The position numbers and the translations under genes are program-made. Shown piece after piece: positions 1-64,000 of a stretch of 64,000 bases of DNA. Location of the stretch: positions 2,604,001-2,668,000 of the forward strand of contig JAYWIR010000027.1 in assembly GCA_036172245.1 (NCBI GenBank), in the 5' to 3' direction. The stretch comes from Raillietiella orientalis. Taxonomy: Eukaryota. Position 1 is the stretch's first letter. The number at the start of each line of letters is the position of its first letter. The notes under the pieces were generated by a model. It was not told where the DNA came from, ran no database searches, and worked only from the letters and a program-made list of their open reading frames with translations.

Positions 1-758
1 GTCCTCAGCCGTGCGCCTTCCGGCAATTTTCGCGCATGGGCGACCCCGCTCGAGCAGCGAGAGATCCTCGGGACGAGGCGTGGTGTGAACCGCAGCTCCC
101 ATGACCGTTGCCATGGCATCGGCTCCCTAATCAGCCCTGTGCTCCGATGGATGGCTGCCCTTCGGAAGGTCCTCTCCCCCCGGAGTTGACATCGAGTTCC
201 CGAGGAAGAGAGAGCGCGCGAGTTCCGTGCGGGGTCGAGCGGGATTTCCTAGAGGTCGCGAAGACGTTTGGCCTTCCACGGCAGTGGACCCTAGCAGGTC
301 GTGAGTGACCAGCTCTGTTGCCTCTGCTGGCGTTCGTCTTAGGCTCGACGACTGGTCCCTCTCGGAGGTCGTAGGCGAACAGGGCTCCTGAAACGACGGT
401 GGAAACTCACTCCTTCCGACCCGCGCCCCTTCCCCCATCGGCACTGTCTCTCTGGTCGCTTCTAGGGGTCCTTCAACGCCCTGTTCAGACGACGAGCAGA
501 TCCCCTCCGTCTCCCGCCTACCAGCTATTTTTTTGTTTTTGGAGCTTTTTTCTTCCCCTTTCTATTGGCTTGCTGAGTGCTCAAAGAACCGCTCGCCTCC
601 TTTGGGGTGTCTCACGAAGCTCTTCAAGAATTGCCCACACCACCCGGGGGTGCACATTAACTCTTCAAGTTAGGAGGCACCCTGGGGGACCCCCTATGAA
701 TCCAGGAAGGTTCTGCTGGAAGAATTCCGTTCCTCTCACGTCGTAGTTGCTTCCTATC

Positions 759-809
759 GACCCGAACACGCCGGGGCGTTCCTGAAAATGTGAAATAACC
801 TCATAACTT
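759..809 (-). mobile_element. Remnant 3' terminus (stem-loop) of a Tx1-like family A copy
   Basis: The minus strand reads GAACGCCCCGGCGTGTTCGGGTCG, a variant of the family terminal hairpin. It lies 60 nt from the hairpin at 819-836. Confidence 0.55.
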
Positions 810-817
810 GTGGTTGG

Positions 818-1441
818 TCACCAGGATCCGCCGGGGCATTTATTATAAAAAAAATCATTATAAAAGTCGCTGTCCACATTGCAGATTCGTGGTAGAACAT
901 TTGGTTCTACCACACGCGAAGGACTTGCCAAAAGCCGGTACGTAGACCGGTGAGGTCCGTTCCATTGCGAAAGGTGAGGGAAAACTACAAAAAAAAAAAA
1001 GAGAAAAAATAAGGAGAGGGGAAGTTTCCTAGGGAAGGAAGGGGAGGAGAGAGAAAGGATCACTGTTCACCTAAGGACGTCCTCTGCATCCTGTTCAGGA
1101 TGCTGACAAGTGCTGTTTTGGCATTGTCCAGGTGGGTCCATCTCGTCGTGCAGTGGATGACGTCCCTGCCATTTCGCCCTCTCCTTGTTGCGTTCCAGCA
1201 TGCCACGATTCCACGGACACAGAACTGCTAGGGACGGCTGGAAGAAGATCGGTACGCCGGGGGAAGAGTCGGAAAATGTCCTTTGGTTCGCCCGCCAGTT
1301 TTCCTAGGATCATTGAGAGACGGATCCAAAGAGGTCGAAGGGCAAAACAGTCTACGAATAAGTGCGGGAAGGTGTCTTTGTGGCCGCCCCTTTCACAACC
1401 CCTTTTACCTGCCTCCGATCAAGCAGGAGACCCCCATTACA
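818..1441 (-). mobile_element. 5'-truncated Tx1/L1-like non-LTR retrotransposon (family A), ORF2 C-terminus + 3' UTR
   Basis: Minus-strand translation gives PHLFVDCFALRPLWIRL...ALVSILNRMQRTSLGEQ*, then a pyrimidine tract, AATAAA and the terminal hairpin at 819-836. Candidate TSD GTGGTTGG at 810-817 and 1442-1449. Confidence 0.8.
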
Positions 1442-1539
1442 GTGGTTGGCTACTGCCAATTGCCCTCCTCAGGAAGGGTGTCGTTGCCGCGAGGGGTTCC
1501 GCATCGCCCACGCGATTACGAAAGCAACTCCAAAGACGA

Positions 1540-1825
1540 CCACTTCCTTATTCTCTCTGGAGAGACCCCCTGGAAAGAATCCGCTCCTTGATTCCTCCTC
1601 TGAAGAGAACTCCGAAGGTCCCTATTTCTCCCAAGGTTCGCTTCCCGAAGAGAACGAAGCGCTTGTTGACCCTGTGGAGGGGTGTCAATTAGCTAGCTCG
1701 CCAATTGGCAGCTCCATGGTCCCCTCGAAAGGGAGGGTCTCCCTTTTCGAGGTAAGGGACGACTCCCCTTTCGCAATCGGAGAGGAACAACTCCGAAGGG
1801 CTCTTTGATTCCTGGAAAGACCTTA
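1540..1825 (-). mobile_element. Partial body of the long tRNA-headed SINE family
   Basis: Similar to 2146-2620 and 14340-14680 (e.g. CTTCCTTATTCTCTC..GAGA.ACCCCCTGGA, TGACCCT.T.GAGGGGTGT, TCCTGGAA.GACC). Confidence 0.6.
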
Positions 1826-1829
1826 ACAG

Positions 1830-2068
1830 GCTGACTTCCAGTCCCAGACAGTCAACGAAAGCATCCGGCCTCTGGCTAACATCAAGCCGCACCTTAAAGT
1901 GGCAGGAGTCGGCATTGAAGCTGCTGCACTGGAACCTTCCGTGCAACGCCCGCTGACACCATTGGACCCGGGGGAGGAGGTGGGGCCAAACTGCGGCAGC
2001 TGCGGCCAGAGAGAGTCCCTCCCGCACCTGCTCATGGAGTGTGTTTCCCTCCAGACCTTTTGGGAACG
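1830..2068 (+). mobile_element. Family A ORF2 fragment (C-terminal CCHC zinc-binding region)
   Basis: PNCGSCGQRESLPHLLMECVSLQTFWER. Near-identical to the reverse complement of about 15590-15765. Confidence 0.8.
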
Positions 2069-2074
2069 CTCTGA

Positions 2075-3195
2075 TCCCTTTTGGGAGTTTGGGGTTGACG
2101 AAGCATTGGAGAGGGATCCCTCCGGACGGGGGGAATCGCACCTCTCACCCTGGTTGTCTCCGAAGGGGAACCCGAAGGGAATCTCCTTCCTCATTCTCTC
2201 CGGAGGGACACCCCCTGGGAGAGGGGTGGTCTCTCCATTTCAACTTCTTCGAAGTGAACCCGGAAAGGATCCGCTTGTAGGAATTTCTTCTCCGGAGGGA
2301 ATCCGCAAGGGAACAGCTACTGTTCACTCCTCTGACGAGAACCCCGAAGGGATGCTTCCGAAACTCAGAAGGGGCGCTGCAGCTTCCCGCAGGGAATCGC
2401 TCTCTCTTGCTTCCTTGTGCACTCTGTGAAGAGGCGACGACTTGGAGGGACCCCCGAAACAGGGGGGTCCGCTCCTTTGAACAACTGGAGAGGTGCCCGT
2501 GAGGGATCCTGCTCCATCTTGAAACCAGAGGTGGTCCCCTGGTGACAGGGGTCCGCTCTCCGTTGCACGACCGGAAGGGGAACTCCCCACTCCTTTATTC
2601 CTGGAAGGACCCGAAGGTCGACTCCCATCGTTCCGGCCTTCATCGGGGTTTCCTGCTTAAACCACCACCGGTGCCATGCCCGAATTTCTCGGCCAACCAG
2701 TGCCGTTGCAGGAGAAACTCGGAACCCAACGACGCAATGGCGTCAGTTTCTGCCGAAGTATTTGAACCCGCGACGCATGGTGCCACGTGCGGAAGCCTTA
2801 ACCACAAAGCCTCCTACGCGAGCCCTCAATTTTTTGACAGTATTTTTTTTTATTTTATTTTTTTGTGTGTTCGTTTGCCTCCCCTTCCTATGTGCTGCCG
2901 AGGTGACCCCGCTGGTCTGCGTGCCAGATCCCGGCAGGTTCCTTCTCGTAGTTATAAGTAACGAGACAGAATCACACATCGAGCCACAGACGTTCATTTT
3001 TTATAGATACACGCCCCGGCGTGACCGGGTGTCAACCAGTGCCGCACTCGATTATGGACCAACCAGCGCCATCCTGCGGGGGGGAAATCGAAATTCACGA
3101 CGACGCACCCCTCGTTCTCGGCATCCACCCTTCCCCGGGCGGAATTCGAACCCACGACCCTCGGTGCCGCGCGCGGAGAGACTGCAGAGCTGCGA
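2075..3195 (-). mobile_element. Long tRNA-derived SINE, interrupted by a 327-bp insertion (2706-3032)
   Basis: B-box GGGTTCGAATTC on the minus strand at 3142-3153. After removing 2706-3044 the sequence is collinear with the uninterrupted copy at 14230-14895. Confidence 0.7.
2706..3032 (+). mobile_element. Chimeric insertion: inverted tRNA-like head (2706-2825) + family A 3' UTR and terminal hairpin
   Basis: Direct repeat CAACCAGTGCCG at 2694-2705 and 3033-3044. Minus-strand B-box GGGTTCAAATAC at 2758-2769. 2840-3031 matches the reverse complement of 15085-15270. Confidence 0.75.
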
Positions 3196-5479
3196 GGCCG
3201 CCAATGCCATCTCTCCCCTCTCCATCGGTGGCTGAGGTGGGCCCATCGAGAAGCCCAAGAAGCTGCTGCGAGCGGGTACGCGGGGGAGCCCCTCTGCATG
3301 AGCGAAAAGGCAGAGGAAGGGAGAGGAGTGCTGGTGCTGGTGTTTGCGGTGGCGGCGGCGTGAGGTACCAAGGTGATCTCGTCCCCTGTTTGCTCTCCGC
3401 CAAGTCTCCTAGTCGTCGCGCCATCCACGTCTTCCGGGCCTTCAAGACTGAGACCGGACGGGTGTCCTGGAAAAAGTCGGGATGAGCCGGCCTCGTTCCC
3501 AGGGCAACAGCATGCGCAAGAGGGTGTTCTCCTCTCCTCCCCCGCCCCTCTCCCTCCGCCGACCCGACCCGGCAGGGCTCGCGCTGCTCTTCAAGAATAG
3601 GGAGTGCGAGCGAAAATGAAAGAGGATGCCACTTTAAAGAGAGAGAAAGCGTGACCGGGCAGTCAAGGAAGAAGTCGTCGGCCACGCGCCTCGTGGTCGT
3701 CCAGGAGCCTGCAGCGGCGGACTGCTCCTTCGGCTCGATCCCGCGGTGGAGCGGAAAGGAGATAGGGGGGGAGTGAGTAGGGGGAAGACGCGCGCGCGCG
3801 CGAAGAGGGCGCTTGGCCGAACGCGCAGGCTTGGTGTCCGCGATCCGGGGCCGGGACGGCGAACGGGAACGCTCCCCGACCTCTCCCTCGGCGTCGCAGC
3901 AGTCCCCGTGCGTTTCCTCCCTCCCGAAATCGAAACGAGAGGTCTCCTTCCTCCGGGATCGAAACTCGCCCTCTGTCCGCAGCTGGACCCCGAAACCCCA
4001 TCTCATTCCCCGAGATCCCCTCCTGCCTCCGCCGGCCGGGTCATCAGATCGATGCGATTTCATACCCACTGCTTCATTCATTTCCATCGGCATCTCGCGA
4101 GGAGGGGAGAGGCGGGATCACGGGAACATCCTCTGGAAGGGAGGATGCCAGCTCGAGATTACCGGCCAATCTCCGTGTCAGAAAAATTAGCTCCGTCGCG
4201 CGCGAACAAGAACTCCGCAGTCACCTCTGCGGAGGCGCGCCGCGGGGAAGCACTATGGGTACCGGCGGGTGCTGAGCAGCGCCATCTCGCCTCGAGGAAC
4301 GTACTCAAGGAGGAAGAATAGAAAAGGGGAGGGCCGGAAATCTCTCGTTGCGTCACGAGGCGGGAAGAGCTGCTCCTGTTCTGGAAGGAGGTTGCCTTCC
4401 CCGCCGAGAGGTTCCAGGCGGCGCTTCCGTCAGCCCCGTCGCAGCCGCCGTTATGGCGCTCTCCGCATTGGATGCGCCCTCTTGGAAAGACTGGGGAAGA
4501 AGCGCGGAGAAAGAGGGAGGCACAGGGAGGGAGAGGTGCACAGCAGCGGCGATCCTCTGGTTCTCGAGGGAGGCCTGGGGCGAGCGTCCCCGTGGATTCC
4601 TCCGCGTCGAGAAGTCTCCAAACGTAGTTTGGTTCCCGGGAGCGAGTCGCGTGTTTGCGCCGACCGGGACACTTCGGCGGGCTCGCGGGCGGCCCACCCT
4701 GCACGCCTTCCTGAAGGCGAGTCCGTCCCTCACTCCCCTTCCCCGACGCCTCCCGGTCGCGCCAGGGCGTTCGTTCTCACTTGCAGCCATCAGAAAGGGG
4801 TGAGGGAGGTACAGCAATGCAGATTGGGTCGTAAGTCAGAGAGTGTCCCGACGGAGAAGAGGAGGAAGGTCGCCCAAGAGACAAGCCTCAGGGCAGCAGG
4901 TGCCAGCAGCATGCAGCTCGTGTGTGGCAGCAACGACGCTGTCGTTAGCAGCAGGTGTGGGAGCAGGTACGCACAGAGGTGGCTGGCGTTATGCGACAAT
5001 CCCGATGGCGCTGCCGCAGGGAGGCAAGGGACATAGCTCGCAGCATCTCGTGTGTCAAGCAGGCGGGTCGGAGTGGCCCCATTCTCCGGAACCTGCTTCC
5101 TATCATGTAGCAGGTTCTGGAGAGTGGGACTCCCCTCGTCTGCTGGACCAAAATGCCTAATCTTGGCCCAGCAGGCATGTGCATGCTGGGATGAGGAGCG
5201 CTCGTGAGGACGGCCCGAGAGGGCAGAGACGCGAATCTCCTCGGTGCCATTCGACACCTGTAGCTCTGTGCTGGTTCCCAGCCGCAGACCTCTTCTTCGT
5301 CTCTTCCGACTCTTTCGGGAAGCAAGGGGGCGTGCGATGGCCCCACCGTCGAGAACAATCGGTCCCAGTGCCAAGGAGAGCGGCGCAGGAAGAAACCCAT
5401 TAGCAGGCGAGGAGGCAGCTGCAGCAGAGACTCCGGGTCCCTCCAAAGGCCGAAGGACTCCAGATGAGCTGGCTTGAAG

Positions 5480-6400
5480 CCAGCTAACCTGTCCAGTTAA
5501 GTTCGTCTCGGAGAAGGAGGGGAGGGGGAGAGAAGGGGTGCCAAATGCAAGGAGAGAGAAAAAATGGGTGGTCATTATTTGGGTGAGGGGATCACCGACC
5601 ATCCTCTGGGCTTCTCTGCGCTGGACACAGGATGGCCAGTCCCGAACAAAAGCCGCCACCATCCCACGTCCGCAGGATGCCGCTGGTCACTGAGTCCGGT
5701 TCTGAATGACATCAAGGCCCGTGGACTCCGACGGGACGCTTCGAATCTTCCGCTGCTCATCCTGAGAGATTGTGTCCGCGGGCAGGATGCGCCTGCGAGG
5801 AATCGACCGAAGGGTAAGGTCCCTAAGGCCGGGAGGCGACTCGCGCAGTGCTCACCGCTCCTTTATCTCCTCTCAGAGCCACAAAATGGCTCTTGGTTGG
5901 CGGCGGGAGCAGGCGCTTGCCATGTGAGACCAGCCGGCGGCGGTCCCGTTCCCTGCCTTTGCCCCTGGAGCAAAATGGCCTGTCCTGGCAGGCAGGACGT
6001 CGGAACGCGGACGCACGTTCCTGGCTCCTGCTTCGAAACCTGCGCGGGGCGACTGATCCGGGAACTTTTTGTCGCGAGGTGGCGTCACGCGCCATCTTTG
6101 CCTTGCCGCCGCTAGATGGATGCAGCGGCACCGGAGGTAGCGCTTTGCTACGTAGCAGGGACCTCCTGCGCTTTCTTCGCCATTCGGTCGCCCGCGGCGT
6201 TTCTCGGCCGTTTCTTTAAAACACCAACACGCTTCCCGTAGACTCTGTGTACGATCCGTAATGCCTCGGGAATGCAGTGTACGCCTCTTCCTGTAACGCG
6301 GCGGGCGGACAGGGTGCGCCGCCAGGATTTCCCATGGAAACTGCAGCTGCTACAAACCGGAGCACTCCCCTCCCCCATTTTCGTGAGCGTCGCATCGTTT
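5480..6400 (-). mobile_element. Highly decayed non-LTR 3' region
   Basis: PVCSSC motif near 6350. Near 5590-5645 the sequence resembles the family A ORF2 end (…CAGAGAAGCCCAGAGGATGGTCGGTGATCCCC) followed by a pyrimidine tract. Confidence 0.3.
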
Positions 6401-6559
6401 CCTCACTCAAGAATCCCTTTTCCGAGCGCCGGCCTCATGGCCCCACACCCCATCACGATTCGACCTCCCTGCTTCCGGTGCCCCGACCATCTCCTTCTCC
6501 TGGCGAACGCTCGGTTTCCTCAAACGTGAAAGACACCTAGCAACGAGCGTCTCACGTTT

Positions 6560-7557
6560 GTTTTCTCCGGGGACTCAGGATCGACTGAACCACTCTTAAA
6601 GGTCGTTCGCCTGGACGCTCCCTCCCCATCAGGCCTTCAGGGTCCCACAGGTGCATTCGCTAGCACCACCAAGCTGTGTGCCCGCTGCAGCCCCAGGCGA
6701 GAGCTCGCGGCCAAACTCTTCCGGCGCGCGCGTCTCCCGGCCGCAGTGCACCCGAAGGCAGGAGCGGCCCTGTTCCGGCGGCGTCAGGAGGCGGAGGGCT
6801 CGACTCTTCGAACGCCACCCACTTTCAGGGACAGCTGCTTCAGCAGGTGAGCCGCTGGCGGCACCGCTTAGCCGAGTCCGACTTCCGTCCATGGCCACCG
6901 TTGTGCTGTCCATAGCAACCGACGCCTTCGCGTAGAAAGCCCAGTAACCCGACGTTCAGTCCACTCCAAAGCACCGGTTCTGCTCACCAAAGCAAACCCT
7001 CTGGGCGCCCATAGATCCGACAGTCCGAGCTTTGGCGTCCAAGCGAGCCGGACTTCTCATCCATTTCAAGTTCGAGGACTAGTCAAAGTCACCTCGTCCC
7101 CAGTCAGTCGCTTTACCTAACGTGATTCCCCTCTTCCCTTCCGCCCCAACGAGTGCCAGCTGCCCTGAGGGAAACTTCGGAGGTAACCGGTCACGAGGTG
7201 GTTCGATCCGTCTTTTGCCCAGACTCCCACGACGAATTCGAACGTTAGTATCGCCACGGGGCCTCCACCAGAGTCGTCTCTGGAGTCATCCTGGCCAGGC
7301 ACGGGTCCAGCATCATTCGATGCGTTCCGACGGACAATCGCGCGTTTACGGGATGTCACGGGAGTGCTCCTGCGTACGCTCGAGAGGGAGCCGCAAACGG
7401 CCGCGAGAAACCTCCTGCGGGCGGATCTTCCCAGATTGGCTCGCGCGCTATCGGACACCCGCACCTCTCGTGTCCGCCCGCGGACAGCGACGCGCGTTGA
7501 CTCCTCCCTAGCGCGAAGGAGGAAGCCACGCGCTCGCGTGGGAAGACGGACGAGCGA
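6560..7557 (-). pseudogene. Decayed 28S (LSU) rRNA fragment, roughly from the 3' side of D2 to D7
   Basis: Collinear conserved LSU blocks on the minus strand: CCAGAG.ACGA.CTCTGGTGGAGG, CCTCCGAAGTTTCCCTCAGG.CAGCTGG, AACTTGAAATGGATGAGAAG, GGACGGAAGTCGGACTCGGCTAAGCGG, CCCTGAAAGTGGGTGGCGTT, CAGTCGATCCTGAG. Many substitutions and indels fall in normally invariant positions. Confidence 0.85.
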
Positions 7558-9039
7558 TGCCACCCGGATACGCCGGGACGTTTATTCAATCTCTCCATAT
7601 AGTCATGACAATACGTGGTACAAGGCCCCTCTAACGGCCAATAACACCGGACCTGCCGGAACACCGGGACGCAGCACGGCGTGACTCTCCTCGGCAGTAG
7701 AAGGGGATGGGGGAAAAAACAAAAAGAAAAAATAAAACAATAAGGCAGAAAAAAGAATTTAGAGGGTGGGGAAGGGATCACTGACCACTGGGAGGAGGGT
7801 CCATGCTTTGCAGGATGCCCTCGAGGTCCTTCTTTAGTCCACCCAGCTGGGGCCATACGGTAACTCTCTGCAGGAAGCGAACAGCATACGGGATGACGGC
7901 CCTCTCGTTGGCATCTTCATCTTCGGCTTCACTCCAGGCTGCCACAAACCCATGGATGCAGCAAAGTGCTTCCAGGGCTGCGGCTGGCTCCAGGGAGTCC
8001 CGCACGAAGAGAAGGCGGTAGACGTCTCTGTGGTTGTCGCCAACCGGTATCCCAAGGGTCGTTCCGAAACGTTTCCACAGGCGCCGGAGGGCAGGGCAGT
8101 CAACTATCAGGTGGGGGAGGGACTCCTGCTCCCCGCACCTGGCACACTCAGAGTTTACTCTCCCCCTCATCCAATGAAAGCGGCGGGCGTTGCAGGGTAG
8201 ACCTCAATGCAACAACAGGAGCGCCGACTCTTGCTACTTGAGGGGGAGGATCCTTAAACCATTCAATACCGGGGGCCACTTCAGGTCATCCGTCGGGATG
8301 CCGAACAGCTCGCCTTATCGCAAAAGTCCACGCGGAAGGACACTCGGGGTCGTGGCATCTGACAGCTCTCCCATGGTCCAACCGCTCATCTTCTCTCTGC
8401 CCGCGATCCGACAGGACTCTTGCCACTTCTGTGTCCGTCCGCTGAAGAGGGCCCTCCGTAGGAAGGGCAGCGCCGTAGCTAAAGGGGTAGTCTCCGCCCA
8501 TGTGCTCCTTGTGGTACACCCCAGAATGGTCCTCAGGGCGTAGGGCCCGAATCGCAGGCAGTTCCAGCTGTCATTTCTCTGGGCATTTAACTTCGCTCAT
8601 GTTCCAACAGGTTCCTCCATCCATGCGGAGTAGTTGGCGGGGCTGCATACCATCCAGCCGTTCTCCTTGGCAAGTGTGGCCATGCGTCCAAGGAGAAGGC
8701 CTCATCTTCTGATCTTCCGGCCGGGGCACAGAAGATGAGACGCGAGTCCTTGCGTCCTGGATACACAACTAGCTAGGAGGCGGGCCGGAACGCACCAAGG
8801 GGTGCTCCACAACTTCGCTGCGATAGCCATGGTGTGCCATCGCAGCTGAATTTTCAAGCGCTCCAGCGTCAGGAGGCCAAGACCGCCGTCCTGACGCGGA
8901 GCGCATATGTCCTGCAGCTTCACTTGGGGCCTCTCGTTGCCCCACAGGGCGATACGAAGAAGGTTCTTGGTTCGCTTCTTCAACTGGGAAGGACGGGGTA
9001 AACAAAAAGCAGGGGGCTGAGGGCTTGTCCGTCCTCGTT
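7558..9039 (-). mobile_element. 5'-truncated family A copy inserted into the 28S-like sequence
   Basis: ALWGNERPQVKLQDICAPRQDGGLGL…, CARCGEQESLPHLIVDC…ILQSMDPPPSGQ*. AATAAA + hairpin at 7561-7577. 14-bp TSD AGACGGACGAGCGA at 7544-7557 and 9040-9053. Confidence 0.9.
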
Positions 9040-9139
9040 AGACGGACGAGCGAAGAAGAGCGACGCGCCAGCGACCCTGCCCGGCCTCAGAAGGCGGGAA
9101 ACGAACGGGGAGCGCGCGCAAACGCGCTTCCACCCTTCC

Positions 9140-10680
9140 TTCAGGCACTCGCCGGTGCCTCCGGGTAGATTTCCCCCCGCGCGTCGGAAGAGGATCCTGG
9201 AATCCGCAGCTGCTTTTCGGCACGCTGGACGCGCGTCGAACCAGCCTCAGGGGAAGGTCTCTTCGGGGAGGAACTGACCTCCATCGCTGGATCGAAACGT
9301 ACGCGCGTGAGAGCGCGCACGGTGGCGCGACGGTGAGGGAGCAGCGCGGGAGAGGCTCGCAAACCGTGCCGGGTCTGCGCCTCTCTCAGGAAGAAAAGTG
9401 TCTCCAAATGTCCCTGGGGCCATCCACCTGAATTTGAAGGGTCATCGCCGGACGATCCCAGAATGGGCCGGAAGGTGGCAAAGCCTAGAGGCAGATGTGG
9501 GAAGGTTTCTTCTTTCCCGCGTCCACACTCCCCCGGGTCCAGTGGCGGAGACGCGCTTTGCATTGGGGGATCCCCAGACGCAAGGCCTGCAGCGCCAGCA
9601 CCTGCCACTATAGGGGAGGGTAGAGCTGTCCGTGAAGACAACGGGCAGCGCCAGATCTCCTGGAGGGACCTCGAGCAGCCGGACCCAACGTATCAGGCCT
9701 TCTAGTGGGACGCCGGCAGTTTTGGCGTTCCTCCAACTCCCGTGCCGTCCACTCACCGAGAAGTTTCCTTGCCTCTGAAACATCGCAGCAGAGTGCCTCC
9801 CAGCTTCCCGGATTGGGAGCGTATCCTTCTCTTCTCTTGGGAGGGGGCCAGCACCGGGGCAAGCGATGCCAGCAGGGTCTTCCGTGTGTTTCCCACGGCC
9901 TCCTGCAGCGACCAACGAGCGTAGACGCCGCGTTGCAGATGGAAGAACTTCGCTTCTCTCGAGCCGTGGGTCCTCCCCCTCGCACCAGCGGACTCCTGCA
10001 GCCAAGTGGTGCTGTTCGCGGACCAAACAGAGCCTCCAGGCGTTCTCTCTCACCAAGGCAATCGTCTGTCAGAGTTGATGCCCGTACCGGGCCACGCCCT
10101 TCGGTGTCTGACAGACGAGGACCGAAGTCCGTCGCTTCCGTCCGCTCGCTTGCTCGGCGAGGAGACGCTCCAAGGCACCGTCCGCAACTTCGCCGCGAGA
10201 GCGAATCTTCTTCGGAATGGACGCTCCGTGAGCCCGTCCGGAGTCTGAAGGCCCTGCCCACTGTCTTCACAGGCGGAACGCATAGGTCTTTCAAGCGGCT
10301 TCCCTGTGTCCCGGAGGGCTCTTCGGAAAGGGTTCTCAGTCCCTCTTTCGATGGTGACGAGGGGACGGAGGGGGAAAGAGAGGAGGGGCAAACAAGAAAC
10401 AGGGGGCGGAGGAGAGGAGTCACGACAGCGTTGCCAGCCGCAGCCCGTTCCGGCAAGTGAAGCTTGCCCTTCGAGTGCCATCTCCACTTTCTGGAAACGG
10501 CAGGACCCGGCTTCTGCGGGACGGAAGTCCCCCAACGAAACGCCAAGGTACTTCAAGTACCAGCCCATGGGATCCTCCAGGCGGATTCAGTCCAATAGTC
10601 CAACCCATGCCCCTCCCACTGCCACTACCGACGACTTTGCCCTGTTCGCCTCCAGACCCGTCCCACTCTTACCAGGAAGA
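9140..10680 (-). mobile_element. Decayed family A ORF2 fragment (end of RT to zinc finger)
   Basis: GTGLEANRAKSSVVAVG…YLKYLGVS matches the end of the RT at 60030-60155. GECGRGKEETFPHL zinc-finger remnant near 9500. Confidence 0.75.
9524..10570. repeat. About 1.05-kb near-identical copy of 61825-62871
   Basis: Base-by-base match at offset 52301, with only a handful of substitutions over the first ~900 bp. Nearly identical ORF translations appear in the ORF track. Confidence 0.95.
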
Positions 10681-10689
10681 ACAACAGTT

Positions 10690-11207
10690 GGATCTCCCGC
10701 GACAATGGGAACCCCCGGCGGCAATTCCAAGGACGCAACTCCTCCTCCTACGCGATGCCCTTCGTCTGGCCTCCGTCCAGCAGGGAGCCTCGCTAGCGGC
10801 TCCCTGCTGCCTGCACGGGATTTTAGCAGCGGTCTGGAGCCACGCAAGAGGAGCACCGAGCAACAGCACATCCACTTTGCTGGACGAGAGGATGGCAATG
10901 AGATGGCCCCACCTGAAGGACTGCATGCAGCAAGAGCTTGCCAGTATCCTCGGAAGAATGCAGAGGACCTCCCTCAGGGGGAAGTGACCCCTTCCCGCAC
11001 CCTCACCCCCACCCATGCAAGGTTTATTTGTTTCTTTTTTTTCTTTTCGTTTGCTCCCTTTCCCCTACTGCTGTGGCGGACCTCACCGGTCGAGGAACCA
11101 GTCACCCGGCAGGCTCCGCTGAAATGGACGTGGTTGGACCTATGGTCCAACCAGTCTTTGTAAGTGTTTATTTTTATATTAAATAAACGTTCCGGAGCAC
11201 CGGGTGA
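10690..11207 (+). mobile_element. Family A 3' end
   Basis: LLLLRDAL…QQELASILGRMQRTSLRGK*, T-rich tract, then AATAAACGTTCCGGAGCACCGGGTG (hairpin 11190-11206). Confidence 0.8.
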
Positions 11208-11226
11208 TAATCCTTTCTCCTACTTA

Positions 11227-11700
11227 GCGGTCGCCTTTAGAAAGCAGAGTCGGCACTCAGAGTGTTGTTCCTAAACGACAAGTTCCTCCTGACGGAAAGG
11301 GCTGTCCTCTGGAACACGTTCGTAGCTTCCCTCCTCTGACTCCCCTCCCTCTGCCCTGATTTCTGTTTTACCCCGTCTGGAGATGTAAAACAGCGGACCA
11401 GGGTCCTTCTGCAAAGACCCTTCTGGGGAACGCAGAGGTCCCGGGTCCGCTTGAAGGACCCATGCGTCGGGACTCCGAGCCCGGCCTCCCGATGCACGGG
11501 AGAAGTTGGAGCTCCGTCCCAAATCCGGCACTCTGGGGTCTTAGCAGCCGAGCACCCACTGGTGCGTCCCGGCCGGACTCCCGGCTAAGCGAGCAGCCGG
11601 TGCCGAGAGACTCGTCACGTTCCTCGTGCGCGACTACTGAGGGTCGTTCCGAAGCGGGGGACGCAGGGGTGCCAACCGCGGCAGACAGTTGCCTCGGTCC
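11227..11700 (-). mobile_element. Inverted family A internal fragment (post-RT GGLG region)
   Basis: The minus strand encodes PVHREAGLGVPTH, equivalent to APRQDGGLGL in 8702-8983. Confidence 0.55.
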
Positions 11701-12740
11701 ATGAGGACAGATGGATTTTCTGCCGCCCCACCAACCGTAGTTGCTCCGGCATGACCGGGTGTCAACCAACCGCAGTTGCCCGGAAACAGGAAGCGATTCA
11801 GGCGCGGGCGAAAAGAAACGGAGCCATCGCGATGCCGGCTATCCACAAACTTCGCTCGCCGCTTGCTGCAGGAAATCTACGGCTTGCCCAAAGAGAGGTT
11901 GGAGCGGGAACACCCCTGGGCATGGAGACCCCACTTGGGGCATGCCCGACACGACGCAGCAAAGTGGGCATGGAGACAGCCTTGCGAGATGGGTAATATC
12001 CTGCGAGATAGCGAGAAAAGCAGCTGGGATTCTGGACCACGCGTCAACTGATACGCTTTTGCCCCCAGCCGCCCTACCCAGAGGGATCCTTCGCAGGACG
12101 GAGCTTCTTGAGATTTCCCTGGGGGCATCCGAAATTCTCCCAGTGTTCGTGGACAGCTCCACGCTTTCCCTGAAGTGACGCGACTCTGCATTCGCAGATC
12201 CCATGCAACGCACGAGCCCACTCCTGCACGAGGGAGTGGGTGGGTGGGTGGGGCCCCGGACTGGGGCTGGGTGCAGCGAATGGGAAACCTTCCCGTACCT
12301 GTTGCTGGATTGCGTCGCCCTCCCGAGTATCCGAGAACGCCCCGCTGCGCCTCCCCCCTCCCCCTTCCCGCTCCTGACAGAAGACGGCAGAAAGGTCGCG
12401 CGACTCGATGTCGCCCCCAGCCTCCCTGCTGTGAGATTGTGGCAGCGAGAAGCCACGCCGAAAGAGGCTGGTCACACGGTGACGTCACCGCAACCGTCTG
12501 CTCGTTCGTGAGGGAGGTGGCACGATGGCCACTTCTCCCTGCCAGCAGCAAGAGGAATTTGCCTGCATCCTCCAGAGGATGCTGAGGGAGCCAGGAAGGA
12601 ATCCTCGATCCCTTCCCTCCTCAGCACATTCTAAGACCCCCCCCCCCACCTTTCCTGTGCGCACCTCATCGAGCGGGCTGCTCACGAGAAGCAGCGCCTC
12701 GGGGGCATCTCCCTTCATGGTGGGAGGCCGCGAAACCGCT
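11701..12740 (+). mobile_element. Decayed family A ORF2 C-terminal region + start of 3' UTR
   Basis: GILRRTELLEISLG, CSEWETFPYLLLDCVALPS and QQEEFACILQRML align with the ORF at 56287-57174. Confidence 0.75.
11745..11764 (+). mobile_element. 20-nt insertion consisting only of the family A terminal hairpin
   Basis: TCCGGCATGACCGGGTGTCA is flanked by ACCAACCG(T/C)AGTTGC at 11730-11744 and 11765-11779. Confidence 0.8.
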
Positions 12741-12789
12741 TAGCAACCCATGACGCTTCCGCAAGGCGGTAGATGCAGCGTGCGACAAT

Positions 12790-13270
12790 AAGTGACGTGT
12801 GGGTGTCCACTCCAGCCAGCTGACCAGCAGGTGCTCCCATACTTCGCTTCCGGGGGCTGTTCTTCGGGACCGGAGGCGACCCTCTGCCCAGCTCCAGCGT
12901 TTCGGGACGCCGAGTCCGCCGTCCCGACGCGGAACGCACGAGTCCTTCCAGTGGACTCAGAACCCCCCAGGTGTGCCCCAAGAGGCCTACACTTTGATCT
13001 TAGCCAAAAGGCCGAGAAGCGAAGGCCTTTCGCCTCGGTCCCTTTGGTTACCCTACTTGGAGGACGGCAATCGAAAGGGAAGGGCAGGAGGAGGGGACCG
13101 CAAAAGGGCGCTCCACAGGACGGCCTGTTCCGGCAGGAGAAACGGGCCGAGCACACGTTGCCTCTCACTGCTGCACCTGCCGCCCTGAGGCAGCCGCATC
13201 GGTTGCCGCGCAACGTCAGCCACCTCTGTACGGTCCTCCCACCTGTTGCTAATGGCAATGTTTGGCGCCT
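12790..13270 (-). mobile_element. Inverted family A post-RT fragment
   Basis: Minus-strand KDSCVPRRDGGLGVP and AKYGSTCW match DICAPRQDGGLGL and AKLWSTPW. Confidence 0.65.
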
Positions 13271-13289
13271 CGCACACGTTGTCGCTTAT

Positions 13290-13545
13290 TGTTGACCCCA
13301 CCCCACTTTTCCTGTGCGGACCTCAACGGACGGGCTGCTTACGAGAGGCAGCGCCTCCGGATATCTCCCTTCATAGTAGAGGGCCGCGAAACCTCTACGA
13401 AGGAAGACACCTGCTTTCTTTTCTACATACAATAAGACGGTTTTTCGTTAATTATTGTACAAAAACTGCCACGTTATATTTACGAAAAAAAAATACACGG
13501 TTCATATATAAATAAATAAACGTGACCTCAGCTGATCGGGTGAAA
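13290..13545 (+). mobile_element. Family A 3' UTR and degenerate terminus
   Basis: 13297-13395 resembles 12640-12738. The segment ends in AATAAACGTGACCTCAGCTGATCGGGTGAAAA. Confidence 0.65.
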
Positions 13546-13659
13546 ATATCCCTACTTAACAACTCGTAGAAGCCCTCGAGCGCTGACACTGGGGTGGACA
13601 CGGGGAGCAGCAGCCGGTTGTCGGCCCCCAGAATCCGAGCCACTCCCTTCCCGAGACCC

Positions 13660-13828
13660 AATCGCATTTCCCCTTCCTTTGCCCTTCTTCCTCTTCATGG
13701 GACTCTCTGATTTCTTTGGCTGACTCCACCCCCCTTGCTAAAGAGGAAGAAAACTGCATATATATCTATATATATATATTCTTTTTCTTTTTTGGAGTGT
13801 ACATCGACTTCCCGGAGCATCCGGGCAC
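13660..13828 (+). mobile_element. Probable further family A 3' remnant
   Basis: Pyrimidine tract, AT-rich stretch and hairpin CCCGG-AGCAT-CCGGG at 13811-13825. Confidence 0.45.
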
Positions 13829-14229
13829 GAAAAGGCAGGATGCCATCCCTTCTCGGACCCTCTGTGCATTTGTTTCCATGATTTTCGTTCGTCCCTCCTT
13901 CTCACTTTGCTACCGAGGCAGCGGACCCCGGCGGTCTGCATGCCGGCACTCCTTGGCACACCCAGGTGGCTGCGGACGCGGTGGGAATCCCGCCGCCCGA
14001 CTCTTGTGTGTCTCTCATCCCCCCCCGCGCAACCGGGTGGTGGGTGCGTGCAATCCCGCTGTCTTTGCACCGGAGAAAGTCGAGAGGCGCAGCTGCCGCC
14101 ATCACAGAATCAAAGGATCGCAGAAAGCGAAACCGGAAATCCGGAGGCGATTCCTACTTTCGCGATGTCCTCATCGTTGAATCCGTCCTCATGTCCCCCA
14201 TCCCCAGCCCAGAACCGTTGCCTCCTTGG

Positions 14230-14895
14230 GAAAGGCTTATGAAGCTCTTTAACACCGCCTTCTATGAATCCCGGATGGACTCTGGAGGAAGGAATCCGTT
14301 CTTCTTGCTCATGGGAAGGAACTCCGAATGGGATCCTCCAACCTGGTTGTCTCCGAAGGGAACCCCGAAAGGAACCTCTTCCTTATTCTCTCCAGAGAAA
14401 CCCCCTGGATGAGGTCACTCCAAAGTGGATCCTGTCGAAGGGATCCGCTCCCTGTTTCCTCTCCCTCTGAAGGGACGCTTCATCATTCCTCCCAAGGGTC
14501 ACCGCTCCCCAAAGGGAGCAGCGCACTTCTTGACCCTCTAGAGGGGTGTATCAATCCACCAGCCCTATGGTACCCCTTGGAAGATCCCCCTCACTGTGGT
14601 AAAAGGAAAGGGGGACAGCTGTCTTTTCGCAACTGGAGGGGAACAGTCCCGAAGGGTTCTTTGGTGTCCTGGAAGGACCCCGGAGGGTCTAATTCCCAAT
14701 CCCAGTCACTCAACGGAGGCATCTAGCTCCCACCAGTGCTGCACCCGGAGCCAACCAAGGCCAACCAGCGTCATCTTGCGGGAGCGACTCGAATCCCTCG
14801 GCGTACCCCTCGTACTCGGCATCGGTTCTTCCCCGGGAGGGATTCGAACCCACGACGCCTAGTGTCACGTGCGAAGAGACCGCAGCTGAGCGGCC
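14230..14895 (-). mobile_element. Long tRNA-derived SINE (uninterrupted copy)
   Basis: B-box GGGTTCGAATCC on the minus strand at 14840-14851. The body is homologous to 2075-3195 and 29270-29520. Confidence 0.7.
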
Positions 14896-15080
14896 TTCAA
14901 AAGGAGTAAGGAAAGAAGAAGAAAAACGAAAAGTGAAGGCGACAAAGAAGATTTAATAACGGGCTAACCCTCAGCAAACGCACGGGCCCATTCCACGTAA
15001 TGAGTCCTACGCTACAGAACAGAACCACTCCTTTCACCTCCGAATGAGACGTCGTCTGCTTCGTGGAGGGACCATCTTGG

Positions 15081-16079
15081 TTGACACCCGGTCGCTCCAG
15101 GGCATTTATTTATAAAAAACAAACGTCTGTGACTGGACGTGTGATTCTGCCTCGCTACTTATAACTACGAGAAGGAACCTGCCGGGATCTGGCACGTAGA
15201 CCAGCAGGGTCGTCTCGGCAGCACAGGGGAAGGGGAGGCAAACAAACAGAAAAAAAAATAAAATAAAAAACATTCAGTCAAAACATTGGGAGGGTCCAAA
15301 AAGGGATCAACGAGTGCTGGAGAACTTCCTCTAGATCCTCGTAAGGATGCCGGCAAGTTCCTGTTTGAAGACTCCTAGATGGGATCATCCTGACGCTGTC
15401 CTCATGAAGGGGGCAGCAAAATAGATGCCGTCCCTGTCGTTCTGGCCTCCTCTGGAGTTGCTTCATGCAGCTACGGTCCCATCGCTTAGGCAGCAAAGTG
15501 CTGCTAGGCTTGAGTGTGTCGCGGAAGGAATAGGAAGCTCTTTCAAACGTCTCTGGGTTTGCCGCCGAGGTTCCAAGGGTCGCGGCAAAGCGTTCCCGAA
15601 AGGTCCGGAGAGAAACACACTCCATGAGCAGGTGTGGGAAGGACTCTCTCTGGCGGCAACTGCCGCAGTTTGGCCCACCTTCTTCCCCCGGGTCCAATGG
15701 TGTGAGCGGGCGTTGCACGGGAGACTCCAGTGCAGCAGCAGGATTGCCGACTCCTGCCACTTCATGGGGAGGGTGCCAGTGTTCCAACACGCTGGGGGTC
15801 ACTTTACCTCTTCCAGAGGCATTCGTAGCAGCTCTCCTCAGCGTAGCAGTCCTTTTGGAGGGACGATCGGGGTCGTGGCGTCCGCCAGATCCCGAGTTGT
15901 CCACGTACCCAAATGTTCTTTCGTGTTTTGTATTATGCATGCCACTTCCCACCTCGCTGAATGTTGAGTATCCAGTGCTCCCCTTAGGGAGAGCAGCACT
16001 GGGACAAGGGGGGTGAACGAAGCCCACAGCAGATTTCTAATGTTCCCCAGGATCTCCCTCAGCGGCTGCTGAGGAAGAT
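15081..16079 (-). mobile_element. 5'-truncated family A copy
   Basis: LREILGNIRNLLWA…WTTRDLADATTPIVPPKGLLR, PNCGSCRQRESFPHLLMEC. AATAAA + hairpin at 15085-15102. TSD CCATCTTGG at 15072-15080 and 16080-16088. Confidence 0.9.
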
Positions 16080-19000
16080 CCATCTTGGCGGGTGGCCACT
16101 CGGCCGTCCGAGCTCCTCCTCCACCCAGCCTAGAAACCTAAGCGCTCGCGCTCACCGAAGACTCAGCACCTGGCAGCTGGTGTGCGTGGGGAGTTGAGCG
16201 AATCCCAAGCGACGACACCCTCGAGCGCTCCCGAAATCCCCGAAAGTAAGATAGGGTGTGCGGAGAAGACTGACGGCTGGCGGAGGCACCGGGACTCCGG
16301 CGCGTAACGCGGGCGAGCCGTCGGTCCCGGATGACGCGGACAGCTCGTTCGAAGACGCGTCCGAAACAGCAGAGGCGAAACCGCGGTGGGGCAAGGCGGC
16401 GATGCGGCATTGGGGAAGGTCACACAAAAAAGTCCCATCTGCCTCCCCTAGGGCTTTGGGGGAAAAAAAGGGAAAAACCCTGAGTGGGATCCGATGCAGC
16501 ACAGCTCCAGACTCTTCAGAAGAGTCCCTCTGGAAACGGGGCGTCACCACCCGTCGTCGCCCACATTGCGCCGCGGCTGCCACTCGTAACCTTTCGTTGA
16601 TGAGGAGCCAAGGATTGTGCAACGGAGCCGATCATTACAAAAGTCTGCTGCTACTGCACTAATCAAAAAAAAAAAGATTCGCCAGCTGGCACACCTGTTC
16701 TCTCCTCTTTTTTTTTTTTTTTTGTACTCGCAGCCCGAGTTTTATTTCGTTTTTCGATACACAGGGCGTACCTTGCCGTATCCCATTTTAAAGTCTTTTC
16801 CCATCTTAATAAGGCCGACTCGGGAGAGAACGGTAAGCATGCATCTGAATGAATCTCCCTCAGCTCTTGTTTTCCAGCGATTTTTTTTTTCTTCCTCTTT
16901 TTTTGTTCACGATTCTATTCACTTCGGTTTCCAAACTTGCGTTCGGATTGGACCCTTCGATCTTCCTCAAGTTCCTGGGCGCTTAGGAAAATTGTAGGAG
17001 CGACTCGCAAACTTGGGGGGTCGGGAAACTTGCAGTTTCTGCTTCGCGCGGTATTTCCTCCTCTCTTTCCTTTTCCCGACCCGACGCCAAGTCGCCATCA
17101 TCTTGTTTACAACCATCTCCTCCGAGAATTTTGCATCTCTGAAAAGCTACCCGTAGAAGCCACGCGCAACAGCCCTCCAGCCTCCGCTGGTCTCCCAGGT
17201 CGCGCGGCGTTCGAAGACTCGCGTCCCCTCTCCTCCCCACCAACATCCATCCCTTCTTGGAAGACGAAAATGGAGACCCGCGGCGACAGCGACTGAACTC
17301 GTTCCGGTTTGAGAAGGGGGCTAAGGAAGGGCCCCTCAAATCGGTCTCTAAATGGAGAAGAATCCTCTAAATATAGAAGGAGCGCCTCACCTAGTAACGG
17401 CAGCAACAGGAATGCCGGCAGTGCGCGTGGGAGGCAACTGGGAAATGGGGAAATTGGCACGAATCGACGATGCCTGTGCAGATGCATTTCACCAATGGCG
17501 TCGTCAGCGAAGATCTTCGTCGCGATGGAAATCGGTTTTCAACAGTCTTCGATTCATCTCTTTGTGAATCCTTCCGCGAGACCGAGGACGAGTTGAACCT
17601 GGAAAAATGCTGCGACAAAGTTTCAACTACTCACGTCAGTGATCCGTATCGATAAGAAGAAAGAAAAAAAGATAAAGACAGTGATTGGTAACGATGGCAA
17701 CCCATTGTCTCCCAAAATTTCTTTTCCGTTTCACCTTTTGTTTGATGGAGGGCGGGGAGGGGAGGAAGGCGGGGAGGGGGAAGCTTTCTCGAACTGTTTT
17801 AGAGTTGCTTATTCAAAATTCTGGCCCTGCTTGTTGCGACAGATCCAAGTTTTGTTATGCATTATCAATTTTTATGCATGGTGGTTTCATGCCGTTGAGT
17901 TTACTTTCCACAGCTCACCTCCACATTTTAATTAGTCGAACACCTTGTGATTTTCCTCCAATGGACTCGGTTACGCGCGGATTAGAAAAAAAAAAAAAAA
18001 ACTTTTTTTTTTCTAAATAATAATGATGAATACTGGTGTCCTTCGACTAGTAGCTTGGATCCTGAGGGATTGATGACGCAAATCCCATTTGTGTACAGAA
18101 GTAGTGAGAATGGGCTCCTTCCCGCCGGGCGCTCCTGCAGCCGGGTTTGCCTCTTTCCTCCGCAATCAGGACAAGAAATCTGCGAAAAAGCACAGCTGTC
18201 ATGAAGACGCCTGCGGCTATCTTTTAAACTCCAGATGGACATGTGGCTAGATGAAAGTGAAGTGATTCGGTGATTTGTTAAACTTTTGCTGTTGCATTGG
18301 TCTCTGAATAGGTCGTGACTCCTGCACGCCGTCGCTGACATTCGGACTCGCTGAAGCCGGAATTCGGAAACCTGCTGCTGCTGCCGAGGAAAGCATATTC
18401 AGGACCAGATATGACAAATGCTCCACCGAAGAGTGAGAGGCAAACAAGATGAAGAAAAGCACCCATTTATAATGTCTTCTAATGGTTTAGGCCAAAGTCA
18501 GCCCTTTCTGAGCAAAAACAGCGTTTCGTTCCGCTTCGCGAGTAATTGGTATCGAAGAACACAGCAAGAGTGGTGCCATATAAACCGGTCATTATGTATG
18601 TGTATATAAACTACAGATCTCTTCAGATTGTTTTTTTTTTAAGAAAAAAAAAATCTGGATGATTTTCAGGAAAACTTCTGGGCGCATCCACGGCGGAGTG
18701 AAAATTTTTCGTGTGGGTGGCAATTTGCCTTTGGAAACTGCAAATAGCCTAGGTCAAAAAAAAAAAAAAAAACACCTTGGGAAAATTGCCGTTAGATAGA
18801 AATTTTCTTTACTGATGTCTCAGCATGGTGGTATTTCAGAAAAGAGGAGAGGAATAAATATGTTCGTCAGTTGTATTCTGCTCGAGCCTACTCCCCGTTG
18901 TGTCAACACTCGATGGTATGCTCCAAGATTTTGCATACGAGATGCATATTTTGAAAAGAACTCCTTGACATGGAGGTTCCCATTAGAGGAGGCCCATCAC

Positions 19001-19950
19001 ATGTAATCCAAAAGAAGCCGATCAGGAGGCGGATTCTCCAAATTCAGTTTATAGAGTGGCTTGAAGAGAGCCATGAAAATGTAGTCCGGATACGAATCTC
19101 GAAAAGTCCTTCATGCCGCAACTCATAGAAGACAAAAAAAAAACAAAAAAAACACTGAAATCATTACACTGCGATGAAGCTAATGTAAAGTTATGAGCCA
19201 GGAAAAAAGCCATTCGTGTCGGTAACCACATCCGATATTTCCTCAAAATACGCCACTTTCGTCATTGATAATCAAATCTACGCTCTGCTACCATCCGAAA
19301 GTAATTTTTTGCTCAACTTGTGCTTCGTGGGTTTCTTGGTTAACCCGAGTTATCAACCCTTAATCAACCCTTGCGGGCAAAATACCGGGAAACGACTGCT
19401 TGTACAACAAATGGAGCTAACTGTGCATCAACCAAAACATGCCTGAATGCGTGACCAACAGAAGCATTATTCAAAGTGCTAAATGACGTAAGAAAACTTA
19501 CTAAAGAACAGGCCGATATACATTATCCAACGTTAATCGATCTGGATTAAAAAAAAACAAAACAAAAAAAGTGGGACTGGAAGCAAAATTAAAAGAAGCC
19601 CAGATAAAACATCGTGGAAATGACTTCCCCGGGAGCGAGCATTTGGGATTGCGTGCAGCTCCATTCAAACATCTGCTCTAAGAACAACATTGGAAGACCT
19701 TATGCTGTCCAGCAGGAGTCATAATTGCTGAATTTTTGCACCAAGGGTGTCTCCAACTGTTCATTAATGGATCACTGTAAATAAATCAAATTAGACGTTT
19801 CTAATTAAATATTTCTTTTTAAAATGGAAACCCCTCTTGAACACAGTGAGCAAGGGAAACTACGGATTACAATGACATCTTGGAAAAAAGAATGGTGGGC
19901 GATCAGAAGGGACTTGGTGTACATGCCTCCTTGCATGCTTTGGGAATTAG

Positions 19951-21747
19951 TCACAATTCTGCATGGCTCCTTCGCTGTTTCGCGGCAAGCCATGCTGGAT
20001 GTTGGCGTACCATCTGGGCTGCCTGAGCCACCAGTAGAATAAACTCATTCACATCAAATCTGTAATTGGTAAACTTCTGATGTGCTCCTCCAGTGTCTGG
20101 ATGTTGTCCCTGGAACATACAACAAGTGAACAAAAATGGATACACTCAGATCCAGTCAAGGTTCACTTACTGCATCCTGTGGAAAGACTTTGCTCTCGTT
20201 GGTCCATGTGATGTAATTGAGACCTCTAAGCCTGGCAAGATCCTTGTAACAGTGTTGATCCCCACAATTGTACCTAAAGCAAGGTACCTTCTGGAAATGC
20301 AGTAACCACTCACAGTTCAAACACAGATGCCCAGTCAGGCAGGAACAGTAGGTGAGTTAAACCAGACCCATGCATGCCAATTAGAATGTCAGTATTGTGT
20401 GTCTGCTGCAACTGCTGAAGGAAAGGTACATCCCAGTGGTAAGCAGCCTACAAGATAGCTGGTCTTCATGCTCATGGAACCCATTATGCTTACTCTTTGC
20501 ACAAGATAATTGCCTGTTTTGTGCAGAGCTGTCAAGAGCTGGTCCTCATTGAGAATCCGTCGGTGCTTAGTGAGGCGAGAAACGAGGGTGACCCGAAGAT
20601 GCTCAGATGGTGCTTGGAATGGTACTTTCAGACGATGCAACAAAAAACGATTAAATGCATGGAACAGGCCGCTGTTCTGACAGCCTGGCACCAGAGGGGT
20701 ATTGTAATAGAGGCCAAAAATAGTCCGTGGGAGCACAGGGAGCACTAGATCTTTGAAACAAACTCGTTTACCCCGTACATGATCCAGTGTCAACAGGGGC
20801 TCCTTTGTAAAAGCAGAGAAGGCAGCACGAAAATTCGAGATATATGGATGATTGTCCCAAATCAAGATACGAGTCTGTAATTGGGGAGGATAAGAACCAT
20901 TGACATGAAGTGACACAAATAAGTTGAAGAAATCGCAGAAATGGTGATACATGCTGACCACTGCTGCCCATGATGGATAACTAGGTTCCAATCATTTACC
21001 TGCATCCAGTTTCATGATAAATGCTGGTTCTTCAATCACCCAATCACAGGTAAAATTTTTAAGAGACACAAAATTACGTAATTCTGAAGTCCATGACTGC
21101 AGAGCTCCAGGCCTATCAGCTTGCTCTAGCAATTCCTTGTTCACATCACATTGGCCACCCAGCTGTCCAGGATGCAGTACATCTGGTTTATAGCGCAGGC
21201 TCTGGGAAGGGTTAGGAAGCTGCCGAAAGTCAAACCACAGATTATGTCCATGGCAGAATTCCAGATGAGCAGAGCACTCCAGCCAAGATGTTTCTGTCTA
21301 CAAGAAGCTAAAGCAAATATCTAGGCTCCCTCACCCTATTGCCACACAGCATCCTAATGGAATGTTTTTTTGCCCTCACATAACCAAAATCTGCCTGTGC
21401 ATAAAATGTTTCCAACTGTTTTTCTTTGGTTGTGACCCAGCCCTGAGGATCCCCTAAGCACTGAGGGGATGAGTACCACTTCCAAGAAGGACAATCCGCT
21501 TCATATCCCCAGCAGATAGACCGATTCAAGTGCATCTGCCAAGGATGCCCCATCTGATCTCCCATTACAGAATGCTTACTTTGAATGGGCATGTATCAGA
21601 CATGGAACATTCTTGAGATGCACTGGGATTATGGTTGAAATACAAAGCCAGGTGCTCTGCTGGAAGATCAGGATCCCAGACAGCAAGACATACCCATGGC
21701 AAAACAAAGATCAACCTTAGAGAGCATATCACTGTATTCTGGCACAT
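19951..21747 (-). CDS. EOGT: EGF domain-specific O-linked N-acetylglucosamine transferase, about 509 aa; exons 21747-21580, 21535-21335, 21297-21000, 20960-20494, 20447-20314, 20273-20171, 20109-19951
   Basis: All introns are GT-AG and the frame is continuous (1530 nt). Signal peptide; motifs [87 protein letters not shown]-terminal ER-retention-like HAEL. Confidence 0.95.
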
Positions 21748-21748
21748 C

Positions 21749-22489
21749 TTAAAAAAGCAGAATGTGAGGTATGCTAATATGCGGAAGTCTTCCTTGTAAA
21801 TAAGGTATATGTTGAACTAAGTCAAACCAACGGACTAAGTAAGATAATTTCTGCCTGCAGATCACATCCAGACGGCACTAAAAGTAAAAGACCATAGTTT
21901 CTTGAGTCAAAAGCAAAATACTGATTCTAGAATTACAATGCATCTGAAATTTGGTATTCAAAGTCATTCCACATACCAAAAGAGGGTGGATATCAAAATA
22001 GAAAAGCAGGTCCACAATTGTCAGTTTGGTACCAAGAAAAAATGTCTGGTGTTTCAGTGCTTCATTCAATTCCTGAAAAATTCTTCGATAGTCTACACAG
22101 CAAAAACAGTAATGAAATCCAGAAAGAAGAGTTACCCCTAATTCCCATTACTTTGAGAATATCAGCATCATCTTTTTTGAAAGCTGAATTATGTAAAAAA
22201 CACATTCGGTACTCCAACCATTGTCTGGTTAGTGCCTGTTCTAAAGATGTGTTGCCCAACCATTGACTCTGCCCACAATCCAAGAGATATTGAGCAATAG
22301 AGGAAAACTTGGTCAAGTTAAGCAATTGGGGTGCAAGTTGCATTTTGGAAATTATCTCTTCTATCTACAAAGGGAAAAAGAATGACTCCAGAATATGAGA
22401 GAATTGAAATATGTGTATTCATGAGGAACGTTTATCTTTAGACAATAACTTACGATATTCAAATGAACAGTTTTTTTTTTTTTAATCAT
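21749..22489 (-). CDS. EEF1E1: Eukaryotic translation elongation factor 1 epsilon-1 / AIMP3 (p18), about 157 aa; exons 22489-22454, 22364-22152, 22072-21977, 21877-21749
   Basis: GST-C-like motifs LGNTSLEQALTRQWLEYR, LKELNEALKHQTFFLGTKLTIVDLLFY and YLVRWFDLVQH. Three phase-0 GT-AG introns. Exon 1 (MIKKKKTVHLNI) is less certain; an alternative start is the ATG at 22343. Confidence 0.85.
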
Positions 22490-25400
22490 CGCTTGATTTT
22501 ATAAATAAATCTAAAAATGTTCGGTGATGAACGTGCATTTCTACAGGGTTATTACGAACGGGACCGTGCATTTCATGTTAAAGAACATTCTCATTTGCTA
22601 CTTTTCTTGCGATATCCTGTTATTTCCTCTTTCTTTCCGGTTCTTAATGGTTTGTGAACAGCCCCTTGAATATCCAACGTTCATGACAGGGTGCCATCGA
22701 ACGATGACTGTAGCATGCAACGTGCTTTCAACTGAATCAACAACAACTTCTTTCGTACTAATAGTAACTTGCGGACAGAACCAACAAGACAAAAGTCACG
22801 AAGATGAAACAACAGAAAGTTCAGAAATGCAAACATCAAATGATGTTCATCCGGATTCCGGCAAATCGCAAACCTCACCTGTAAAAACTTAATTATAATT
22901 CCGAAAGGATACACTAGCACTCTGGACCATTTTCAAGGTAACAGAATCACACCCCAATCACACTTCGAGTCGTTTTCTTCAATATTATGAATTTTGTAAC
23001 TGAAACCAAATTTCACAGCTGCTTTCTTCGTAGCTATTAATTATAGGTTGGGACACAACAGGGATGAAGGCACACAGTGCTTCCTAAGTTTTGAAACGAA
23101 GTCATCCACAAAACGATTAAAGATGCAAACCTTTAGGTATTCTTGAAAAAATGATTCAATACATTAGGTATGGAAAGGAAAGAATATTTATGCATTGCAT
23201 GCCAAATGGATTAGTGGCTGCTTCCACCTTTACAGATGCAAATATTTCCAACAAATGAATGGTTTCTCAAAAAAAAAAAAAAAAAAGGAACAAGGTTCTT
23301 TAGGACCGATCATGCTAATAATACAGGAAATGTAGCTCTCGTTATCAGAAATTATAGATGAAAATTATGGGATAAGACATATTTAAAAGATTTAAAAATA
23401 GACAATTCAGCAAGTAGCATATATTTTCATGGTAGCTCTGTGTGGTATGACGTTGGACGAATGGAGAAAAACAGGAGCTAAAAAACAAATGACAGTAGAA
23501 ACCAAAGCATAAATCCAATTAGAAGAATAAAAAGAAGACAGAACGTAAAAGGACCATGCAGAAACCCTGAATCAGAATTGAATATTATGAGCCTCCAAGG
23601 AAAAAGTTGCTTACAAACAACAATCTCAGTTAGAAGAAAAGTTGGAGACTCAAAATTATAGCTCATAAAAACGAAGAATTAGCACCGATCTATAGATTGG
23701 ATAAATACTTTGCTTAAGAGACGGTTCCTGGGATTATCTTAAATTATATAAGCCTAAAAAAGATCATTATCTTTAAGAATGCTATTAGAAAGGCAGTCAA
23801 GCAGTAAATGCTATCAGCACGAATTTAAGATTGTTTTTCATGAGAAAGCCATTAGCTTACAAATGATCAAATGGGCACCATTTTCAGAGAAATTCCAAAC
23901 GGATTCGTTTGTCCAATTCAGGTTTTGGAAGTAAATAGCGACAGAAATCGGATTGTATCGTGCGCGCTGACAGTAGAAGGCAGTGGAAGGCTGCCTGGGT
24001 CGAAGCAAAATGGCGTTTGAGAAAAAGAATAGAGTAAAATAATTCAGGAGAGTTTCAGATGTGCAGTAAAAAATCCTCGTTGCGAAATATCGGGTCCAAA
24101 TGCAATTGGTATGGGTTTTATCTGATTGCTGAGTTCATAAATCATTTGACAGAATATCTACTGTTCGAGTTGCAACATCAGTGAGATTACAGTCAATGTT
24201 CAATCGCACCCTCCTTGCTTATAAAAGAACCTCAAGAAAGTCGCGTGATAATACAATTGCTGTAATCCAAGAACAACACTTTCTGGTCCCAATCAAGACG
24301 CTTCAAATTTTCCTGCTCACCCCAATAAACCGAACTCCTTAACGAGTGTCGCGAATGAATTGCATAAACATAGTATGTAATTAAGTCTCATTAAATTACA
24401 CAACTACTGAACATGAGTAACCTAATTAATGGCATGATTGTTTGGTCAAATCATTCATGAAGCAAATAAACCGACGAGTCCCAATTTCACGTTTTTGTTT
24501 CCAAAGTTGATACATTATTAGCTCCTGGACTACCAGAGGTTTCCTATTTCTTGGAAATTTTGCTCCTAACGGCCTTTCGAAATGGAGATCATGGGATGGA
24601 TATGGGTGCAACCGAGGTGAAAGAATTCGCTACTGCTGTTCCGAAGGAAAAAGGCACGCAACTATTAGGATAAATCATTGGTGTCCTTCGAAGATAGACG
24701 CCAAAGATGCTGTGGTAGATTAAGCTTATGATGAAAACGATAGACAGAAACTCGGAATTTTCGGAAAAGAATCACTGGAGATTTTGCCCACCTTGAAAAT
24801 GTGCTCCTTTAAGTTATCAAGGATCGAATCTGGGTATCTTTAATCGAAGGTAGATGTTCTTAATCAAAAACGATTCATGTGAAACAACAAAACATTCGGT
24901 ATTAGGCAAAACAGCATTTATGCAGGCATTTTTTTTTTTTCAAACAAACAAACAATAAGCAGAGCTTTTTCGGTATGAAAGGACTTTACAGACAGTAAAT
25001 TTACGTCATTTTGGATTTCAAAATACCAAAAATGATTCACGCTAAATCCTTCCCTGCCATTTTTTTTTTTTTCTATTTGAAATCAAATCCAAGGAAACAT
25101 TCGATAGAATTCCGAACTATAAATGCCATCCTGCAGATGAAAAACTGTTGAAGGAAACGACAAGCACAAGCAAGCATGACGAAATTATAATCCGAAGGAC
25201 TGGAATCGTACTGAATGTGTTATTCTAAGCAGAAGGAACCTTGTGGATACGGAAATTGCAATGAATTTTTTCAGGAAACACTGAAAGGAAGAAGAAGATA
25301 AGAATCCCCCAGTCCGGTTGAGAGTCTAGATATGGGGAACGGTGGAAGTGTAATTTCCAGGCAGGTCTCAGGTGAAACAAGGGCTGTGAAGGTGGCGATG

Positions 25401-26369
25401 ATGCAGTGAAGATGGAGTGAATTTCATCTCAGGATGATAGCGGAGATTCAAGCACGAAAGTCCGGCGCCCAGCAGCTTCTTCCTGATCTTTAATTCAGCA
25501 GATCATAATGGACGGCACGACATGACAGCTAGCTGATTCATGCAACCCCACTTCGGCAATAAAGCGCGCAGTGCGTCCTGTCAAGTAAGAAACGTGGTGG
25601 CTCTCCGTGAAACCTGTAATTCCTCCATCTCTGGAACTTTCACTCGCTGGTGAGTGCCTCGGCCTGCAGCAGCCTAGATTGGTGCTGTCTCCGGACATCG
25701 AGTGGTGCGAACGGGATGTCCAGATAGGTAAAAAAAAAAAAAAAAAAAAAAAGGAAAACAAATGACCCTTGGCGGAATGAGGTGTGAAACTGCTCGAGGA
25801 AAGCGAAAAAAGCAAAGAAAAATAGGGAGCTCGGAGAACTCGAACAGCTGGAGGGTACGAAGAGCGAAAGCGAACAGGCATGCACACGCCTTACGAGAAG
25901 CGCGGTTTCCATGGCGTCCGCCCCGTGAGCGCGGCGCTCGCAACCATCGGCATGCCGTCGCCACGGAGGAGCGCCCAGGCGCTCCGCAGCGACCCCCACC
26001 GACAAAAGCGTCATCAACGCAGGTCCAGCGTGCGGTGCCTCGCAAACGAAAAGAACGGGTTACTCTGACCCGAATCCTTTCCTCGTGTCCAAGATCGCCC
26101 GCCCCTCTGGAAAAAGGGTTCCCCTCCCCCCGCCAGCCCTTCCCGCGAAGCTTCTAGGGGCGTGGTTCGCTCCAGCAGATCCACAGGGAGGTGGGCAAGA
26201 AAACAGGAGGAGGCTCGATTTCCGGTTCACAGGGCTGCGCTCTCATTTCGTGCCGAGATGGGTGAGGGAGGGAAGAGACCGCACAGATTTGCTCCCCGTC
26301 CACCTCCTCGGACTTTTCTCGGCGCAGCCCATCCGGCGCGCGGGTGGAAAAGCGAGCGACCACGTTCAC

Positions 26370-27300
26370 ATTCCTGGATAGTCGCGCGCTCGCTAAAGAT
26401 GGAACGGGACCGTCGAATGTACGGTTTTATCACGTGCGCAACGGGAGATCCGTTCCCTAGCTTACGATGCGCAGCAAAACGTGGTACACGCTAGTCCGGT
26501 ACATGTGCCTCACGTTTCGATACGCGTACGACAACGCGTGGCCGCGCGCCCGTGCACGAAGACTCGCGGAAGGGTGGGTCAGCACCTCTAGCCATGGTCA
26601 GTCACAGTCAGTCTTCAGCGCGAAGAGGGCGCGTCCCATAAGGCGACGTTCCTGGGCGGGATGCGTTGACCCAGCCGGCGTACCTGGACCGTTGGTTGGA
26701 AGGTTCCTGAAGGTATTTCCTCCCCAGTCGACCGCAGGCAGCAGATCAAGTCTGAACCAGGAGCGAACCGGACCGTGGGCCCTCACTCTGAATGCAGCGG
26801 CAGTTCTCGGGTGAGCGCGACACTCCCGTTGCGCGGGGCAACCTCGTTCTCGCTCCGCTTGGTCCGGCTTCTAAGCGTCTGGGAAACCAAGGAGGAGAAA
26901 GGCCGGCATCGCGCCCTACCCAGTTTTCTCCTCCTCCTCCATCCTGCGGACCTTCTCCGCTCGCCGCTGGGCAGAGCCAAAGTCGCGCGTCAGCGCGCCT
27001 AACCCAGCAGCGGCCGCAAAGGATCCTCCTGCCTTCAGCCGAGCACGTTATTATGACCCTCTCCCTCCAGTCGAACGTACTTCTTGCCCTCCTCCCCCCC
27101 TTCTGGTGAACACTTGAGCAGGCTGCTGGCCAAGACCCCGCAGGTCGCCTCCTCGTAAAAGCCGGCAAGAGGAGGCAGGAAGAACGCCTCGCGCGCTCAT
27201 TATCAGGGCGTACCTGAAACCTTGGAAACGGATGGATAAAAACACGGCTTCGACGGGACCCGGAGCTAAGAAAAACGAGGCACGTGGATCCAGGTGATGG
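26370..27300 (-). mobile_element. Possible very decayed Ty3/Gypsy-type pol relic (RT end + RNase H)
   Basis: Collinear, frame-broken motifs on the minus strand: IMSARGVLP, FDW, RP..VSQTL, AVDWG..TFRNL, LMGRALFALKTD, RLSR. Confidence 0.35.
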
Positions 27301-28339
27301 TCGCCTCCAGCGAGCCACGTGGGAAGCGGCCGTTCTACTCATCGCCGCAGTACCAGTTTTTCCGCCGGTTTTCGCTGCGGCGGAAGACGCACGCTGCCTC
27401 TACGACGGCCGCCCCCGGTCAACAATAGAGAGGCCCCCGGGAGAGAGTGCGGGAGGAGTCTTGCAAGCGAAGAGCTAGATGAGCAAGCCGGAGGAACGAA
27501 AACCGTACCGACCGCGATGGTGCGTGTCTCTCCTTGGGAGGAGGTGGCGGTGCTATAGGATTGCAAGCCTCCCCCATCTGCCCTCCGTCTCGAGCATCTC
27601 CTTGGCTGCACCCCCTCCCCCCCTTCCTCTCCTGGCAACGGAGACTCCGCGGATCGAGGCTCGATTTCTGCTTCTTCAGCGAGAACGCTCGCGCGAGCGC
27701 TTGGTGGCGCCTCCTACGATTGCTGTCAGCGGCACCCTCGGCTGCTGGTCCGAGAGATGCGAGGGAACGACATCCACTGCTCCGATCCGGGAGCGACTCG
27801 TTCCCGAGAGGGAAATTCGCATGTCCTTTCCTACGTACGCACTCGTCAGGATTTCTCCTGGCTGTTTCTTCTTCTTCTGCCTTCTTGTCCATCCTCGGAG
27901 TTCACTCTTTTCGTACGGAAATTCATGTACGTACATATACGCTTGCGACTATGGGATCTACTCGCGTACGCGCTTAAGTAAATGCAGATTTATGTGGTCA
28001 TAGCTCTCACGTAGCCGCAGACTTTTCCCTATGCATATACAAGGCTGTTTGCTACACGAGCATGCATACAGGGTAGGTGTACACGCGGCAGGGCGCCTGG
28101 AGGCAAGGTGCGCATGCGAACAGCGTGAAGGGTCGCAGGCACATCTAAGGACACACAGGCAACGAGTGATGCGGGGGAGGAGGCGCGGAAATCCCCTACC
28201 TCGGATCTCTCGCCTTCGCGCTCGGCAGGAATTTTGCAGATTTCCGTTCCAGCCGGTCCGGTGGAGGCGGCAAACGAAGAGGGAAAAGCACAAAGAGGAG
28301 AGAGGATGCTGCGCGAGGACGCAGATGAATCGGATAGGG

Positions 28340-29030
28340 CGGAAGGTGCTAGGGAAAAAAATAAAAATAAAAAAAAATAAAAGTGGAGGTGCAAAAATGG
28401 CAGGCCGGATTGTCTAACTTGGCCGGTTAAGGGGTCCGGATAAGGGAAATGGTGCGTCCCATCGATAGATGCGAGGCGATCGCCATCTTGCGGATGACCC
28501 CCTTCGGCATCCGAGCAAATCGAAAGCGGGTCGGCGGTTTCCACGATGCGCGAGCTCTCTCGGCGCGGCGACTTCCGAGCGCGCCTCCCGCCGTGTGTTG
28601 CCAGGTGCGAAGCCGCCGAGAGGCTGCACGTTCCCTTCCCCGCCATCCTCCGGCCTCTCCCCTTCCTCCTCCTCCTCCTCCGCTTGTCACCGGAGGGAGA
28701 CTCCCTTCCGACCGAGCAGGTCTCGGCAGGCACCCCCATGAGGCAAGGAGCGAGCGCGCGCGTCTTCTGAGGGCAGCGAGAGAAGAGATGGATGGATTCT
28801 TCTTCCGAGAGGGGCATCAGCCAGCTTGTAGGGCAGCTGCCACCACCGGCGACCGTCATCGACGTCGTCGAAACCAACGCACGTCGACTGTCACTTTGGG
28901 GTCTGCCAGGCAAGGGAGGAAAAGCATGCAGGAAGAAGCCACACAGAGGAATGATGATGGGACTCGGGGTGTCCTTGATTCGGAATGCTTCTCGAGCTGG
29001 AATCTTCTTCAACAGATCTTTTACAGTCTC
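28340..29030 (-). mobile_element. Possible decayed non-LTR 3' region
   Basis: SCPT…EEESIHLFSRCP resembles the non-LTR C-terminal zinc finger, with a downstream T-rich tract. Confidence 0.3.
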
Positions 29031-29269
29031 TGGAACTCGAAAAAAATAAATAAAAAGAAATCTTTTCCGGAACGCAAGATTTTGCGCAGAATCTTTTCCA
29101 CGGCAACCCTTCTGCTTGCGAGGGTCCCCACGTCTGCATCCCAACATCTTTGGGGATCCCGAAAAAGCCGGCTTCCCACCTCCACCCCGGTGTAGCGCCT
29201 TTGGCGGAGTCCGGTCCAGATCGCTCCGCGCGCGCACAGTTCTGCTCCCCCCGCCTCACCGATTTTTGT

Positions 29270-29520
29270 TGCTGCTGTGCGACTGCCCTCCTTGAACGCG
29301 GAACCGAGAGTCGCGAGTTCGAATCCCTCCCGGGGAAGGGTCGTCGACGCCGAGAACGGGGTGTGTGCGTCGTGGGTTTCGGTTTCCCCCCATGCAGGAC
29401 GACGAGGTTGACCCACGGGCCTGGGGTGAGGCACCGGCGAAATCCGGATGCCCCCGTTGACTGGTCCTTCCAGGAATCAAGGAGTCCTTAGGGGTTGTTC
29501 CCTTCCCCCACCTGCACCCT
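29270..29520 (+). mobile_element. tRNA-derived SINE copy (same family as 14230-14895)
   Basis: B-box GAGTTCGAATCC at 29315-29326, followed by CCCGGGGAAG…GCCGAGAACG and GATGCCCCCGTTGA…GGTCCTTCCAGGA, as in the other copies. Confidence 0.7.
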
Positions 29521-31179
29521 TCACGATCGCCTTGTTTTGCTTTCAAAGTCCCCTGACCGCTAACCGATTCCTGGCATTGAGGACAGGAGAGAGATTTAAC
29601 GAAGCCGCGTGCCACTCCAAATCAAAGAGGCTGATCAGCGAGGCAGCGCAAGAACACGTTCCTGTTGTCAACAGGCGGCAAAGCCATGCCGAAGGGTCCT
29701 CTGTATCACGAAACGAGTTTCCTCTTTTTTTCTTTAAAGGGTGCTTGAAGAGGAGTCTTTTGATACCCCCTCCTCCTCTACCCTATCATCCTGCACGGTC
29801 TCGTACGGAAGACGCGATGCTCGTCGTCGTCTCTTTTTTATTCTGTCTTCGCTGTTTCTCCTTCCTCGTCGTCGTCCCGAGGTGCGGATCCGGTGCTTCG
29901 CAACGGCAGCTGTTCGTTTCTTCCGCTCCTCGAACCAGAGGGGAGCAAGCCCTGCAGGGAGAGAGAGAGACCGTTTCGGGTGACCTTCTCGACGACTTTG
30001 GCTGAAAGTTCGTGTGTCCGCTTCCGCTGTGCTTCGTTCGCGCGATTTCTGCATCACCCTGATGCGAGATCCGACGCGAGCTCTTTGTCTTCTTTTTGCT
30101 GATGGCGGGGGATCCCGCAAGCACCTTCGCGCGAGGCAGCCCAGCTCGAGCTGACCTCTGTTCTCGGCGTCCTCCACCAGATACGCGTCATGTACTCACT
30201 CACATATCAGTACGGCAACTGACAAAGAAAGGTCACCAGGGAGAGTGACTTTCAGCTCGTTCCGCTGTTGATTTATCGATGGATTCTGGAGTCAATTGCT
30301 CAGATTCTGATTGGCGCGTCGTGGAGTGGCTTCGAGGTACAAGCTCGTCGTCACGGCGGATCCGCTCACCCGTTCTCCCATCGTTGCTGCAGACTGAAGG
30401 GCGTGGTGGTCTCCAAGAACTTTGTTTCGAAAACGGTTCAAGATGGTCTCCTGGGAGAGATGCTGCAGCGCGCATCATAAATTCTTGTTTTTCCTCATCC
30501 TTGTCTGTTCGAGTCGTGGAGCCTGCAGATGGAGTCCAAGGAGTAGTTCCGCTTTCCAGCAAGACTAAAGTTTACAAATCCCACCCTTCACCAAGGGTGC
30601 CAACATTTTCGACCGTGGTTTTTTTTTTTTTTCTTGCTTTGATGGATGAACCGACACTGCGCTGCAACTTTCACGTCCAGTCGCTTCCCCACCAGACTCA
30701 AGAAGCCGACCTCCATTCTTGTAACGCTACCTTCAACGCGTGCTTCCGTCATGCGTGCCTGAAGCTTTACGGCCTCGCAATAAAGTTGCACTCCAGCTAC
30801 TGCTAGGGAAAGCAATCATACAGAAGAAAACCGGCGACCATTGTGGCCGATGTGAAGACGCTTTAGCAACGCGTAGCAAGGCAACCACTGCTGAAACCTA
30901 GGCCAGCTCCCATTCCTTCTACAGAGCTGGCGATGCTGATAAGACGCTGGACGGTGGAGCAGTAGCAGCTGTTCCACAAGTGATGCCACCTAGCCGGCAA
31001 TCTCTTGTCTTCGTTGCTGCAGGGGGAGGGCGGAATGAAGAGACAAATATGTTTTTTTTTTCCTTCTTCTACAAAGACAGCCTCAGAGAGTAATGAGCTG
31101 CTCGAAGAGCATCTCGAAGAAAGGCTTGTTCTCTGACCAAGCCGCGGAAAGACCTCAGGTAGTTTTCCTTCACCTGTGT

Positions 31180-31540
31180 GGAGGCTTCCTACTGTCGCAG
31201 CGCTGCCCTCCTCGAGGTAGACAAGCGACAGTGGCACACCGGCAAGGTGGGACGTCGCCCTCAGTGCTGCTGGAAGAACAAAACCCCTCCATGGGTGGAC
31301 TGCACGGGAGGTGGCCGAATCAAAGACTCCCACTGTCCTACCCTAAAGGACTGTTCCTCCGGGAGCAGCTGCTGGACATTCCTTCAGAAGATTCGCAGCT
31401 GCCGGCGATGCTGAGGGACGTCTCTCTCCTGTCCCCTCAAGTGACAGGAGGAGTCAGCGTTGCCGATGTTACTGTTCGGGGTGCGGGTGTCTCGTATCTC
31501 TTTGTGGAGTGTGCTACCCTCCAGCCGGTTCCAATTGCAG
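31180..31540 (+). mobile_element. Possible decayed non-LTR zinc-finger region
   Basis: YLFVECATLQP resembles HLLVDCxxLRP of family A. Upstream motifs are weak. Confidence 0.2.
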
Positions 31541-34168
31541 AGCTGCTCTCCCGGAACCCGCAAATGGAACTCACTGCTGCTGATGGAACCACTACCGCTA
31601 CCATCGCTACCGCCCCGGGAAGCGAAGACCAGGAGCATCACCGCCGTCACCGGCACCTGCGCAGCTTTCGCGGAATCGCCTCGGTCAAGTTCACAAAAAT
31701 GTCGCGAGGGCGAAATGAGCGACTGAAGGGGTGGGGAAAGGGGGCAGCGACGCCGCTGCTCTGGACACGCCAGGGTAGTCGGGACCACAGGATTCTCCGC
31801 TGTATCGCAGGGTTGCGTGCGCTTTTCCTTGGGGAGCGCCGGACGCCGCGCATCCGGCACGTCCTGGCACGCTGGCGGTCGAAGCCTCCGAAGGGAAGCG
31901 CCTCCATGAATCACCGGGATTCCCACGATCCCTCATTCTTCACTTTCCCTCCAACTGGAACCTTCTTCTCCTCTATCCCTCAAGGGAAGCAAGTGACAGT
32001 GGCACCTTCAGGATTGCTTCTCCTGGAGGGAAAGGAATGAGAAGGTGCTGTGGATTCCCTGTCCGTTCCCTTCCGTGTTTGCGTGAAAGATCCAGGGAAT
32101 TCTCTGGGCCCACCAAACGACTCCGAGTTCTTTCCCGTCACCTCAGGAAACCGCTAGTCGCGCTGCATGAAAGCGCAGTGGTGGAGGTTGCTGGTGCTTA
32201 ATGGTGGTGCTGGGGGAAGGGGATAGCACTTCTTCCCCTCTTCTTCCTCCCCCAGGAAAACTCTCCGGTAGCCCAATCCGCAGTGCGGGTCACGGAATGA
32301 GCGTTTTTTTCCGGTTCCTTGTCGGTGCTGATGCCGCCGCTGCCTCGCTCCGGATGCCTCCGGTTCGCCGAAGCGCGGCTCCATAATGGCGCGTGTTCGC
32401 CGGGCAACGAAGAGCAAAGTGGGACGTGGGGATACCCCGAGAGTGGTCATCAGCAAGAAAGTCCGCCTTAGACGCCAGCTGCTCCGAGGGGAAGCGTCCA
32501 TCACCCCGAGGGTATCTCTGCCTCCGTCGTCGCACCCCTTCCATCCCTCTATCCGAAGTGACAGTCCGGCCAAAGGTGACGACGACCTTTGGCCCTGTCT
32601 ATCCGAACTTCAGCCAAGTTTCTTTTGTGACCCGCGGTGAGCCGCTGGCCTAGCCACCGAGAGTGCGGCAGACTTCTCGAGGCACCTGCTACAGCTTTCC
32701 AGGCAGGAGGCTGCTCTGCCTCTCACGTCATCCTCGCTTTTCGCGATCGCACCAACGCGGATCGTTCCGCGGCAGGGGAGGGGAGGAAGAATTTCCGCAC
32801 TGGACGTGTGACTGCCGCCGCCGCGGGTTTCCTTCCTCACGCGAGGCTGACGACGTCCTGAGGTGTGCCGCTGGGCTACTCGCGTGCCAGCCGAGGCAAA
32901 CAATTGGAAGGAAGATCTCGCCGGGCTGGGGTCCCCAAGGATGGGGAGAAGCAGAGATTTCGACGACCTCTGGAAAAACACGGGAAGCGAGGGCGACGCC
33001 GTAACGCGCAAGTATTCGTCACCGCTGAATGACACAATGAAGGAGACGTTCTTTGGGGAGAGTAGGATGAGGGTCCCCAAAGAAAAGGGGAAAAATGAAT
33101 CACTTGGCTCTGGGAGTCGGGAGGGCGTGCTCCCTTTCACGTCTGCATGACCACATCGCCGTCAAAGTAAAGTTCCTCGGCAGAAAGCCACCTGCCAGGA
33201 CCGAAACGCAGGTGTCAAAGGCAAGGAATGCGGCCTGAGGCCTGAACCGGACAAAGGGAGGCACCGATGCGTCTTGCACGCCGCGGTTTGTTGTTTTCCG
33301 ATCATATGGGAGGGAGGGAAGGAAGGAAGGAAAGGGGGAGGGGGGCAAACAACAAGCTTCCAGCATCGATAACTTTCGAGCTCGCACCTCGGAATCAGTA
33401 TTCAGCCGTGTTTTCCACTCTTCCTCGAGAAAGTTTGAAGCGGAAGGAACGTGGGAGATGTGATGACTGCTTCTGCCTGTCATCGTGAACGAAGCGAAGG
33501 AGGTCACGGAGAAATGAATTCATATAAGCCCCAATTAAAGGGAAATGGGTACACTTAAGCGAAAATACTGCTGCATCCTCTGTTCAGCTGAAAACTCGAC
33601 GCGCACACGCGCCTCGATAAACGCGTGCACGAAACGGGAGGAACACAGGCGGGAGATTTACCGGTTTGGAAAAATCTTCCTCTTTTCTCCGAAGGATGCG
33701 CGTTCCACAAACTGCCGCGTTCTCTGGAAGCTTATCTGACATTTGGGCGGAATTTCACTTTTAAAGCACAGACACGCAAAAGGGAGACGAGACGGTCGTC
33801 GGAAGCTGAGGCGTGGACGAACACACGGTTAGCACCATCGCATACCCTAAAGGTTATTTGGAACACGGGGCTGTTCTTCGAACAGAGCCTTGGCGGAAGC
33901 AATGGACTGAGGTGTAATGAAATAAGGAGGTGCCACGTGAAAACAAGAACGGAAAGCGCAACGGAAATCCGCCTTGCAACAATGCTCGCCCGCCATGTTC
34001 GCCCGAGGCGGTGGATGCTGCTGCCCACCACAGTTGACCGTGTCCCCGTCTCGATATGCATGTATATATATAATACGCCACCCTTAAATTGGGTCCAGAA
34101 TCGAAGAAACGCTCAGACTGGGAGGGAGTCTCTTCATTTCCTCAAAGACACGTTATTCTTAAGGACGT

Positions 34169-34307
34169 TTGTCACCCGGATATGCCGGGGCATTTATTAA
34201 ACTAATTTCTACAAAATTAGTTAATAAAGTCAGTAAACAGGTTTTTGTGGGGGAACAGTTGGTTCTCCCACGCTGGCGGACTTGTCGGGTGCCGGTGCCG
34301 AGACCGG
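34169..34307 (-). mobile_element. 139-bp 5'-truncated family A insertion (3' UTR only)
   Basis: Perfect 12-bp TSD TCTTAAGGACGT at 34157-34168 and 34308-34319. Ends AATAAATGCCCCGGCATATCCGGGTGACAA. The UTR resembles 57970-58110. Confidence 0.9.
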
Positions 34308-37300
34308 TCTTAAGGACGTATCCGTGGTCATCATCAGCCGGAACCCCCCCTCCCTCACATCCTGGCTGAAGAAGCAATCCGTCGCATACAGTCTTTTTGT
34401 ATTCTCACTGTGGGATTTTAAATAACAGGGGAATTTAAAAAAAAAAAAAAACAAAAAAAAAAACAAAGGGTTTTTAAAGCCCGAAATCAATACGCGCTGT
34501 ACAATCTGATCCCTGGGTTCCCTGGAGACTCCATCACCCATGTACGCGCTCGGCTTCTGGGAGCTTCGTGCTGAAAATCGCACTTTTCGTGGAGGAATGC
34601 TGAAGTGATGATTATGGTGGACTGATGATGATTCGTGGGGAGTTCTTGCGTGAAGTGGATCGAGCCGAGCTGCGTGGACTACAGGCAGGAAGACGGCGAT
34701 TGCAAGTGTTCCGTGTTATTCAGGCGGAGAGAGGATCGTAGCCAGTAAGCGTTGCAGGTGGGAAACTGATCACCATGGATCCTGGGAGGCGGGCAGAGCG
34801 CCGAGCTTTCCAGGCGAGGATGGTTTCTCACAAGGAAAGAAAGAACTTGTTGCCCTTTGTTTCGTTGGATTCAGGAGCTAACTCTTCAGCCACTGTTCTG
34901 CAGAGAAAACACAGGAAGGAATGCACGCGAAACACGAAACACAGAAAGAAAGGAAAAAAAGAAAAGAAGAAATCGGTCGATTATATCAGATGTTGATTTT
35001 GTCGACTATTAGGATAAAATTTCCAGAGCTGTCCACTCCCGTTGTTCTGACAGCAGTCCGGAAGATCTTAGCAGGATTCGCCAATGATGGACTGACGAAG
35101 CTGCTATTGGAACACACGTCCTGGATGTTAAAGCACAGGGAAAAGAATCCCATGGACACGGATGGACCGGCGGGCATTCGTTACCTTTCTTGGGTTTGGG
35201 GAGACCTCCCAAGGGGAGGAAAAAAAGATCAGCCGTTGCGATTTTCAGATATCCGGTTTTGATGGTGAATGTCCGCATAGTCCAGGGGGAAATCCTTGCT
35301 TGCCAGTGAAGAGCGCTCCATCCACTCGGACCACAGCACGAAAGTGAGCTCACGCCCAGCCAAAGAGGACCGCAGGCAGCGCGATTAACTCGGCCTCGAC
35401 TCCATTAGCAGGAGCTTATCCCGGGAGGGAAGTCCAGCAGAGTTTGCGAGGGTGGACAGGCGGTGGTGGGTTTCCCACTCGCAAGTGGTGCGTGTGCCTA
35501 CTCGATGGTCTTCCCACCCGCGATCAACTCTGCGCCGCAAATGGATCACTGGGTTAATCATCCTCTCGATAGCCGATCATCCGACCATAATGTATGCTTT
35601 TTCCCACTCGCAGGCGAAATAGCCTGTGTTTTTTTTTTGTTTATATTTGTTCCTTGTACTTCTCGTTCACGCGCACAATCATCTGGTTCCCTCACCTCCC
35701 CCTCTCCCCCTCATCCTCTCCCGAAACTTTCGTTAAATCACGCTCATTACGAGCTCTGTTATAGTTATGATATGACAAGTTGAGTGTCGACTTTCTATTA
35801 CAGGCGCGCTGCATTTGCATGCCGTGCACACAAACGTGCCGTTGCCTGGCCACCCCTCTGTCATGGCAGCGGTCCGGGAACGCCACCGTCGGCAGGCGGA
35901 CGTCTCGGCACGCATTCGACCTGCCCAACAATGCGAGGGACTTTCGTCCGCGGAGGAGCGGGAAAAAAATAAAAATAAAGGAGGAGGGGGGAGGGGGAGG
36001 AGAAACAGAAAAAAAAAAATCAATAAATCCGGGAACTGCTGACACGCCTCCTCCTTTCGAAGCTTCAAAGATCACGACTTGAGAAGTTTGCACTTTTTTT
36101 TTTTTTTTTTTGCAGCGTTTCTTCATTTCGTAATCTCAGTAAAAGTTTCGCCGTTTTGTTTTGTTTTGTTTTCGTATTTTCTTTTGGGTGGTGGTGGTGG
36201 TGGTGCTCGCGTGGGCACTTTAAATCAGCGGAAAACGGAAAAGAGCTGTATCCACCAGACACAAGCATCAAGTTTTCTCAATGCACTGTGAAAAAATGGA
36301 GAAAAAAAAAAGGGAGGGGGGGAGGGGGGAGAAAGAGGGAGAAAAGCTGCGGATGTGAATGAACCAACAAACATCCCACCCTGCTGACTGCGTGGGGGAA
36401 CATGCGGCTACCTAACGTTCTTACGACCCCCCCCCCCCTGTCGGAAGATTTACACCGCAGGGTTTATTTTTCGGTTCTCAGCGGAGCGGATCAGGAATTT
36501 TTTGGCCCCCGCGCATTTCCCTCTCGGAAACGAGTTCCCTTTCTTCCCGGGTTTCGAGATGCCACTTTTTTTTCTTTCTTTTTTTTTGTTCCGGATACTC
36601 ACCCCCAAAAAAAAAGAAACTGCTCCGCTCGTACGATTGAGGGGGGTCGCATCCCTCGGCCATTCGGATGCTCTCGCGGGCCTGACTGCGTCATTTCCGG
36701 AGAGTCACCGTTCGTGCGATCTTTCAGATGCTGCCCCCGGCGTTCGCGGAGAGAGGGGGGTTGCCCCGCCTGGTCCTCTTGTCACTTGTTGCCAGGCGAC
36801 CACGCATGCACCTTCTCGACGGTGTTCCTCCCCTCCTAGCTCCTGACCCCACCCTGATATCTCTGTCCCTCGTCCGCTGTCGAAAGCAACCCGCGTTCCG
36901 TTCTCCCGGACGACGGAGGCGAACGACCCACGAAATCTTGGGGCTGTGATTCTTGACCACCCCTGCGGCTTTCCTTCCCGAGGGGCCTGGAGAGCCGTCG
37001 CGCGGTCGACGATCCCGTCCGCTCGACTCCCCCATCGCCCTCCCCTCCTTCGTCAGCAATCCAGGGCGGCAACGAACTCCTCCGCTTCTTTTTGCAGGAG
37101 GGTGGCTCCGTCTTCCTCTTCTACGGGAGAGGAAGGACAGCAGGGGGGGGGAGGGTCACGACCCACGAGAGATGCAAGTCCGCTCTCGCGCCCCCTCCCG
37201 TTGGTGCCTCCGGCTTTTCCCGTCTTTCTTCCCCTCCTTCCCCGCTGCTGCCGCGAAGGGGACACGCCGGACAGCGACGGGAACCCTTTCGCGCGCTCGC

Positions 37301-40300
37301 GCGTGACCTACACGCGGGGGCGGAGGCCGTGGCCTGGACACCGATCTTCTGTCTGGGGAGGAAGACGAGAAGCGGCGTTCCGTTCCCCCGTCTCCCACCC
37401 CCTGTAGCTTTCACGAGGGCACGAGCTGTGCCTCCCAGTGCGTGCTTGCCCACCCGCCTGAGAAGGTGCGGTCAATCCTGCCGAGGTCGTTGGACCCGCA
37501 GGCAGAGCACCTGCTCGGGGGAAGGTAAACAGGGGAGTCAGGGACCTGCGCCTCGATGGGAGAAGGCGCGGCGGGGTCTCCAGGCCGGAGATCCCGCGGA
37601 GATCGTTGCCACAAGAGGAGGGGTGGGGTGCCCGGCGGCCACCGTGTCGCGCTGGAGGGAGATCCTCCCTACTTTCCCCCAAGCCCCGGCAGCCGCCCTC
37701 GATGCTCAGCGGATGAGAACCGCGCTGCAGGCCAGCTCGGAAGTTTCCCGAAGTGGCTTCGGCGATCCCGGAGCTTCCCGGAGATGCGCGAGGAGGAGGC
37801 ACGGGAGCGGAGGGCTTGCGGACCCTTTCCCGTCCTCTCGCGCGCTCTTGGCGCATGGGTAGACGAGGAAGGTGGCGCCTCTAGAGAGGCAGGCTTGGTG
37901 CTGCGGCTGCGCGGTTCAGCGCCTACTTCGCCGAGGGAAGGACCACAGGGGCCCATGGGCAACGGAAGTCCGTCGAGAGTGAAGCTAATGACTGTCGTCC
38001 GCACACACCTTCTCCTGCTGTCCGGAAGATGGCACGGCGGACGCTTCGGTGGAGACAAAAGCTTTGCGCGCGCACCGCTTCGTGAGGAAGGGGAGGAGCG
38101 CAAGCCTGCAGGCTGGGCAGGAGGGAAGACAGGGGAGTTGGGGGTGGGGGAGCAGTGCGGCGGATGACGGACTCTCTTCTCCACCCCTCCACTGTCCTCC
38201 GGGTCTTGGGGGTTGATCGTAGGAGAGCGGGTGGAAGGTCTTCTCACCTGCTGCTGCTGCCAAACCGCTGCCACCTCCAGAAGTCACGTATAGGGGAGGA
38301 TAAAGGAAGGGGGAGAAGTGTCGATTGGCCGGAGTGTTGAGGAGGAGGGGGAGCAGATGCCGCGTTTTCTCCGGACTCGGCAGGCAGCGGTGACCGGTCT
38401 GAGCGTGGAGGATCAGCGGGAGGAACGAAACTGCGTTTCCAGGCGACGAGGAGAGCACGCAGCGGAGGGAGCGGAGACCGGAAGGGAAGAGGAAAAGGAG
38501 TTCAGCGATCCGCGTGACCTGAGGAGCAAACCTCGTGACCGCCACGAGAGAGGCAGGCGGAAGATTTCCTTCCCGTTACCTGGCGACGAGCGTCGTCGCA
38601 TGGCGGAGAAGGAGAGGGCAGAAGAGGAGGAGTCCCCTCTGCTCCGCCGGCGAGTCTGAGCCTAACTTCCGCTCCCAGAAGGACCCTTTTTTCTCTTCCG
38701 CCTGATGGCGGGTCCCTCTCCTCCGGACAGAGGGATGGCGATGGCAGCACCTGCTCCCTCGGGAGGGAGCTTCTTTCAGAGGGCGGACGTCATCTCCCTT
38801 TCCCGGGGGCCTAGCCAGCTCCGAAGATTCTTCCCTTGGTTTGCTGCCCGTCTCTTGGACGGCGGCTGAGTTCTGCAGGTCTCGCAGCAGCCCGCATGTC
38901 CCCCCCCTTCTTCCATCATCGAGGTCCGCCGCTCCCTGCCACGCGAATGGCCTAGGAGGGACCGAGAAGGCAGGGGCAATCACGTCCTCGAAGACCCTCA
39001 AGGAAGATGAGCGGAGGTTAGAGGGCAAACGCGAGGGTCGTCCAGCAGGTGTGTTGCTGGGATAGCGGCGCCGGGGGCTGCCGAGCTCGCAGGAACACAC
39101 GCGGGGGGCATCCGAGGAGACCGCTTCTTCTCCCCTGGCCTCCTATCCAAAAGACTGGGAGAGGGAAGAAAGGAATGGGAAGGGAAACTTCCCCTATCTG
39201 CGATCCGGGGAATGAGGGCAGCCAAAAGTTCTCCCTCCCTCCCCGTCCATCGAGTGCGCTCAGGGTAAATCCGCCGCGACTTACAGGCCATCAAGGTCGC
39301 TTCTCCCCCCGTCACGACCGGAGGCTACGCCCCGGACTCTTCCCTCATCCTCCACATCTAGTGAGGAAGGTTCGCCGAAGGCGCCTCTCTTGGATTTCGG
39401 GACGACCCTCATGCATGTGGCCTCGAACGTCCCCGGGCCCCGCTTCCTAACAAGCAAGAGAAGGCGTGTTTGACAGCTCTGACGCGAGTCCTGACCTTGT
39501 CCTCCCCTCGGATTGCCTTCCCTGCAGAATGAGCCCCCCGGCAGAATCGACCAAAGGCGCTTCAGTGGTGCCGGAGCTCGAAGGGGGGGAGGGGAGGCGA
39601 CACCCTCACCGGCCCGCATCCTCGGGGATCTGCCGCGTGGGGCTCCCTTCCCCTCATTTCACAAGTTACCAGGGACACCTCCCTCCCCGGTCGCTCCTAG
39701 GGAAGGGCCGAGGGGTTCTTATAGTCTTCCCCCCGCTACGTGCCCGACAGCGGCCAAGAGAGGCAGAGGGAGATCCTTAGTGGAAGCGATTGGCGTGCAG
39801 TCGAGGGAGCTCTCTGGGGTCGGGTGGGGCGGCTGACATTCCCGCACAGATCAGATCATCCCCACTCTCTCCTTGCGGGGAGACGGGCAGCCCTCGACAG
39901 GGAGGTGAGATCGCCAGCCAGGCCGCCGGTGCTGCTGCGGCCAAGGGAGAACGGGGGGGGGGGGAAGGAGAGGAGGAGAAGCAACTGGAGGGAGCAGTGA
40001 CAACGGTTCCTGGGAGCGAGGTCTGCCACAAGCCAGCTCGTCTCTCGGAGCCAGCGGAGGGTGGTCACAAGCCGCCGCTGGCGCCGAGAAGGCCGTCACG
40101 AGGTCTTCGACTTGCGAACCAGTGGAAAACCTCCTCCCTTCCTCCCTCCTCCTCCTTTCCTCTTCCTCTCTTCCTCCTCCCTTCCTCTTCGACCGCAAAG
40201 GCGACCTCCGGAGGCAGCCACGGGCGGGCCGACGCGGCGCACCCCTAAGGAGGGGTGCCATCTGAGGGCAGGAGTCGTTCGTCCGCCGCGAGGGGGGAGA

Positions 40301-40544
40301 TGCGCGCTTCCTCTCCCCAGTCCTCCTTCGTCCCCTTCCTTCGCCTCGCCGGCACGGGCCGCGAGCCCCCGCCGGGCCTTCCCTCCCGGAAAGGCGCCAC
40401 ACGCCGCGATGCCTGACCTGCCCTCGTCTCTCACGCTTCCGGTCAGACGCGCGGCGGCTCAAGGAAGAGCCTTCCGGCGTGCAGTCGACCGCTGCCTCCA
40501 CCCGCTGTGGCGCCGCAGCGCAGCGCATCCTTGAGGCTCCCACT

Positions 40545-40655
40545 GTACTACGGTTGCTGGTATTGCTATTGTTACTATTACTAATAGTACTATTATCACT
40601 TATTATTACTATTGCTATTTTTATTTCTATTACTGTAGTTATTACTATTATTACC
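40545..40655. repeat. Degenerate (TTA/CTA/TTG)n microsatellite
   Basis: Trinucleotide-periodic AT-rich tract inside GC-rich DNA. Confidence 0.8.
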
Positions 40656-42069
40656 AAGGTCCTAACGGGACGCACTTGGAGACGGGGTGCAACAGCAAGG
40701 GGGAGGAGGGGGTGGGCTCGAGTGGAGGGGACGGGGCAGAGGAGGTCAACGGCCGAAAGAGAGCACGGAATGGCCGGCCAGCGGGGTGTCGCGGGGGAAC
40801 GGAAGGAGCAAATATCTCAGGGAATGGGGGGGGACTCCTAGAGGTGACTGATGGAGCCGGACTCCCCCCTTCCGCGGGGCTCACCCCTTTCCGTGGACTG
40901 AGCGTGCGAGTCCATGGACGTCTCCGTGGAGGCGGCCCAGCCCCCGCCGCGGTCGCGACTGTGACTCTGGGGGCAGAGGCGGAGACAAGGACGGGCGAGA
41001 AAGTCGGGGATGGAGCCTTCGAGAGGGTGCGGCCCTGGCCTTCGGATCCAAAGCGACCCGCCCCATCACCAGGCGACGGGGGAACCCGAGTCTCCCTGCC
41101 CGGAGATCGCCTGGAAAAGGGCAGCGCACCTTTCTTTCGGAACGAAGGAGGGAGAGTCCCCCGCAACCGCAGTGCCTTGATGCGGTCATCCAAGGGGGCA
41201 GGAACCACACCCGTGGGCCGGAGTCGTCCTGAGGATGGCGGCCCCGTCCCTCCTACCGGACTGTTGCAGGCTCGCCTCAGGGCATATCGCCGCCTCCCCC
41301 CCCCTTCTTCGCCCCATGGCGCACCGGTCGGTGAGCCACTGCCGCCTCCCCAATCGGAGGGATCACAACCGAGGCGGTCCCGTCGCGAGGCTTCCCCGCC
41401 ACCCCAACTGACCTGATGGCTGGGGAGAGAGCAAGACCACAGGTCCCTTTCGCTGAGCAGACCCCGCCCCTCCGCTACCCAGAGGTGCGGGGGAAGGCGG
41501 GGAAGGTTTTCCTGGAGACGCTCCTCCAGCGCGCGGGCGGCAACGCGGAGCTCTGCGCGCTGCGGAGCGAGACTGGAAAGGGTCGATCTTCCCGAAACGC
41601 ATAGCCGACCGGGGAGGACCTGGCGGGACGCGTGGCTAAGGAGACGGAGTGCCGGGACCCTCCGTAACCTGTGTGGACGGAATCGCGCGTGGGAGAGGCG
41701 CGCCGGCATCATCCCTGTTGAGAAGCAGCTCGGGGGAAAAGGTGGAGCCCCAGAAGCATTCCTGAGTCCCCCGAACGGAAGGACGCAGCGTTTTCCTCCA
41801 GGGGCCGAGGGGACACCGTGGCAGGCCGGCGCGTGAGTTCCCGTGGCAGCGGCGGCGGCACCAACGAGTGACTCCGCGAGAGCGCCCCGTGTTGCGCAGC
41901 CGCACGAGAGACCTGCTGCCAATGTTGACAGTGGCTCCGGCAGCAGACACGCCGACGACGGAGACAAGAGCAATGCCAGGAGCGTCACTGTGGTGACTCC
42001 TAGCGGCGCGCGGGCACCGTTGTCGTCATCCTTTGCTTCTGCCATGATCAGCACTGCTCTGCAGGCGCC

Positions 42070-42350
42070 ACCTATGCAAGCTGCTGCTGCTGCTGGCGCT
42101 GCCCCCGCCACTGGGCGGACGCAGCCGCTGCCTCCCATTGCTGCCGTCCTGTGATGATAATGGCGACTGCCGATGGCTACCGAGTGATACAAGAAAAAAA
42201 GGGAGCGATTCGCAACCACGGCGACGATAGAAGCGGAAGTAATAATGGTGGCGGCAGCAGGAATGATAATGGCAGCAGACGGCAGCAGAATGGCGGCAAT
42301 AATAGCAAAACTAATGAAAGTAGTAGCGTTCGTGGCTGCTACTACCAATA
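42070..42350. repeat. Low-complexity trinucleotide tract (GCT/AAT/GGC mix)
   Basis: Visible 3-nt periodicity; it generates the Ala/Ile-rich spurious ORFs. Confidence 0.6.
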
Positions 42351-42911
42351 AAAAACACAGAAGCTACGAAAGCGGGTGGTCAAGAGCAGCAGCGGTTACG
42401 ATGGCAACAGATGTGGCAGTGATGACGGCCACCAGAGCTGTCGCAGCAGCGAGCCGCAGTGTGGTGGCGAGCGGTGGCTCCGACGGAGACCGGCAGCGGT
42501 CGCGGTGGCCTCGCTCGCTCGCTTAGTGGCTGTTGCGACCGCCAGAGCGGTACGTTGGCGACCCGCAGTCGCGCCGCCCGTTGCGGGCGCTGCTGGGGAA
42601 GGGACCCACGATCCACGGGAAGTTTGCTTTGGACACTGGTGCCGGGACGCTCCCCTCGTCCTGCGGGAGGCGGTGGCGGCATCATGCACGCGCCCGTGCA
42701 GCCTCAGGGGAGAGAGGAAGAGAGTCAGGGAGAGAGAGGGCAGATCAGGAGAACGGGAGGGAAGAGTAACCGGTCCGTGGGCTCGCGGTTGACCTGGAAA
42801 CGGAGCACGCCAGCCAGCAGAAAGCCGGACGCGCGCGGGTTGTCCGAGAAAGCGAGAGAGTCCCGCGCGCGTTGGCGTGGCGTCCATTTCACCCGGGCAC
42901 CAGAAAGAGGG

Positions 42912-42960
42912 GCGGCAGCGGCGGCGGCGGCGGCGGAGGAGGAGGAGGAGGAGGAGGAGA
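42912..42960. repeat. (GGC)n(GGA)n microsatellite upstream of the Skeletor-like gene
   Basis: Direct reading of the sequence. Confidence 0.9.
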
Positions 42961-43380
42961 GGGGGGGAGGCAGGGAGGAGAGAAGGAGAGATGAGAGGGT
43001 GCACCGCCGTCGTCCCCTTCGGCTCTTCCTTGAACGGCAGGGGCGACGCTTCGCCCTTCCTCGCCCCGTTCTCCTGGACGACAACGTCACCCGGAGCTGG
43101 TGGCAACGAAGGCGACCCGCGGGTCACAGTGATCCCTGCGAGGGCCGGGTCGACCGGACAGAGGAAGGGCAAGCGACTCCCTATCTGGCACCGCCGCCGT
43201 CTCGAAGCGCGCTCGCGGCCCGGCGCCGGATTGAGGTCGGCGAGCCCCACCGCGCTCGCGCCGCCTCCTCCGACAGCCAATCAGCGCGCTCGGCCCGAGT
43301 CCGACTTGAGCCCGCCGCCCGGCGAGCCGCAGCGCAGTCGCGCGCAGTCGGCGGCTCTCCGTGGTGGTCTCTCAGGTGCG

Positions 43381-46300
43381 ATGCTCGCCCAAGCCGCGGT
43401 CGCGGCCCTGTGTAAGTCTGCTCTTTGCTCCTCTCCCCTTCCCCCTCTACCCCTGGGGACCGCCGCGCCAGACCCCCTCCCCGCATGGGATCCGCCTGCG
43501 GGGTTCTGCAGGGGCGGCCGCGGGAATTCCCGTCTGGCCGTCCTCGCCGCCACCGCCGCCTCGAACGGCTCCACTGGAAAGAGGGTGGTGCGTCTCCTCC
43601 TCCCTCAGGAATTTCTCTCCCCAGCTCCCATTCCTCTTCCTCCTCTCCGTTCCTACTGGGGGATTCCGCCCGCCCATCCAGCCTGCCTGTCCGCGCTCTC
43701 CCCTAGCAGTTTCGTCCCGTAGGCTGCTTGGCGGCGCTGTGTGCGGGTCAGGAGAGGTCCCGGTACGGATCGTACATAGGCTCGCTGTTCTCCACAAGGT
43801 TACGTGACGTCAGAGGCGACGTGTACGCCGTGGACGCCAGGACGATCTTCATCAAGGGCTTCACCTTCGGCGGGAGGCACACAGGTAACACCCGCGGCTG
43901 CGGAGGGACCGGAAGAAGGGACTCCCCGTCTCCCCTCCTTTCGACCGCGATTACCTGGCGGGAGGACAGGCGGCGGCAAACGTCCGACGGAAGCGTAGCG
44001 GAGCGCAGGAGAACCACCGCCGCTTCCTCTGAGCTTCGGTCGCGTGCGTGCGCACCGGGAGCAGTCGTGAGGGAGGTGCGCTCCGGGCATCCCGCAAGAA
44101 AGGGTGTGGGTGTGGAAGGGGGGCTAGGCTTTAGGCCAGCGGCAGCCCACCTCCCTTCCTCGTCGCCCTCTCTCGTTCCGTTTTGCGCTGCTGCCCCGGG
44201 CGTCCCGGGGGAACAAGAAGCCGGGGCAGTCCTCCTCGGCAGGGCTGAGGCACGTGGCGGGGTCGAGGGCGGAGGAACTGTCCTTCCTCCTCCCCCCAGC
44301 CTGCTCGGCTGCAGCTCACCGCACTGCGCAGCGCGATCGCTTGCCTCTTCGTTTCTCAGCCGTCCGCGGAGTGGCACCGTAGCAGCCTTTAGTCCCGCCC
44401 GGCGCTCGCAAGCGGAGGGGCCGCCCCGCACCCGAGCGGACCCTCGCGGCCCACCCTCCGCTTCTGGCAACGGGAATACCCTTGTTCCTGGGACAGAAAT
44501 GTCTGTGATGGGTCTGGGTCTTCCGTCTCCTCCCTTTCGACTCCCGCCCCTCCCCTCCACAGCGGCTCAGAACTCCCCGCCTGCAGGCCAGACCCCCAGA
44601 CGACGACCTTCCCTCTCTGCCCGACTGGCTGGCTCCGAACTCGAGACTGCCTATCCGATGCCTTCGACCCGTGCGCACGGTCAAGCGCCTAGGGTCAGGC
44701 AGCTCGTCACTCACCGTGGCAACCGAAAGCGGCGGTGGTCCCGCTTCGCAGATGCAGCCTCGTCAGCTGCGCGGAACTTGCACTGTCCCCCACCGAGGGT
44801 AAGGGGCCGCAGGCGCTTTGAGGGGGTGCCTTCCAGATCGACAGTCCTTCCCTGCCCGCCACCGCTTCCCTCTGCGGTCGCTGCGAACCCGCGGTTGCCC
44901 TGCCGCCGCGTCCCTCCTGCCGCATGGAAACGGTGCTTCACCCTCGGGTCAACTCTTCTCCGGGCTTCCTAAGGCCCCGGAGGTGTTCCCCTCCCCGCGC
45001 GCACTCGGGTGGCCTCGCTCACCCGTATCCCGACTCTTTGCGGAATCCCCTCTCGAACACCTCCACTCGAAGGCGCCTTTGAAGCAGCCTGGATTCCCCC
45101 CCTCCAGACACGCACGCTTCCTCTTCCATCTCGGATCCTCCCCCTGTAACGCGTCAACTCCCTCCCCTCCTCGCCTCCTTTGGCTGGTCGGCCCCGCGCG
45201 CTCTTCCCTACTCTTCCAGAGGAAGCGGAAGTGCTTCGGGCAAAGAAGGAAAAGAAATGGCCTCTCTTAACAAGACGACCTCAATGAATGCTGACCCCTC
45301 GTTCCTCCAGATTGCTCGTTTCCGGTCCTTCTGGGGAATCGGCGGTCCGGCTGATGAATCCATCTGCGGGCGGAAGCTGGAATGGAGCCGCGGTCTGCTG
45401 CGAAAAGAGAAGGTCGACCTCTCGTGAAAGGTGCGCCAGCGGGCGCAGGACTCCCGGCATGAAGAAAGCCCAGGGGACACTTAGTGCCCCTTCGCCCTCA
45501 CACGCGTGCGTGCAGTCGTCAGTGTTGCCAGGTGCACATCCACGATTCGGACAGACGGATGGACGTGGGTGTGCGCGGGCCCTCTCGGTGTGCGGGCGGA
45601 CGGACGCGTGGGCGCGCGATGCGCCGATGCGCTCTTCTGCCGGTTGCTAACGGGCAGTTGCATTTTTGCAGAAGCCTACTTCTACGTGGGACCCAACACG
45701 GGCGACAACTTCAGCGGACCCCCTGGCGAAGACGGCATCATCATCCCTGACGAGAACGGACGGTGAGTTGGCGACAGACCCTTCCCCTCCGCGTTCGCGA
45801 GGGAGGGCGGCCTGCTGAGGAGGTGCTTCTTTCGACTTCCGGGTCGCCCACACTCTTTCAGGAAGGAGGGAAGGGCGACGTGCTCAGTCTCTCTCGAGCC
45901 GCAGCCACCGTCCTTTTCCTTTCAAAGCTCGGAAACCGCCGTTCCCTCTCCACTTTGGGAGGGGACGGCTCACGCCCGCGGTCCTCAGCCCCCAGCTCTC
46001 GCAGGCAGGGCGTGGGGTGGCTCTCTCTCTCCGTCGGCGGAGCGGAACGTGCGCGTGGCACCCCTGCTTGCCGCGCGCGCCGCCGCGGAGACATCTTCGA
46101 CCGCTCCCGGAGGCGAAAGCGGCGGCGGCGACGAAGTCCTCCCGAGCGGAGCTGAAAGCCGCGATCGCGTCCGCCGCGAGCACTCAGGCAAAGGGATGTC
46201 CGAATGGATTCTGGCTCTCGGTGCGCACCCGCAGCCAGCCCCGGCGCGACCTTTCGCGAGGGCAGCACGCACGCCTGCGCTTTCCAGCGTGCCGTTCCCT

Positions 46301-49300
46301 CACGCTCTCGGCGTGCCCCGAAGCCGGGCGAGGTGTCGCTCGCCCGCACAGTTGCCGCTTCCAGGACATCCGGGCGTGTCCCTCGCGTTCCCGTGGTTCG
46401 CGCCGTAGTTTCAGGACGACTTTTTGGTCAGACAACGTGGTGGCCCGGAAGGCCCGAGTTTGTTTGCCAGCCCGCGGAAGGATCGTCGCAGCTCTGCCCA
46501 GGTTTCTCTCGGGAGTGGGAGAAGGGGGGAGAGTCATGAAAAACGAGGAGACTCCATGCCTGGCATGTCCTCGGGTGCCCTCAGGGGATGTTCCGCCGTC
46601 TCTCTGCATCCCTGGCGTCACTTTCCACGGTACCGTTTCCGCGTAGCAAGAGGGAAAAGGCTCGGTGAGAGGGAAAGTTTCGCTCGTTCTGCGACATCTA
46701 TGAACGCGAAAACGAACGAACGGAGGAGAGAGCCTAACCGCTCGCCGCCTTCCTTGCCTGGGGGAGACTGGGGGTGATAGGGAGACTCGGGCAAAGTGCA
46801 TCCGGAGCTCGACCGTGGTCGATCTCCAAATGCTCCCGACGCCACGATCGCGTCTGGGTGCTTCCACAGGAGTGCCCTCCTGCGTTTGCTACTCGTCCGA
46901 GAGCACCTACAGAGAGGGCGCCTCTGCGGCTTTCCTTCGTTTGCGCGCACGCCAGATGCTGGCTGACTGCTAGACTGGCTTCCCTCTCCCCGACCCCATT
47001 CATTTGGCAGCCGCTTGCGGGAAATCCTTCCGGGATCTTGGAGCTCCCGATCGTGAGGATCTCCCGCGGAAGAACAGCCCCCCTGTCGGCTGACCACCCC
47101 ACGTGATACGGGACGACGACGAGCTTTTCCAGGAGCGACCCTCTCGGCGCGTACTCCAACCAGGACCTGCTCCTGACCATCCCTGAGAACAAGACCCTGA
47201 GCGGCCTCGGGTGGATCGCCCTGTGGACGCCTCTGCACCCGGTAGGGAACATCCATCCCTCGGGGTCGTCTATGGAGGAATGGCCCTTTCAGGGAAGCAG
47301 CGCTTACGTGGCGATCCCTAGGAACCTCAAGGTGCCCAGGTCGCAAGTCATCGGCAGGCTTCCCAACTTCGCCCACAACGTCGGCTCCGACCCCATCACT
47401 GTGGTCGACGCGCAGACGCTGCTCGTCCCCCAGTTCACCTACGACGGTCAGGCGCCCGGTGAGGACCACCCCCCTGTCCGCACTTCCCTGCCTCGCTCCG
47501 AAAACCCGGAACTCCCCTCTCCTCCTCTTTGCAGCCGCCTATTTCTGGGTTGGAACAGGCTCCTCCCCGCACCCCAAGGGCATACAGATCCCGGACGAAA
47601 ATGGCAGCCTGGGTCCCATCCGCACCCCCTACCAGGGAAAGACCATCGTCCTGTCCCTGCCTGAAGACATGACCGTCTACGATATCGACTGGTTCTCCGT
47701 CTGGTGCGAGGAGTTTGCGGTCAACTTTGGCCACGTGGTCATCCCGAAGGATCTCAACGTCCCTCCTTCCCTGAGGATGCTGGGGATCAAGCCGGAGGTA
47801 AGCCGGGAGCGCGCTGCCACTGCTTTCGTGCCTCTCTCCTTCCTTTCACCCTCTCTTCCCGGGGCACACCTTTCCGGGACTCCGCGCCTTTCCTCCCTCC
47901 TCTCCCCACGCCCTTACCCTCCTCCCCAGGACACACTCCACCGCGTGGTTTTCCGGCCGCCCTCGCGACGTCCTCCTCCTTCCCTCGTCTTCCCGCTCCT
48001 GGAAAAGACGTCCCTTGCTCCTCCGCGTGCTGCTGCACCCCTTCGATCCCCTTTGGGGCGCTCCTCGCGGCATGACCCGCCCCCGTTTGCCCCCAGGATC
48101 GGCTGCCGTGGTGGGTGTCGTGGAGACGAACCCCCCATCTTCCCCTCTAATGACGCGCGTGCCCTCGTGTGGCATCCTTTCCTCCCTCCACTCACCCGAC
48201 GCGCGGAGGGACAGCCCGAAGATGGACACTGGCAAGAGAGACGGCCAAGAGCAAGAAGGCCGAGAAGCGACGCTCGGCAGCAGGCCGCTTGACGCCTACA
48301 CCAATCACGTGTTAACTGTCCGAGGCAGTCAGATGCAGTGGTCGCTACGGAAGAGGAGGAGGAGGAAGGGGGGGAGAGAACCTACTTGTGCGCAGTGAGG
48401 GTTCCGCTCGAGGGAGAGGAAGGGTGGAATTCTCTGCCCATCCCTCGTCCCTTTCGAATCCTCCCTTCTGGTCCCTTGCTATCGGAAGCGGAAACTTTTT
48501 TTCCTTCCGGTTTCTGCTCTCTTTCTCTCTTCCCGCGGTCGCGTCCCACCTCCCGTGGCAGCTACGTGAGACCCTCGGGTTCTCACCCGAATTCTCACTC
48601 AGGCCTCGAATCCCCCGAGCTGTTAGGTTGATCTCCCGGGAAATGAAGGCACGTCTTTGCCCGGCACCATCATCTACTGCGAGATTTCCCCGTGAGGGTG
48701 GATTTCTCTTGGTAAGATGGGAAGAGGCACCCCTTGTAGTAGCGATCGCGGTGAAGCTCGACAGGAAACCCCGGTCCCAGTTGCGGAACTTCGGAGGTAT
48801 CGGAAACTGGCAGCCAGCTCCTCTGAAAGGCGTTTCCTAGGGGATGTAGCTTTCAGTTGAGATGGAAAATCGCTCCGCAGAGTTCTTCAGGCAGGCGAGG
48901 GTTTCAGAAATTTCAGCGGTGCGGGTCGGGTCCGCTCGGTTCAGGCAGTTCACACTTCGTGAGGCTGGGTGCGCTGCCGCATGCCGTTCCCTAGCTACGG
49001 CGCCGCCCGCGACCGTATCCATCCCTGTAGACGAGGGAAAGCGACCGTTGCTTGCTGTCGTCGCGGTGTCGTCCGCAACCGACAGCTCGAGAAGGATGCA
49101 TCGAGCTGAACTAACGAGCTATCAAAAATGGATCGAGGATCGAGAATAAATCCCGCTGCTCGACAATCAATAGGGTGGAAACAATGGCTCCCAATTATCG
49201 GGGTAATTGACAATGGATTCCGCCACTCAACAATGACTTCGAATTATCAGTGAGCTCGACGGGAGGATTCGTCCAACGCTGTCTTTGGTGGCTACGATAG

Positions 49301-52300
49301 GGAAGTCCTTTTTCCGCTGCCTTCCTCTTTTATCGTGCTGGGCGGACACCATCGAGCATTCCTCTTACACCCCCCCCCTCCTCCTCCCTCGAAAATCACA
49401 CACTCGCGCGCGCACTCACGATGCAATTCAGCCGACCTCCTCTCTCTCTCTCCTTCCAGCTTCCTGAGATTCGTCTTGTTATGAGTCGTCATCCCATTTT
49501 TCCGATTTTGTTTGTCTCTTTTTCAGAAAGCGCATCAGATCGATCATCACCTATCACGCCCTTCTTTCCCCTCAAGAGTAGAAAGACCATTCCGTAACCA
49601 CGCCGTAGTGGATGCCACCACTTTCCGCCCTTCCAAACCGGTGGCTGTCCGTTCCATCTCCCCTGGTTCTCTCAATGCCGTTCCCGAGCAGCAGAGGAGC
49701 CTGCACTTCCGGCCGCTCCATAGAACATTTCACAGCAAGCCTCCGGAGAACTCCTTCCGCGACCACCCCGCGGCGAACTTCGGCGATCGCCTCCCTCCGC
49801 CGTCCTTCACGAGGCAGGAAAGCAGCGTGCCTTCCTTCGGGTTCCCGGCGGAGAAGAGCTTTTTCGATGCTTCGTCCTCCTCCCTGCTCCCTCCCGACGC
49901 CACATTCCGGGCCGGGCGCGAATCCTCTTCCGAGGTTCCCTTCTCGCAGTTCGGGAGCCTCGCCGTCGGTCCCCAGACCCTGCCGCGCCTCGAGGGCGTC
50001 TTCCCGGAGCAGCTGGGCAGGGCTTTCTCCGGGATCGAGCTGTCCCTCACGCCCCCGCGGAAGCCCGAGAGGCCGCTCGCCTGGAGTCCCGCCGGCGGCG
50101 GCTGGGTTCTCTCCTCCACCGACCAGACCGGCCCGCTGACCAACTCCCTCGACCTCTCCCTGCCCAGCCAGCACCATCAACTGCGGACGCCCGCAGCCGG
50201 GTTCGACGAGTTCGTCCTCGGAACTCGCTCGCTCCCCCTGTTCCTGATCCCTCCCCCTCCCGAGTGATCGGAAGGGAGGACGGGGAGAGGGAGGGGGTTG
50301 TCCTCTCGCCCTCTCCCCGGAAGAGTAAAAGGATGCGCGCGGCGGCTGCTGCTGCAAGCGGCTGAGGAGGAGAGCAGACGTCTCCCTGACGGCTCTCCGA
50401 AAGGGAGTCGCTCGTTCATCGGTTCGCTCCTCTGCCTCTCCCCCCCTCCCCCCACCCTCAATTCCTGTCCGGACTGGCAAAAGGGGAACGAGAACTCTCA
50501 CAAGCACCCACTGCTGCTGCTGTTGTTGCTGCTGCTGCTGCTGTTGTTTCTGTAAACCTTCTGTAATAAAGAAGTGCGATCGTGTTTGCCTTCTTCGTCA
50601 TTCTGCCACCAGGGGTGCTGCTGGCGCTCGGGAAGGCGGGGCGCGTGTATCCCGTATCGTGGCGGGCCGCGTGGAACCGTGGGGGCAGGGGGCGCGCTCC
50701 GAGCGTCCGCCGCCGCCTCTTCTCTTCTCTCCCGCCTGCTCCCTGTCCGTCTCTCCCCTCCCCACCCCCTTTCTCTTCGTCCTCGAGGAGGGACGGGCCC
50801 CTCGGGGCTCCTCAGAAAGGTCTCGAGGGGGGGGGGGGGTACGGAGGATCTCCTTCCCTTCCCGAGGTCCGTCCCCAGCAGCCCTTCCAGTCTCTTCTCG
50901 CCTCTTCTAGACGAAGCTGAACTGCGAGCTGCTGGACGAGGCCTCGGCGTTCGAGGCGAGGTGGGCGGTTTCTGGGAACAGCATCGTCGTGCAGCTGGTC
51001 GCCAGGATCGGTGAGGGCGCGCCCGCCTACCTCTTTCCTCCCCCGCCCCTAACGCGCCTCTCCCCCTTCCACCCCAAGAGGAGGACCAGTACATGGCCTT
51101 CGGCGTGAGCGGCGACGACGAGCGGCCCCGGATGGAAGGCGCCGATGTTGTGGTCGCGTGGATCGACAAGCGGACGGGCAGGGGTCACGCGGAGGACTAC
51201 TTCATCGACTCGAAGGCGTACTGCTCCCGGGGGACGGGTGTGTGTCCCGACCACCACTTCCAGGTGAGGGCGGACACAGCCGCCCCCGGAGAGAGGGGAC
51301 CCAAACCTTCGACCTCCCAGAGGAGGCAGAGCGACGTCCGGCTGCTCAACGCGGCAGTCGTGGACGGCTTCACCATGGTTACCTACCAGCGCTTTCTGGA
51401 TACCAAGGACCCCCTGGACCGCGCCATTCCGAAGAATCGACCCGTCCAGACGGTCTGGGCCATTGGTCCCGTGGACGACAAGATGCTGGCCAAGTTTCAC
51501 ACCGTGGCGTACACCAGACGTAAGCAAGGGGCTCCTCCCTATTTACTCCACGGTCCCTCCGCCCACGCCAGGTCCCCGGCCCATCGACTTTAGTCGCCAC
51601 CCTCAGTGGAACTGCCCGGACCCGGACTCTGCCGCTGCCGACACGCCCGATGAGGAAGGAGTGGCCCTCAGAGTGACGTCGGCGGCCACACCTCCTCCTC
51701 CTCCCACCCGTAGGACCACCGCCGCCGTTGCACCTTCCACGAGGAGGAATCTCGTCCACCGCCGCCCGTCTGTAGCACCTCAGCCCGTCCAGAGTGCCAG
51801 GGCGCCGTCCCCGACCCAGGACGTGAGAGACCAACAGCCGCAGAGTCGTAGGCAGGACCTCGCCCACCCCAAGCCCACCCTTTTCCGGCGCCCATCCCTC
51901 CGGCTCCGATTGTCACCCACCGTCGCCATGACCTCAACGACGACGACCACTACGACGACGACCACCACCACCACGACAACCACCCGCAGACCTCCCCGCG
52001 TGGAGGGTTGGGAAATCCCGCCCATCAGCTGCGAGGAGCCCGAGGATGGGGTCTTCTTCGCCCACATGGGTCCCGCTGGAGGCAAGCGCGGCTACCAGGC
52101 GATCACCGGTGAGTGTAAGGTCGGCGGCAGCCCCACCCACGTCGGGATGCAGGGAGACCGGCCCCACCCTACACCCGTTCCTATTTCAAGGGCGGCATGG
52201 ATGGGGCATCGCCTGGTACATTAACGGGCTGCTTATACCGGAGATCACTGTGGTGCGCGGGAAGACATATACCTTCGTAGTAGAGGCCGGGGATTCCAAG

Positions 52301-54237
52301 AACAACTCCGCTAGGAGGCATCCGCTGTACATCACTGACGACCCCGAGGGCGGGTACTACGCCAAGACGGACGCCGAAAAGCAGGTGGGTTCGTCATCCG
52401 GCGGCGGCACCTGCGCGCTCCACGGGGGAGGTGCGCGCTGGTGGCTCCCGGGGCAGCAGATACTCCTCCCATCGAAGGCGGGAGGGGAAGAGACTGCGGA
52501 TCTCTGCCCTTACATCCCTAAAGCCCACATCTCGGGAGCACAGTGGAGGCAAAGGGACCGGAAAGAGCACCCCCTCGTCCCGCAGCCGAGGAAGAGCCGG
52601 GAGGAAGGCGGAAGAGCAGGAGCGTCCCTGGACGCTTTCGCTTCCCTGAGTGGGGTGGTGGGAGCGAGAATCCAAGGTGCTTCCTCTTGCCCTTCCCTCG
52701 GCCCTTGATCTGTCAGGTCGTAAGCGCCTGCATGGCCGTGCAGAGGTGCTGCAACGGACGAGGTCGCTGGGACGGACTCGGTGGCTGAAGTTAGCGTACT
52801 CTGCCGCCACTGCACTACGACTTCCCCTCACTCCATTCCTACTGCTCCTGGGAGTCAGCGATCCCCAGTTATAGTCAAGAGCTGGGAGCTTGTCCGACAG
52901 TTAGATTGTTCTGATTATTCTGATTGTTAGTTCTCACCCTCTTATTGCTGTTCTATTCGTTCTTCACCTCCTTCTCTTGCTGTTCTTTAAGTCGTTTTCC
53001 GTATTTTTTTCTATTCCTCACCTCTGCGTGAAAGCGCTGAAGAAACTCCCAAAGGAGGTTTTCAGCGGCAGGTGCCGTTTGTGTCTTCAGAGGGTGAACA
53101 TCTACGCAGGTGTGACAATCACCAAACACGGGCAGCACATCCTTAAGGGCGAAGGCCGCCTCTGCGAATGGATCCAAAGCAACGACAACCCTCCGGAGAA
53201 CTTCGCCTCCTTCGGGGCATACCAGAGGGAGCTAGACTTCCAGTGTGAGGACGGCGAGGCCGGAGAGTTCACGTGGATCCCAGACGATAATACCCCTGAC
53301 TTGGTGTACTACCAGGTGATGCCGTGCGCGTGCGCGCGTTTGGACGCCCGGGTGATGTGCGACCTCCCCTCCAGTGCTACCTCCATCGGCACCTGGGCTG
53401 GAAGATTCATGTTGTAGACAGCTGCAACAAGCCGTCGCTGGAGTCCTCCGCCAGTATCCTCCGCCCAGTAAAGGGCCTGGACAGCGGCGACTCGGATCCG
53501 TTCTTCGAGGAGGAGGTGCGCAAGCTGTCCCGCAAGGAAGTGTCTTCTTCTGGCGTCGCGAACCACCATTACCCGCTTAGTGAGTCCTCATGTCATCTGC
53601 GACAACGACTGCACTGATCTTTCCCTGCCCCTCTCTTTCTCCTCTGGCAGACGACCGCAAAAAGGCTTTGCCCGTGAGCGCGGGTCCCCTTGGCGGAAAC
53701 AGCTCGAAGGAGGTCGAGGCGAACGCCCTCCGACAGTTTGACAAGGATTTCTGGAACCAATTCTTCGCGCAGCAGCTCCCTGAGCTACACCGGAACTTCC
53801 AGACGTCCCTGGGGCAGCAGTACGGCAGCGACGAAAATGGCCGACCGCAAGAATTGGGCGACGAGGAAATCGGCGGCGGCTCCTTCACCCGGGATGTCCA
53901 AGTGCCAGTACCGCAGCACTCCCTGTTCGACCCCAACAAGCTGGTCATCGAGGGCGGCTTCCGACCTATCCGCGCCGACGTGGACCTGCCCGTGGGGATC
54001 TCCTTCCCTGATGCTGGATTTCCGCAGTTCGACCACCACCTCCAGCCGCAGCAGCCGGTCTCCAGGCAACCCACGGATCCATTCCTTCCGCTCTTCAAGC
54101 CCTCCGTCCCTGACGACGCGCGCGTCTCCCTGGGCAACGCGTACGACGACGGGTTTCTGTATACGGACGCCCGGGTGATTGGCGGCAGGGAGCGCCCGCC
54201 TGCGGGCGTCCAAGAGCTGCGCGGCGTGGTCGGGTGA
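43381..54237 (+). CDS. Skeletor: Skeletor-like secreted protein (signal peptide, 2x DM13, DOMON, Thr-rich linker, conserved C-terminal domain), about 1017 aa; exons 43381-43411, 43723-43884, 45672-45762, 47133-47241, 47293-47458, 47535-47797, 50911-51010, 51079-51263, 51321-51519, 51572-52108, 52191-52384, 53091-53315, 53375-53579, 53651-54237
   Basis: All 13 introns are GT-AG with consistent phase (3054 nt). Motifs GDVYAVDARTIFIK, VVDAQTLLVPQFTYDGQAP.AYFWVG, WFSVWCEEFAVNFG, KLNCE, YMAFG…MEGADVVVAW, MGPAGGKRGY.AITG..GWGIAWYINGLLIPEI.VVRGKTYTF, W.PD..TPDLVYYQCY.HRHLGWKIHVVDSC. Confidence 0.9.
49527..50267 (+). CDS. Probable alternative terminal exon of the Skeletor-like gene (246 aa Pro/Ser/Phe-rich tail)
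   Basis: Strong pyrimidine-rich acceptor (TTTGTCTCTTTTTCAG) in phase 0, matching the exon 6 donor. 741-nt open frame. AATAAA at 50565-50570. Confidence 0.6.
   Translation, partial: KAHQIDHHLSRPSFPSRVERPFRNHAVVDATTFRPSKPVAVRSISPGSLNAVPEQQRSLHFRPLHRTFHSKPPENSFRDHPAANFGDRLPPPSFTRQESSVPSFGFPAEKSFFDASSSSLLPPDATFRAGRESSSEVPFSQFGSLAVGPQTLPRLEGVFPEQLGRAFSGIELSLTPPRKPERPLAWSPAGGGWVLSSTDQTGPLTNSLDLSLPSQHHQLRTPAAGFDEFVLGTRSLPLFLIPPPPE
50510..50548. repeat. (CTG/TTG)n microsatellite
   Basis: Direct reading of the sequence. Confidence 0.85.
50565..50570 (+). promoter_or_regulatory. Candidate intronic polyadenylation signal for a short Skeletor isoform
   Basis: AATAAA about 300 nt after the stop at 50267, followed by GT/T-rich sequence, in otherwise GC-rich DNA. 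Confidence 0.5.
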
Positions 54238-55152
54238 CCCCGCTGCAGCACACCGAAGTGAAATGCACGCTCAAGTGGCGAAGTCTTCCTGGTTGCCCGG
54301 GGATCCTGTGCGAGAACGGGAATGGATGTGCCTCCTGGCTACCCCGTCGTTCCCGGATCCACCGCTAGAAGAAAACCTGACCTTCCTCTGCCGGTCGCAC
54401 TACCCTCGCTTCTCCCGGTAGGCGGGAGGGGCGAAGCGCATCCTCTGCGGGAGCTTCCTGAGGGCTGACTCGATGGCGTGGACCTGCTGAGGCATCCTTG
54501 GGTCCTGACGATCTCCTGCCTGCAGGATGTTCAGTCGCACTTGCAATCGCAGCTGGCGACGTTGATGGCGGCTGAGTTTTCGGATCCAGAGATCCACGGG
54601 AAGGCTTGGGGTAGTCGGGAACCCAGTTCGCATTCAGCCGCAGCATCGGGCCGGAGATTCTCCCGGGTGCACATAGCATCCGGGATAGGAGGCGGCAGCG
54701 TCTTTCAGCCGTGCGATCCGACCAGGAGAAGCCGAGGAGTGATGCCGCATGGTCTTTCCTGTGGCCGCATAGGCGAGGCGAGTCTGGCTTCCCGCACTCG
54801 CCAAAGCTGTCAGCCCCTTCTCGCTCTTCCTGAAGCGCTCCTGGAGAACGTTCGTTCCCTCTTCGCCCAGGATCCAATAGATAGCGCGAGTGTTTTGCTC
54901 CCGTCGCAGCAGCATCCGTTCTTCCACCACCCGAGAACGTGGTTGCGGAAGACTATCGGGATGTGGTGACCAGACTCGCTCGAAATGTGATGGAAAATCA
55001 GAGCATTGCAGTGTTAGCGGATGGCCTTCGGTATCGCATTTTCGAGATAAAAGCCTTCGAGCCAAGGCATTCGACCGGAGTGTGAAAATTCTTGTGTAGG
55101 AACGCTCAATGGCTGACTGAGGTCTCAAGTGACTGATGACATTCGCATCCAA

Positions 55153-55158
55153 AATAAA
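55153..55158 (+). promoter_or_regulatory. Candidate polyadenylation signal for the full-length Skeletor-like mRNA
   Basis: First AATAAA I found downstream of the stop at 54237. Confidence 0.4.
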
Positions 55159-55469
55159 GGAGCGGTACGGTGCTAAAGAAACTGGTTCACTGTGTTATGG
55201 ATCTCTGGTCTGCCTTGCTTGCTGTCGTTTGAGGTTGAGTGCTACCTCAGTCTATAGCGAGAACATTGAGCGATGAAGACTACGGCGACCATGCTGTTGG
55301 CGGCGTCTGTGTTGTGCGGGCGTTCCTCTCTTGGGATCTCCTCCTTGTCTCTAGCGATACCTAACGGTGTTTTACCGTACTTCTCTCTTTTCCCTATAAG
55401 GTACGTTACTTTACGCAGATGTCCACTAAGGAGAGTCCAGTACAGCGACCTAATACAAACTCCCTTAAA

Positions 55470-57374
55470 TTTTCCCCTATTCCCACAATGGGTGGGGTGA
55501 ATTAATTTATCCCTTTTCCAATCACGCTACATCGGCTCATTCATTTACTACTCACACCACAAGTGTCACTGCTCAGTCCGTTTCTACATTTAAGGAACAT
55601 TGGTTGATGTCGTTGCCCGGGCGTCATCCTTAATCCTCCTCAGCATATAGCGGTACGTCCAGGCCGGTACTCGTCCACAGTTCCTGATGCCAATCTCCTT
55701 TTGGATTAGCCCTTTCAGGATTTCCATCGGAAGAGCGGCTATCCTGGCATTTTTCATCTTCCACCACCGCACGAGTATGGCGATGATAAAAAGAGCAATG
55801 GTCGTCCTTACCATGGGATTGTAGCAGGGAACATCCCGGCAAGTATTTCCATCACTGAACTGGTCGTAAGTCCTATGATCCTTTTCAAGATCAGCCAGTC
55901 GCGGAGTAATGTGGGACAGGTTAAGACATGTAGTCTCGTGTCGATGTCTCCACATGCCTTGCTGTCTTCGTCTTCGCGTCTTCCCGTGATGTACTTCATG
56001 CTGGATCCACTCAGGATTCCCCCGTAGTAGAACATTTTTTTCACCCGGATATGCCGGGGCATTTATTTGGAAATAAAAATACAATAATTTTCGCGTGGCG
56101 ATCCCATAGGCTCACCACACCAAGACAGTTTGCTTCTTGCCAGTACGGAACCGGCGAGGTCCTCCCGACGCGCTGGGGTGGGGATACAAAGAACAAAAGA
56201 AACAAAAAGTTCAAAAGTGTGGAGGGCAGAAATGTTTTGGGGATGGGAGTGCAAGGGAGGGATCACAGTGCGCGCGGATCGGTCCTCTAGATCCTTTTCA
56301 GGATCCGAACAAGCTGCGTCCTTGCAGCACCCAAATGGCGCCATCTGCAGATGTTTCGCACAAAAAGGCGAGTCCAGTGTAAGGCATTCCTGCGGGTCTG
56401 ACGTCTTCTTCTCGTCGCGTTCCAAGCCTCCACGATGCCTTGAATGCAACAGAGAACTGCTACACAGGCGGGCGGGGACAAGGCGTCGCGAGAGAAGAGG
56501 CGCCTGAAAATGTCCTTAGGGGTGCCTCCGCGAATGTCAAGAATCGCCGCAAGACGATCCCAGAGAGGGCGTAGCGTTATGCAGTCAACAAGAAGGTGGG
56601 GGAATGTCTCTTTTTCCCCGCACCGATCGCACTGGGGGTCCGCAGCCCCCCGCGTGCAGTGATACAGGCGTGCTTTGAAAGGTAAACCCCAATGTACCAC
56701 AAGCAACGCCACCTCCTGACAATTCAGGGGTAGGGATCCACTGTTCCAGGACGCTGGGGGCCACTTCATCTCCTCCGGAGAAAGTCCGAGTAGCTCGCCC
56801 CAGCGTAGAATGCCGTTGGGCGGGACACTCGGCGTCGCAGCATCCGCTAGCTGCCGAGATGTCCACGCCTTTATCACTTGTGGCCTGCCGTCAATGGTGC
56901 AGGACACATTCCATTTCCCCTGCTCGCTGCTGTACCTGGCGTTCTCAAGGAAGGCCAGCACTGGGGCAAGGAGGGTAATCAGGGCCCACAGAAGCTCATC
57001 GTGGGACTGCACGATCTCCTGCAGCGTCCAGCGGGAGTGCCTCTTTAGGCAAGTGTTTTTTGTGCCCGCCGGAACGTGGATCTTTTCCCACGTGGAGACT
57101 GACTCGTGCAGCCATGCACAGTAGTTCCCGGGGAGGCAGGAGATCCAGGCGTTCTTCCGAACCACAACGAACATTAGAACATTAGGAGGTTGTCCTGGGT
57201 GTCTGGAGGTAGGTCACTCCTCCAGAGTATCGTGCCGATCGCTAACAGGTTAATCCTATCGCTCCCGTAACGATGGGCGGCTTCTTGGAGGGCACTGGTG
57301 TCTTGGTCTTCTTCTTTAATTAGACTTCGGAGGTTCTTCTTGTTAATCCTGGACCAAGCAAAGTCATTGTGGTT
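55470..57374 (-). mobile_element. 5'-truncated non-LTR retrotransposon of a second family (B), split by a family A insertion
   Basis: 14-bp TSD CAAACTCCCTTAAA at 55456-55469 and 57375-57388. Removing the insert rejoins LWRSDLPPDTQDNLLMF-YYGGILSG…ACGDIDTRLHVLTCP, a zf-RVT-type region. Confidence 0.8.
56037..57174 (-). mobile_element. Relatively young 5'-truncated family A copy
   Basis: 295-aa open frame with WGLPFKARL…CDRCGEKETFPHLLVDC. AATAAA + hairpin at 56042-56059. TSD TAGAACATT at 56028-56036 and 57175-57183. Confidence 0.9.
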
Positions 57375-57419
57375 CAAACTCCCTTAAAACCTGTCACTCC
57401 AATGCTTAGGGGAGAACAG

Positions 57420-57630
57420 ACAGCACGCTTGTGTTCAGCAGCAAGAGACGTGTTGGTTTCCTGCCGAAAACCATCCTCAGCATCGATGAGCGCACCTTTT
57501 CCTACGAAAAGCGTTACAATGTCTGCGTGACCTGCACGCCTGTCTGCATGATGTAGCCCAACATAGTAACTTGCAGCCATCTTCATCAGCACTGTGAACA
57601 TTGGTTCCCTTGCTGAGAAGAAATTCTTGT
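57420..57630 (-). pseudogene. Ankyrin-repeat gene fragment with a frameshift
   Basis: EFLLSKGTNVHSADEDGCKLLCWA / AGHADIVTLFVGKGALIDAED…SLAAE fits the ankyrin consensus across two frames. Confidence 0.6.
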
Positions 57631-57893
57631 GAACTATTTAGCTCAACTTGCTCAACTTTCATCTCAACAGCCTATTTATAGCGGTAAGATGCGTAGGCCT
57701 TCTGCCAGGAATACCCTTAGCATTAACATTAACACTACTGAATCTTAGACCTTGTCTACTGGAACATGAATGCTGGCACTTGTCCACGGAAATATTAATA
57801 TTGGCAATTGTCCCGTGGAATATTGATATTGACACTTGTCTATTGAAAACCTTGCGATTACTTAAAAACTGTTGCCCAGTCGGAGTCGCGGCG

Positions 57894-58700
57894 CTGCCAC
57901 CCGGTCACGCCGGGGCGTTCATTTAAAACTCTTCTATACGTTAGTGGTTTTTCACCCAGATATGCCGGGGCATTTATCATTGAAATTTTATCAATAAAAT
58001 TTTATAATAAAGTCTTAAGTTTGTTTTTTGTTTTTCAGGCAGAACACATGGTTCTGCCTGTCATGGAACACTTGCTGTTACCGGCCCTCAGGCCGGTGAG
58101 GTCCTCACCGCTGGCGAAGGGGATGGGAAAACCACAAAAAAAGCAAAGAAAAAAAAACACGAGGGGAGGGCACTGTTTTTCGGGGAGGGGAGGACATGGA
58201 AGGGATCACAGTTCACTGCGAGCGGTCCTCTGCATCCTGGTTTGGATGCGAACAAGTGCCGGTCTTAAAGTTCGTAACCGGCGCCATCCGGAAGCCTTCT
58301 CCATGGAGATGGCTGCCCAGTGAATGACATTCCAGCTTCTGTGGCCTCTCCTAGACGCAATCCATTTGTCCAGGATTTCGCGTATGCAGCGGAGAACTGC
58401 TACACACGCGGCTGCTGGCAAAGCGTCCCGCATCAGAAGGCGACGGAATCATATGACCTTTGGATCGCTCAACGGAAAGTTCAGAGTCAACGATAGTCGA
58501 TTCCGCATGGAATGGAGGGCGACGCAGTCGATGATCAGGTGAGGGAAGGTTTCCCTTTCCCCGGACTTTGCAAAATTGGCATCTACACTCCTACAGGTCT
58601 AGTGGGAGAGGCGTGCTCTGCAAAGGAGCCCCTAATGCAGCACAAGCAGCGCCGTCTCTTGCCAATCCAAGGGAAGGGTGCCATTGTCCTATAGAGCTGA
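57894..58700 (-). mobile_element. Family A 3' part with two tandem terminal hairpins
   Basis: RETFPHLIIDCVAL…MRDALPAAACVAVLRCI…RMQRTARSEL*. Hairpins at 57898-57915 and 57953-57970. Confidence 0.85.
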
Positions 58701-58719
58701 GGTCCACTTCTCGAGTAGT

Positions 58720-60730
58720 CCGCCCTTCAGGGGGTTTTTTCTGCCTCCGATGAGGCAGGACATTTCCCACGATGCCTCTTCCTGGCTGTCCCTAGCGTTC
58801 TTTAGGTAGGGCAGCACGGAGGCAAGGGGGGTAAACGAACTCGGGGAGGATGGGGGGAGGGAGATTCGGGGAGGAGGTTTGTAACGAAAGAGCATATATC
58901 CACTCTCGACGTTACGCGAGGACCCCCAACGTCCATCGCCTGGCCGAATATCGAGCCGAGACCGAGCGCCAAACCTGGCAATCAGGGTCGGCCAGTTTGC
59001 TGGACGACCTGGGCCTGGAACGCTCGGCCCCTCCCACGATAAGGCACTTTGTGCGGAGTTTTGATTCCTCCCTTTACGCCAGAGCATCTCCCGAGCGGGA
59101 TGCCTCACGGTTCTTGCTTCCGGATGGAGCCCCGGTAATAGGGAGGAGGAGATGGAAAGCCTCGACGAGCCTTTTACGACCGGCGAAATTCTCGCCGGTA
59201 TTAGGAGGCTCAAGAGGCGTAAGGAGCCAGGGGAGGACGGCCTGCCCGCGGAGTTCTTCCAGTGCTTCGGGGCAGAGCTGGCGCCCCTGGTGCTGCAGTT
59301 GACGCGGCTGATCCGAGACGAAGGCGATGTTCCCGCCTCGTTTCGGTCAGCCAGGGTGAGGCTCCTTCCGAAAGGAGGAGACCTCAGGAAATTAAGCAAC
59401 TGGTGTCCGATCACGATTGTGAACACGGACGCCAAGTTGCTAGCCGGGCTGTGGGCTACCCGTCTGGGGCAGGTGGCCAATTCCATAATTAGCCCGGAGC
59501 AGACTTACGCTGTTCCCGGGCGAAGTATAGAGGCCAACCTCTTCTTCGCAAGCACATGGTTCGAAGTGCAAAGAGAAGAGAGAATGAAAGGGCGAATTAT
59601 CGGCAACCCTGCTTTGGGGGTGCCGGCTAGGCAGGGAAGGGACACCCGGGTGGGGAAGGGAGCCCTAGCGATCGCAGTCGATCTCCATAAGGCGTTCGAC
59701 TGCGTGGACCAGGAGCTTCTACTGGAGCTCCTGGATCGCATGGGCATTCCACCCTCCTTACTAACCTACCTGCGCTCCTGCTGGTGCAGCGCTATAATAA
59801 AGGTTTCTTTTAGTTGTCAACAGGTGTACGGCGTGCCGCTGCGGCGGGGCATACGGCAGGGCGATAGCCTGTGTCCCCTGCTCTTTAGCACCTACTTCGA
59901 GTTGGTGCTAAGAGCGTACAGGGCGTGCCCCGGTAAGCCCGCCGTATCGGCGTACGCTGATGATATTCTGCTCTTGTTGCCCATGTCCGCCCCGGTACCA
60001 CTTACGAGGATTTCTTCGATCTGCTAAGCCGTGGGACTGGACTGCGGGTGAACAAGGCAAAGTCGTCGGTGGTGGCGGTTGGTGTCACGTGGGTTGGACT
60101 GCCTGACTGGATCCGCTTGGGGATCCCCACGGCCAGGTACCTGGAGTACCTGGGAGGGTGAGCCTGAACTGTGCCAGGTGCTGGGAAAGGGAATCCTTTC
60201 CCCACCTGTGAGTGGACTGCGTTGTCCTCCGACCCCTTTGGGAACGCTTCTCGACGACCCTCCAGATCCTGGTTGGCAACCCCCCTGGGACGTTCTACGG
60301 CTTCTCTTTGTGCGGAACTCCCTGTAACCAGCCTCAGTCCTGGCAGCACTTTGCTGCATCCGAGGGATTGTGGCTGCGTGGAGCGACGCCATCAGAGGAA
60401 ACAGCGAAAGGGACGCCATCGAATTCGCAGTTCGCTTCCTGAGGATTGCGACCAGATGGTCCCACCTGGGAAGCATGCAGATGGACCTCAAGGACATTCT
60501 GCAAAGGATGGACCCTTCCTTTAGCAGAAAGCGATTCCTTCCCTTCCCTCCAAAGCCTTTTTCTTATCTGTTTTTTGTTTTCTTTCTTTTTTTTCCCCCC
60601 ATCTCCCTCCGCTGCCGAGGTGAGTCCCGTCGGTCTGTGTACCGCCGACCCGGCAGGTCCGATGTTGTGTTGGCCGTACCACGAATGTATAGACATTTTA
60701 TAATAAACTCCCCGGCGTGACCGGTTGGCA
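58720..60730 (+). mobile_element. Family A reverse transcriptase domain (Tx1/L1 clade, disabled) joined directly to zinc finger + 3' terminus
   Basis: ORF 59152-60027 contains KEPGEDGLPAEFF, LLPKGGDLRKLSNW.PI, EQTYAVPGRSI, DLHKAFDCV, GIRQGDSLCPLLF and SAYADD. After a frameshift come GLRVNKAKS…YLG, an abrupt jump at about 60157 to CARCWERESFPHL, and AATAAA + hairpin at 60702-60727. Confidence 0.9.
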
Positions 60731-61197
60731 GCCCCGAATCCAGCGGGTAGGCGGTGCAGAGGGAACTTCTCGCAGAACTCGCGAACCGAGTGCTTGAAAC
60801 GATCCCAGTCCGCAAGATTCCGGAGGGTGACACCTCTCAGGTATTGACGGGGATGTTCCGCCGCACCTGGGAGGTTCGTCCATTCCCTCGGTAGACGCCA
60901 CGCCTTGGATGGGGGTCGCTTTTCGCGTGGGCAAACCTCGAATATCAACTGGGAATGGTCGGACAGCGTCGAAGTTTCCCTCGTCTGCCGACCCGTGGGC
61001 ACAGGTCGCGGTCGATACTGTCCACCATTTCCGGTCTCGGAGTCGCGGCGGAGGAAACTCATTAATCCGACAATAGCGCGAATCAAACGAGTCGAGAATG
61101 CTCTGTTGCCACGGGCAATGTTAAAGGGTTTCTGCTGCCCGTCTTTGGCGCCACAAGACAAGGGTGCCGTCATTCCCGTGCAACACGTGTTTAGCAG
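60731..61197 (-). mobile_element. Fragment of the APE endonuclease C-terminus/linker of a Tx1-like ORF2
   Basis: LSDHSQLIF…PPSKAWRL…WDRFKHSVREFC matches the SDH…W(K/R)L…W..K..R.FC pattern of L1/Tx1 ORF2. Confidence 0.65.
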
Positions 61198-64000
61198 GTT
61201 TTTCACCCGGACCTAACCAGACACTCATTACAAAAATAATAAATTTGCATTTCTGTGGTACGGCTCTTGGTGCTATCACGTCCTCAAAGAAAACAACAAC
61301 AACAACGAGAACAAAAAACAGATGGAACTTTCCTGGATGCCGTCACGTGGACCGGCGAAGTCCACTTCGTCAGCGAGGAGGAAGGGATCGACCTAAACAA
61401 TAGAGATAAACGAACAAAAAGAGAACGGGAGAGTTTTTTTTCGGGAGGGAAGGGAAGGAGATCGGGGAAGGAATCACTGTTGGTTGTCCGGCGCCCTCAA
61501 CATCCGATCCAGGATGCTGGCAAGTTCGGTGTGCGTTTGTCGCCGGCCACCTTGCGGAGATCCTTATGAGTATTTTTGTCCAGTGGATGGCGTCCCTTGC
61601 ATTCTGTCCTCTCCCTGCAGCGTTCCAGACTGCCACCATCCCACGCAGGCAGCAGAGGGCTGACAGGCACTGAGATGGCGACAGCGCATCCCGCACGAAG
61701 AAGCGTTTCGCGATGCCCCTGGGGTCGCTCAACCGGAGCCGAAGAGCCCTCGTAGACGTTTCCGTAGGGACCAGAGGGCAGGTGCGTTCGCCGCACGTGC
61801 CCTACAGTCCCTATGAGGCGCTCCCACACTCCCCCGGGTCCAGTGGCGGAGACGCGCTTTGTATTGGGGGATCCCCAGACGCAAGGCCTGCAGCGCCAGC
61901 ACCTGCCACTACAGGGGAGGGTAGAGCTGTCCGTGAAGACAACGGGCAGCGCCAGATCTCCTGGAGGGACCTCGAGCAGCCGGACCCAACGTATCAGGCC
62001 TTCTAGTGGGACGCCGGCAGTTTTGGCGTTCCTCCAACTCCCGTGCCGTCCACTCACCGAGAAGTTTCCTTGCCTCTGAAACATCGCAGCAGAGTGCCTC
62101 CCAGCTTCCCGGATTGGGAGCGTATCCTTCTCTTCTCTTGAGAGGGGGCCAGCACCGGGGCAAGCGATGCCAGCAGGGTCTTCCGTGTGTTTCCCACGGC
62201 CTCCTGCAGCGACCAACGAGCGTAGACGCCGCGTTGCAGATGGAAGAACTTCGCTTCTCTCGAGCCGTGGGTCCTCCCCCTCGCACCAGCGGACTCCTGC
62301 AGCCAAGTGGTGCTGTTCGCGGACCAAACAGAGCCTCCAGGCGTTCTCTCTCACCAAGGCAATCGTCTGTCAGAGTTGATGCCCGTACCGGGCCACGCCC
62401 TTCGGTGTCTGACAGACGAGGACCGAAGTCCGTCGCTTCCGTCCGCTCGCTTGCTCGGCGAGGAGACGCTCCAAGGCACCGTCCGCAACTTCGCCGCGAG
62501 AGCGAATCTTCTTCGGAATGGACGCTCCGTGAGCCCGTCCGGAGTCTGAAGGCCCTGCCCACTGTCTTCACAGGCGGAACGCATAGGTCTTTCAAGCGGC
62601 TTCCCTGTGTCCCGGAGGGCTCTTCGGAAAGGGTTCTCAGTCCCTCTTTCGATGGTGACGAGGGGACGGAGGGGGAAAGAGAGGAGGGGCAAACAAGAAA
62701 CAGGGGGCGGAGGAGAGGAGTCACTACCGCGTTGCCAACCGCAGCCCGTTCCGGCAAGTGAAGCTTGCCCTTCGAGTGCCATCTCCAGTTTCTGGAGACG
62801 GCAGGACCCGGCTTCTGCAGGACGGAAGTCCCTCAACGGAACGTCAAGGTACTTCAATTACCTGCCCGTGGGGGTCGTTCTTCCACTCTAGTCAGCTCCA
62901 CCAACACTCGCCGCTCGACTGAGGAGCCCGGTGGCGTTCTTGTCGCCGTGCTCGGCAGCAGTGTGGGCGGCTCCCCGATCAGGAACGCCTGGTTCCTCGT
63001 TGCCCTCGGCAATGGGAAGCCCTGCAGCCAGCAGGCGCGCTCTTCTAGGCGCGGCGCGACGGAGGCGAGCCGCATTCTCGCTCCGACACTCCGAGCGTCC
63101 GCCCTCTCGCCAGGAATGAACCCTTCTGCTGTCGCCGCCTCCACGTTTGCACAAGTGGAACGTCGTGGTGAAGACGCGCTGACCACGGTGGCGCCGCCTG
63201 TGGGTGCGCGCGCGCGCATGAGGTGAACACGCTTTCGCTACTTCGGCTGTGTGTAGGCGCTCCGGAGCGCCAGCCGTCGGAGGTTTTCCGCTGTCCTTTC
63301 CCCCCGGGGGGAGGAGCTTGGCGCGATGCCGAAGAACTGCCGCCCGAGGGGGCGGAAGCAGTGCTCAGGTCGTGACTCACCAGGGGGCTGCGTCCGGGGA
63401 TCGCGGCCAAACGTCCTGGGCGGCAGTTGGCGAGGGCCTGCGGGCAGTCCGTGGTGCGCGCCATACTAGAGGGGTGTAGAGGAGTCCTGTCCCCCCCGCT
63501 ACCGCATCTGTCCTCCCCGCGCTGGTGCCTAATCGCTCCCTGGGTCACGAGAGTCCCGAAGCGGTCCCCGTGGAGGTTCCTGCTAGGGGGCACTCGAAAC
63601 GCGCACTGCTCTCCACCGCGCTGCGCGATCGACTGTGAACTCAGGGATTCGGCCGCGCTCCCAGACGGGAGGCACGCGGGCGATCCCCATCCCTTTGCTG
63701 GCGGTGAAACGGGGCAACTCGCCGCAGAGGAATGAGGAACCCCGGAGACAGATGGCACGACCTCTGCAGCAGGACCTTTCCATCCTGGACACCCCGTGTC
63801 CTCGCTATCCACTTCCGACGTATCCCTTTGCGCGCGCGATGGTCGCGAAGCGAAAGGAGAAAGCAGAGAGGACCGATCTCGGAAAACCGTGGAGTCGACC
63901 CGTCGCTAGGCAATGGTAGCGAGCGGTCCGCTCCGCATCGCGCGTTCCCCTCTGAGTGGATGGCCTAACCTGGCGTTCCAGAAGAAGAGATCCCTTCCTC
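61198..64000 (-). mobile_element. Decayed family A copy, probably extending to or beyond the window end
   Basis: Terminus GTCTGGTTAGGTCCGGGTGAAAAA (61204-61222). RFFVRDALSPSQCLSALCCLRG, KYLDVPL, and RT remnants EGFIPGER and PPGGKGQRKTSDGWR near 63100-63320. Confidence 0.75.
61825..62871. repeat. About 1.05-kb near-identical copy of 9524-10570
   Basis: See the 9524-10570 entry. Confidence 0.95.

Follow-up and report, generated by a model that had tools for sequence, protein, structure and literature searches.

A short hairpin module at the apparent 3′ ends of L1-superclade retrotransposon families in an arthropod-like animal, and its probable role in copying without poly(A)

L1-clade LINEs of the stringent type, with a conserved 3′ stem-loop, have already been published from maize and sorghum and from Chlamydomonas, where LINE1-1_ZM of the monocot 1a lineage and L1-1_CR are the named examples (Ohshima 2012, PMC3472496). 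A 3′ UTR stem-loop is also needed for template recognition in the L2 clade (UnaL2 of eel, ZfL2 of zebrafish) and in the R1 clade (SART1 of silkworm; cited in PMC3472496 and PMC3747384, see also PMC4176376). How L1-type RTs choose their templates is debated, the choice being between poly(A) alone and poly(A) together with structure.

We analysed a 64-kb window (the whole stretch of 64,000 nucleotides considered here) in which an initial annotation had proposed that hairpin-ended, ‘Tx1/L1-like’ retrotransposons form a stringent, structure-guided L1-clade system. We consider it probable that the hairpin belongs to a conserved 3′-terminal module of at least four L1-superclade families in an arthropod-like animal, and that these families are copied through recognition of the hairpin and without poly(A). 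The proposition that an animal (arthropod-like) L1-superclade lineage uses stringent hairpin recognition, with the hairpin lying between AAUAAA and the cleavage site, reverse transcription beginning at that very site and no poly(A) copied, is offered more tentatively, as one whose chances we put a little below even. Given the precedent in plants and green algae (Ohshima 2012, PMC3472496), the novelty first attributed to the system was overstated.

Hairpin copies and the elements that carry them

The motif (AATAAA)-N2-3-CCCGG-loop-CCGGG-TG, followed by a short tail, is present at all 15 positions listed earlier in the 64-kb window, in keeping with the original count of about 15, and one further copy was added. 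Thirteen of the 15 hairpins are clear and two are divergent (13526+, with a broken stem, and 61206−, with two G-U pairs and a 6-nt loop). A strict form of the pattern (AATAAA-N2-3-YCYGG-N4-6-CCGGGTG) matched five times in the window and never in 100 dinucleotide shuffles, and CCGGGTG alone matched 22 times as against 12.0 ± 3.5 in shuffles. A covariance model trained on 13 copies, with which the window was searched with filters off at E ≤ 10, returned 18 matches: the training copies, one new copy, the two divergent copies (E 6–8) and two matches, at 57057–57087(−) and 21011–21037(+), that were set aside as likely noise. The new, sixteenth copy at 4744–4780(−), missed earlier, is a decayed family-B-like hairpin with the stem CCTGG/CCGGG (19.5 bits, E 0.013). 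Rfam, at its gathering threshold, gave no family at any hairpin, its sole match in the window being a 28S fragment, and ARAGORN found no tRNA.

The module is ordered as a poly(A) signal, 2–3 nt, a 5-bp G/C stem, a free loop of 4–6 nt, UG and a tail of 1–7 nt, with an exact AATAAA in 8 of the 16 copies. The hairpin at 11191–11204 (copy 11177–11212, plus strand) follows AATAAA and has the arms TCCGG/CCGGG, a 4-nt loop and the tail TGATAA. The divergent copy at 13510–13548(+) consists of AAATAAA, the broken stem CCTCA/TCGGG, TG and AAAATA (covariance E 6.1), and a putative member at 13797–13833(+), hairpin 13811+, has a perfect CCCGG-AGCAT-CCGGG stem without AATAAA and without TG.

Translated similarity of about 35–50% runs colinearly through the 1.5 kb upstream of seven hairpins (56044−, 57955−, 821−, 7563−, 60711+, 15087− and 61206−), at the same distance from the hairpin in each; an eighth, 11191+, is colinear with the others only weakly, and its upstream similarity to ORF2 is weak. 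Every copy with enough upstream sequence follows ORF2, downstream of which the module occupies a fixed position. Between families, translated identity over the C-terminal regions of ORF2 is just about 35–50%, and the 3′ UTRs are no more alike than shuffled sequence. We conclude from these sequence comparisons that at least four diverged L1-superclade LINE families (A–D) have the motif as their 3′ terminus.

The family A copy at 56028–57183(−) (element 56037–57174) ends in AATAAA, a hairpin at 56044–56058 and the tail TG+A7; its ORF2 C-terminus stops at 56287–56289 and is followed by a 3′ UTR of about 230 nt. A 139-bp copy of the same family at 34157–34319(−) (element 34169–34307, with AATAAA, hairpin 34175–34189 and tail TGACAA) aligns over its entire length to the 3′ UTRs of family A copies 821− and 57955−. 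Family B is found at 7544–9053(−) (element 7558–9039, with an ORF2 C-terminal piece at 8606–9019, AATAAA, hairpin 7563–7577 and tail TGGCA) and at 58997–60731(+) (AATAAA, hairpin 60711–60725 with the arms CCCGG/CCGGT, tail TGGCAG). The latter copy, whose 5′ end falls between 58832 and 58997, carries the sole RT domain of the window, in the ORF at 59065–60024(+). Family C comprises a 5′-truncated copy at 2694–3044(+) (element 2706–3032, hairpin 3015–3029, tail TGT(CAA)) and one at 15072–16088(−) with ORF2 C-terminal similarity (element about 15081–16079, AATAAA, hairpin 15087–15101 with CCTGG/CCGGG, tail TGTCAA). Family D, at 61198–62875(−), has an ORF2 piece at 62255–62875 and a hairpin at 61206–61221 (TCTGG/CCGGG, loop TTAGGT, then TG+A5; covariance E 8.4); its stretch 61824–62872 is 98.6% identical to 9523–10571.

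The RT domain matches RVT_1 in Pfam with an E-value of 6.8e-18. Its closest relative, protein P0001 (67% identical), matches human L1 ORF2p, the closest solved RT, at E 7e-40 to 5e-39, as against about 1e-15 to 7e-17 or weaker for R2. A protein search at near length returned eight matches, all at or below 32% identity and none closer than P0001; other protein matches (up to 34% identity) carry Exo_endo_phos, RVT_1 and zf-RVT, and fish proteins named TX1-like are among the better ones (30–34% identity). The translation of 56290–57213(−) contains C-X2-C-X7-H-X4-C, with a like motif at 11957–12340(+); the zf-RVT match of 56290–57213(−) (E 7e-5, 23.8 bits) lies below the Pfam cut-off of 27.5. In a FastTree analysis of 115 RT rows (the window RT and 114 of 120 matches, six with fewer than 200 aligned residues having been dropped), a long branch carries the window RT together with P0001 and falls outside a 59-row fish clade (support 98); this clade includes a protein called TX1-149-kDa-like by NCBI. 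Among the named rows a tick protein comes nearest, weakly supported (82). Of the label ‘Tx1/L1-like’, then, the assignment to the L1 superclade stood (RVT_1, CCHC motif, match to human L1), and the Tx1 part is no more than putative, with the RT outside the fish TX1-like clade and no shared insertion target.

Neither an APE domain nor an ORF1 was found in the window by Pfam on 137 ORFs of at least 150 aa or by tblastn with seven relatives, which matched just the RT and C-terminal parts. This absence says little, because all copies are 5′-truncated, at the extreme down to the bare hairpin, and the window holds no full-length copy. Truncated 3′ ends of LINEs account for the short hairpin-bearing copies, and no partner SINE with the same tail was seen in the 64 kb; a repeat (R) with a tRNA-like box B carries no hairpin tail in the parts examined. 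Among metagenome contigs, a protein scan with P0001 and the window RT gave 211 pattern stretches, none of which was confirmed by tblastn. A DNA-pattern scan of such contigs gave 17 loci, several of them one repeated GC-rich locus and none in an AT-rich UTR context, which we read as chance or bacterial hairpins.

Tails, target-site duplications and paired hairpins

The longest A run after any stem is seven, so that all 16 copies are without the long poly(A), as had been claimed; the tails, 1–7 nt long, are GCA, UCA(A), ACAA or A5–7. In families B and C the terminal GCA(G) or TCA(A) immediately adjoins target-site duplications (TSDs) that do not start A-rich. Seven copies were said to have short TSDs close after the hairpin, and this held: five have TSDs of 12–15 bp starting 3–6 nt after the stem (3015+, 7563−, 11745+, 34175− and 57900−), and two have 9-bp TSDs that coincide with homology breaks (56044− and 15087−).

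The 12-bp TSD of 3015+, CAACCAGTGCCG, lies at 2694–2705 and 3033–3044; this copy sits in repeat R, two uninterrupted paralogs of which align across both sides of the insertion. Copy 7563− has a 14-bp TSD, TCGCTCGTCCGTCT, at 9040–9053 and 7544–7557, and copy 34175− a 12-bp TSD, ACGTCCTTAAGA. The smallest insertion, at 11745–11764(+), is 20 nt long and consists of the hairpin and TGTCA only, flanked by a 15-bp TSD (14/15 identical) at 11730–11744 and 11765–11779. It interrupts the ORF2 of another, decayed plus-strand element, with ORF2 homology on both sides (similarity to P0001 residues 420–574 ends at 11744, and P0163 residues 90–220 match 11957–12340). For 57900−, a 14-bp repeat, CGCCGCGACTCCGA, is present at 57880–57893 and again at 61037–61050, a match that occurs at such a distance for 0.85% of random positions; we detected no ORF2 similarity at 60732–61036, within the unit that this repeat bounds. 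For 56044− (TSD AATGTTCTA), the end of the homology to family B falls precisely at 57174, and for 15087− (TSD CCAAGATGG), homology to other families begins 17 nt inside the predicted 5′ end.

As a control, TSD scores of at least 12 were reached at 2.9% of 2000 random positions versus 4 of 16 copies in an automatic scan, which by design skips adjacent repeats; the TSD of 11745+ was found by hand. The search gave no TSD for 11191+, 61206−, 821− or 57955− and no convincing one for 60711+, whose best candidate (14 of 17) conflicts with the homology limits. A candidate 11-bp match was seen for 761− at 4.3 kb.

The TSDs, the 20-nt hairpin-only insertion and the tails (0 of 16 with more than seven A) lead us to conclude that the hairpin is part of the transposed unit and that poly(A) is not copied into the genomic copies. 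The motif might instead be host sequence that predates the insertions and serves as an insertion target or as a general signal at gene 3′ ends; in favor of this, many Tx1-clade elements are target-specific (Kojima 2015, PMC4494074), and closely spaced hairpins occur (821/761 and 57955/57900). As the initial annotation had held, however, the hairpin lies inside the TSDs, in five to seven copies, and uninterrupted paralogs are without it. No sequence-specific target was found, the five strong TSDs differing from one another without a common motif; the copies follow ORF2, and the paired hairpins share a junction and were inherited together. Both the host-target and the host-terminator readings were rejected on these grounds, and we regard them as highly improbable.

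The paired hairpins form two double-hairpin 3′ ends. One, at 753–849(−), has an inner hairpin at 821–835 (CCCGG/CCTGG with one mismatch, AATAAA before it), a terminal hairpin at 761–775 (CCCGG/TCGGG) and an ORF2-like body running upstream to at least about 1.5 kb. The other, at 57880–57983(−), has an inner hairpin at 57955–57969 (CCCGG/CTGGG, A5 tail) and, beyond a 33-nt spacer, a terminal hairpin at 57900–57914 (tail TGGCAG). Because the junction is common to both units, the two hairpins of each must have been inherited together. Both units seem to descend from a read-through master whose outer hairpin became the working end.

In the mechanism we favor, element RNA would be cut immediately 3′ of the hairpin, some 20–25 nt beyond AAUAAA; ORF2p would recognise the terminal hairpin, by analogy with stringent-type LINEs, and target-primed reverse transcription would begin at the cleavage site or no more than a few nucleotides from it. 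The initial annotation had put the cut at a CA and the priming at the base of the tail, which, like ORF2p binding, are proposed steps. In family C only, a CAACCA-like microhomology exists between tail and target, and it could help priming there.

A different role for the hairpin, in 3′-end formation or RNA stability with the tails reflecting chance priming starts, strikes us as unlikely though worth weighing. LINEs are unable to carry a GU-rich element downstream, and on this account a structure placed between AAUAAA and the cleavage site would fix cleavage and limit read-through. The spacing AATAAA-2–3 nt-hairpin-TG-N-CA is indeed fixed, which places the CA some 23 nt past the signal, the AATAAA block and the stem are conserved jointly, and the double-hairpin units show past read-through of the inner site. 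By itself, however, 3′-end formation leaves the missing poly(A) in 16 of 16 copies unexplained, and the unique non-A sequence in which families B and C end at the TSD needs a precise RT start. The two functions are not mutually exclusive.

Conservation of stem and loop

The stem had been said to persist while loop and UTR diverge, and the alignment agrees: column identity over the copies is 0.85 for the stem versus 0.51 for loops of varied sequence. Between families, identity is 0.72 for stem plus TG and 0.53 for the 60 nt upstream, the latter at the level of shuffles (0.51–0.53); UTR, loop and flanks are all at random identity or close to it. Standard pairs make up 77 of 80 stem pairs. The substitutions in the stem (10 C>T, 1 G>A, 2 G>T and 1 G>C) are mostly G-U-compatible, as first described, the C>T changes keeping wobble pairs in the sense RNA; the excess of C>T over G>A has a binomial p of 0.012, in a count that ignores shared descent among copies. 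True covariation was looked for and not seen: 0 of 5 stem pairs change on both sides, and shuffles reach the observed values. Folding energies are unremarkable relative to shuffles (z from −2.4 to +0.8), and a candidate sixth pair across a bulged U (12 of 13 paired, one of them U-A) is indistinguishable from shuffles.

With no compensatory double substitution in the 5-bp stem, the signal may be specific to sequence rather than structure. Under such an explanation the block CCCGG...CCGGGUG would be recognised as primary sequence, or the module would have spread by template switching or recombination; its nearly invariant stem letters and weak thermodynamic z-scores fit that idea. It does not readily account for arms that form perfect inverted repeats in 6 of the 16 copies and are fully paired with wobbles in 7 more, for a loop free in length and sequence, or for substitutions biased toward changes that preserve pairing only in the sense RNA, the antisense fold being weaker in the wobble-bearing copies 57955−, 61206− and 15087−. 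We judge it improbable, slightly more so than a role confined to 3′-end formation. Of the description ‘structure-guided’, therefore, the inverted repeat and wobble bias remain as the basis, and covariation does not.

Comparison with known systems

If the proposed recognition is correct, specific recognition of the 3′ end within the L1 clade extends beyond green plants, which would support Ohshima's idea of an ancestral stringent recognition relaxed independently in mammals and flowering plants. A tiny terminal hairpin (5-bp stem, free loop) without copied poly(A) would be a compact test system for recognition and initiation. For annotation, the motif sharply marks the 3′ boundary of these elements and accounts for very short insertions made of the hairpin alone, which would otherwise pass for unexplained palindromes. 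In the literature searched, we found such a hairpin described for no L1 or Tx1 element of animals.

Human L1 shares with the window elements a CCHC C-terminus, 5′ truncation and variable TSDs, and a stem-loop in its 3′ UTR, close to the end, has been suggested too (Grechishnikova and Poptsova 2016, PMC5135761). As a relaxed-type element, however, it has long poly(A) and primes on T-rich nicks, whereas the window elements have 0–7 A. Tx1-clade elements (Tx1L, Keno, Kibi, Koshi and Tx1-Mar) are likewise animal and L1-related, with a zf-RVT-type C-terminus, but according to Kojima 2015 (PMC4494074) they are mostly target-specific and associated with SINEU with poly(A); the targets here differ.

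UnaL2 has a precise RT start and a short specific tail rather than long A runs, as here, and the RNA of SART1 is polyadenylated yet its RT start is precise. These elements and ZfL2 belong to other RT clades, and UnaL2 ends in TGTAA repeats and has a critical loop; a hairpin between AAUAAA and the cleavage site is not described for any of the three in the excerpts consulted (PMC3472496, PMC3747384, PMC4176376).

The stringent L1 elements of plants and algae (PMC3472496) are alike in their L1-clade RT, in having their last few tens of nucleotides far better conserved than the remainder, in a putative 3′ hairpin, and in the specific 3′-end recognition inferred within a supposedly poly(A)-dependent clade. 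They have SINE partners that share their tail; in the window, from an animal host, no such partner was seen. Those elements terminate with repeats of poly(A), and the window elements copy no poly(A). In maize the loop (UCU) and the 3′ flank (CGAG) are invariant, and compensatory changes accompany the variation of the stem; here it is the stem that is fixed and the loop that is free.

Motif copies and the elements that carry them

The initial annotation had described about 15 copies of a motif in which (AATAAA), two or three nucleotides and a CCCGG-loop-CCGGG hairpin are followed by TG and a short tail. The motif was found at all 15 listed positions, confirming that observation; 13 of the copies (named here by hairpin position and strand) are clear and two are divergent. 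The stem is broken in one of the divergent copies (13526+), and the other (61206-) has a 6-nt loop and two G-U pairs. Among the 15, the stem of 13811+ is perfect, though neither AATAAA nor TG accompanies it. The strict pattern AATAAA-N2-3-YCYGG-N4-6-CCGGGTG occurred five times in the window and never in 100 dinucleotide-preserving shuffles; CCGGGTG alone occurred 22 times, versus 12.0 ± 3.5 in the control. With filters off and a threshold of E ≤ 10, a covariance model trained on 13 copies (alignment A3) gave 18 matches in the window: the 13 training copies, one extra copy, the two divergent copies (E 6–8) and two matches that are probably noise. The extra copy, at 4744–4780 on the minus strand (19.5 bits, E 0.013), had not been listed before and brings the total to 16 copies in 64 kb.

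A GC-rich metagenome locus that also fits the pattern (AATAAACGTCCCGGCCGAGCCGGGTG followed by a run of T), identical in L002, L006, L009, L012, L016 and L017 and similar in L013, looks like a bacterial terminator-like hairpin with no relation to the LINE motif.

A Pfam search of 137 stop-to-stop ORFs (each at least 150 aa) identified RVT_1 on the ORF at 59065–60024 (+) and a below-threshold zf-RVT match on 56290–57213 (−), whose translation also contains C-X2-C-X7-H-X4-C. The metagenome protein P0001 (619 aa, 67% identity) is the single close relative of the RT ORF, whose other matches are at most 34% identical and mostly carry Exo_endo_phos, RVT_1 and zf-RVT. P0001 matches human LINE-1 ORF2p with an E value of about 1e-39, versus 1e-15 to 1e-17 for R2 proteins. 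A FastTree tree was built from the window RT and 114 of 120 hits, the other six having fewer than 200 aligned residues. In it, P0001 and the window RT occupy a long branch that lies outside the plant L1 group and outside a 59-row fish clade holding a protein named TX1-149-kDa-like by NCBI. These comparisons support assignment of the elements to the L1 superclade. Of the earlier label, Tx1/L1-like, the L1-superclade part is upheld by RVT_1 and the ORF2p match of P0001; the elements may or may not belong to Tx1. The 64-kb window yielded neither an APE domain nor an ORF1, and no copy in it is full-length.

Comparison by tblastx of the 1.5 kb upstream of each hairpin revealed colinear ORF2 C-terminal similarity (∼35–50%), at equal distance from the hairpin, in seven copies (56044-, 57955-, 821-, 7563-, 60711+, 15087- and 61206-) and weakly in 11191+, in agreement with the proposed location of the motif downstream of ORF2. 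Nucleotide similarity and tail together define family A (821, 34175, 56044 and 57955), family B (tail TGGCA(G); 761, 4752, 7563, 57900 and 60711), family C (tail TGTCAA; 3015, 11745 and 15087) and family D (61206), and leave 11191, 13526 and 13811 unplaced. The 139-bp stretch at 34169–34307 was considered as a SINE and rejected, being a truncated family-A 3' UTR. Two family-D ORF2 stretches, 9523–10571 and 61824–62872 (1049 bp each, 98.6% identical, same orientation, 52 kb apart), may reflect either a duplication of recent date or two insertions, both young; the stretch at 9.5 kb is without a hairpin-bearing 3' end.

The window is rich in G+C and dense in transposon remains, and ranges in G+C from 0.40 to 0.66 (4-kb bins). 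A low-G+C block at about 16000–26000 (0.40–0.47, versus 0.54–0.66 elsewhere in the window) includes an ORF at 20392–20991 (−) with a near-threshold Glyco_transf_61 match (26.3 bits, cut-off 27). Exons of a Skeletor-like gene lie at 47107–51590 (+), with DM13 at 47246–48289 and DOMON at 51015–51590; the best matches are to insect and crustacean proteins, and the exon at 47246–48289 (+) is 44–65% identical to their Skeletor (DM13/DOMON) proteins. This points to a host that is arthropod-like, with a genome unusually rich in G+C. The nearest ESM-Atlas RT cluster is for the most part from Arthropoda.

Target-site duplications, tails and double hairpins

Five copies have an exact or near-exact direct repeat that begins 3–6 nt past the stem. 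It measures 12 bp in 3015+ (about 330 bp of element), 14 bp in 7563- (1.48-kb element), 14/15 bp in 11745+, 12 bp in 34175- (139-bp element) and 14 bp in 57900-, where the repeats lie 3.15 kb apart. In an automatic scan, a repeat score of at least 12 was reached by 4 of the 16 copies versus 2.9% of 2000 random control positions; the fifth target-site duplication (TSD) was by design missed, because it adjoins its element. Two further copies, 56044- and 15087-, have 9-bp repeats, a length that alone is common by chance; these meet the end of homology to longer copies, exactly (at 57174) in the former and within 17 nt in the latter. The initial annotation had put the TSD-bearing copies at seven; here five have repeats of 12–15 bp, and two have 9-bp repeats that are backed by homology breaks.

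Could the hairpin instead be a host sequence targeted by the elements? The TSDs enclose it. The 3015+ element interrupts a member of a repeat family (R); alignments with two other copies of R (about 14.6–14.9 kb and 29.3–29.5 kb) cover sequence to the left and to the right of the insertion. The 11745+ insertion is just 20 nt long and comprises the hairpin and TGTCA; it lies within the decayed ORF2 of another element, where protein homology runs on at both sides. Together these observations rule out a host target. The 3' end of these L1-superclade elements is formed by the module, which lies inside the TSDs and is copied without poly(A).

R itself, a family of several hundred bp, is represented at 2560–3230 (interrupted), about 14625–14895 and 29297–29516; it carries, in reverse complement, a tRNA-like box B (GGTTCGAATCC), and ARAGORN called no tRNA. 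Some 210 nt downstream of the 3' TSD (7544–7557) of the family-B element at 7558–9039, a eukaryotic 28S rRNA fragment begins (6672–7331 (−); Rfam LSU_rRNA_eukarya positions 673–1449 of 3401, 104 bits), with no matching rRNA on the opposite side of that element.

The reported lack of long poly(A) holds throughout, the A run after the stem being at most 7 in 16/16 copies. In families B and C the TSD abuts a terminal GCA(G) or TCA(A). The junction of all three family-C copies reads TGTCAACCA, and their TSDs start with CAACCA-, ACCAACC- or CCAAG-like sequence; this likeness between tail and TSD suggests that the target anneals to the RNA tail. AATAAA is exact in 8 of the 16 copies and, where present, is followed by a CA ∼23 nt downstream.

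Two minus-strand units, 745–880 (hairpins 821/761) and 57880–58010 (57955/57900), contain tandem modules with a common junction. Their upstream bodies are homologous, and each runs from a family-A hairpin through a short tail, AACCAC, a 33–38-nt spacer and GAACGC to a family-B hairpin. This arrangement may have been inherited from a master whose read-through took in a second module. In that case the outer of the two hairpins would be the working end, since a 14-bp repeat follows it at 57900. The inner hairpins are both imperfect (one mismatch in one, one wobble in the other), consistent with constraint being relaxed in a hairpin that has become internal (n = 2).

Stem conservation and a possible mechanism

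Between families, identity is 0.72 for stem plus TG and 0.63 for the AATAAA block, versus 0.53 for the 60 nt upstream, 0.53 for flanks and 0.51–0.53 for shuffled controls. For the 14 copies whose loop is 5 nt long, column identity is 0.85 in the stem, 0.51 in the loop, 0.53 in the 12 nt upstream and 0.39 in the 14 nt downstream. The stem is thus constrained in families that are no more alike in their UTRs than random sequence, as first noted by eye.

Pairing is found in 63 of 65 cells of a 13-row alignment, with five one-sided wobble changes and two unpaired cells. Covariation did not emerge: the same alignment holds no double (compensatory) change, and the shuffle control for pairing was uninformative because the columns barely vary. 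Stem substitutions in the 16 copies comprise 10 C>T, 1 G>A, 2 G>T and 1 G>C; the excess of C>T over G>A (two-sided binomial p 0.012) may include changes shared by descent. In sense RNA C>T preserves a G-U pair and G>A breaks the pair, so the changes are mostly G-U-compatible, as had been proposed. Folding energies of the hairpins were not distinctive (z from -2.4 to +0.8), and a possible sixth pair across a bulged U (12/13 paired, one U-A) was not significant. The inverted repeat, free loop and strand-specific substitution bias point, indirectly, to a folded RNA.

One mechanism would have AAUAAA direct cleavage of Pol II transcripts just 3' of the hairpin, ORF2p recognise the terminal hairpin, and reverse transcription begin at the cleavage site or within a few nucleotides of it. 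Its chief rival holds that the hairpin serves mainly to set the cleavage site or to stabilise the RNA, a role that may coexist with recognition by the RT. As a whole, the interpretation put forward in the initial annotation is partly supported, with structure-guided priming a proposed step.

Comparison with known stringent-type LINEs

A stringent-type 3' end is a kind already known within the L1 clade, of which the present case is a variant. Such LINEs are described in Ohshima 2012 (PMC3472496) and a 2013 review (PMC3747384). According to these, the last 45 nt are conserved in the monocot LINE1-1_ZM lineage, which also has partner SINEs and a hairpin showing compensatory changes; Chlamydomonas L1-1_CR has a 3' end in common with SINEX-3_CR; both have poly(A) ends; and among 15 green-algal L1 families surveyed, 8 have other terminal repeats and 5 have none. 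Human L1, too, has been proposed to carry a 3' stem-loop (PMC5135761), and Tx1-clade elements are typically target-specific (PMC4494074). In the published papers that were searched, no animal L1 or Tx1 element of such kind is described. Unlike the described stringent-type L1-clade LINEs, the elements reported here reside in an animal, combine fixed stem letters with a free loop, and place the hairpin between the poly(A) signal and the presumed cleavage site; and their copies, in contrast to those of LINE1-1_ZM and L1-1_CR, end without poly(A).

Follow-up and report, generated by a model that had tools for sequence, protein, structure and literature searches.

A probable tail-only insertion of a hairpin-ended LINE between 15-nt direct repeats in Raillietiella orientalis

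The 64,000-nt stretch of Raillietiella orientalis DNA analysed here, which is called the window throughout, is rich in decayed LINE fragments. Between positions 11730 and 11779 it contains a segment of 20 nt that is bracketed by two direct repeats of 15 nt each (Table 1). The initial annotation had described this arrangement of 15 nt, 20 nt and 15 nt, and its letters and coordinates were found to be exactly as claimed. The flanking repeats are identical at 14 of 15 positions, with a single T/C difference, and the segment between them is made up of a 5-bp hairpin (TCCGG/CCGGG) with the loop CATGA, followed by TG and then by the tail TCA. A Pfam search of the ORFs that overlap 11371-12620 returned no family at E ≤ 0.01, and no paralogue of the region 11100-12270 was found within the window by BLAST except for a 26-nt match between the segment with its immediate borders and a LINE end at 3013-3038. 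The possibility that the locus is a diverged copy of a tRNA-like repeat, designated X, was also considered but found no support, since alignment with MAFFT gave an identity of 40-44% and BLAST gave no match.

Table 1. Positions of the micro-insert, its flanking sequences and the LINE copies in the window to which it was compared
Feature	Positions	Strand	Evidence
Upstream target-like motif CCAACCGC[ggcagac]AGTTGCC, preceded by GGGGTG	11673..11694	+	Local alignment
Left flanking repeat (target-site duplication), ACCAACCGTAGTTGC	11730..11744	+	Letters read; 15-mer scans
Full LINE-like stretch, matching the 3' terminal module of subfamily (a)	11743..11768	+	BLAST; exact 12-mer; alignment columns 31-56
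Minimal LINE-derived insert, TCCGGCATGACCGGGTGTCA, 20 nt	11745..11764	+	Letters; 20-mer search; fold; alignment
Right flanking repeat (target-site duplication), ACCAACCGCAGTTGC	11765..11779	+	Letters; 15-mer scans
Reference copy 1, subfamily (a), 5'-truncated, with nested insertion, inside tRNA-like repeat X1; 1.16 kb	1874..3038	+	
Reference copy 2, subfamily (a), at least 0.95 kb; end AATAAAT-GCCCTGGAGCGACCGGGTG-TCAACCA	15078..16032	-	
Hairpin-tailed LINE, 1482 nt, with exact 14-nt duplications TCGCTCGTCCGTCT (minus strand) at 7544/9040	7544..9053	-	
5'-truncated hairpin-tailed copy, 137 nt (34171-34307), with 14-nt duplications at 34157/34308, 13/14 identical	34157..34321	-	
Composite LINE stretch, 3143 nt, with exact 14-nt duplications CGCCGCGACTCCGA (minus strand) at 57880/61037	57880..61050	-	

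The pieces are short, and their shortness is the only point in favour of a chance resemblance. With up to two mismatches allowed, the flank 15-mer occurs at these two sites only in the window, where 0.23 occurrences are expected, and two or more were reached in none of 100 shuffles. The 20-mer of the insert, with up to three mismatches, occurs three times (11745+, 3015+ and 57895-) against an expectation of 0.00. A scan of the whole window for direct 15-mer repeats with no more than one mismatch and a spacing of 17-100 returned four loci, of which three are simple-sequence tracts, leaving the 11730/11765 pair as the sole repeat of this kind outside simple sequence in 64 kb; the same scan averaged 0.35 loci over 20 block-shuffled windows. 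The 12-mer GGGTGTCAACCA, with which the LINE-like stretch ends, is found exactly three times in the window, once in the micro-insert and once at the end of each reference copy, at 3038(+) and 15078(-), where 0.37 would be expected and where a count of three was seen in 0 of 100 shuffles. Taken over the 15-mer, the 20-mer, the 12-mer and the window-wide repeat scan, these controls refute chance as an explanation, and we assign it a negligible probability.

The LINE-like stretch is identical to 3013-3038 at 24 of 26 positions (92.3%, BLAST), and this match, together with the shared GGGTGTCAACCA, bears out the identification of the insert as the 3' terminal module of a LINE whose family is represented in the window. 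The stretch amounts to 26 nt because the match runs 2 nt (GC) into the left repeat and 4 nt (ACCA) into the right repeat. The insert had been described as consisting solely of the hairpin, which is not so, as the hairpin is followed within it by the tail TCA(ACCA) of 3-7 nt. The two longer copies of subfamily (a) part company immediately after ...TCAACCA, and the micro-insert ends at the same point as they do, with the ACCA junction in common. On the other side, no LINE sequence was found 5' of the hairpin at the micro-locus, that is, upstream of alignment column 31, and there is neither an AATAAA nor an A/T-rich stretch in that position. The source copy of the micro-insert is absent from the window, because the nearest copy differs from it at 2 of 26 positions. 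Among the 12 hairpin modules in the window, this one is the only case in which the tail stands by itself.

Copy 1 ends in ...GGGTGTCA|ACCA, and this ACCA is native to the target repeat too. It has no target duplication, as repeat X1 halts at 1873 and picks up again at about 3035, and a 15-nt duplication is therefore not universal in subfamily (a). A 12-nt candidate duplication for this copy (CAACCAGTGCCG, at 2694 and 3033) was rejected, both occurrences being native to two different copies of repeat X and thus explained by paralogy. In its upstream part, copy 2 shows homology to the ORF2 C-terminal region found in other LINE copies of the window; a 12-nt duplication with one mismatch at 15868 was likewise discarded for this copy, as it lies inside the LINE homology, which extends to 16032. 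By our own estimate, 12-nt matches with one mismatch of this kind arise by chance at a rate of about 0.5 per module. The repeat with the tRNA-like T-arm (GGTTCGAATCC, minus strand) is present in three copies (1539-1873 plus 3035-3199, 2133-2826 and 14326-14895), and ARAGORN detected no tRNA in the window, these three copies included. LINE copy 1 interrupts one of the repeats at CCC|ACCA, with no duplication, and a further copy of the repeat is nested inside that LINE.

A fuzzy search with the 19-nt core GCCCCGGCGTGACCGGGTG yielded 11 hairpin modules, and a twelfth (57953-) was spotted by eye. The core is nearly invariant across the 12, and 11 of them carry short tails that are not A-tracts, the module at 56042- having AAAAAAA. 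Directly 5' of the hairpin, AATAAA is found in exact form in six of the 11 other modules and as a one-base variant in two of the 11, and the micro-insert has target sequence there. When the 26-mers were folded with ViennaRNA, each gave 5 bp, a bulge and 2 bp at -6.6 to -9.3 kcal/mol, and the folding energies of the modules were no better than those of shuffled sequences (z from -0.6 to +0.03). Over the 12 modules, 86.9% of the 84 cells are paired, against 27-58% in slid registers. Column shuffling gave no sign of covariation, as 380 of 500 shuffles paired equally well and a two-sided change occurs in one cell only; the one-sided stem changes mostly preserve G-U wobble pairs, and in the micro-insert the initial stem base is T and not C, which leaves a U-G wobble. 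The hairpin structure of the modules is thus plausible but not demonstrated. In the minimum-free-energy folds two extra pairs form across the bulge, and their 5' bases in the micro-insert, G11743 and C11744, lie inside the left repeat. The initial annotation put the end of the insert right at the 5' base of the stem, which is correct for the 5-bp stem TCCGG/CCGGG, but with the extended helix this end can be placed only to within 2 nt.

Two paralogous LINE 3' ends (751-867 (-) and 57890-58001 (-)) each bear two hairpin modules, arranged in tandem at a distance of about 55-60 nt. After the first of these comes ...AACCA, just like at a genuine terminus, which suggests a subfamily with an added second tail, gained for example by read-through into, or insertion beside, another tail.

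The reverse transcriptase encoded at 59065-60024 matches RVT_1 at 6.8e-18, and among solved structures it matches human LINE-1 ORF2p best (7e-36 to 5e-35, or ~1e-35), with R2 at 7e-12. By sequence comparison the source elements are L1-like, their reverse transcriptase being closest to L1 ORF2p, where the assignment itself concerns the copy ending at 60709+ and subfamily (a) is tied to that copy only by a DNA similarity of 66-71%. A zf-RVT match at 56290-57213 reaches 23.8 bits, below the cut-off of 27.5, and no endonuclease domain was found in the 150 of 263 ORFs of at least 110 aa that were scanned, the LINE copies there being 5'-truncated. Two further LINE fragments, at 10543-10683 and 10616-11001, adjoin each other in opposite orientations; in the copy that bears the reverse transcriptase they correspond to 59984-60154 (inverted) and 60229-60548 (direct), a layout that looks like a 5'-inverted insertion of the 'twin priming' type.

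Elsewhere in the window, a direct duplicate of ~1.05 kb (9518-10571 and 61819-62872), whose copies are 98-99% identical and spaced 52.3 kb apart, represents a segmental duplication or else a young repeat. ORF pieces at 47107-48289 (+) and 51015-51590 (+) contain the domains DM13 (1.6e-15) and DOMON (3e-16) and are probably exons of a host gene. An A/T-rich island extends over 18000-26000, with 36-44% GC compared to ~60% around it, and an ORF within it (20392-20991 (-)) shows a weak Glyco_transf_61 match of 26.3 bits, just below the cut-off.

A duplication of 15 nt is typical for this family, as three hairpin-tailed copies in the window have duplications of 14 nt (Table 1). For the exact ones, we estimate that a 14-mer would be matched by chance within 8 kb upstream at any of 32 offsets only ~0.001 times. 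The flanks of the micro-insert had been called a 15-bp target-site duplication; they do behave as one, at a length in keeping with those of the three copies. Approximately 210 nt downstream (minus orientation) of the 3' end of the 1482-nt LINE (hairpin 7561-7579) and its 14-nt duplication there is a fragment of eukaryotic LSU rRNA (6672-7331 (-); model positions 673-1449, 104 bits), which could be a piece of an rDNA pseudogene, or else the LINE could have landed in rDNA-derived sequence.

The 137-nt copy has a flanking duplication, and severe 5' truncation therefore does occur in the window. This copy is of importance for the possibility that a longer 5'-truncated LINE was inserted at 11730-11779 with a 15-nt duplication and that the part from the left duplication up to the hairpin was deleted afterwards. 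Old copies in the window are indeed heavily rearranged and nested, and the GC shared at the left junction might just as well be microhomology from a deletion; however, the breakpoint would have had to fall within 0-2 nt of the boundary between element and duplication while sparing all 15 nt, a coincidence that is not needed for the direct insertion of a truncated copy, and the 137-nt copy shows that short primary insertions occur. A later deletion is for these reasons considered very improbable.

The junctions of the micro-insert overlap with its target on both sides. On the left, GC forms the last two bases of the repeat and also the first two of the module; on the right, the tail TCA|ACCA runs into the duplicated target, which itself begins with ACCA, either as microhomology or as the priming register. 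With these overlaps counted, the element-derived part is 20-26 nt and the stagger between the cuts is 11-15 nt. The target of the micro-insert reads GCCCC|ACCAACCG, and copy 1 has the junction GTGTCA|ACCAGTG, for which the paralogues of the target repeat read CCCACCAGTG and CACCACCGGTG. AACCA also closes the tails of two modules in another subfamily (819- and 57953-), with further element sequence after it, and ACCA thus appears to be element-borne. In L1, T-rich nicks pair with the poly(A). The simplest reading of the junctions in the window would be that a nicked bottom strand ending in ...TGGT-3' pairs with the terminal ACCA of the RNA, and it is also possible that the endonuclease has a preference for CCC|ACCA, which is present in both of the two resolved targets.

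The target-like motif upstream of the locus (11673-11694) is interrupted and lies 57 nt upstream; its local alignment score of 22 was reached by 11 of 500 shuffles, so that the likeness is of marginal significance and may be due to chance. If it is real, the local history would be more complicated than one clean insertion. A third duplication left by tandem re-insertion was rejected as its origin, as the 37 nt separating it from the left repeat do not finish in a LINE tail and the likeness is marginal. Seen as a degenerate third copy of the flank motif, in a region that is a mosaic of decayed repeats, it would fit with the 50 nt being native to an unrecognised repeat or a local duplication, or with a tail that was captured as filler during the repair of a staggered break, with no target priming involved. 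Against this, the insert ends where the two longer copies end and at the same ACCA junction, a simple tandem duplication of 35 nt would have produced two hairpins and not the order A-B-A, the motif is only marginally significant, and the identity of the locus to repeat X is only 40-44% (MAFFT). An origin as native sequence or as filler therefore seems improbable to us.

The best explanation, to which we give a probability of about 0.75, is that the insert is a tail-only and extremely 5'-truncated product of target-primed reverse transcription (TPRT), copied from an L1-like, hairpin-tailed LINE of subfamily (a) that has no poly(A). The sequence identities, the duplication and its family-typical length are observed, and from these we infer the enzymatic steps. 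The endonuclease of the element would nick the bottom strand immediately to the left of ACCA within ...GCCCC|ACCAACCGYAGTTGC|CCGG..., the unfilled site being expected to read ...GCCCCACCAACCGYAGTTGCCCGG..., minus the 35 nt. The freed ...GGTTGGT-3'OH would pair with the terminal ...ACCA-3' of the RNA and prime the cDNA, and only the tail of 3-7 nt and the hairpin would be copied, giving a cDNA of 20-26 nt. So short a cDNA could arise if the enzyme halted at the foot of the helix or if the template RNA had been cut there beforehand. The top strand would then be cut 15 nt downstream, its ...TTGC-3' end would join the cDNA through the 2-nt GC microhomology, and fill-in would create the duplication of 15 nt, or of 11-15 nt when the overlaps are assigned to the element. 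The micro-insert is most likely about as old as the two longer copies; its repeats differ at 1 of 15 positions, and it differs from the nearest copy at 2 of 26.

Two mechanistic proposals of the initial annotation have to be revised in this light. The hairpin would not be the first templated sequence, as the tail TCA(ACCA) lies 3' of it and would be copied first; copying that begins at the 3' end is the standard model for all LINEs, and nothing about it is newly shown by the micro-insert. That the reverse transcriptase can abort right after the stem was an overstatement for a single locus with a 5' junction ambiguous by 2 nt, and an abort at the stem is not established, because a pre-cut template RNA or a later deletion would look alike.

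Monocots are said to possess a stringent L1 lineage. The LINE copies in the window resemble stringent-type LINEs: their GC hairpin is conserved and lies a few bases short of the 3' end, they lack poly(A), and their reverse transcriptase is of the L1 type, but recognition of the hairpin by a protein is only putative in these copies and covariation lends no support to the fold. For the stringent-type LINEs UnaL2 and ZfL2-1/2, the cited text of PMC4176376 describes recognition of the 3' stem-loop by the reverse transcriptase. No partner SINE with the same tail was identified in the window.

Short mRNA retrocopies of up to 300 bp are described with a peak of target-site duplication length near 15 bp (Terai et al. 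2010, PMC2831318), and truncated templates were proposed in the same source for short human retrocopies. The joining of prematurely ended L1 cDNA at its 5' end through microhomology is presented as an accepted model in the part of PMC2912911 cited here, and the GC overlap at the left junction of the micro-insert is a microhomology of this sort. As far as the retrocopies are characterized in the cited portion of PMC2831318, the micro-insert is like them in that the 3' end of the template is kept and its 5' part lost, in the duplication of ~15 bp and in the microhomology at the 5' junction; unlike them it is far shorter (20-26 nt) and has no poly(A) tract, and its source would be a hairpin-tailed LINE, whereas those retrocopies stem from poly(A) RNA copied by mammalian L1. 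A limited literature search, which is no proof of absence, found no report of a tail-only LINE insertion of ~30 nt or less. A metagenome scan with the 16-mer GACCGGGTGTCAACCA produced at least 117 loci and was set aside: the rest of the module was upstream in 0 of the matches listed, the best of which had 3 mismatches in 10, and the matches are regarded as random bacterial ones because the pattern is too short.

The locus would be an extreme case of a known process; being one old locus only, it exemplifies mechanisms already known and establishes no new one. If the TPRT reading is true, the micro-insert represents a natural minimal template: for this hairpin-tailed L1-like family, synthesis would begin 3' of the hairpin, inside the terminal 7 bases, and even a cDNA of some two dozen bases would be capable of integration with an ordinary staggered cut. 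Tail-only scars could then account for the subfamilies with two hairpins in tandem that are seen in the window, and since scars this short escape repeat annotation, the activity of LINE endonucleases may be undercounted. It is conceivable, though in our view unlikely, that this genome regularly gains tail-only insertions as a by-product, and that an RNA of 20-26 nt, comprising the hairpin and ...AACCA and held and protected by the LINE protein, is enough for priming on a nick of the CCC|ACCA type and for integration. If tail-only insertions do prove to be regular, such unannotated 'tag scars' would mark where the enzyme had started and failed, and would give the priming register of a stringent L1-like element.

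Follow-up and report, generated by a model that had tools for sequence, protein, structure and literature searches.

An AIMP3/EEF1E1-like gene and an EOGT gene separated by a single base: a candidate dicistronic locus in an arthropod-like animal

FlyBase lists 159 dicistronic gene pairs for Drosophila (r6.04, PMC4528330). For CG34314/Rad1 and CG33932/Rpp20, which encode unrelated proteins and are annotated as 'all di/polycistronic' in File S1, stop and start are 1 nt apart; the same file contains two pairs at 0 nt, one pair at 2 nt, and 28 rows with overlaps (PMC4528330). A comparably tight arrangement is given by the SL trans-spliced operons without intercistronic regions of Ciona intestinalis, described in PMC7986045 (see also its references 22 and 42). 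These are mostly two-gene units in which practically nothing separates the genes and the acceptor sits immediately at the second one, features in which they resemble the locus reported here. In caliciviruses and influenza B virus, stop and start codons likewise overlap or lie a few nt apart, and according to PMC10275272 reinitiation after long ORFs is TURBS-dependent and 3-20% efficient, and the output of the downstream protein is a fraction of that of the upstream protein. At shared-5'-exon loci, one promoter serves two unrelated coding bodies, both of which are joined to one or more common 5' exons by alternative splicing.

Here we describe two intact, unrelated animal genes located head to tail on the minus strand of a window of 64,000 nt (the whole stretch of DNA that was analysed), the first being an AIMP3/EEF1E1-like gene (AIMP3 in the following) and the second EOGT. 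A single base separates the AIMP3 stop codon from the EOGT start codon. At the junction the minus strand reads ...CTGCTTTTTTAA-G-ATGTGCC, i.e., AIMP3 stop, one base, EOGT start. In 5' to 3' order of this strand, the features are:

22497 to 22503, minus strand: TATAAAA, a possible TATA box; the modelled AIMP3 ATG follows 14 nt downstream
22454 to 22489, minus strand: AIMP3 'exon 1' (MIKKKKTVHLNI) of a phase-0 model, with a GTAAGT donor from 22453
22152 to 22364, minus strand: AIMP3 exon 2 (71 aa), matching EEF1E1 chains in phmmer searches against the PDB
21977 to 22072, minus strand: AIMP3 exon 3 (32 aa), GST_C-like (Arc1p_N_like E 2.1e-5, GST_C E 2.8e-4)
21749 to 21877, minus strand: AIMP3 exon 4 (42 aa, the last being ...PHILLF, followed by the TAA stop at 21751-21749), with a TTTTAG acceptor, phase 0, and an open frame
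21748 to 21767, minus strand: pyrimidine-rich tract plus AAG, a putative cis- or trans-splice acceptor, including T6, with 14 of 17 pyrimidines
21745 to 21751, minus strand: TAA-G-ATG junction (TAA 21751-21749, G 21748, ATG 21747-21745), read directly from the sequence
21580 to 21747, minus strand: EOGT exon 1 (56 aa), a hydrophobic signal-peptide-like leader followed by DPDLPAEH...CPFK, with a GTAAGC donor and a 44-nt intron
21335 to 21535, minus strand: EOGT exon 2, from the gene model
21000 to 21297, minus strand: EOGT exon 3, from the gene model
20494 to 20963, minus strand: EOGT exon 4, the GT61 core (Glyco_transf_61 E 9.8e-6), with the acceptor alternatively at 20960
20314 to 20447, minus strand: EOGT exon 5, from the gene model
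20171 to 20273, minus strand: EOGT exon 6, from the gene model
19951 to 20109, minus strand: EOGT exon 7, from the gene model, ending in ...RRSHAEL and the stop at 19953-19951

The junction coordinates are identical to those of a first-pass annotation, whose further statements that no space is left between AIMP3 and EOGT for a non-overlapping 3' UTR or promoter (1-nt gap) and that the genes are AIMP3/EEF1E1-like and EOGT hold as well, homology supporting both identities. Similar to the Drosophila pairs at 1 nt, the locus combines unrelated full-length genes on the same strand, a lack of space for separate UTRs, and a small upstream protein, and with two complete, unrelated same-strand ORFs at very short spacing it has the form of a dicistronic pair. 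It differs in the identity of the two genes, in its occurrence in an organism that is no insect according to the EOGT tree, and in that the shared mRNA is documented by annotators in the fly, whereas here the pair is known from DNA. The 1-nt arrangement is real, yet not new in kind, and its geometry is well precedented in FlyBase.

The EOGT model is complete, with 7 exons from 21747 to 19951 of the minus strand, introns of 44, 37, 36 (or 39), 46, 40, and 61 nt, and a product of 510 aa that ends in HAEL. Exon 4 retrieved 403 homologues at E ≤ 0.001 with 46-60% identity; among the best 120 of these 403, 101 are named, and the named ones are all arthropod EOGTs. Glyco_transf_61 was matched on this single exon with 26.3 bits (cut-off 27) at E 9.8e-6, and in tblastn the gene is colinear with residues 29-522 of homologue P0042. 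As judged from these matches, the predicted protein contains a GT61 catalytic region and is colinear with EOGTs over its full length. The leader is followed by a conserved LPxEH...CP(F/Y)K block, as in the homologues (alignment A1), and HAEL is situated where homologues carry KDEL, RDEL, HDEL, HNEL, or HEEL; accordingly, EOGT is predicted to have a signal peptide at its N-terminus and an ER-retention-type tetrapeptide at its C-terminus. Its ATG aligns with the N-termini of 11 arthropod or unnamed EOGTs (alignment A1) and is the sole in-frame ATG between the upstream in-frame stop and the signal-peptide-like segment, the frame being open back to 21816. In a tree without outgroup, the EOGT of the window falls into a loose group with sequences of ostracods, branchiopods, and copepods (SH-aLRT 93 and 87).

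The AIMP3-like model comprises the 4 exons listed above with 157 codons and is interrupted by GT..AG introns of 89, 79, and 99 nt, every one of which is in phase 0, as had been claimed. In case of exon 2, all 5 PDB sequences found by phmmer at E ≤ 1 are EEF1E1 (best 1.4e-4, chain residues 42-97), so that the similarity appears to be specific to EEF1E1 and not to generic GSTs. For both protein-database searches, this 71-aa exon is a short and divergent query: none of 66 candidates of a word-index search reached E ≤ 0.01, and the 6 HMMER matches at E ≤ 0.001 are all long and repeat-like (3-17 matched stretches), none of them AIMP3-sized. A protein atlas yielded only GST_N-like leads below 0.9. 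Exon 3 is colinear with EEF1E1 residues 99-128; taken alone it matches weakly (E about 0.9), and a delta-class GST scores better (E 0.075). At the domain level, GST_C reached 21.5 bits (cut-off 20.7) and Arc1p_N_like 25.2 bits, just under the cut-off of 27. Exon 4 on its own gave no homology match and was assigned solely from its length, its frame, and the splice signals around it; an in-frame stop interrupts the stretch when exon 3 is read through intron 3 into exon 4. From the PDB alignments, the AIMP3 stop maps to about residue 172 of the 171-174-aa EEF1E1, while the N-terminus of the model is 14-34 aa shorter than that of the human protein. As judged from these alignments, the model agrees with EEF1E1/AIMP3 both in its GST_C-like domain at the C-terminus and in its overall length, for which about 170 aa are expected.

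The 5' end of AIMP3 is less clear. Exon 1 (MIKKKK…) has 17% GC, a run of 13 A, and an Inr-like TCATTT at 22466-22461, and the TATAAAA at 22497-22503, possibly a TATA box, is the only copy on the minus strand from 23600 to 19000. An alternative start is provided by the ATG at 22343-22341 in exon 2 (mRNA position 58), which has a CAAAATG context (TCCAAAATGC). Exon 1 is doubtful as coding sequence and may represent a non-coding 5' leader, with AIMP3 starting at the CAAAATG of exon 2.

No further gene was recognised within 2 kb on either side of the pair, and a Pfam search of the flanks (15.3-19.9 kb and 22.5-28 kb) matched none of 140 ORFs. Due to the fact that the neighbours do not squeeze the AIMP3-EOGT pair, general genome compaction fails to explain the 1-nt spacing, a point in favour of a single transcription unit. 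The wider flanks contain retrotransposon debris. Searches for tandem repeats and tRNAs revealed nothing relevant. The AT-rich island at this locus carries many long A/T homopolymers, which are error-prone in some sequencing chemistries; a mobile-element origin of the island was considered and dismissed, as A/T homopolymers alone, without terminal repeats, were found. The two genes differ in composition: the AIMP3 CDS has 36% GC and introns of 79-99 nt at 30-35% GC, the EOGT CDS 46% GC and introns of 36-61 nt at 39-50% GC. These differences in GC content and intron size hint at a secondary juxtaposition.

Homology supports both ends of the junction, since the EOGT ATG lies at the position of the arthropod N-termini and the TAA where a full-length AIMP3 would be expected to end. 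Each ORF is complete, AIMP3 ending and EOGT beginning at the place known from homologues, so that the locus is not a fusion gene and the start is not misplaced. The 1-nt gap hinges, however, on the exact length of the T6 homopolymer in the pyrimidine tract before the ATG: with one T less, the AIMP3 and EOGT ORFs share one frame, and with one T more they overlap. As indicated by reading-frame analysis, the EOGT frame stays open across the T-run (..TFCFFK-MCQ..), and for this reason a 1-nt change in T6 links both frames. An assembly miscount of T6 could in this way hide a single in-frame AIMP3-EOGT ORF, or a +1 ribosomal shift on UUU-UAA could give rise to a fusion protein; the abundance of error-prone homopolymers in the island would be in agreement with a miscount. 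Still, each protein ends or begins where homologues do, the EOGT Met starts a typical hydrophobic leader and would be buried in a fusion, and a GST-like domain occurs in none of the best 120 of the 403 EOGT homologues. We regard this explanation as highly improbable.

With 1 nt between the coding sequences, separately transcribed genes would have the EOGT promoter inside AIMP3 and the AIMP3 3' end inside EOGT. A strict Inr (TCAKTY) was not found on the minus strand from 22379 to the EOGT ATG (~630 nt), which counts for one transcription unit. AATAAA and ATTAAA are lacking from the AIMP3 stop to 19000, the EOGT 3' end included; nothing marks an internal AIMP3 3' end, but this is weak evidence, as the EOGT 3' end lacks such a hexamer too. 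Of the explanations considered, we favour, at slightly less than an even chance, that AIMP3 and EOGT form one transcription unit giving rise to a dicistronic mRNA. A promoter upstream of AIMP3, around 22500, would drive a primary transcript through both genes, and the mature dicistronic mRNA would carry both ORFs. Expression as a single transcription unit is supported as the best-precedented outcome for such a geometry in arthropods, and co-transcription, the dicistronic mRNA, and reinitiation are proposed here from the geometry and the Drosophila precedent.

Two independent, overlapping units are a rather unlikely alternative. In this case EOGT would start in intron 3 or exon 4 of AIMP3, and the AIMP3 poly(A) site would fall into exon 1 or intron 1 of EOGT or lie beyond them. 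An overlap of a 3' UTR with the 5' UTR of the next gene on the same strand is deemed by FlyBase too ordinary to be flagged, and the differing GC contents and intron sizes fit separately evolved units. Furthermore, 12 of the 37 loci of relatives examined are contigs that resemble transcripts. They carry an EOGT ORF of full length (at least 479 aa), and its first ATG is at most 300 nt from the contig start, so that in these taxa the EOGT mRNA seems to be monocistronic and to have a short leader. Against overlapping units stand the missing Inr in the ~630 nt upstream of the EOGT ATG and the lack of canonical poly(A) hexamers past the AIMP3 stop. Moreover, no EOGT transcript could form without reading through the site of AIMP3 cleavage, and the Drosophila pairs at 0-2 nt spacing are, among the rows listed, mostly annotated as dicistronic only.

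According to the first-pass annotation, the junction doubles as a splice acceptor. The pyrimidine tract is indeed strong and with 14 of 17 pyrimidines ranks second among 10 sites compared, but the site reads AAG, whereas all 9 real acceptors of both genes are YAG. AG sites with at least 12 of 17 pyrimidines are common here (34 of 247), while only 32 of 1969 coding windows reach 14 of 17. Reading the junction as an acceptor is weak.

If the site were used in cis, a shared promoter and leader exon could serve both genes, the donor at 22454|22453 joining, by alternative choice of the 3' splice site, either AIMP3 exon 2 or AAG|ATG at 21748|21747, in the latter case with the body of AIMP3 left out. 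The first good AUG of the resulting EOGT mRNA would be the EOGT start, and the AIMP3 isoform would carry EOGT as its 3' part. Such an arrangement would recall shared-5'-exon loci, in potential only, with compatible phases of donor and acceptor, but with a candidate acceptor that is AAG and lies within the stop-codon context of the upstream gene. In its favour are the AG at -2/-1 behind a tract that few coding windows match (32 of 1969), the odd hydrophobic tail (...PHILLF and stop) encoded by this tract, and the phase 0 of the candidate acceptor, which equals that of all AIMP3 introns; exon 1 also resembles a leader more than coding sequence. The AAG, the frequency of pyrimidine-rich AG sites (34 of 247), and the post hoc choice of the tract statistic speak against it, and we consider it unlikely. 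The earlier suggestion that exon 1 is spliced directly to the EOGT ATG holds with respect to the phases, but suffers from the doubtful coding nature of exon 1 (13-A run, 17% GC) and from the AAG site.

The same site could act in trans, in an operon resolved by SL trans-splicing at AAG|ATG, with AIMP3 cleaved and polyadenylated at or beside the acceptor, so that its 3' UTR would measure about 1 nt. An acceptor-like site directly precedes the EOGT ATG, and in Ciona operons the median intercistronic distance is 1 bp (PMC7986045). This distance, however, extends there from poly(A) site to acceptor and not from stop to start; the upstream gene keeps its 3' UTR in Ciona, whereas in the present locus the site of a putative SL trans-splicing directly follows the stop codon, and a UTR-less upstream mRNA would be without known precedent. 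SL trans-splicing occurs in copepods and amphipods, but operons have been reported in neither group, according to PMC7986045; the loose grouping of the EOGT with ostracods, branchiopods, and copepods (SH-aLRT 93 and 87, no outgroup) would fit such a lineage. Also unfavourable are the AAG instead of YAG and the absence of AATAAA/ATTAAA within AIMP3 exon 4 (21877-21749), although the organism may use other signals, given that the EOGT 3' flank is without them. Rfam revealed no SL RNA in the 64-kb window, which is uninformative at this size. An SL-trans-spliced operon in an arthropod-like, possibly oligostracan or copepod-related lineage, with the acceptor within the last codons of the upstream gene, is thus judged improbable. 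If true, it would be an operon in a lineage without reported ones, with an upstream mRNA consisting at its end of stop, one base, and poly(A).

Returning to the dicistronic mRNA, AIMP3 would be translated via normal scanning, and ribosomes terminating at its TAA may restart at the ATG 1 nt downstream, which has an A at -3; alternatively, EOGT might be translated by some other internal initiation. Leaky scanning is excluded, as 9 ATGs precede the EOGT ATG on the dicistronic mRNA. The upstream ORF for a reinitiation has 138-157 codons. TGGGA, the TURBS motif complementary to 18S rRNA, is absent from the final 200 nt of the upstream mRNA, and the fold upstream of the junction is not unusual (z = -0.34; 72 of 200 shuffles fold as well). 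A TURBS-type motif in a structured element is accordingly not predicted here, and the locus differs from the viral systems in this lack of a TGGGA-type motif or stable structure and in that it is cellular, its upstream ORF being spliced. Of the termination-reinitiation proposed earlier, the 1-nt distance between stop and start remains in its favour, but neither motif nor structure does.

The synteny check in relatives that had been suggested showed no conserved adjacency in those covered: 14 of their loci include 1 kb or more of upstream sequence, and AIMP3 and EOGT are neighbours in none of these. In addition, tblastn of the AIMP3 of the window against 80 loci gave 3 matches, all at E ≥ 5.2 and regarded as noise. 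Among the relatives examined, the comparative data show no selection for AIMP3-EOGT co-expression, and the non-conserved adjacency, together with the differing make-up of the two genes, counts against one transcription unit. Eogt, CG9867, CG30185, and AIMP3 have 0 occurrences in FlyBase Files S1-S5 (PMC4528330), and neither gene appears among the polycistronic or exon-sharing genes of Drosophila given there. No paper joining any two of Eogt, AIMP3, and dicistronic was found in the literature. That CG30185 and CG9867 might be neighbours in the fly finds no support in the literature passages on them, which are silent on gene order.

At present, the AIMP3-EOGT junction stands as a structural curiosity, well verified and belonging to a type that FlyBase has already catalogued. 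If the two genes are co-transcribed, a housekeeping scaffold of the tRNA-synthetase complex and an ER-lumenal Notch-pathway glycosyltransferase would be produced at a fixed ratio from one mRNA, and the Drosophila-type dicistronic class would extend beyond the insects, to a non-model arthropod-like animal.

On the minus strand the junction reads ...CAC ATT CTG CTT TTT TAA G ATG TGC CAG..., and the 1-nt stop/start spacing (TAA-G-ATG) proposed in the first-pass annotation was recovered base for base:

21751-21749, minus strand, AIMP3 stop codon TAA (sequence read)
21748, minus strand, lone spacer G (sequence read)
21747-21745, minus strand, EOGT start codon ATG (sequence read)

The stop-start observation is confirmed, as are both gene models with the exception of AIMP3 exon 1, possibly a leader and not coding. 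The AIMP3 model comprises four exons and 157 codons with GT..AG introns of 89, 79, and 99 nt, all three in phase 0 as previously described:

22489-22454, minus strand, modelled exon 1 (gene model)
22364-22152, minus strand, exon 2 (gene model; PDB matches EEF1E1/AIMP3)
22072-21977, minus strand, exon 3 (gene model; GST_C/Arc1p_N_like, colinear with EEF1E1)
21877-21749, minus strand, exon 4 (splice site, phase, length)

All five distinct matches of exon 2 at E<=1 among all PDB sequences are EEF1E1/AIMP3, the best (E 1.4e-4) covering chain residues 42-97. Exon 3 is colinear with EEF1E1 residues 99-128 and weak by itself (E about 0.9); for this exon alone a delta-class GST scores above EEF1E1, and Pfam reports GST_C (21.5 bits, cut-off 20.7) and Arc1p_N_like (25.2 bits, below the cut-off of 27). 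Exon 4 (42 aa) gave no homology match by itself. Its splice site, phase, and length put the stop near residue 172 of a protein of 171-174 residues, and thus the TAA sits where AIMP3 should end. Due to the fact that large protein databases queried with the 71-aa exon yielded no AIMP3 relatives, the window copy is considered divergent. That modelled exon 1 (MIKKKKTVHLNI) codes for protein is doubtful. The exon has 17% GC, contains an Inr-like TCATTT and a 13-A homopolymer, and is preceded at 14 nt by the sole minus-strand TATAAAA in the region searched (23600-19000). Its reading frame depends on the exact A13 length as assembled (22471-22483, minus strand). A start at the exon 2 ATG (22343-22341, context CAAAATG) would yield a 138-aa protein.

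EOGT exons were built from tblastn with horseshoe-crab EOGT and enumeration of frame-keeping GT..AG introns. The gene has seven exons (21747-19951, minus strand), short introns of 44, 37, 36 (or 39), 46, 40, and 61 nt, and a spliced ORF of 510 aa ending in HAEL. For one exon, 403 of 926 candidates are homologues at E<=0.001; among the best 120 of these, the 101 named ones are all arthropod EOGTs (46-60% identity), a second Pfam domain occurs once (PF13896), and a GST-like domain is absent. In an alignment with 11 EOGTs, the first exon matches their true N-termini, with a hydrophobic leader (about 24 aa) ahead of a conserved LPxEH...CP(F/Y)K block. Upstream, the EOGT frame stays open no further than 21816, and the stretch from there to 21747 holds no other in-frame ATG, so that, barring a spliced-in upstream exon, translation starts at 21747. 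A quick tree with 36 EOGTs (window plus 35 arthropod or unnamed homologues; no outgroup) puts the window EOGT on a long branch, pairing with an ostracod (SH-aLRT 93) in a loose ostracod/branchiopod/copepod group (SH-aLRT 87); this hints at its lineage and is no placement.

The EOGT frame is +1 relative to AIMP3 and open across the last T stretch before the stop (T6), so that miscounting the homopolymer by 1 base, or slipping +1 at UUU-UAA, would join both ORFs. With the AIMP3 stop in its expected place and the EOGT N-terminus aligned as described, we regard such an artefact or frameshift fusion as highly improbable. The 1-nt gap depends on the exact T6 length (21752-21757) as assembled.

As the most likely explanation we tentatively propose that AIMP3 and EOGT would be transcribed as one unit, giving a mature dicistronic mRNA like those listed for Drosophila, on which ribosomes would reinitiate at the EOGT start 1 nt past the AIMP3 stop. 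Such an mRNA would hold nine ATGs before the EOGT ATG, which rules out leaky scanning. TGGGA, presumably a reinitiation motif, is absent from the last 200 nt before the junction, and folding of the 228 nt around it is unremarkable against shuffles (z = -0.34; 72 of 200 equally or more stable).

According to PMC4528330, 45 Drosophila loci are exclusively dicistronic; translation of the downstream ORF is tentatively attributed there to an IRES, to scanning that resumes, or to some other mechanism. File S1 of that paper lists "1 nt bet. stop/start" for CG34314/Rad1 and CG33932/Rpp20, both encoding unrelated proteins within the pair and flagged "all di/polycistronic", besides 0 nt in two pairs, 2 nt in one pair, and overlaps in 28 rows. 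These two pairs share the spacing of AIMP3/EOGT. Reinitiation after long ORFs is described in PMC10275272 for viruses with stop/start overlaps, where it is dependent on TURBS (a viral reinitiation element) and 3-20% efficient in caliciviruses. No paper combining any two of Eogt, AIMP3, and dicistronic was found in the literature search.

The junction had also been read as a splice acceptor (AAG|ATG). Its pyrimidine tract stands (14/17, second best among 10 sites compared), but AAG departs from the nine real acceptors of both genes, all YAG (5 TAG, 4 CAG), and tracts of at least 12/17 pyrimidines are frequent at minus-strand AG sites (34/247). Tracts of at least 14/17 occur in 32 of 1969 17-nt coding windows (1.6%), a statistic picked after the site was seen. 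A shared leader exon spliced to this site is quite unlikely. An operon resolved by spliced-leader (SL) trans-splicing appears improbable. PMC7986045 puts the median intercistronic distance of Ciona operons at 1 bp, counted between poly(A) site and acceptor; it describes SL trans-splicing in copepods and amphipods, with operons not reported from either group. Overlapping independent transcription units are rather unlikely. From 22379 to the EOGT ATG, the minus strand has no strict Inr match (whole window: 104 vs 122 expected). AATAAA does not occur on that strand over 23600-19000, where the sole ATTAAA lies at the AIMP3 start; as the EOGT 3' flank likewise lacks both hexamers, their absence does not discriminate.

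AIMP3 (36% GC, GC3 37%, introns of 79-99 nt at 30-35% GC) and EOGT (46% GC, GC3 44%, introns of 36-61 nt at 39-50% GC) differ in composition and intron architecture, which suggests a secondary juxtaposition. Both belong to an AT-rich island (34-47% GC) some 8 kb long, which extends over roughly 17.5-25.5 kb between flanks of 55-66% GC (1-17000, 26000-64000). Terminal repeats or mobile-element signatures were not found at the island borders; the search turned up only A/T homopolymers, many in number and 13-23 nt long. Around the pair, Pfam matched none of the 140 ORFs (>=42 aa); six matches were obtained among the 150 longest of 266 flank ORFs (>=100 aa):

47107-51590, plus strand, two DM13 (E 1.6e-15, 2.4e-6) and DOMON (E 3e-16) (Pfam)
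59065-60024, plus strand, RVT_1 (E 6.8e-18) (Pfam)
56290-57213, minus strand, zf-RVT (Pfam)
7781-8203, minus strand, zf-RVT (Pfam; E-values of the two zf-RVT pieces 7e-5 and 8.9e-4)

Judged by their domains, the RVT_1 and zf-RVT pieces are decayed non-LTR retrotransposon remains. Given these and the lack of Pfam-matching ORFs around the pair, the genome is not generally compact, nor is the 1-nt spacing forced by crowding. Besides AIMP3 and EOGT, the GC-rich DM13/DOMON gene, in separate ORF pieces, is the sole cellular gene recognisable in the window. A partial, weak match to eukaryotic LSU rRNA (6672-7331, minus strand) scores 104 bits over model positions 673-1449 of 3401; this piece of the GC-rich flank probably derives from rDNA.

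For gene order, a single metagenome scan with the EOGT alignment as query gave 80 loci (L001-L080), of which 37 were examined; short single-exon matches were left out (L028-L036, L038, L046, L048, L049, L051-L080). In this synteny check, suggested earlier, AIMP3-EOGT adjacency was not found among the loci scanned. These relatives are all distant, none exceeding 62% identity over one exon. Window AIMP3 gave only noise by tblastn against all 80 loci (three matches at E>=5.2). In 12 of the 37, a transcript-like contig carries a full-length ORF (>=479 aa) whose first ATG is <=300 nt from the contig start; an AIMP3 cistron would not fit ahead of it, although contigs can be truncated. The long leaders of L001 (757 nt) and L010 (1048 nt) contain no plus-strand ORF >59 aa. 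A GST-like domain was found neither in 32 ORFs directly upstream of EOGT nor in 146 ORF pieces (>=35 aa) within 1.5 kb upstream of EOGT exon 1 at 14 loci. L002 and L039, which duplicate L003 and L040, were omitted from the latter scan, as were 11 pieces covered before among the directly upstream ORFs. Recognisable neighbours are Gar1 (L003) and Mak16/L28e (L026, L054, L055). Mak16/Ribosomal_L28e lies on the same strand upstream of distant EOGT-like genes (36-41% identity; L026 784-1428, L054 3850-4647, L055 1339-1971), an adjacency different from AIMP3-EOGT and apparently conserved in the lineage of these three loci.

Eogt, CG9867, CG30185, and AIMP3 are absent from Files S1-S5 of PMC4528330 (D. 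melanogaster), and thus the D. melanogaster pair is not annotated there as polycistronic or exon-sharing. The AIMP3-EOGT arrangement looks lineage-specific. The pair merits a cDNA experiment, its kind being already known and no surprise to a specialist.
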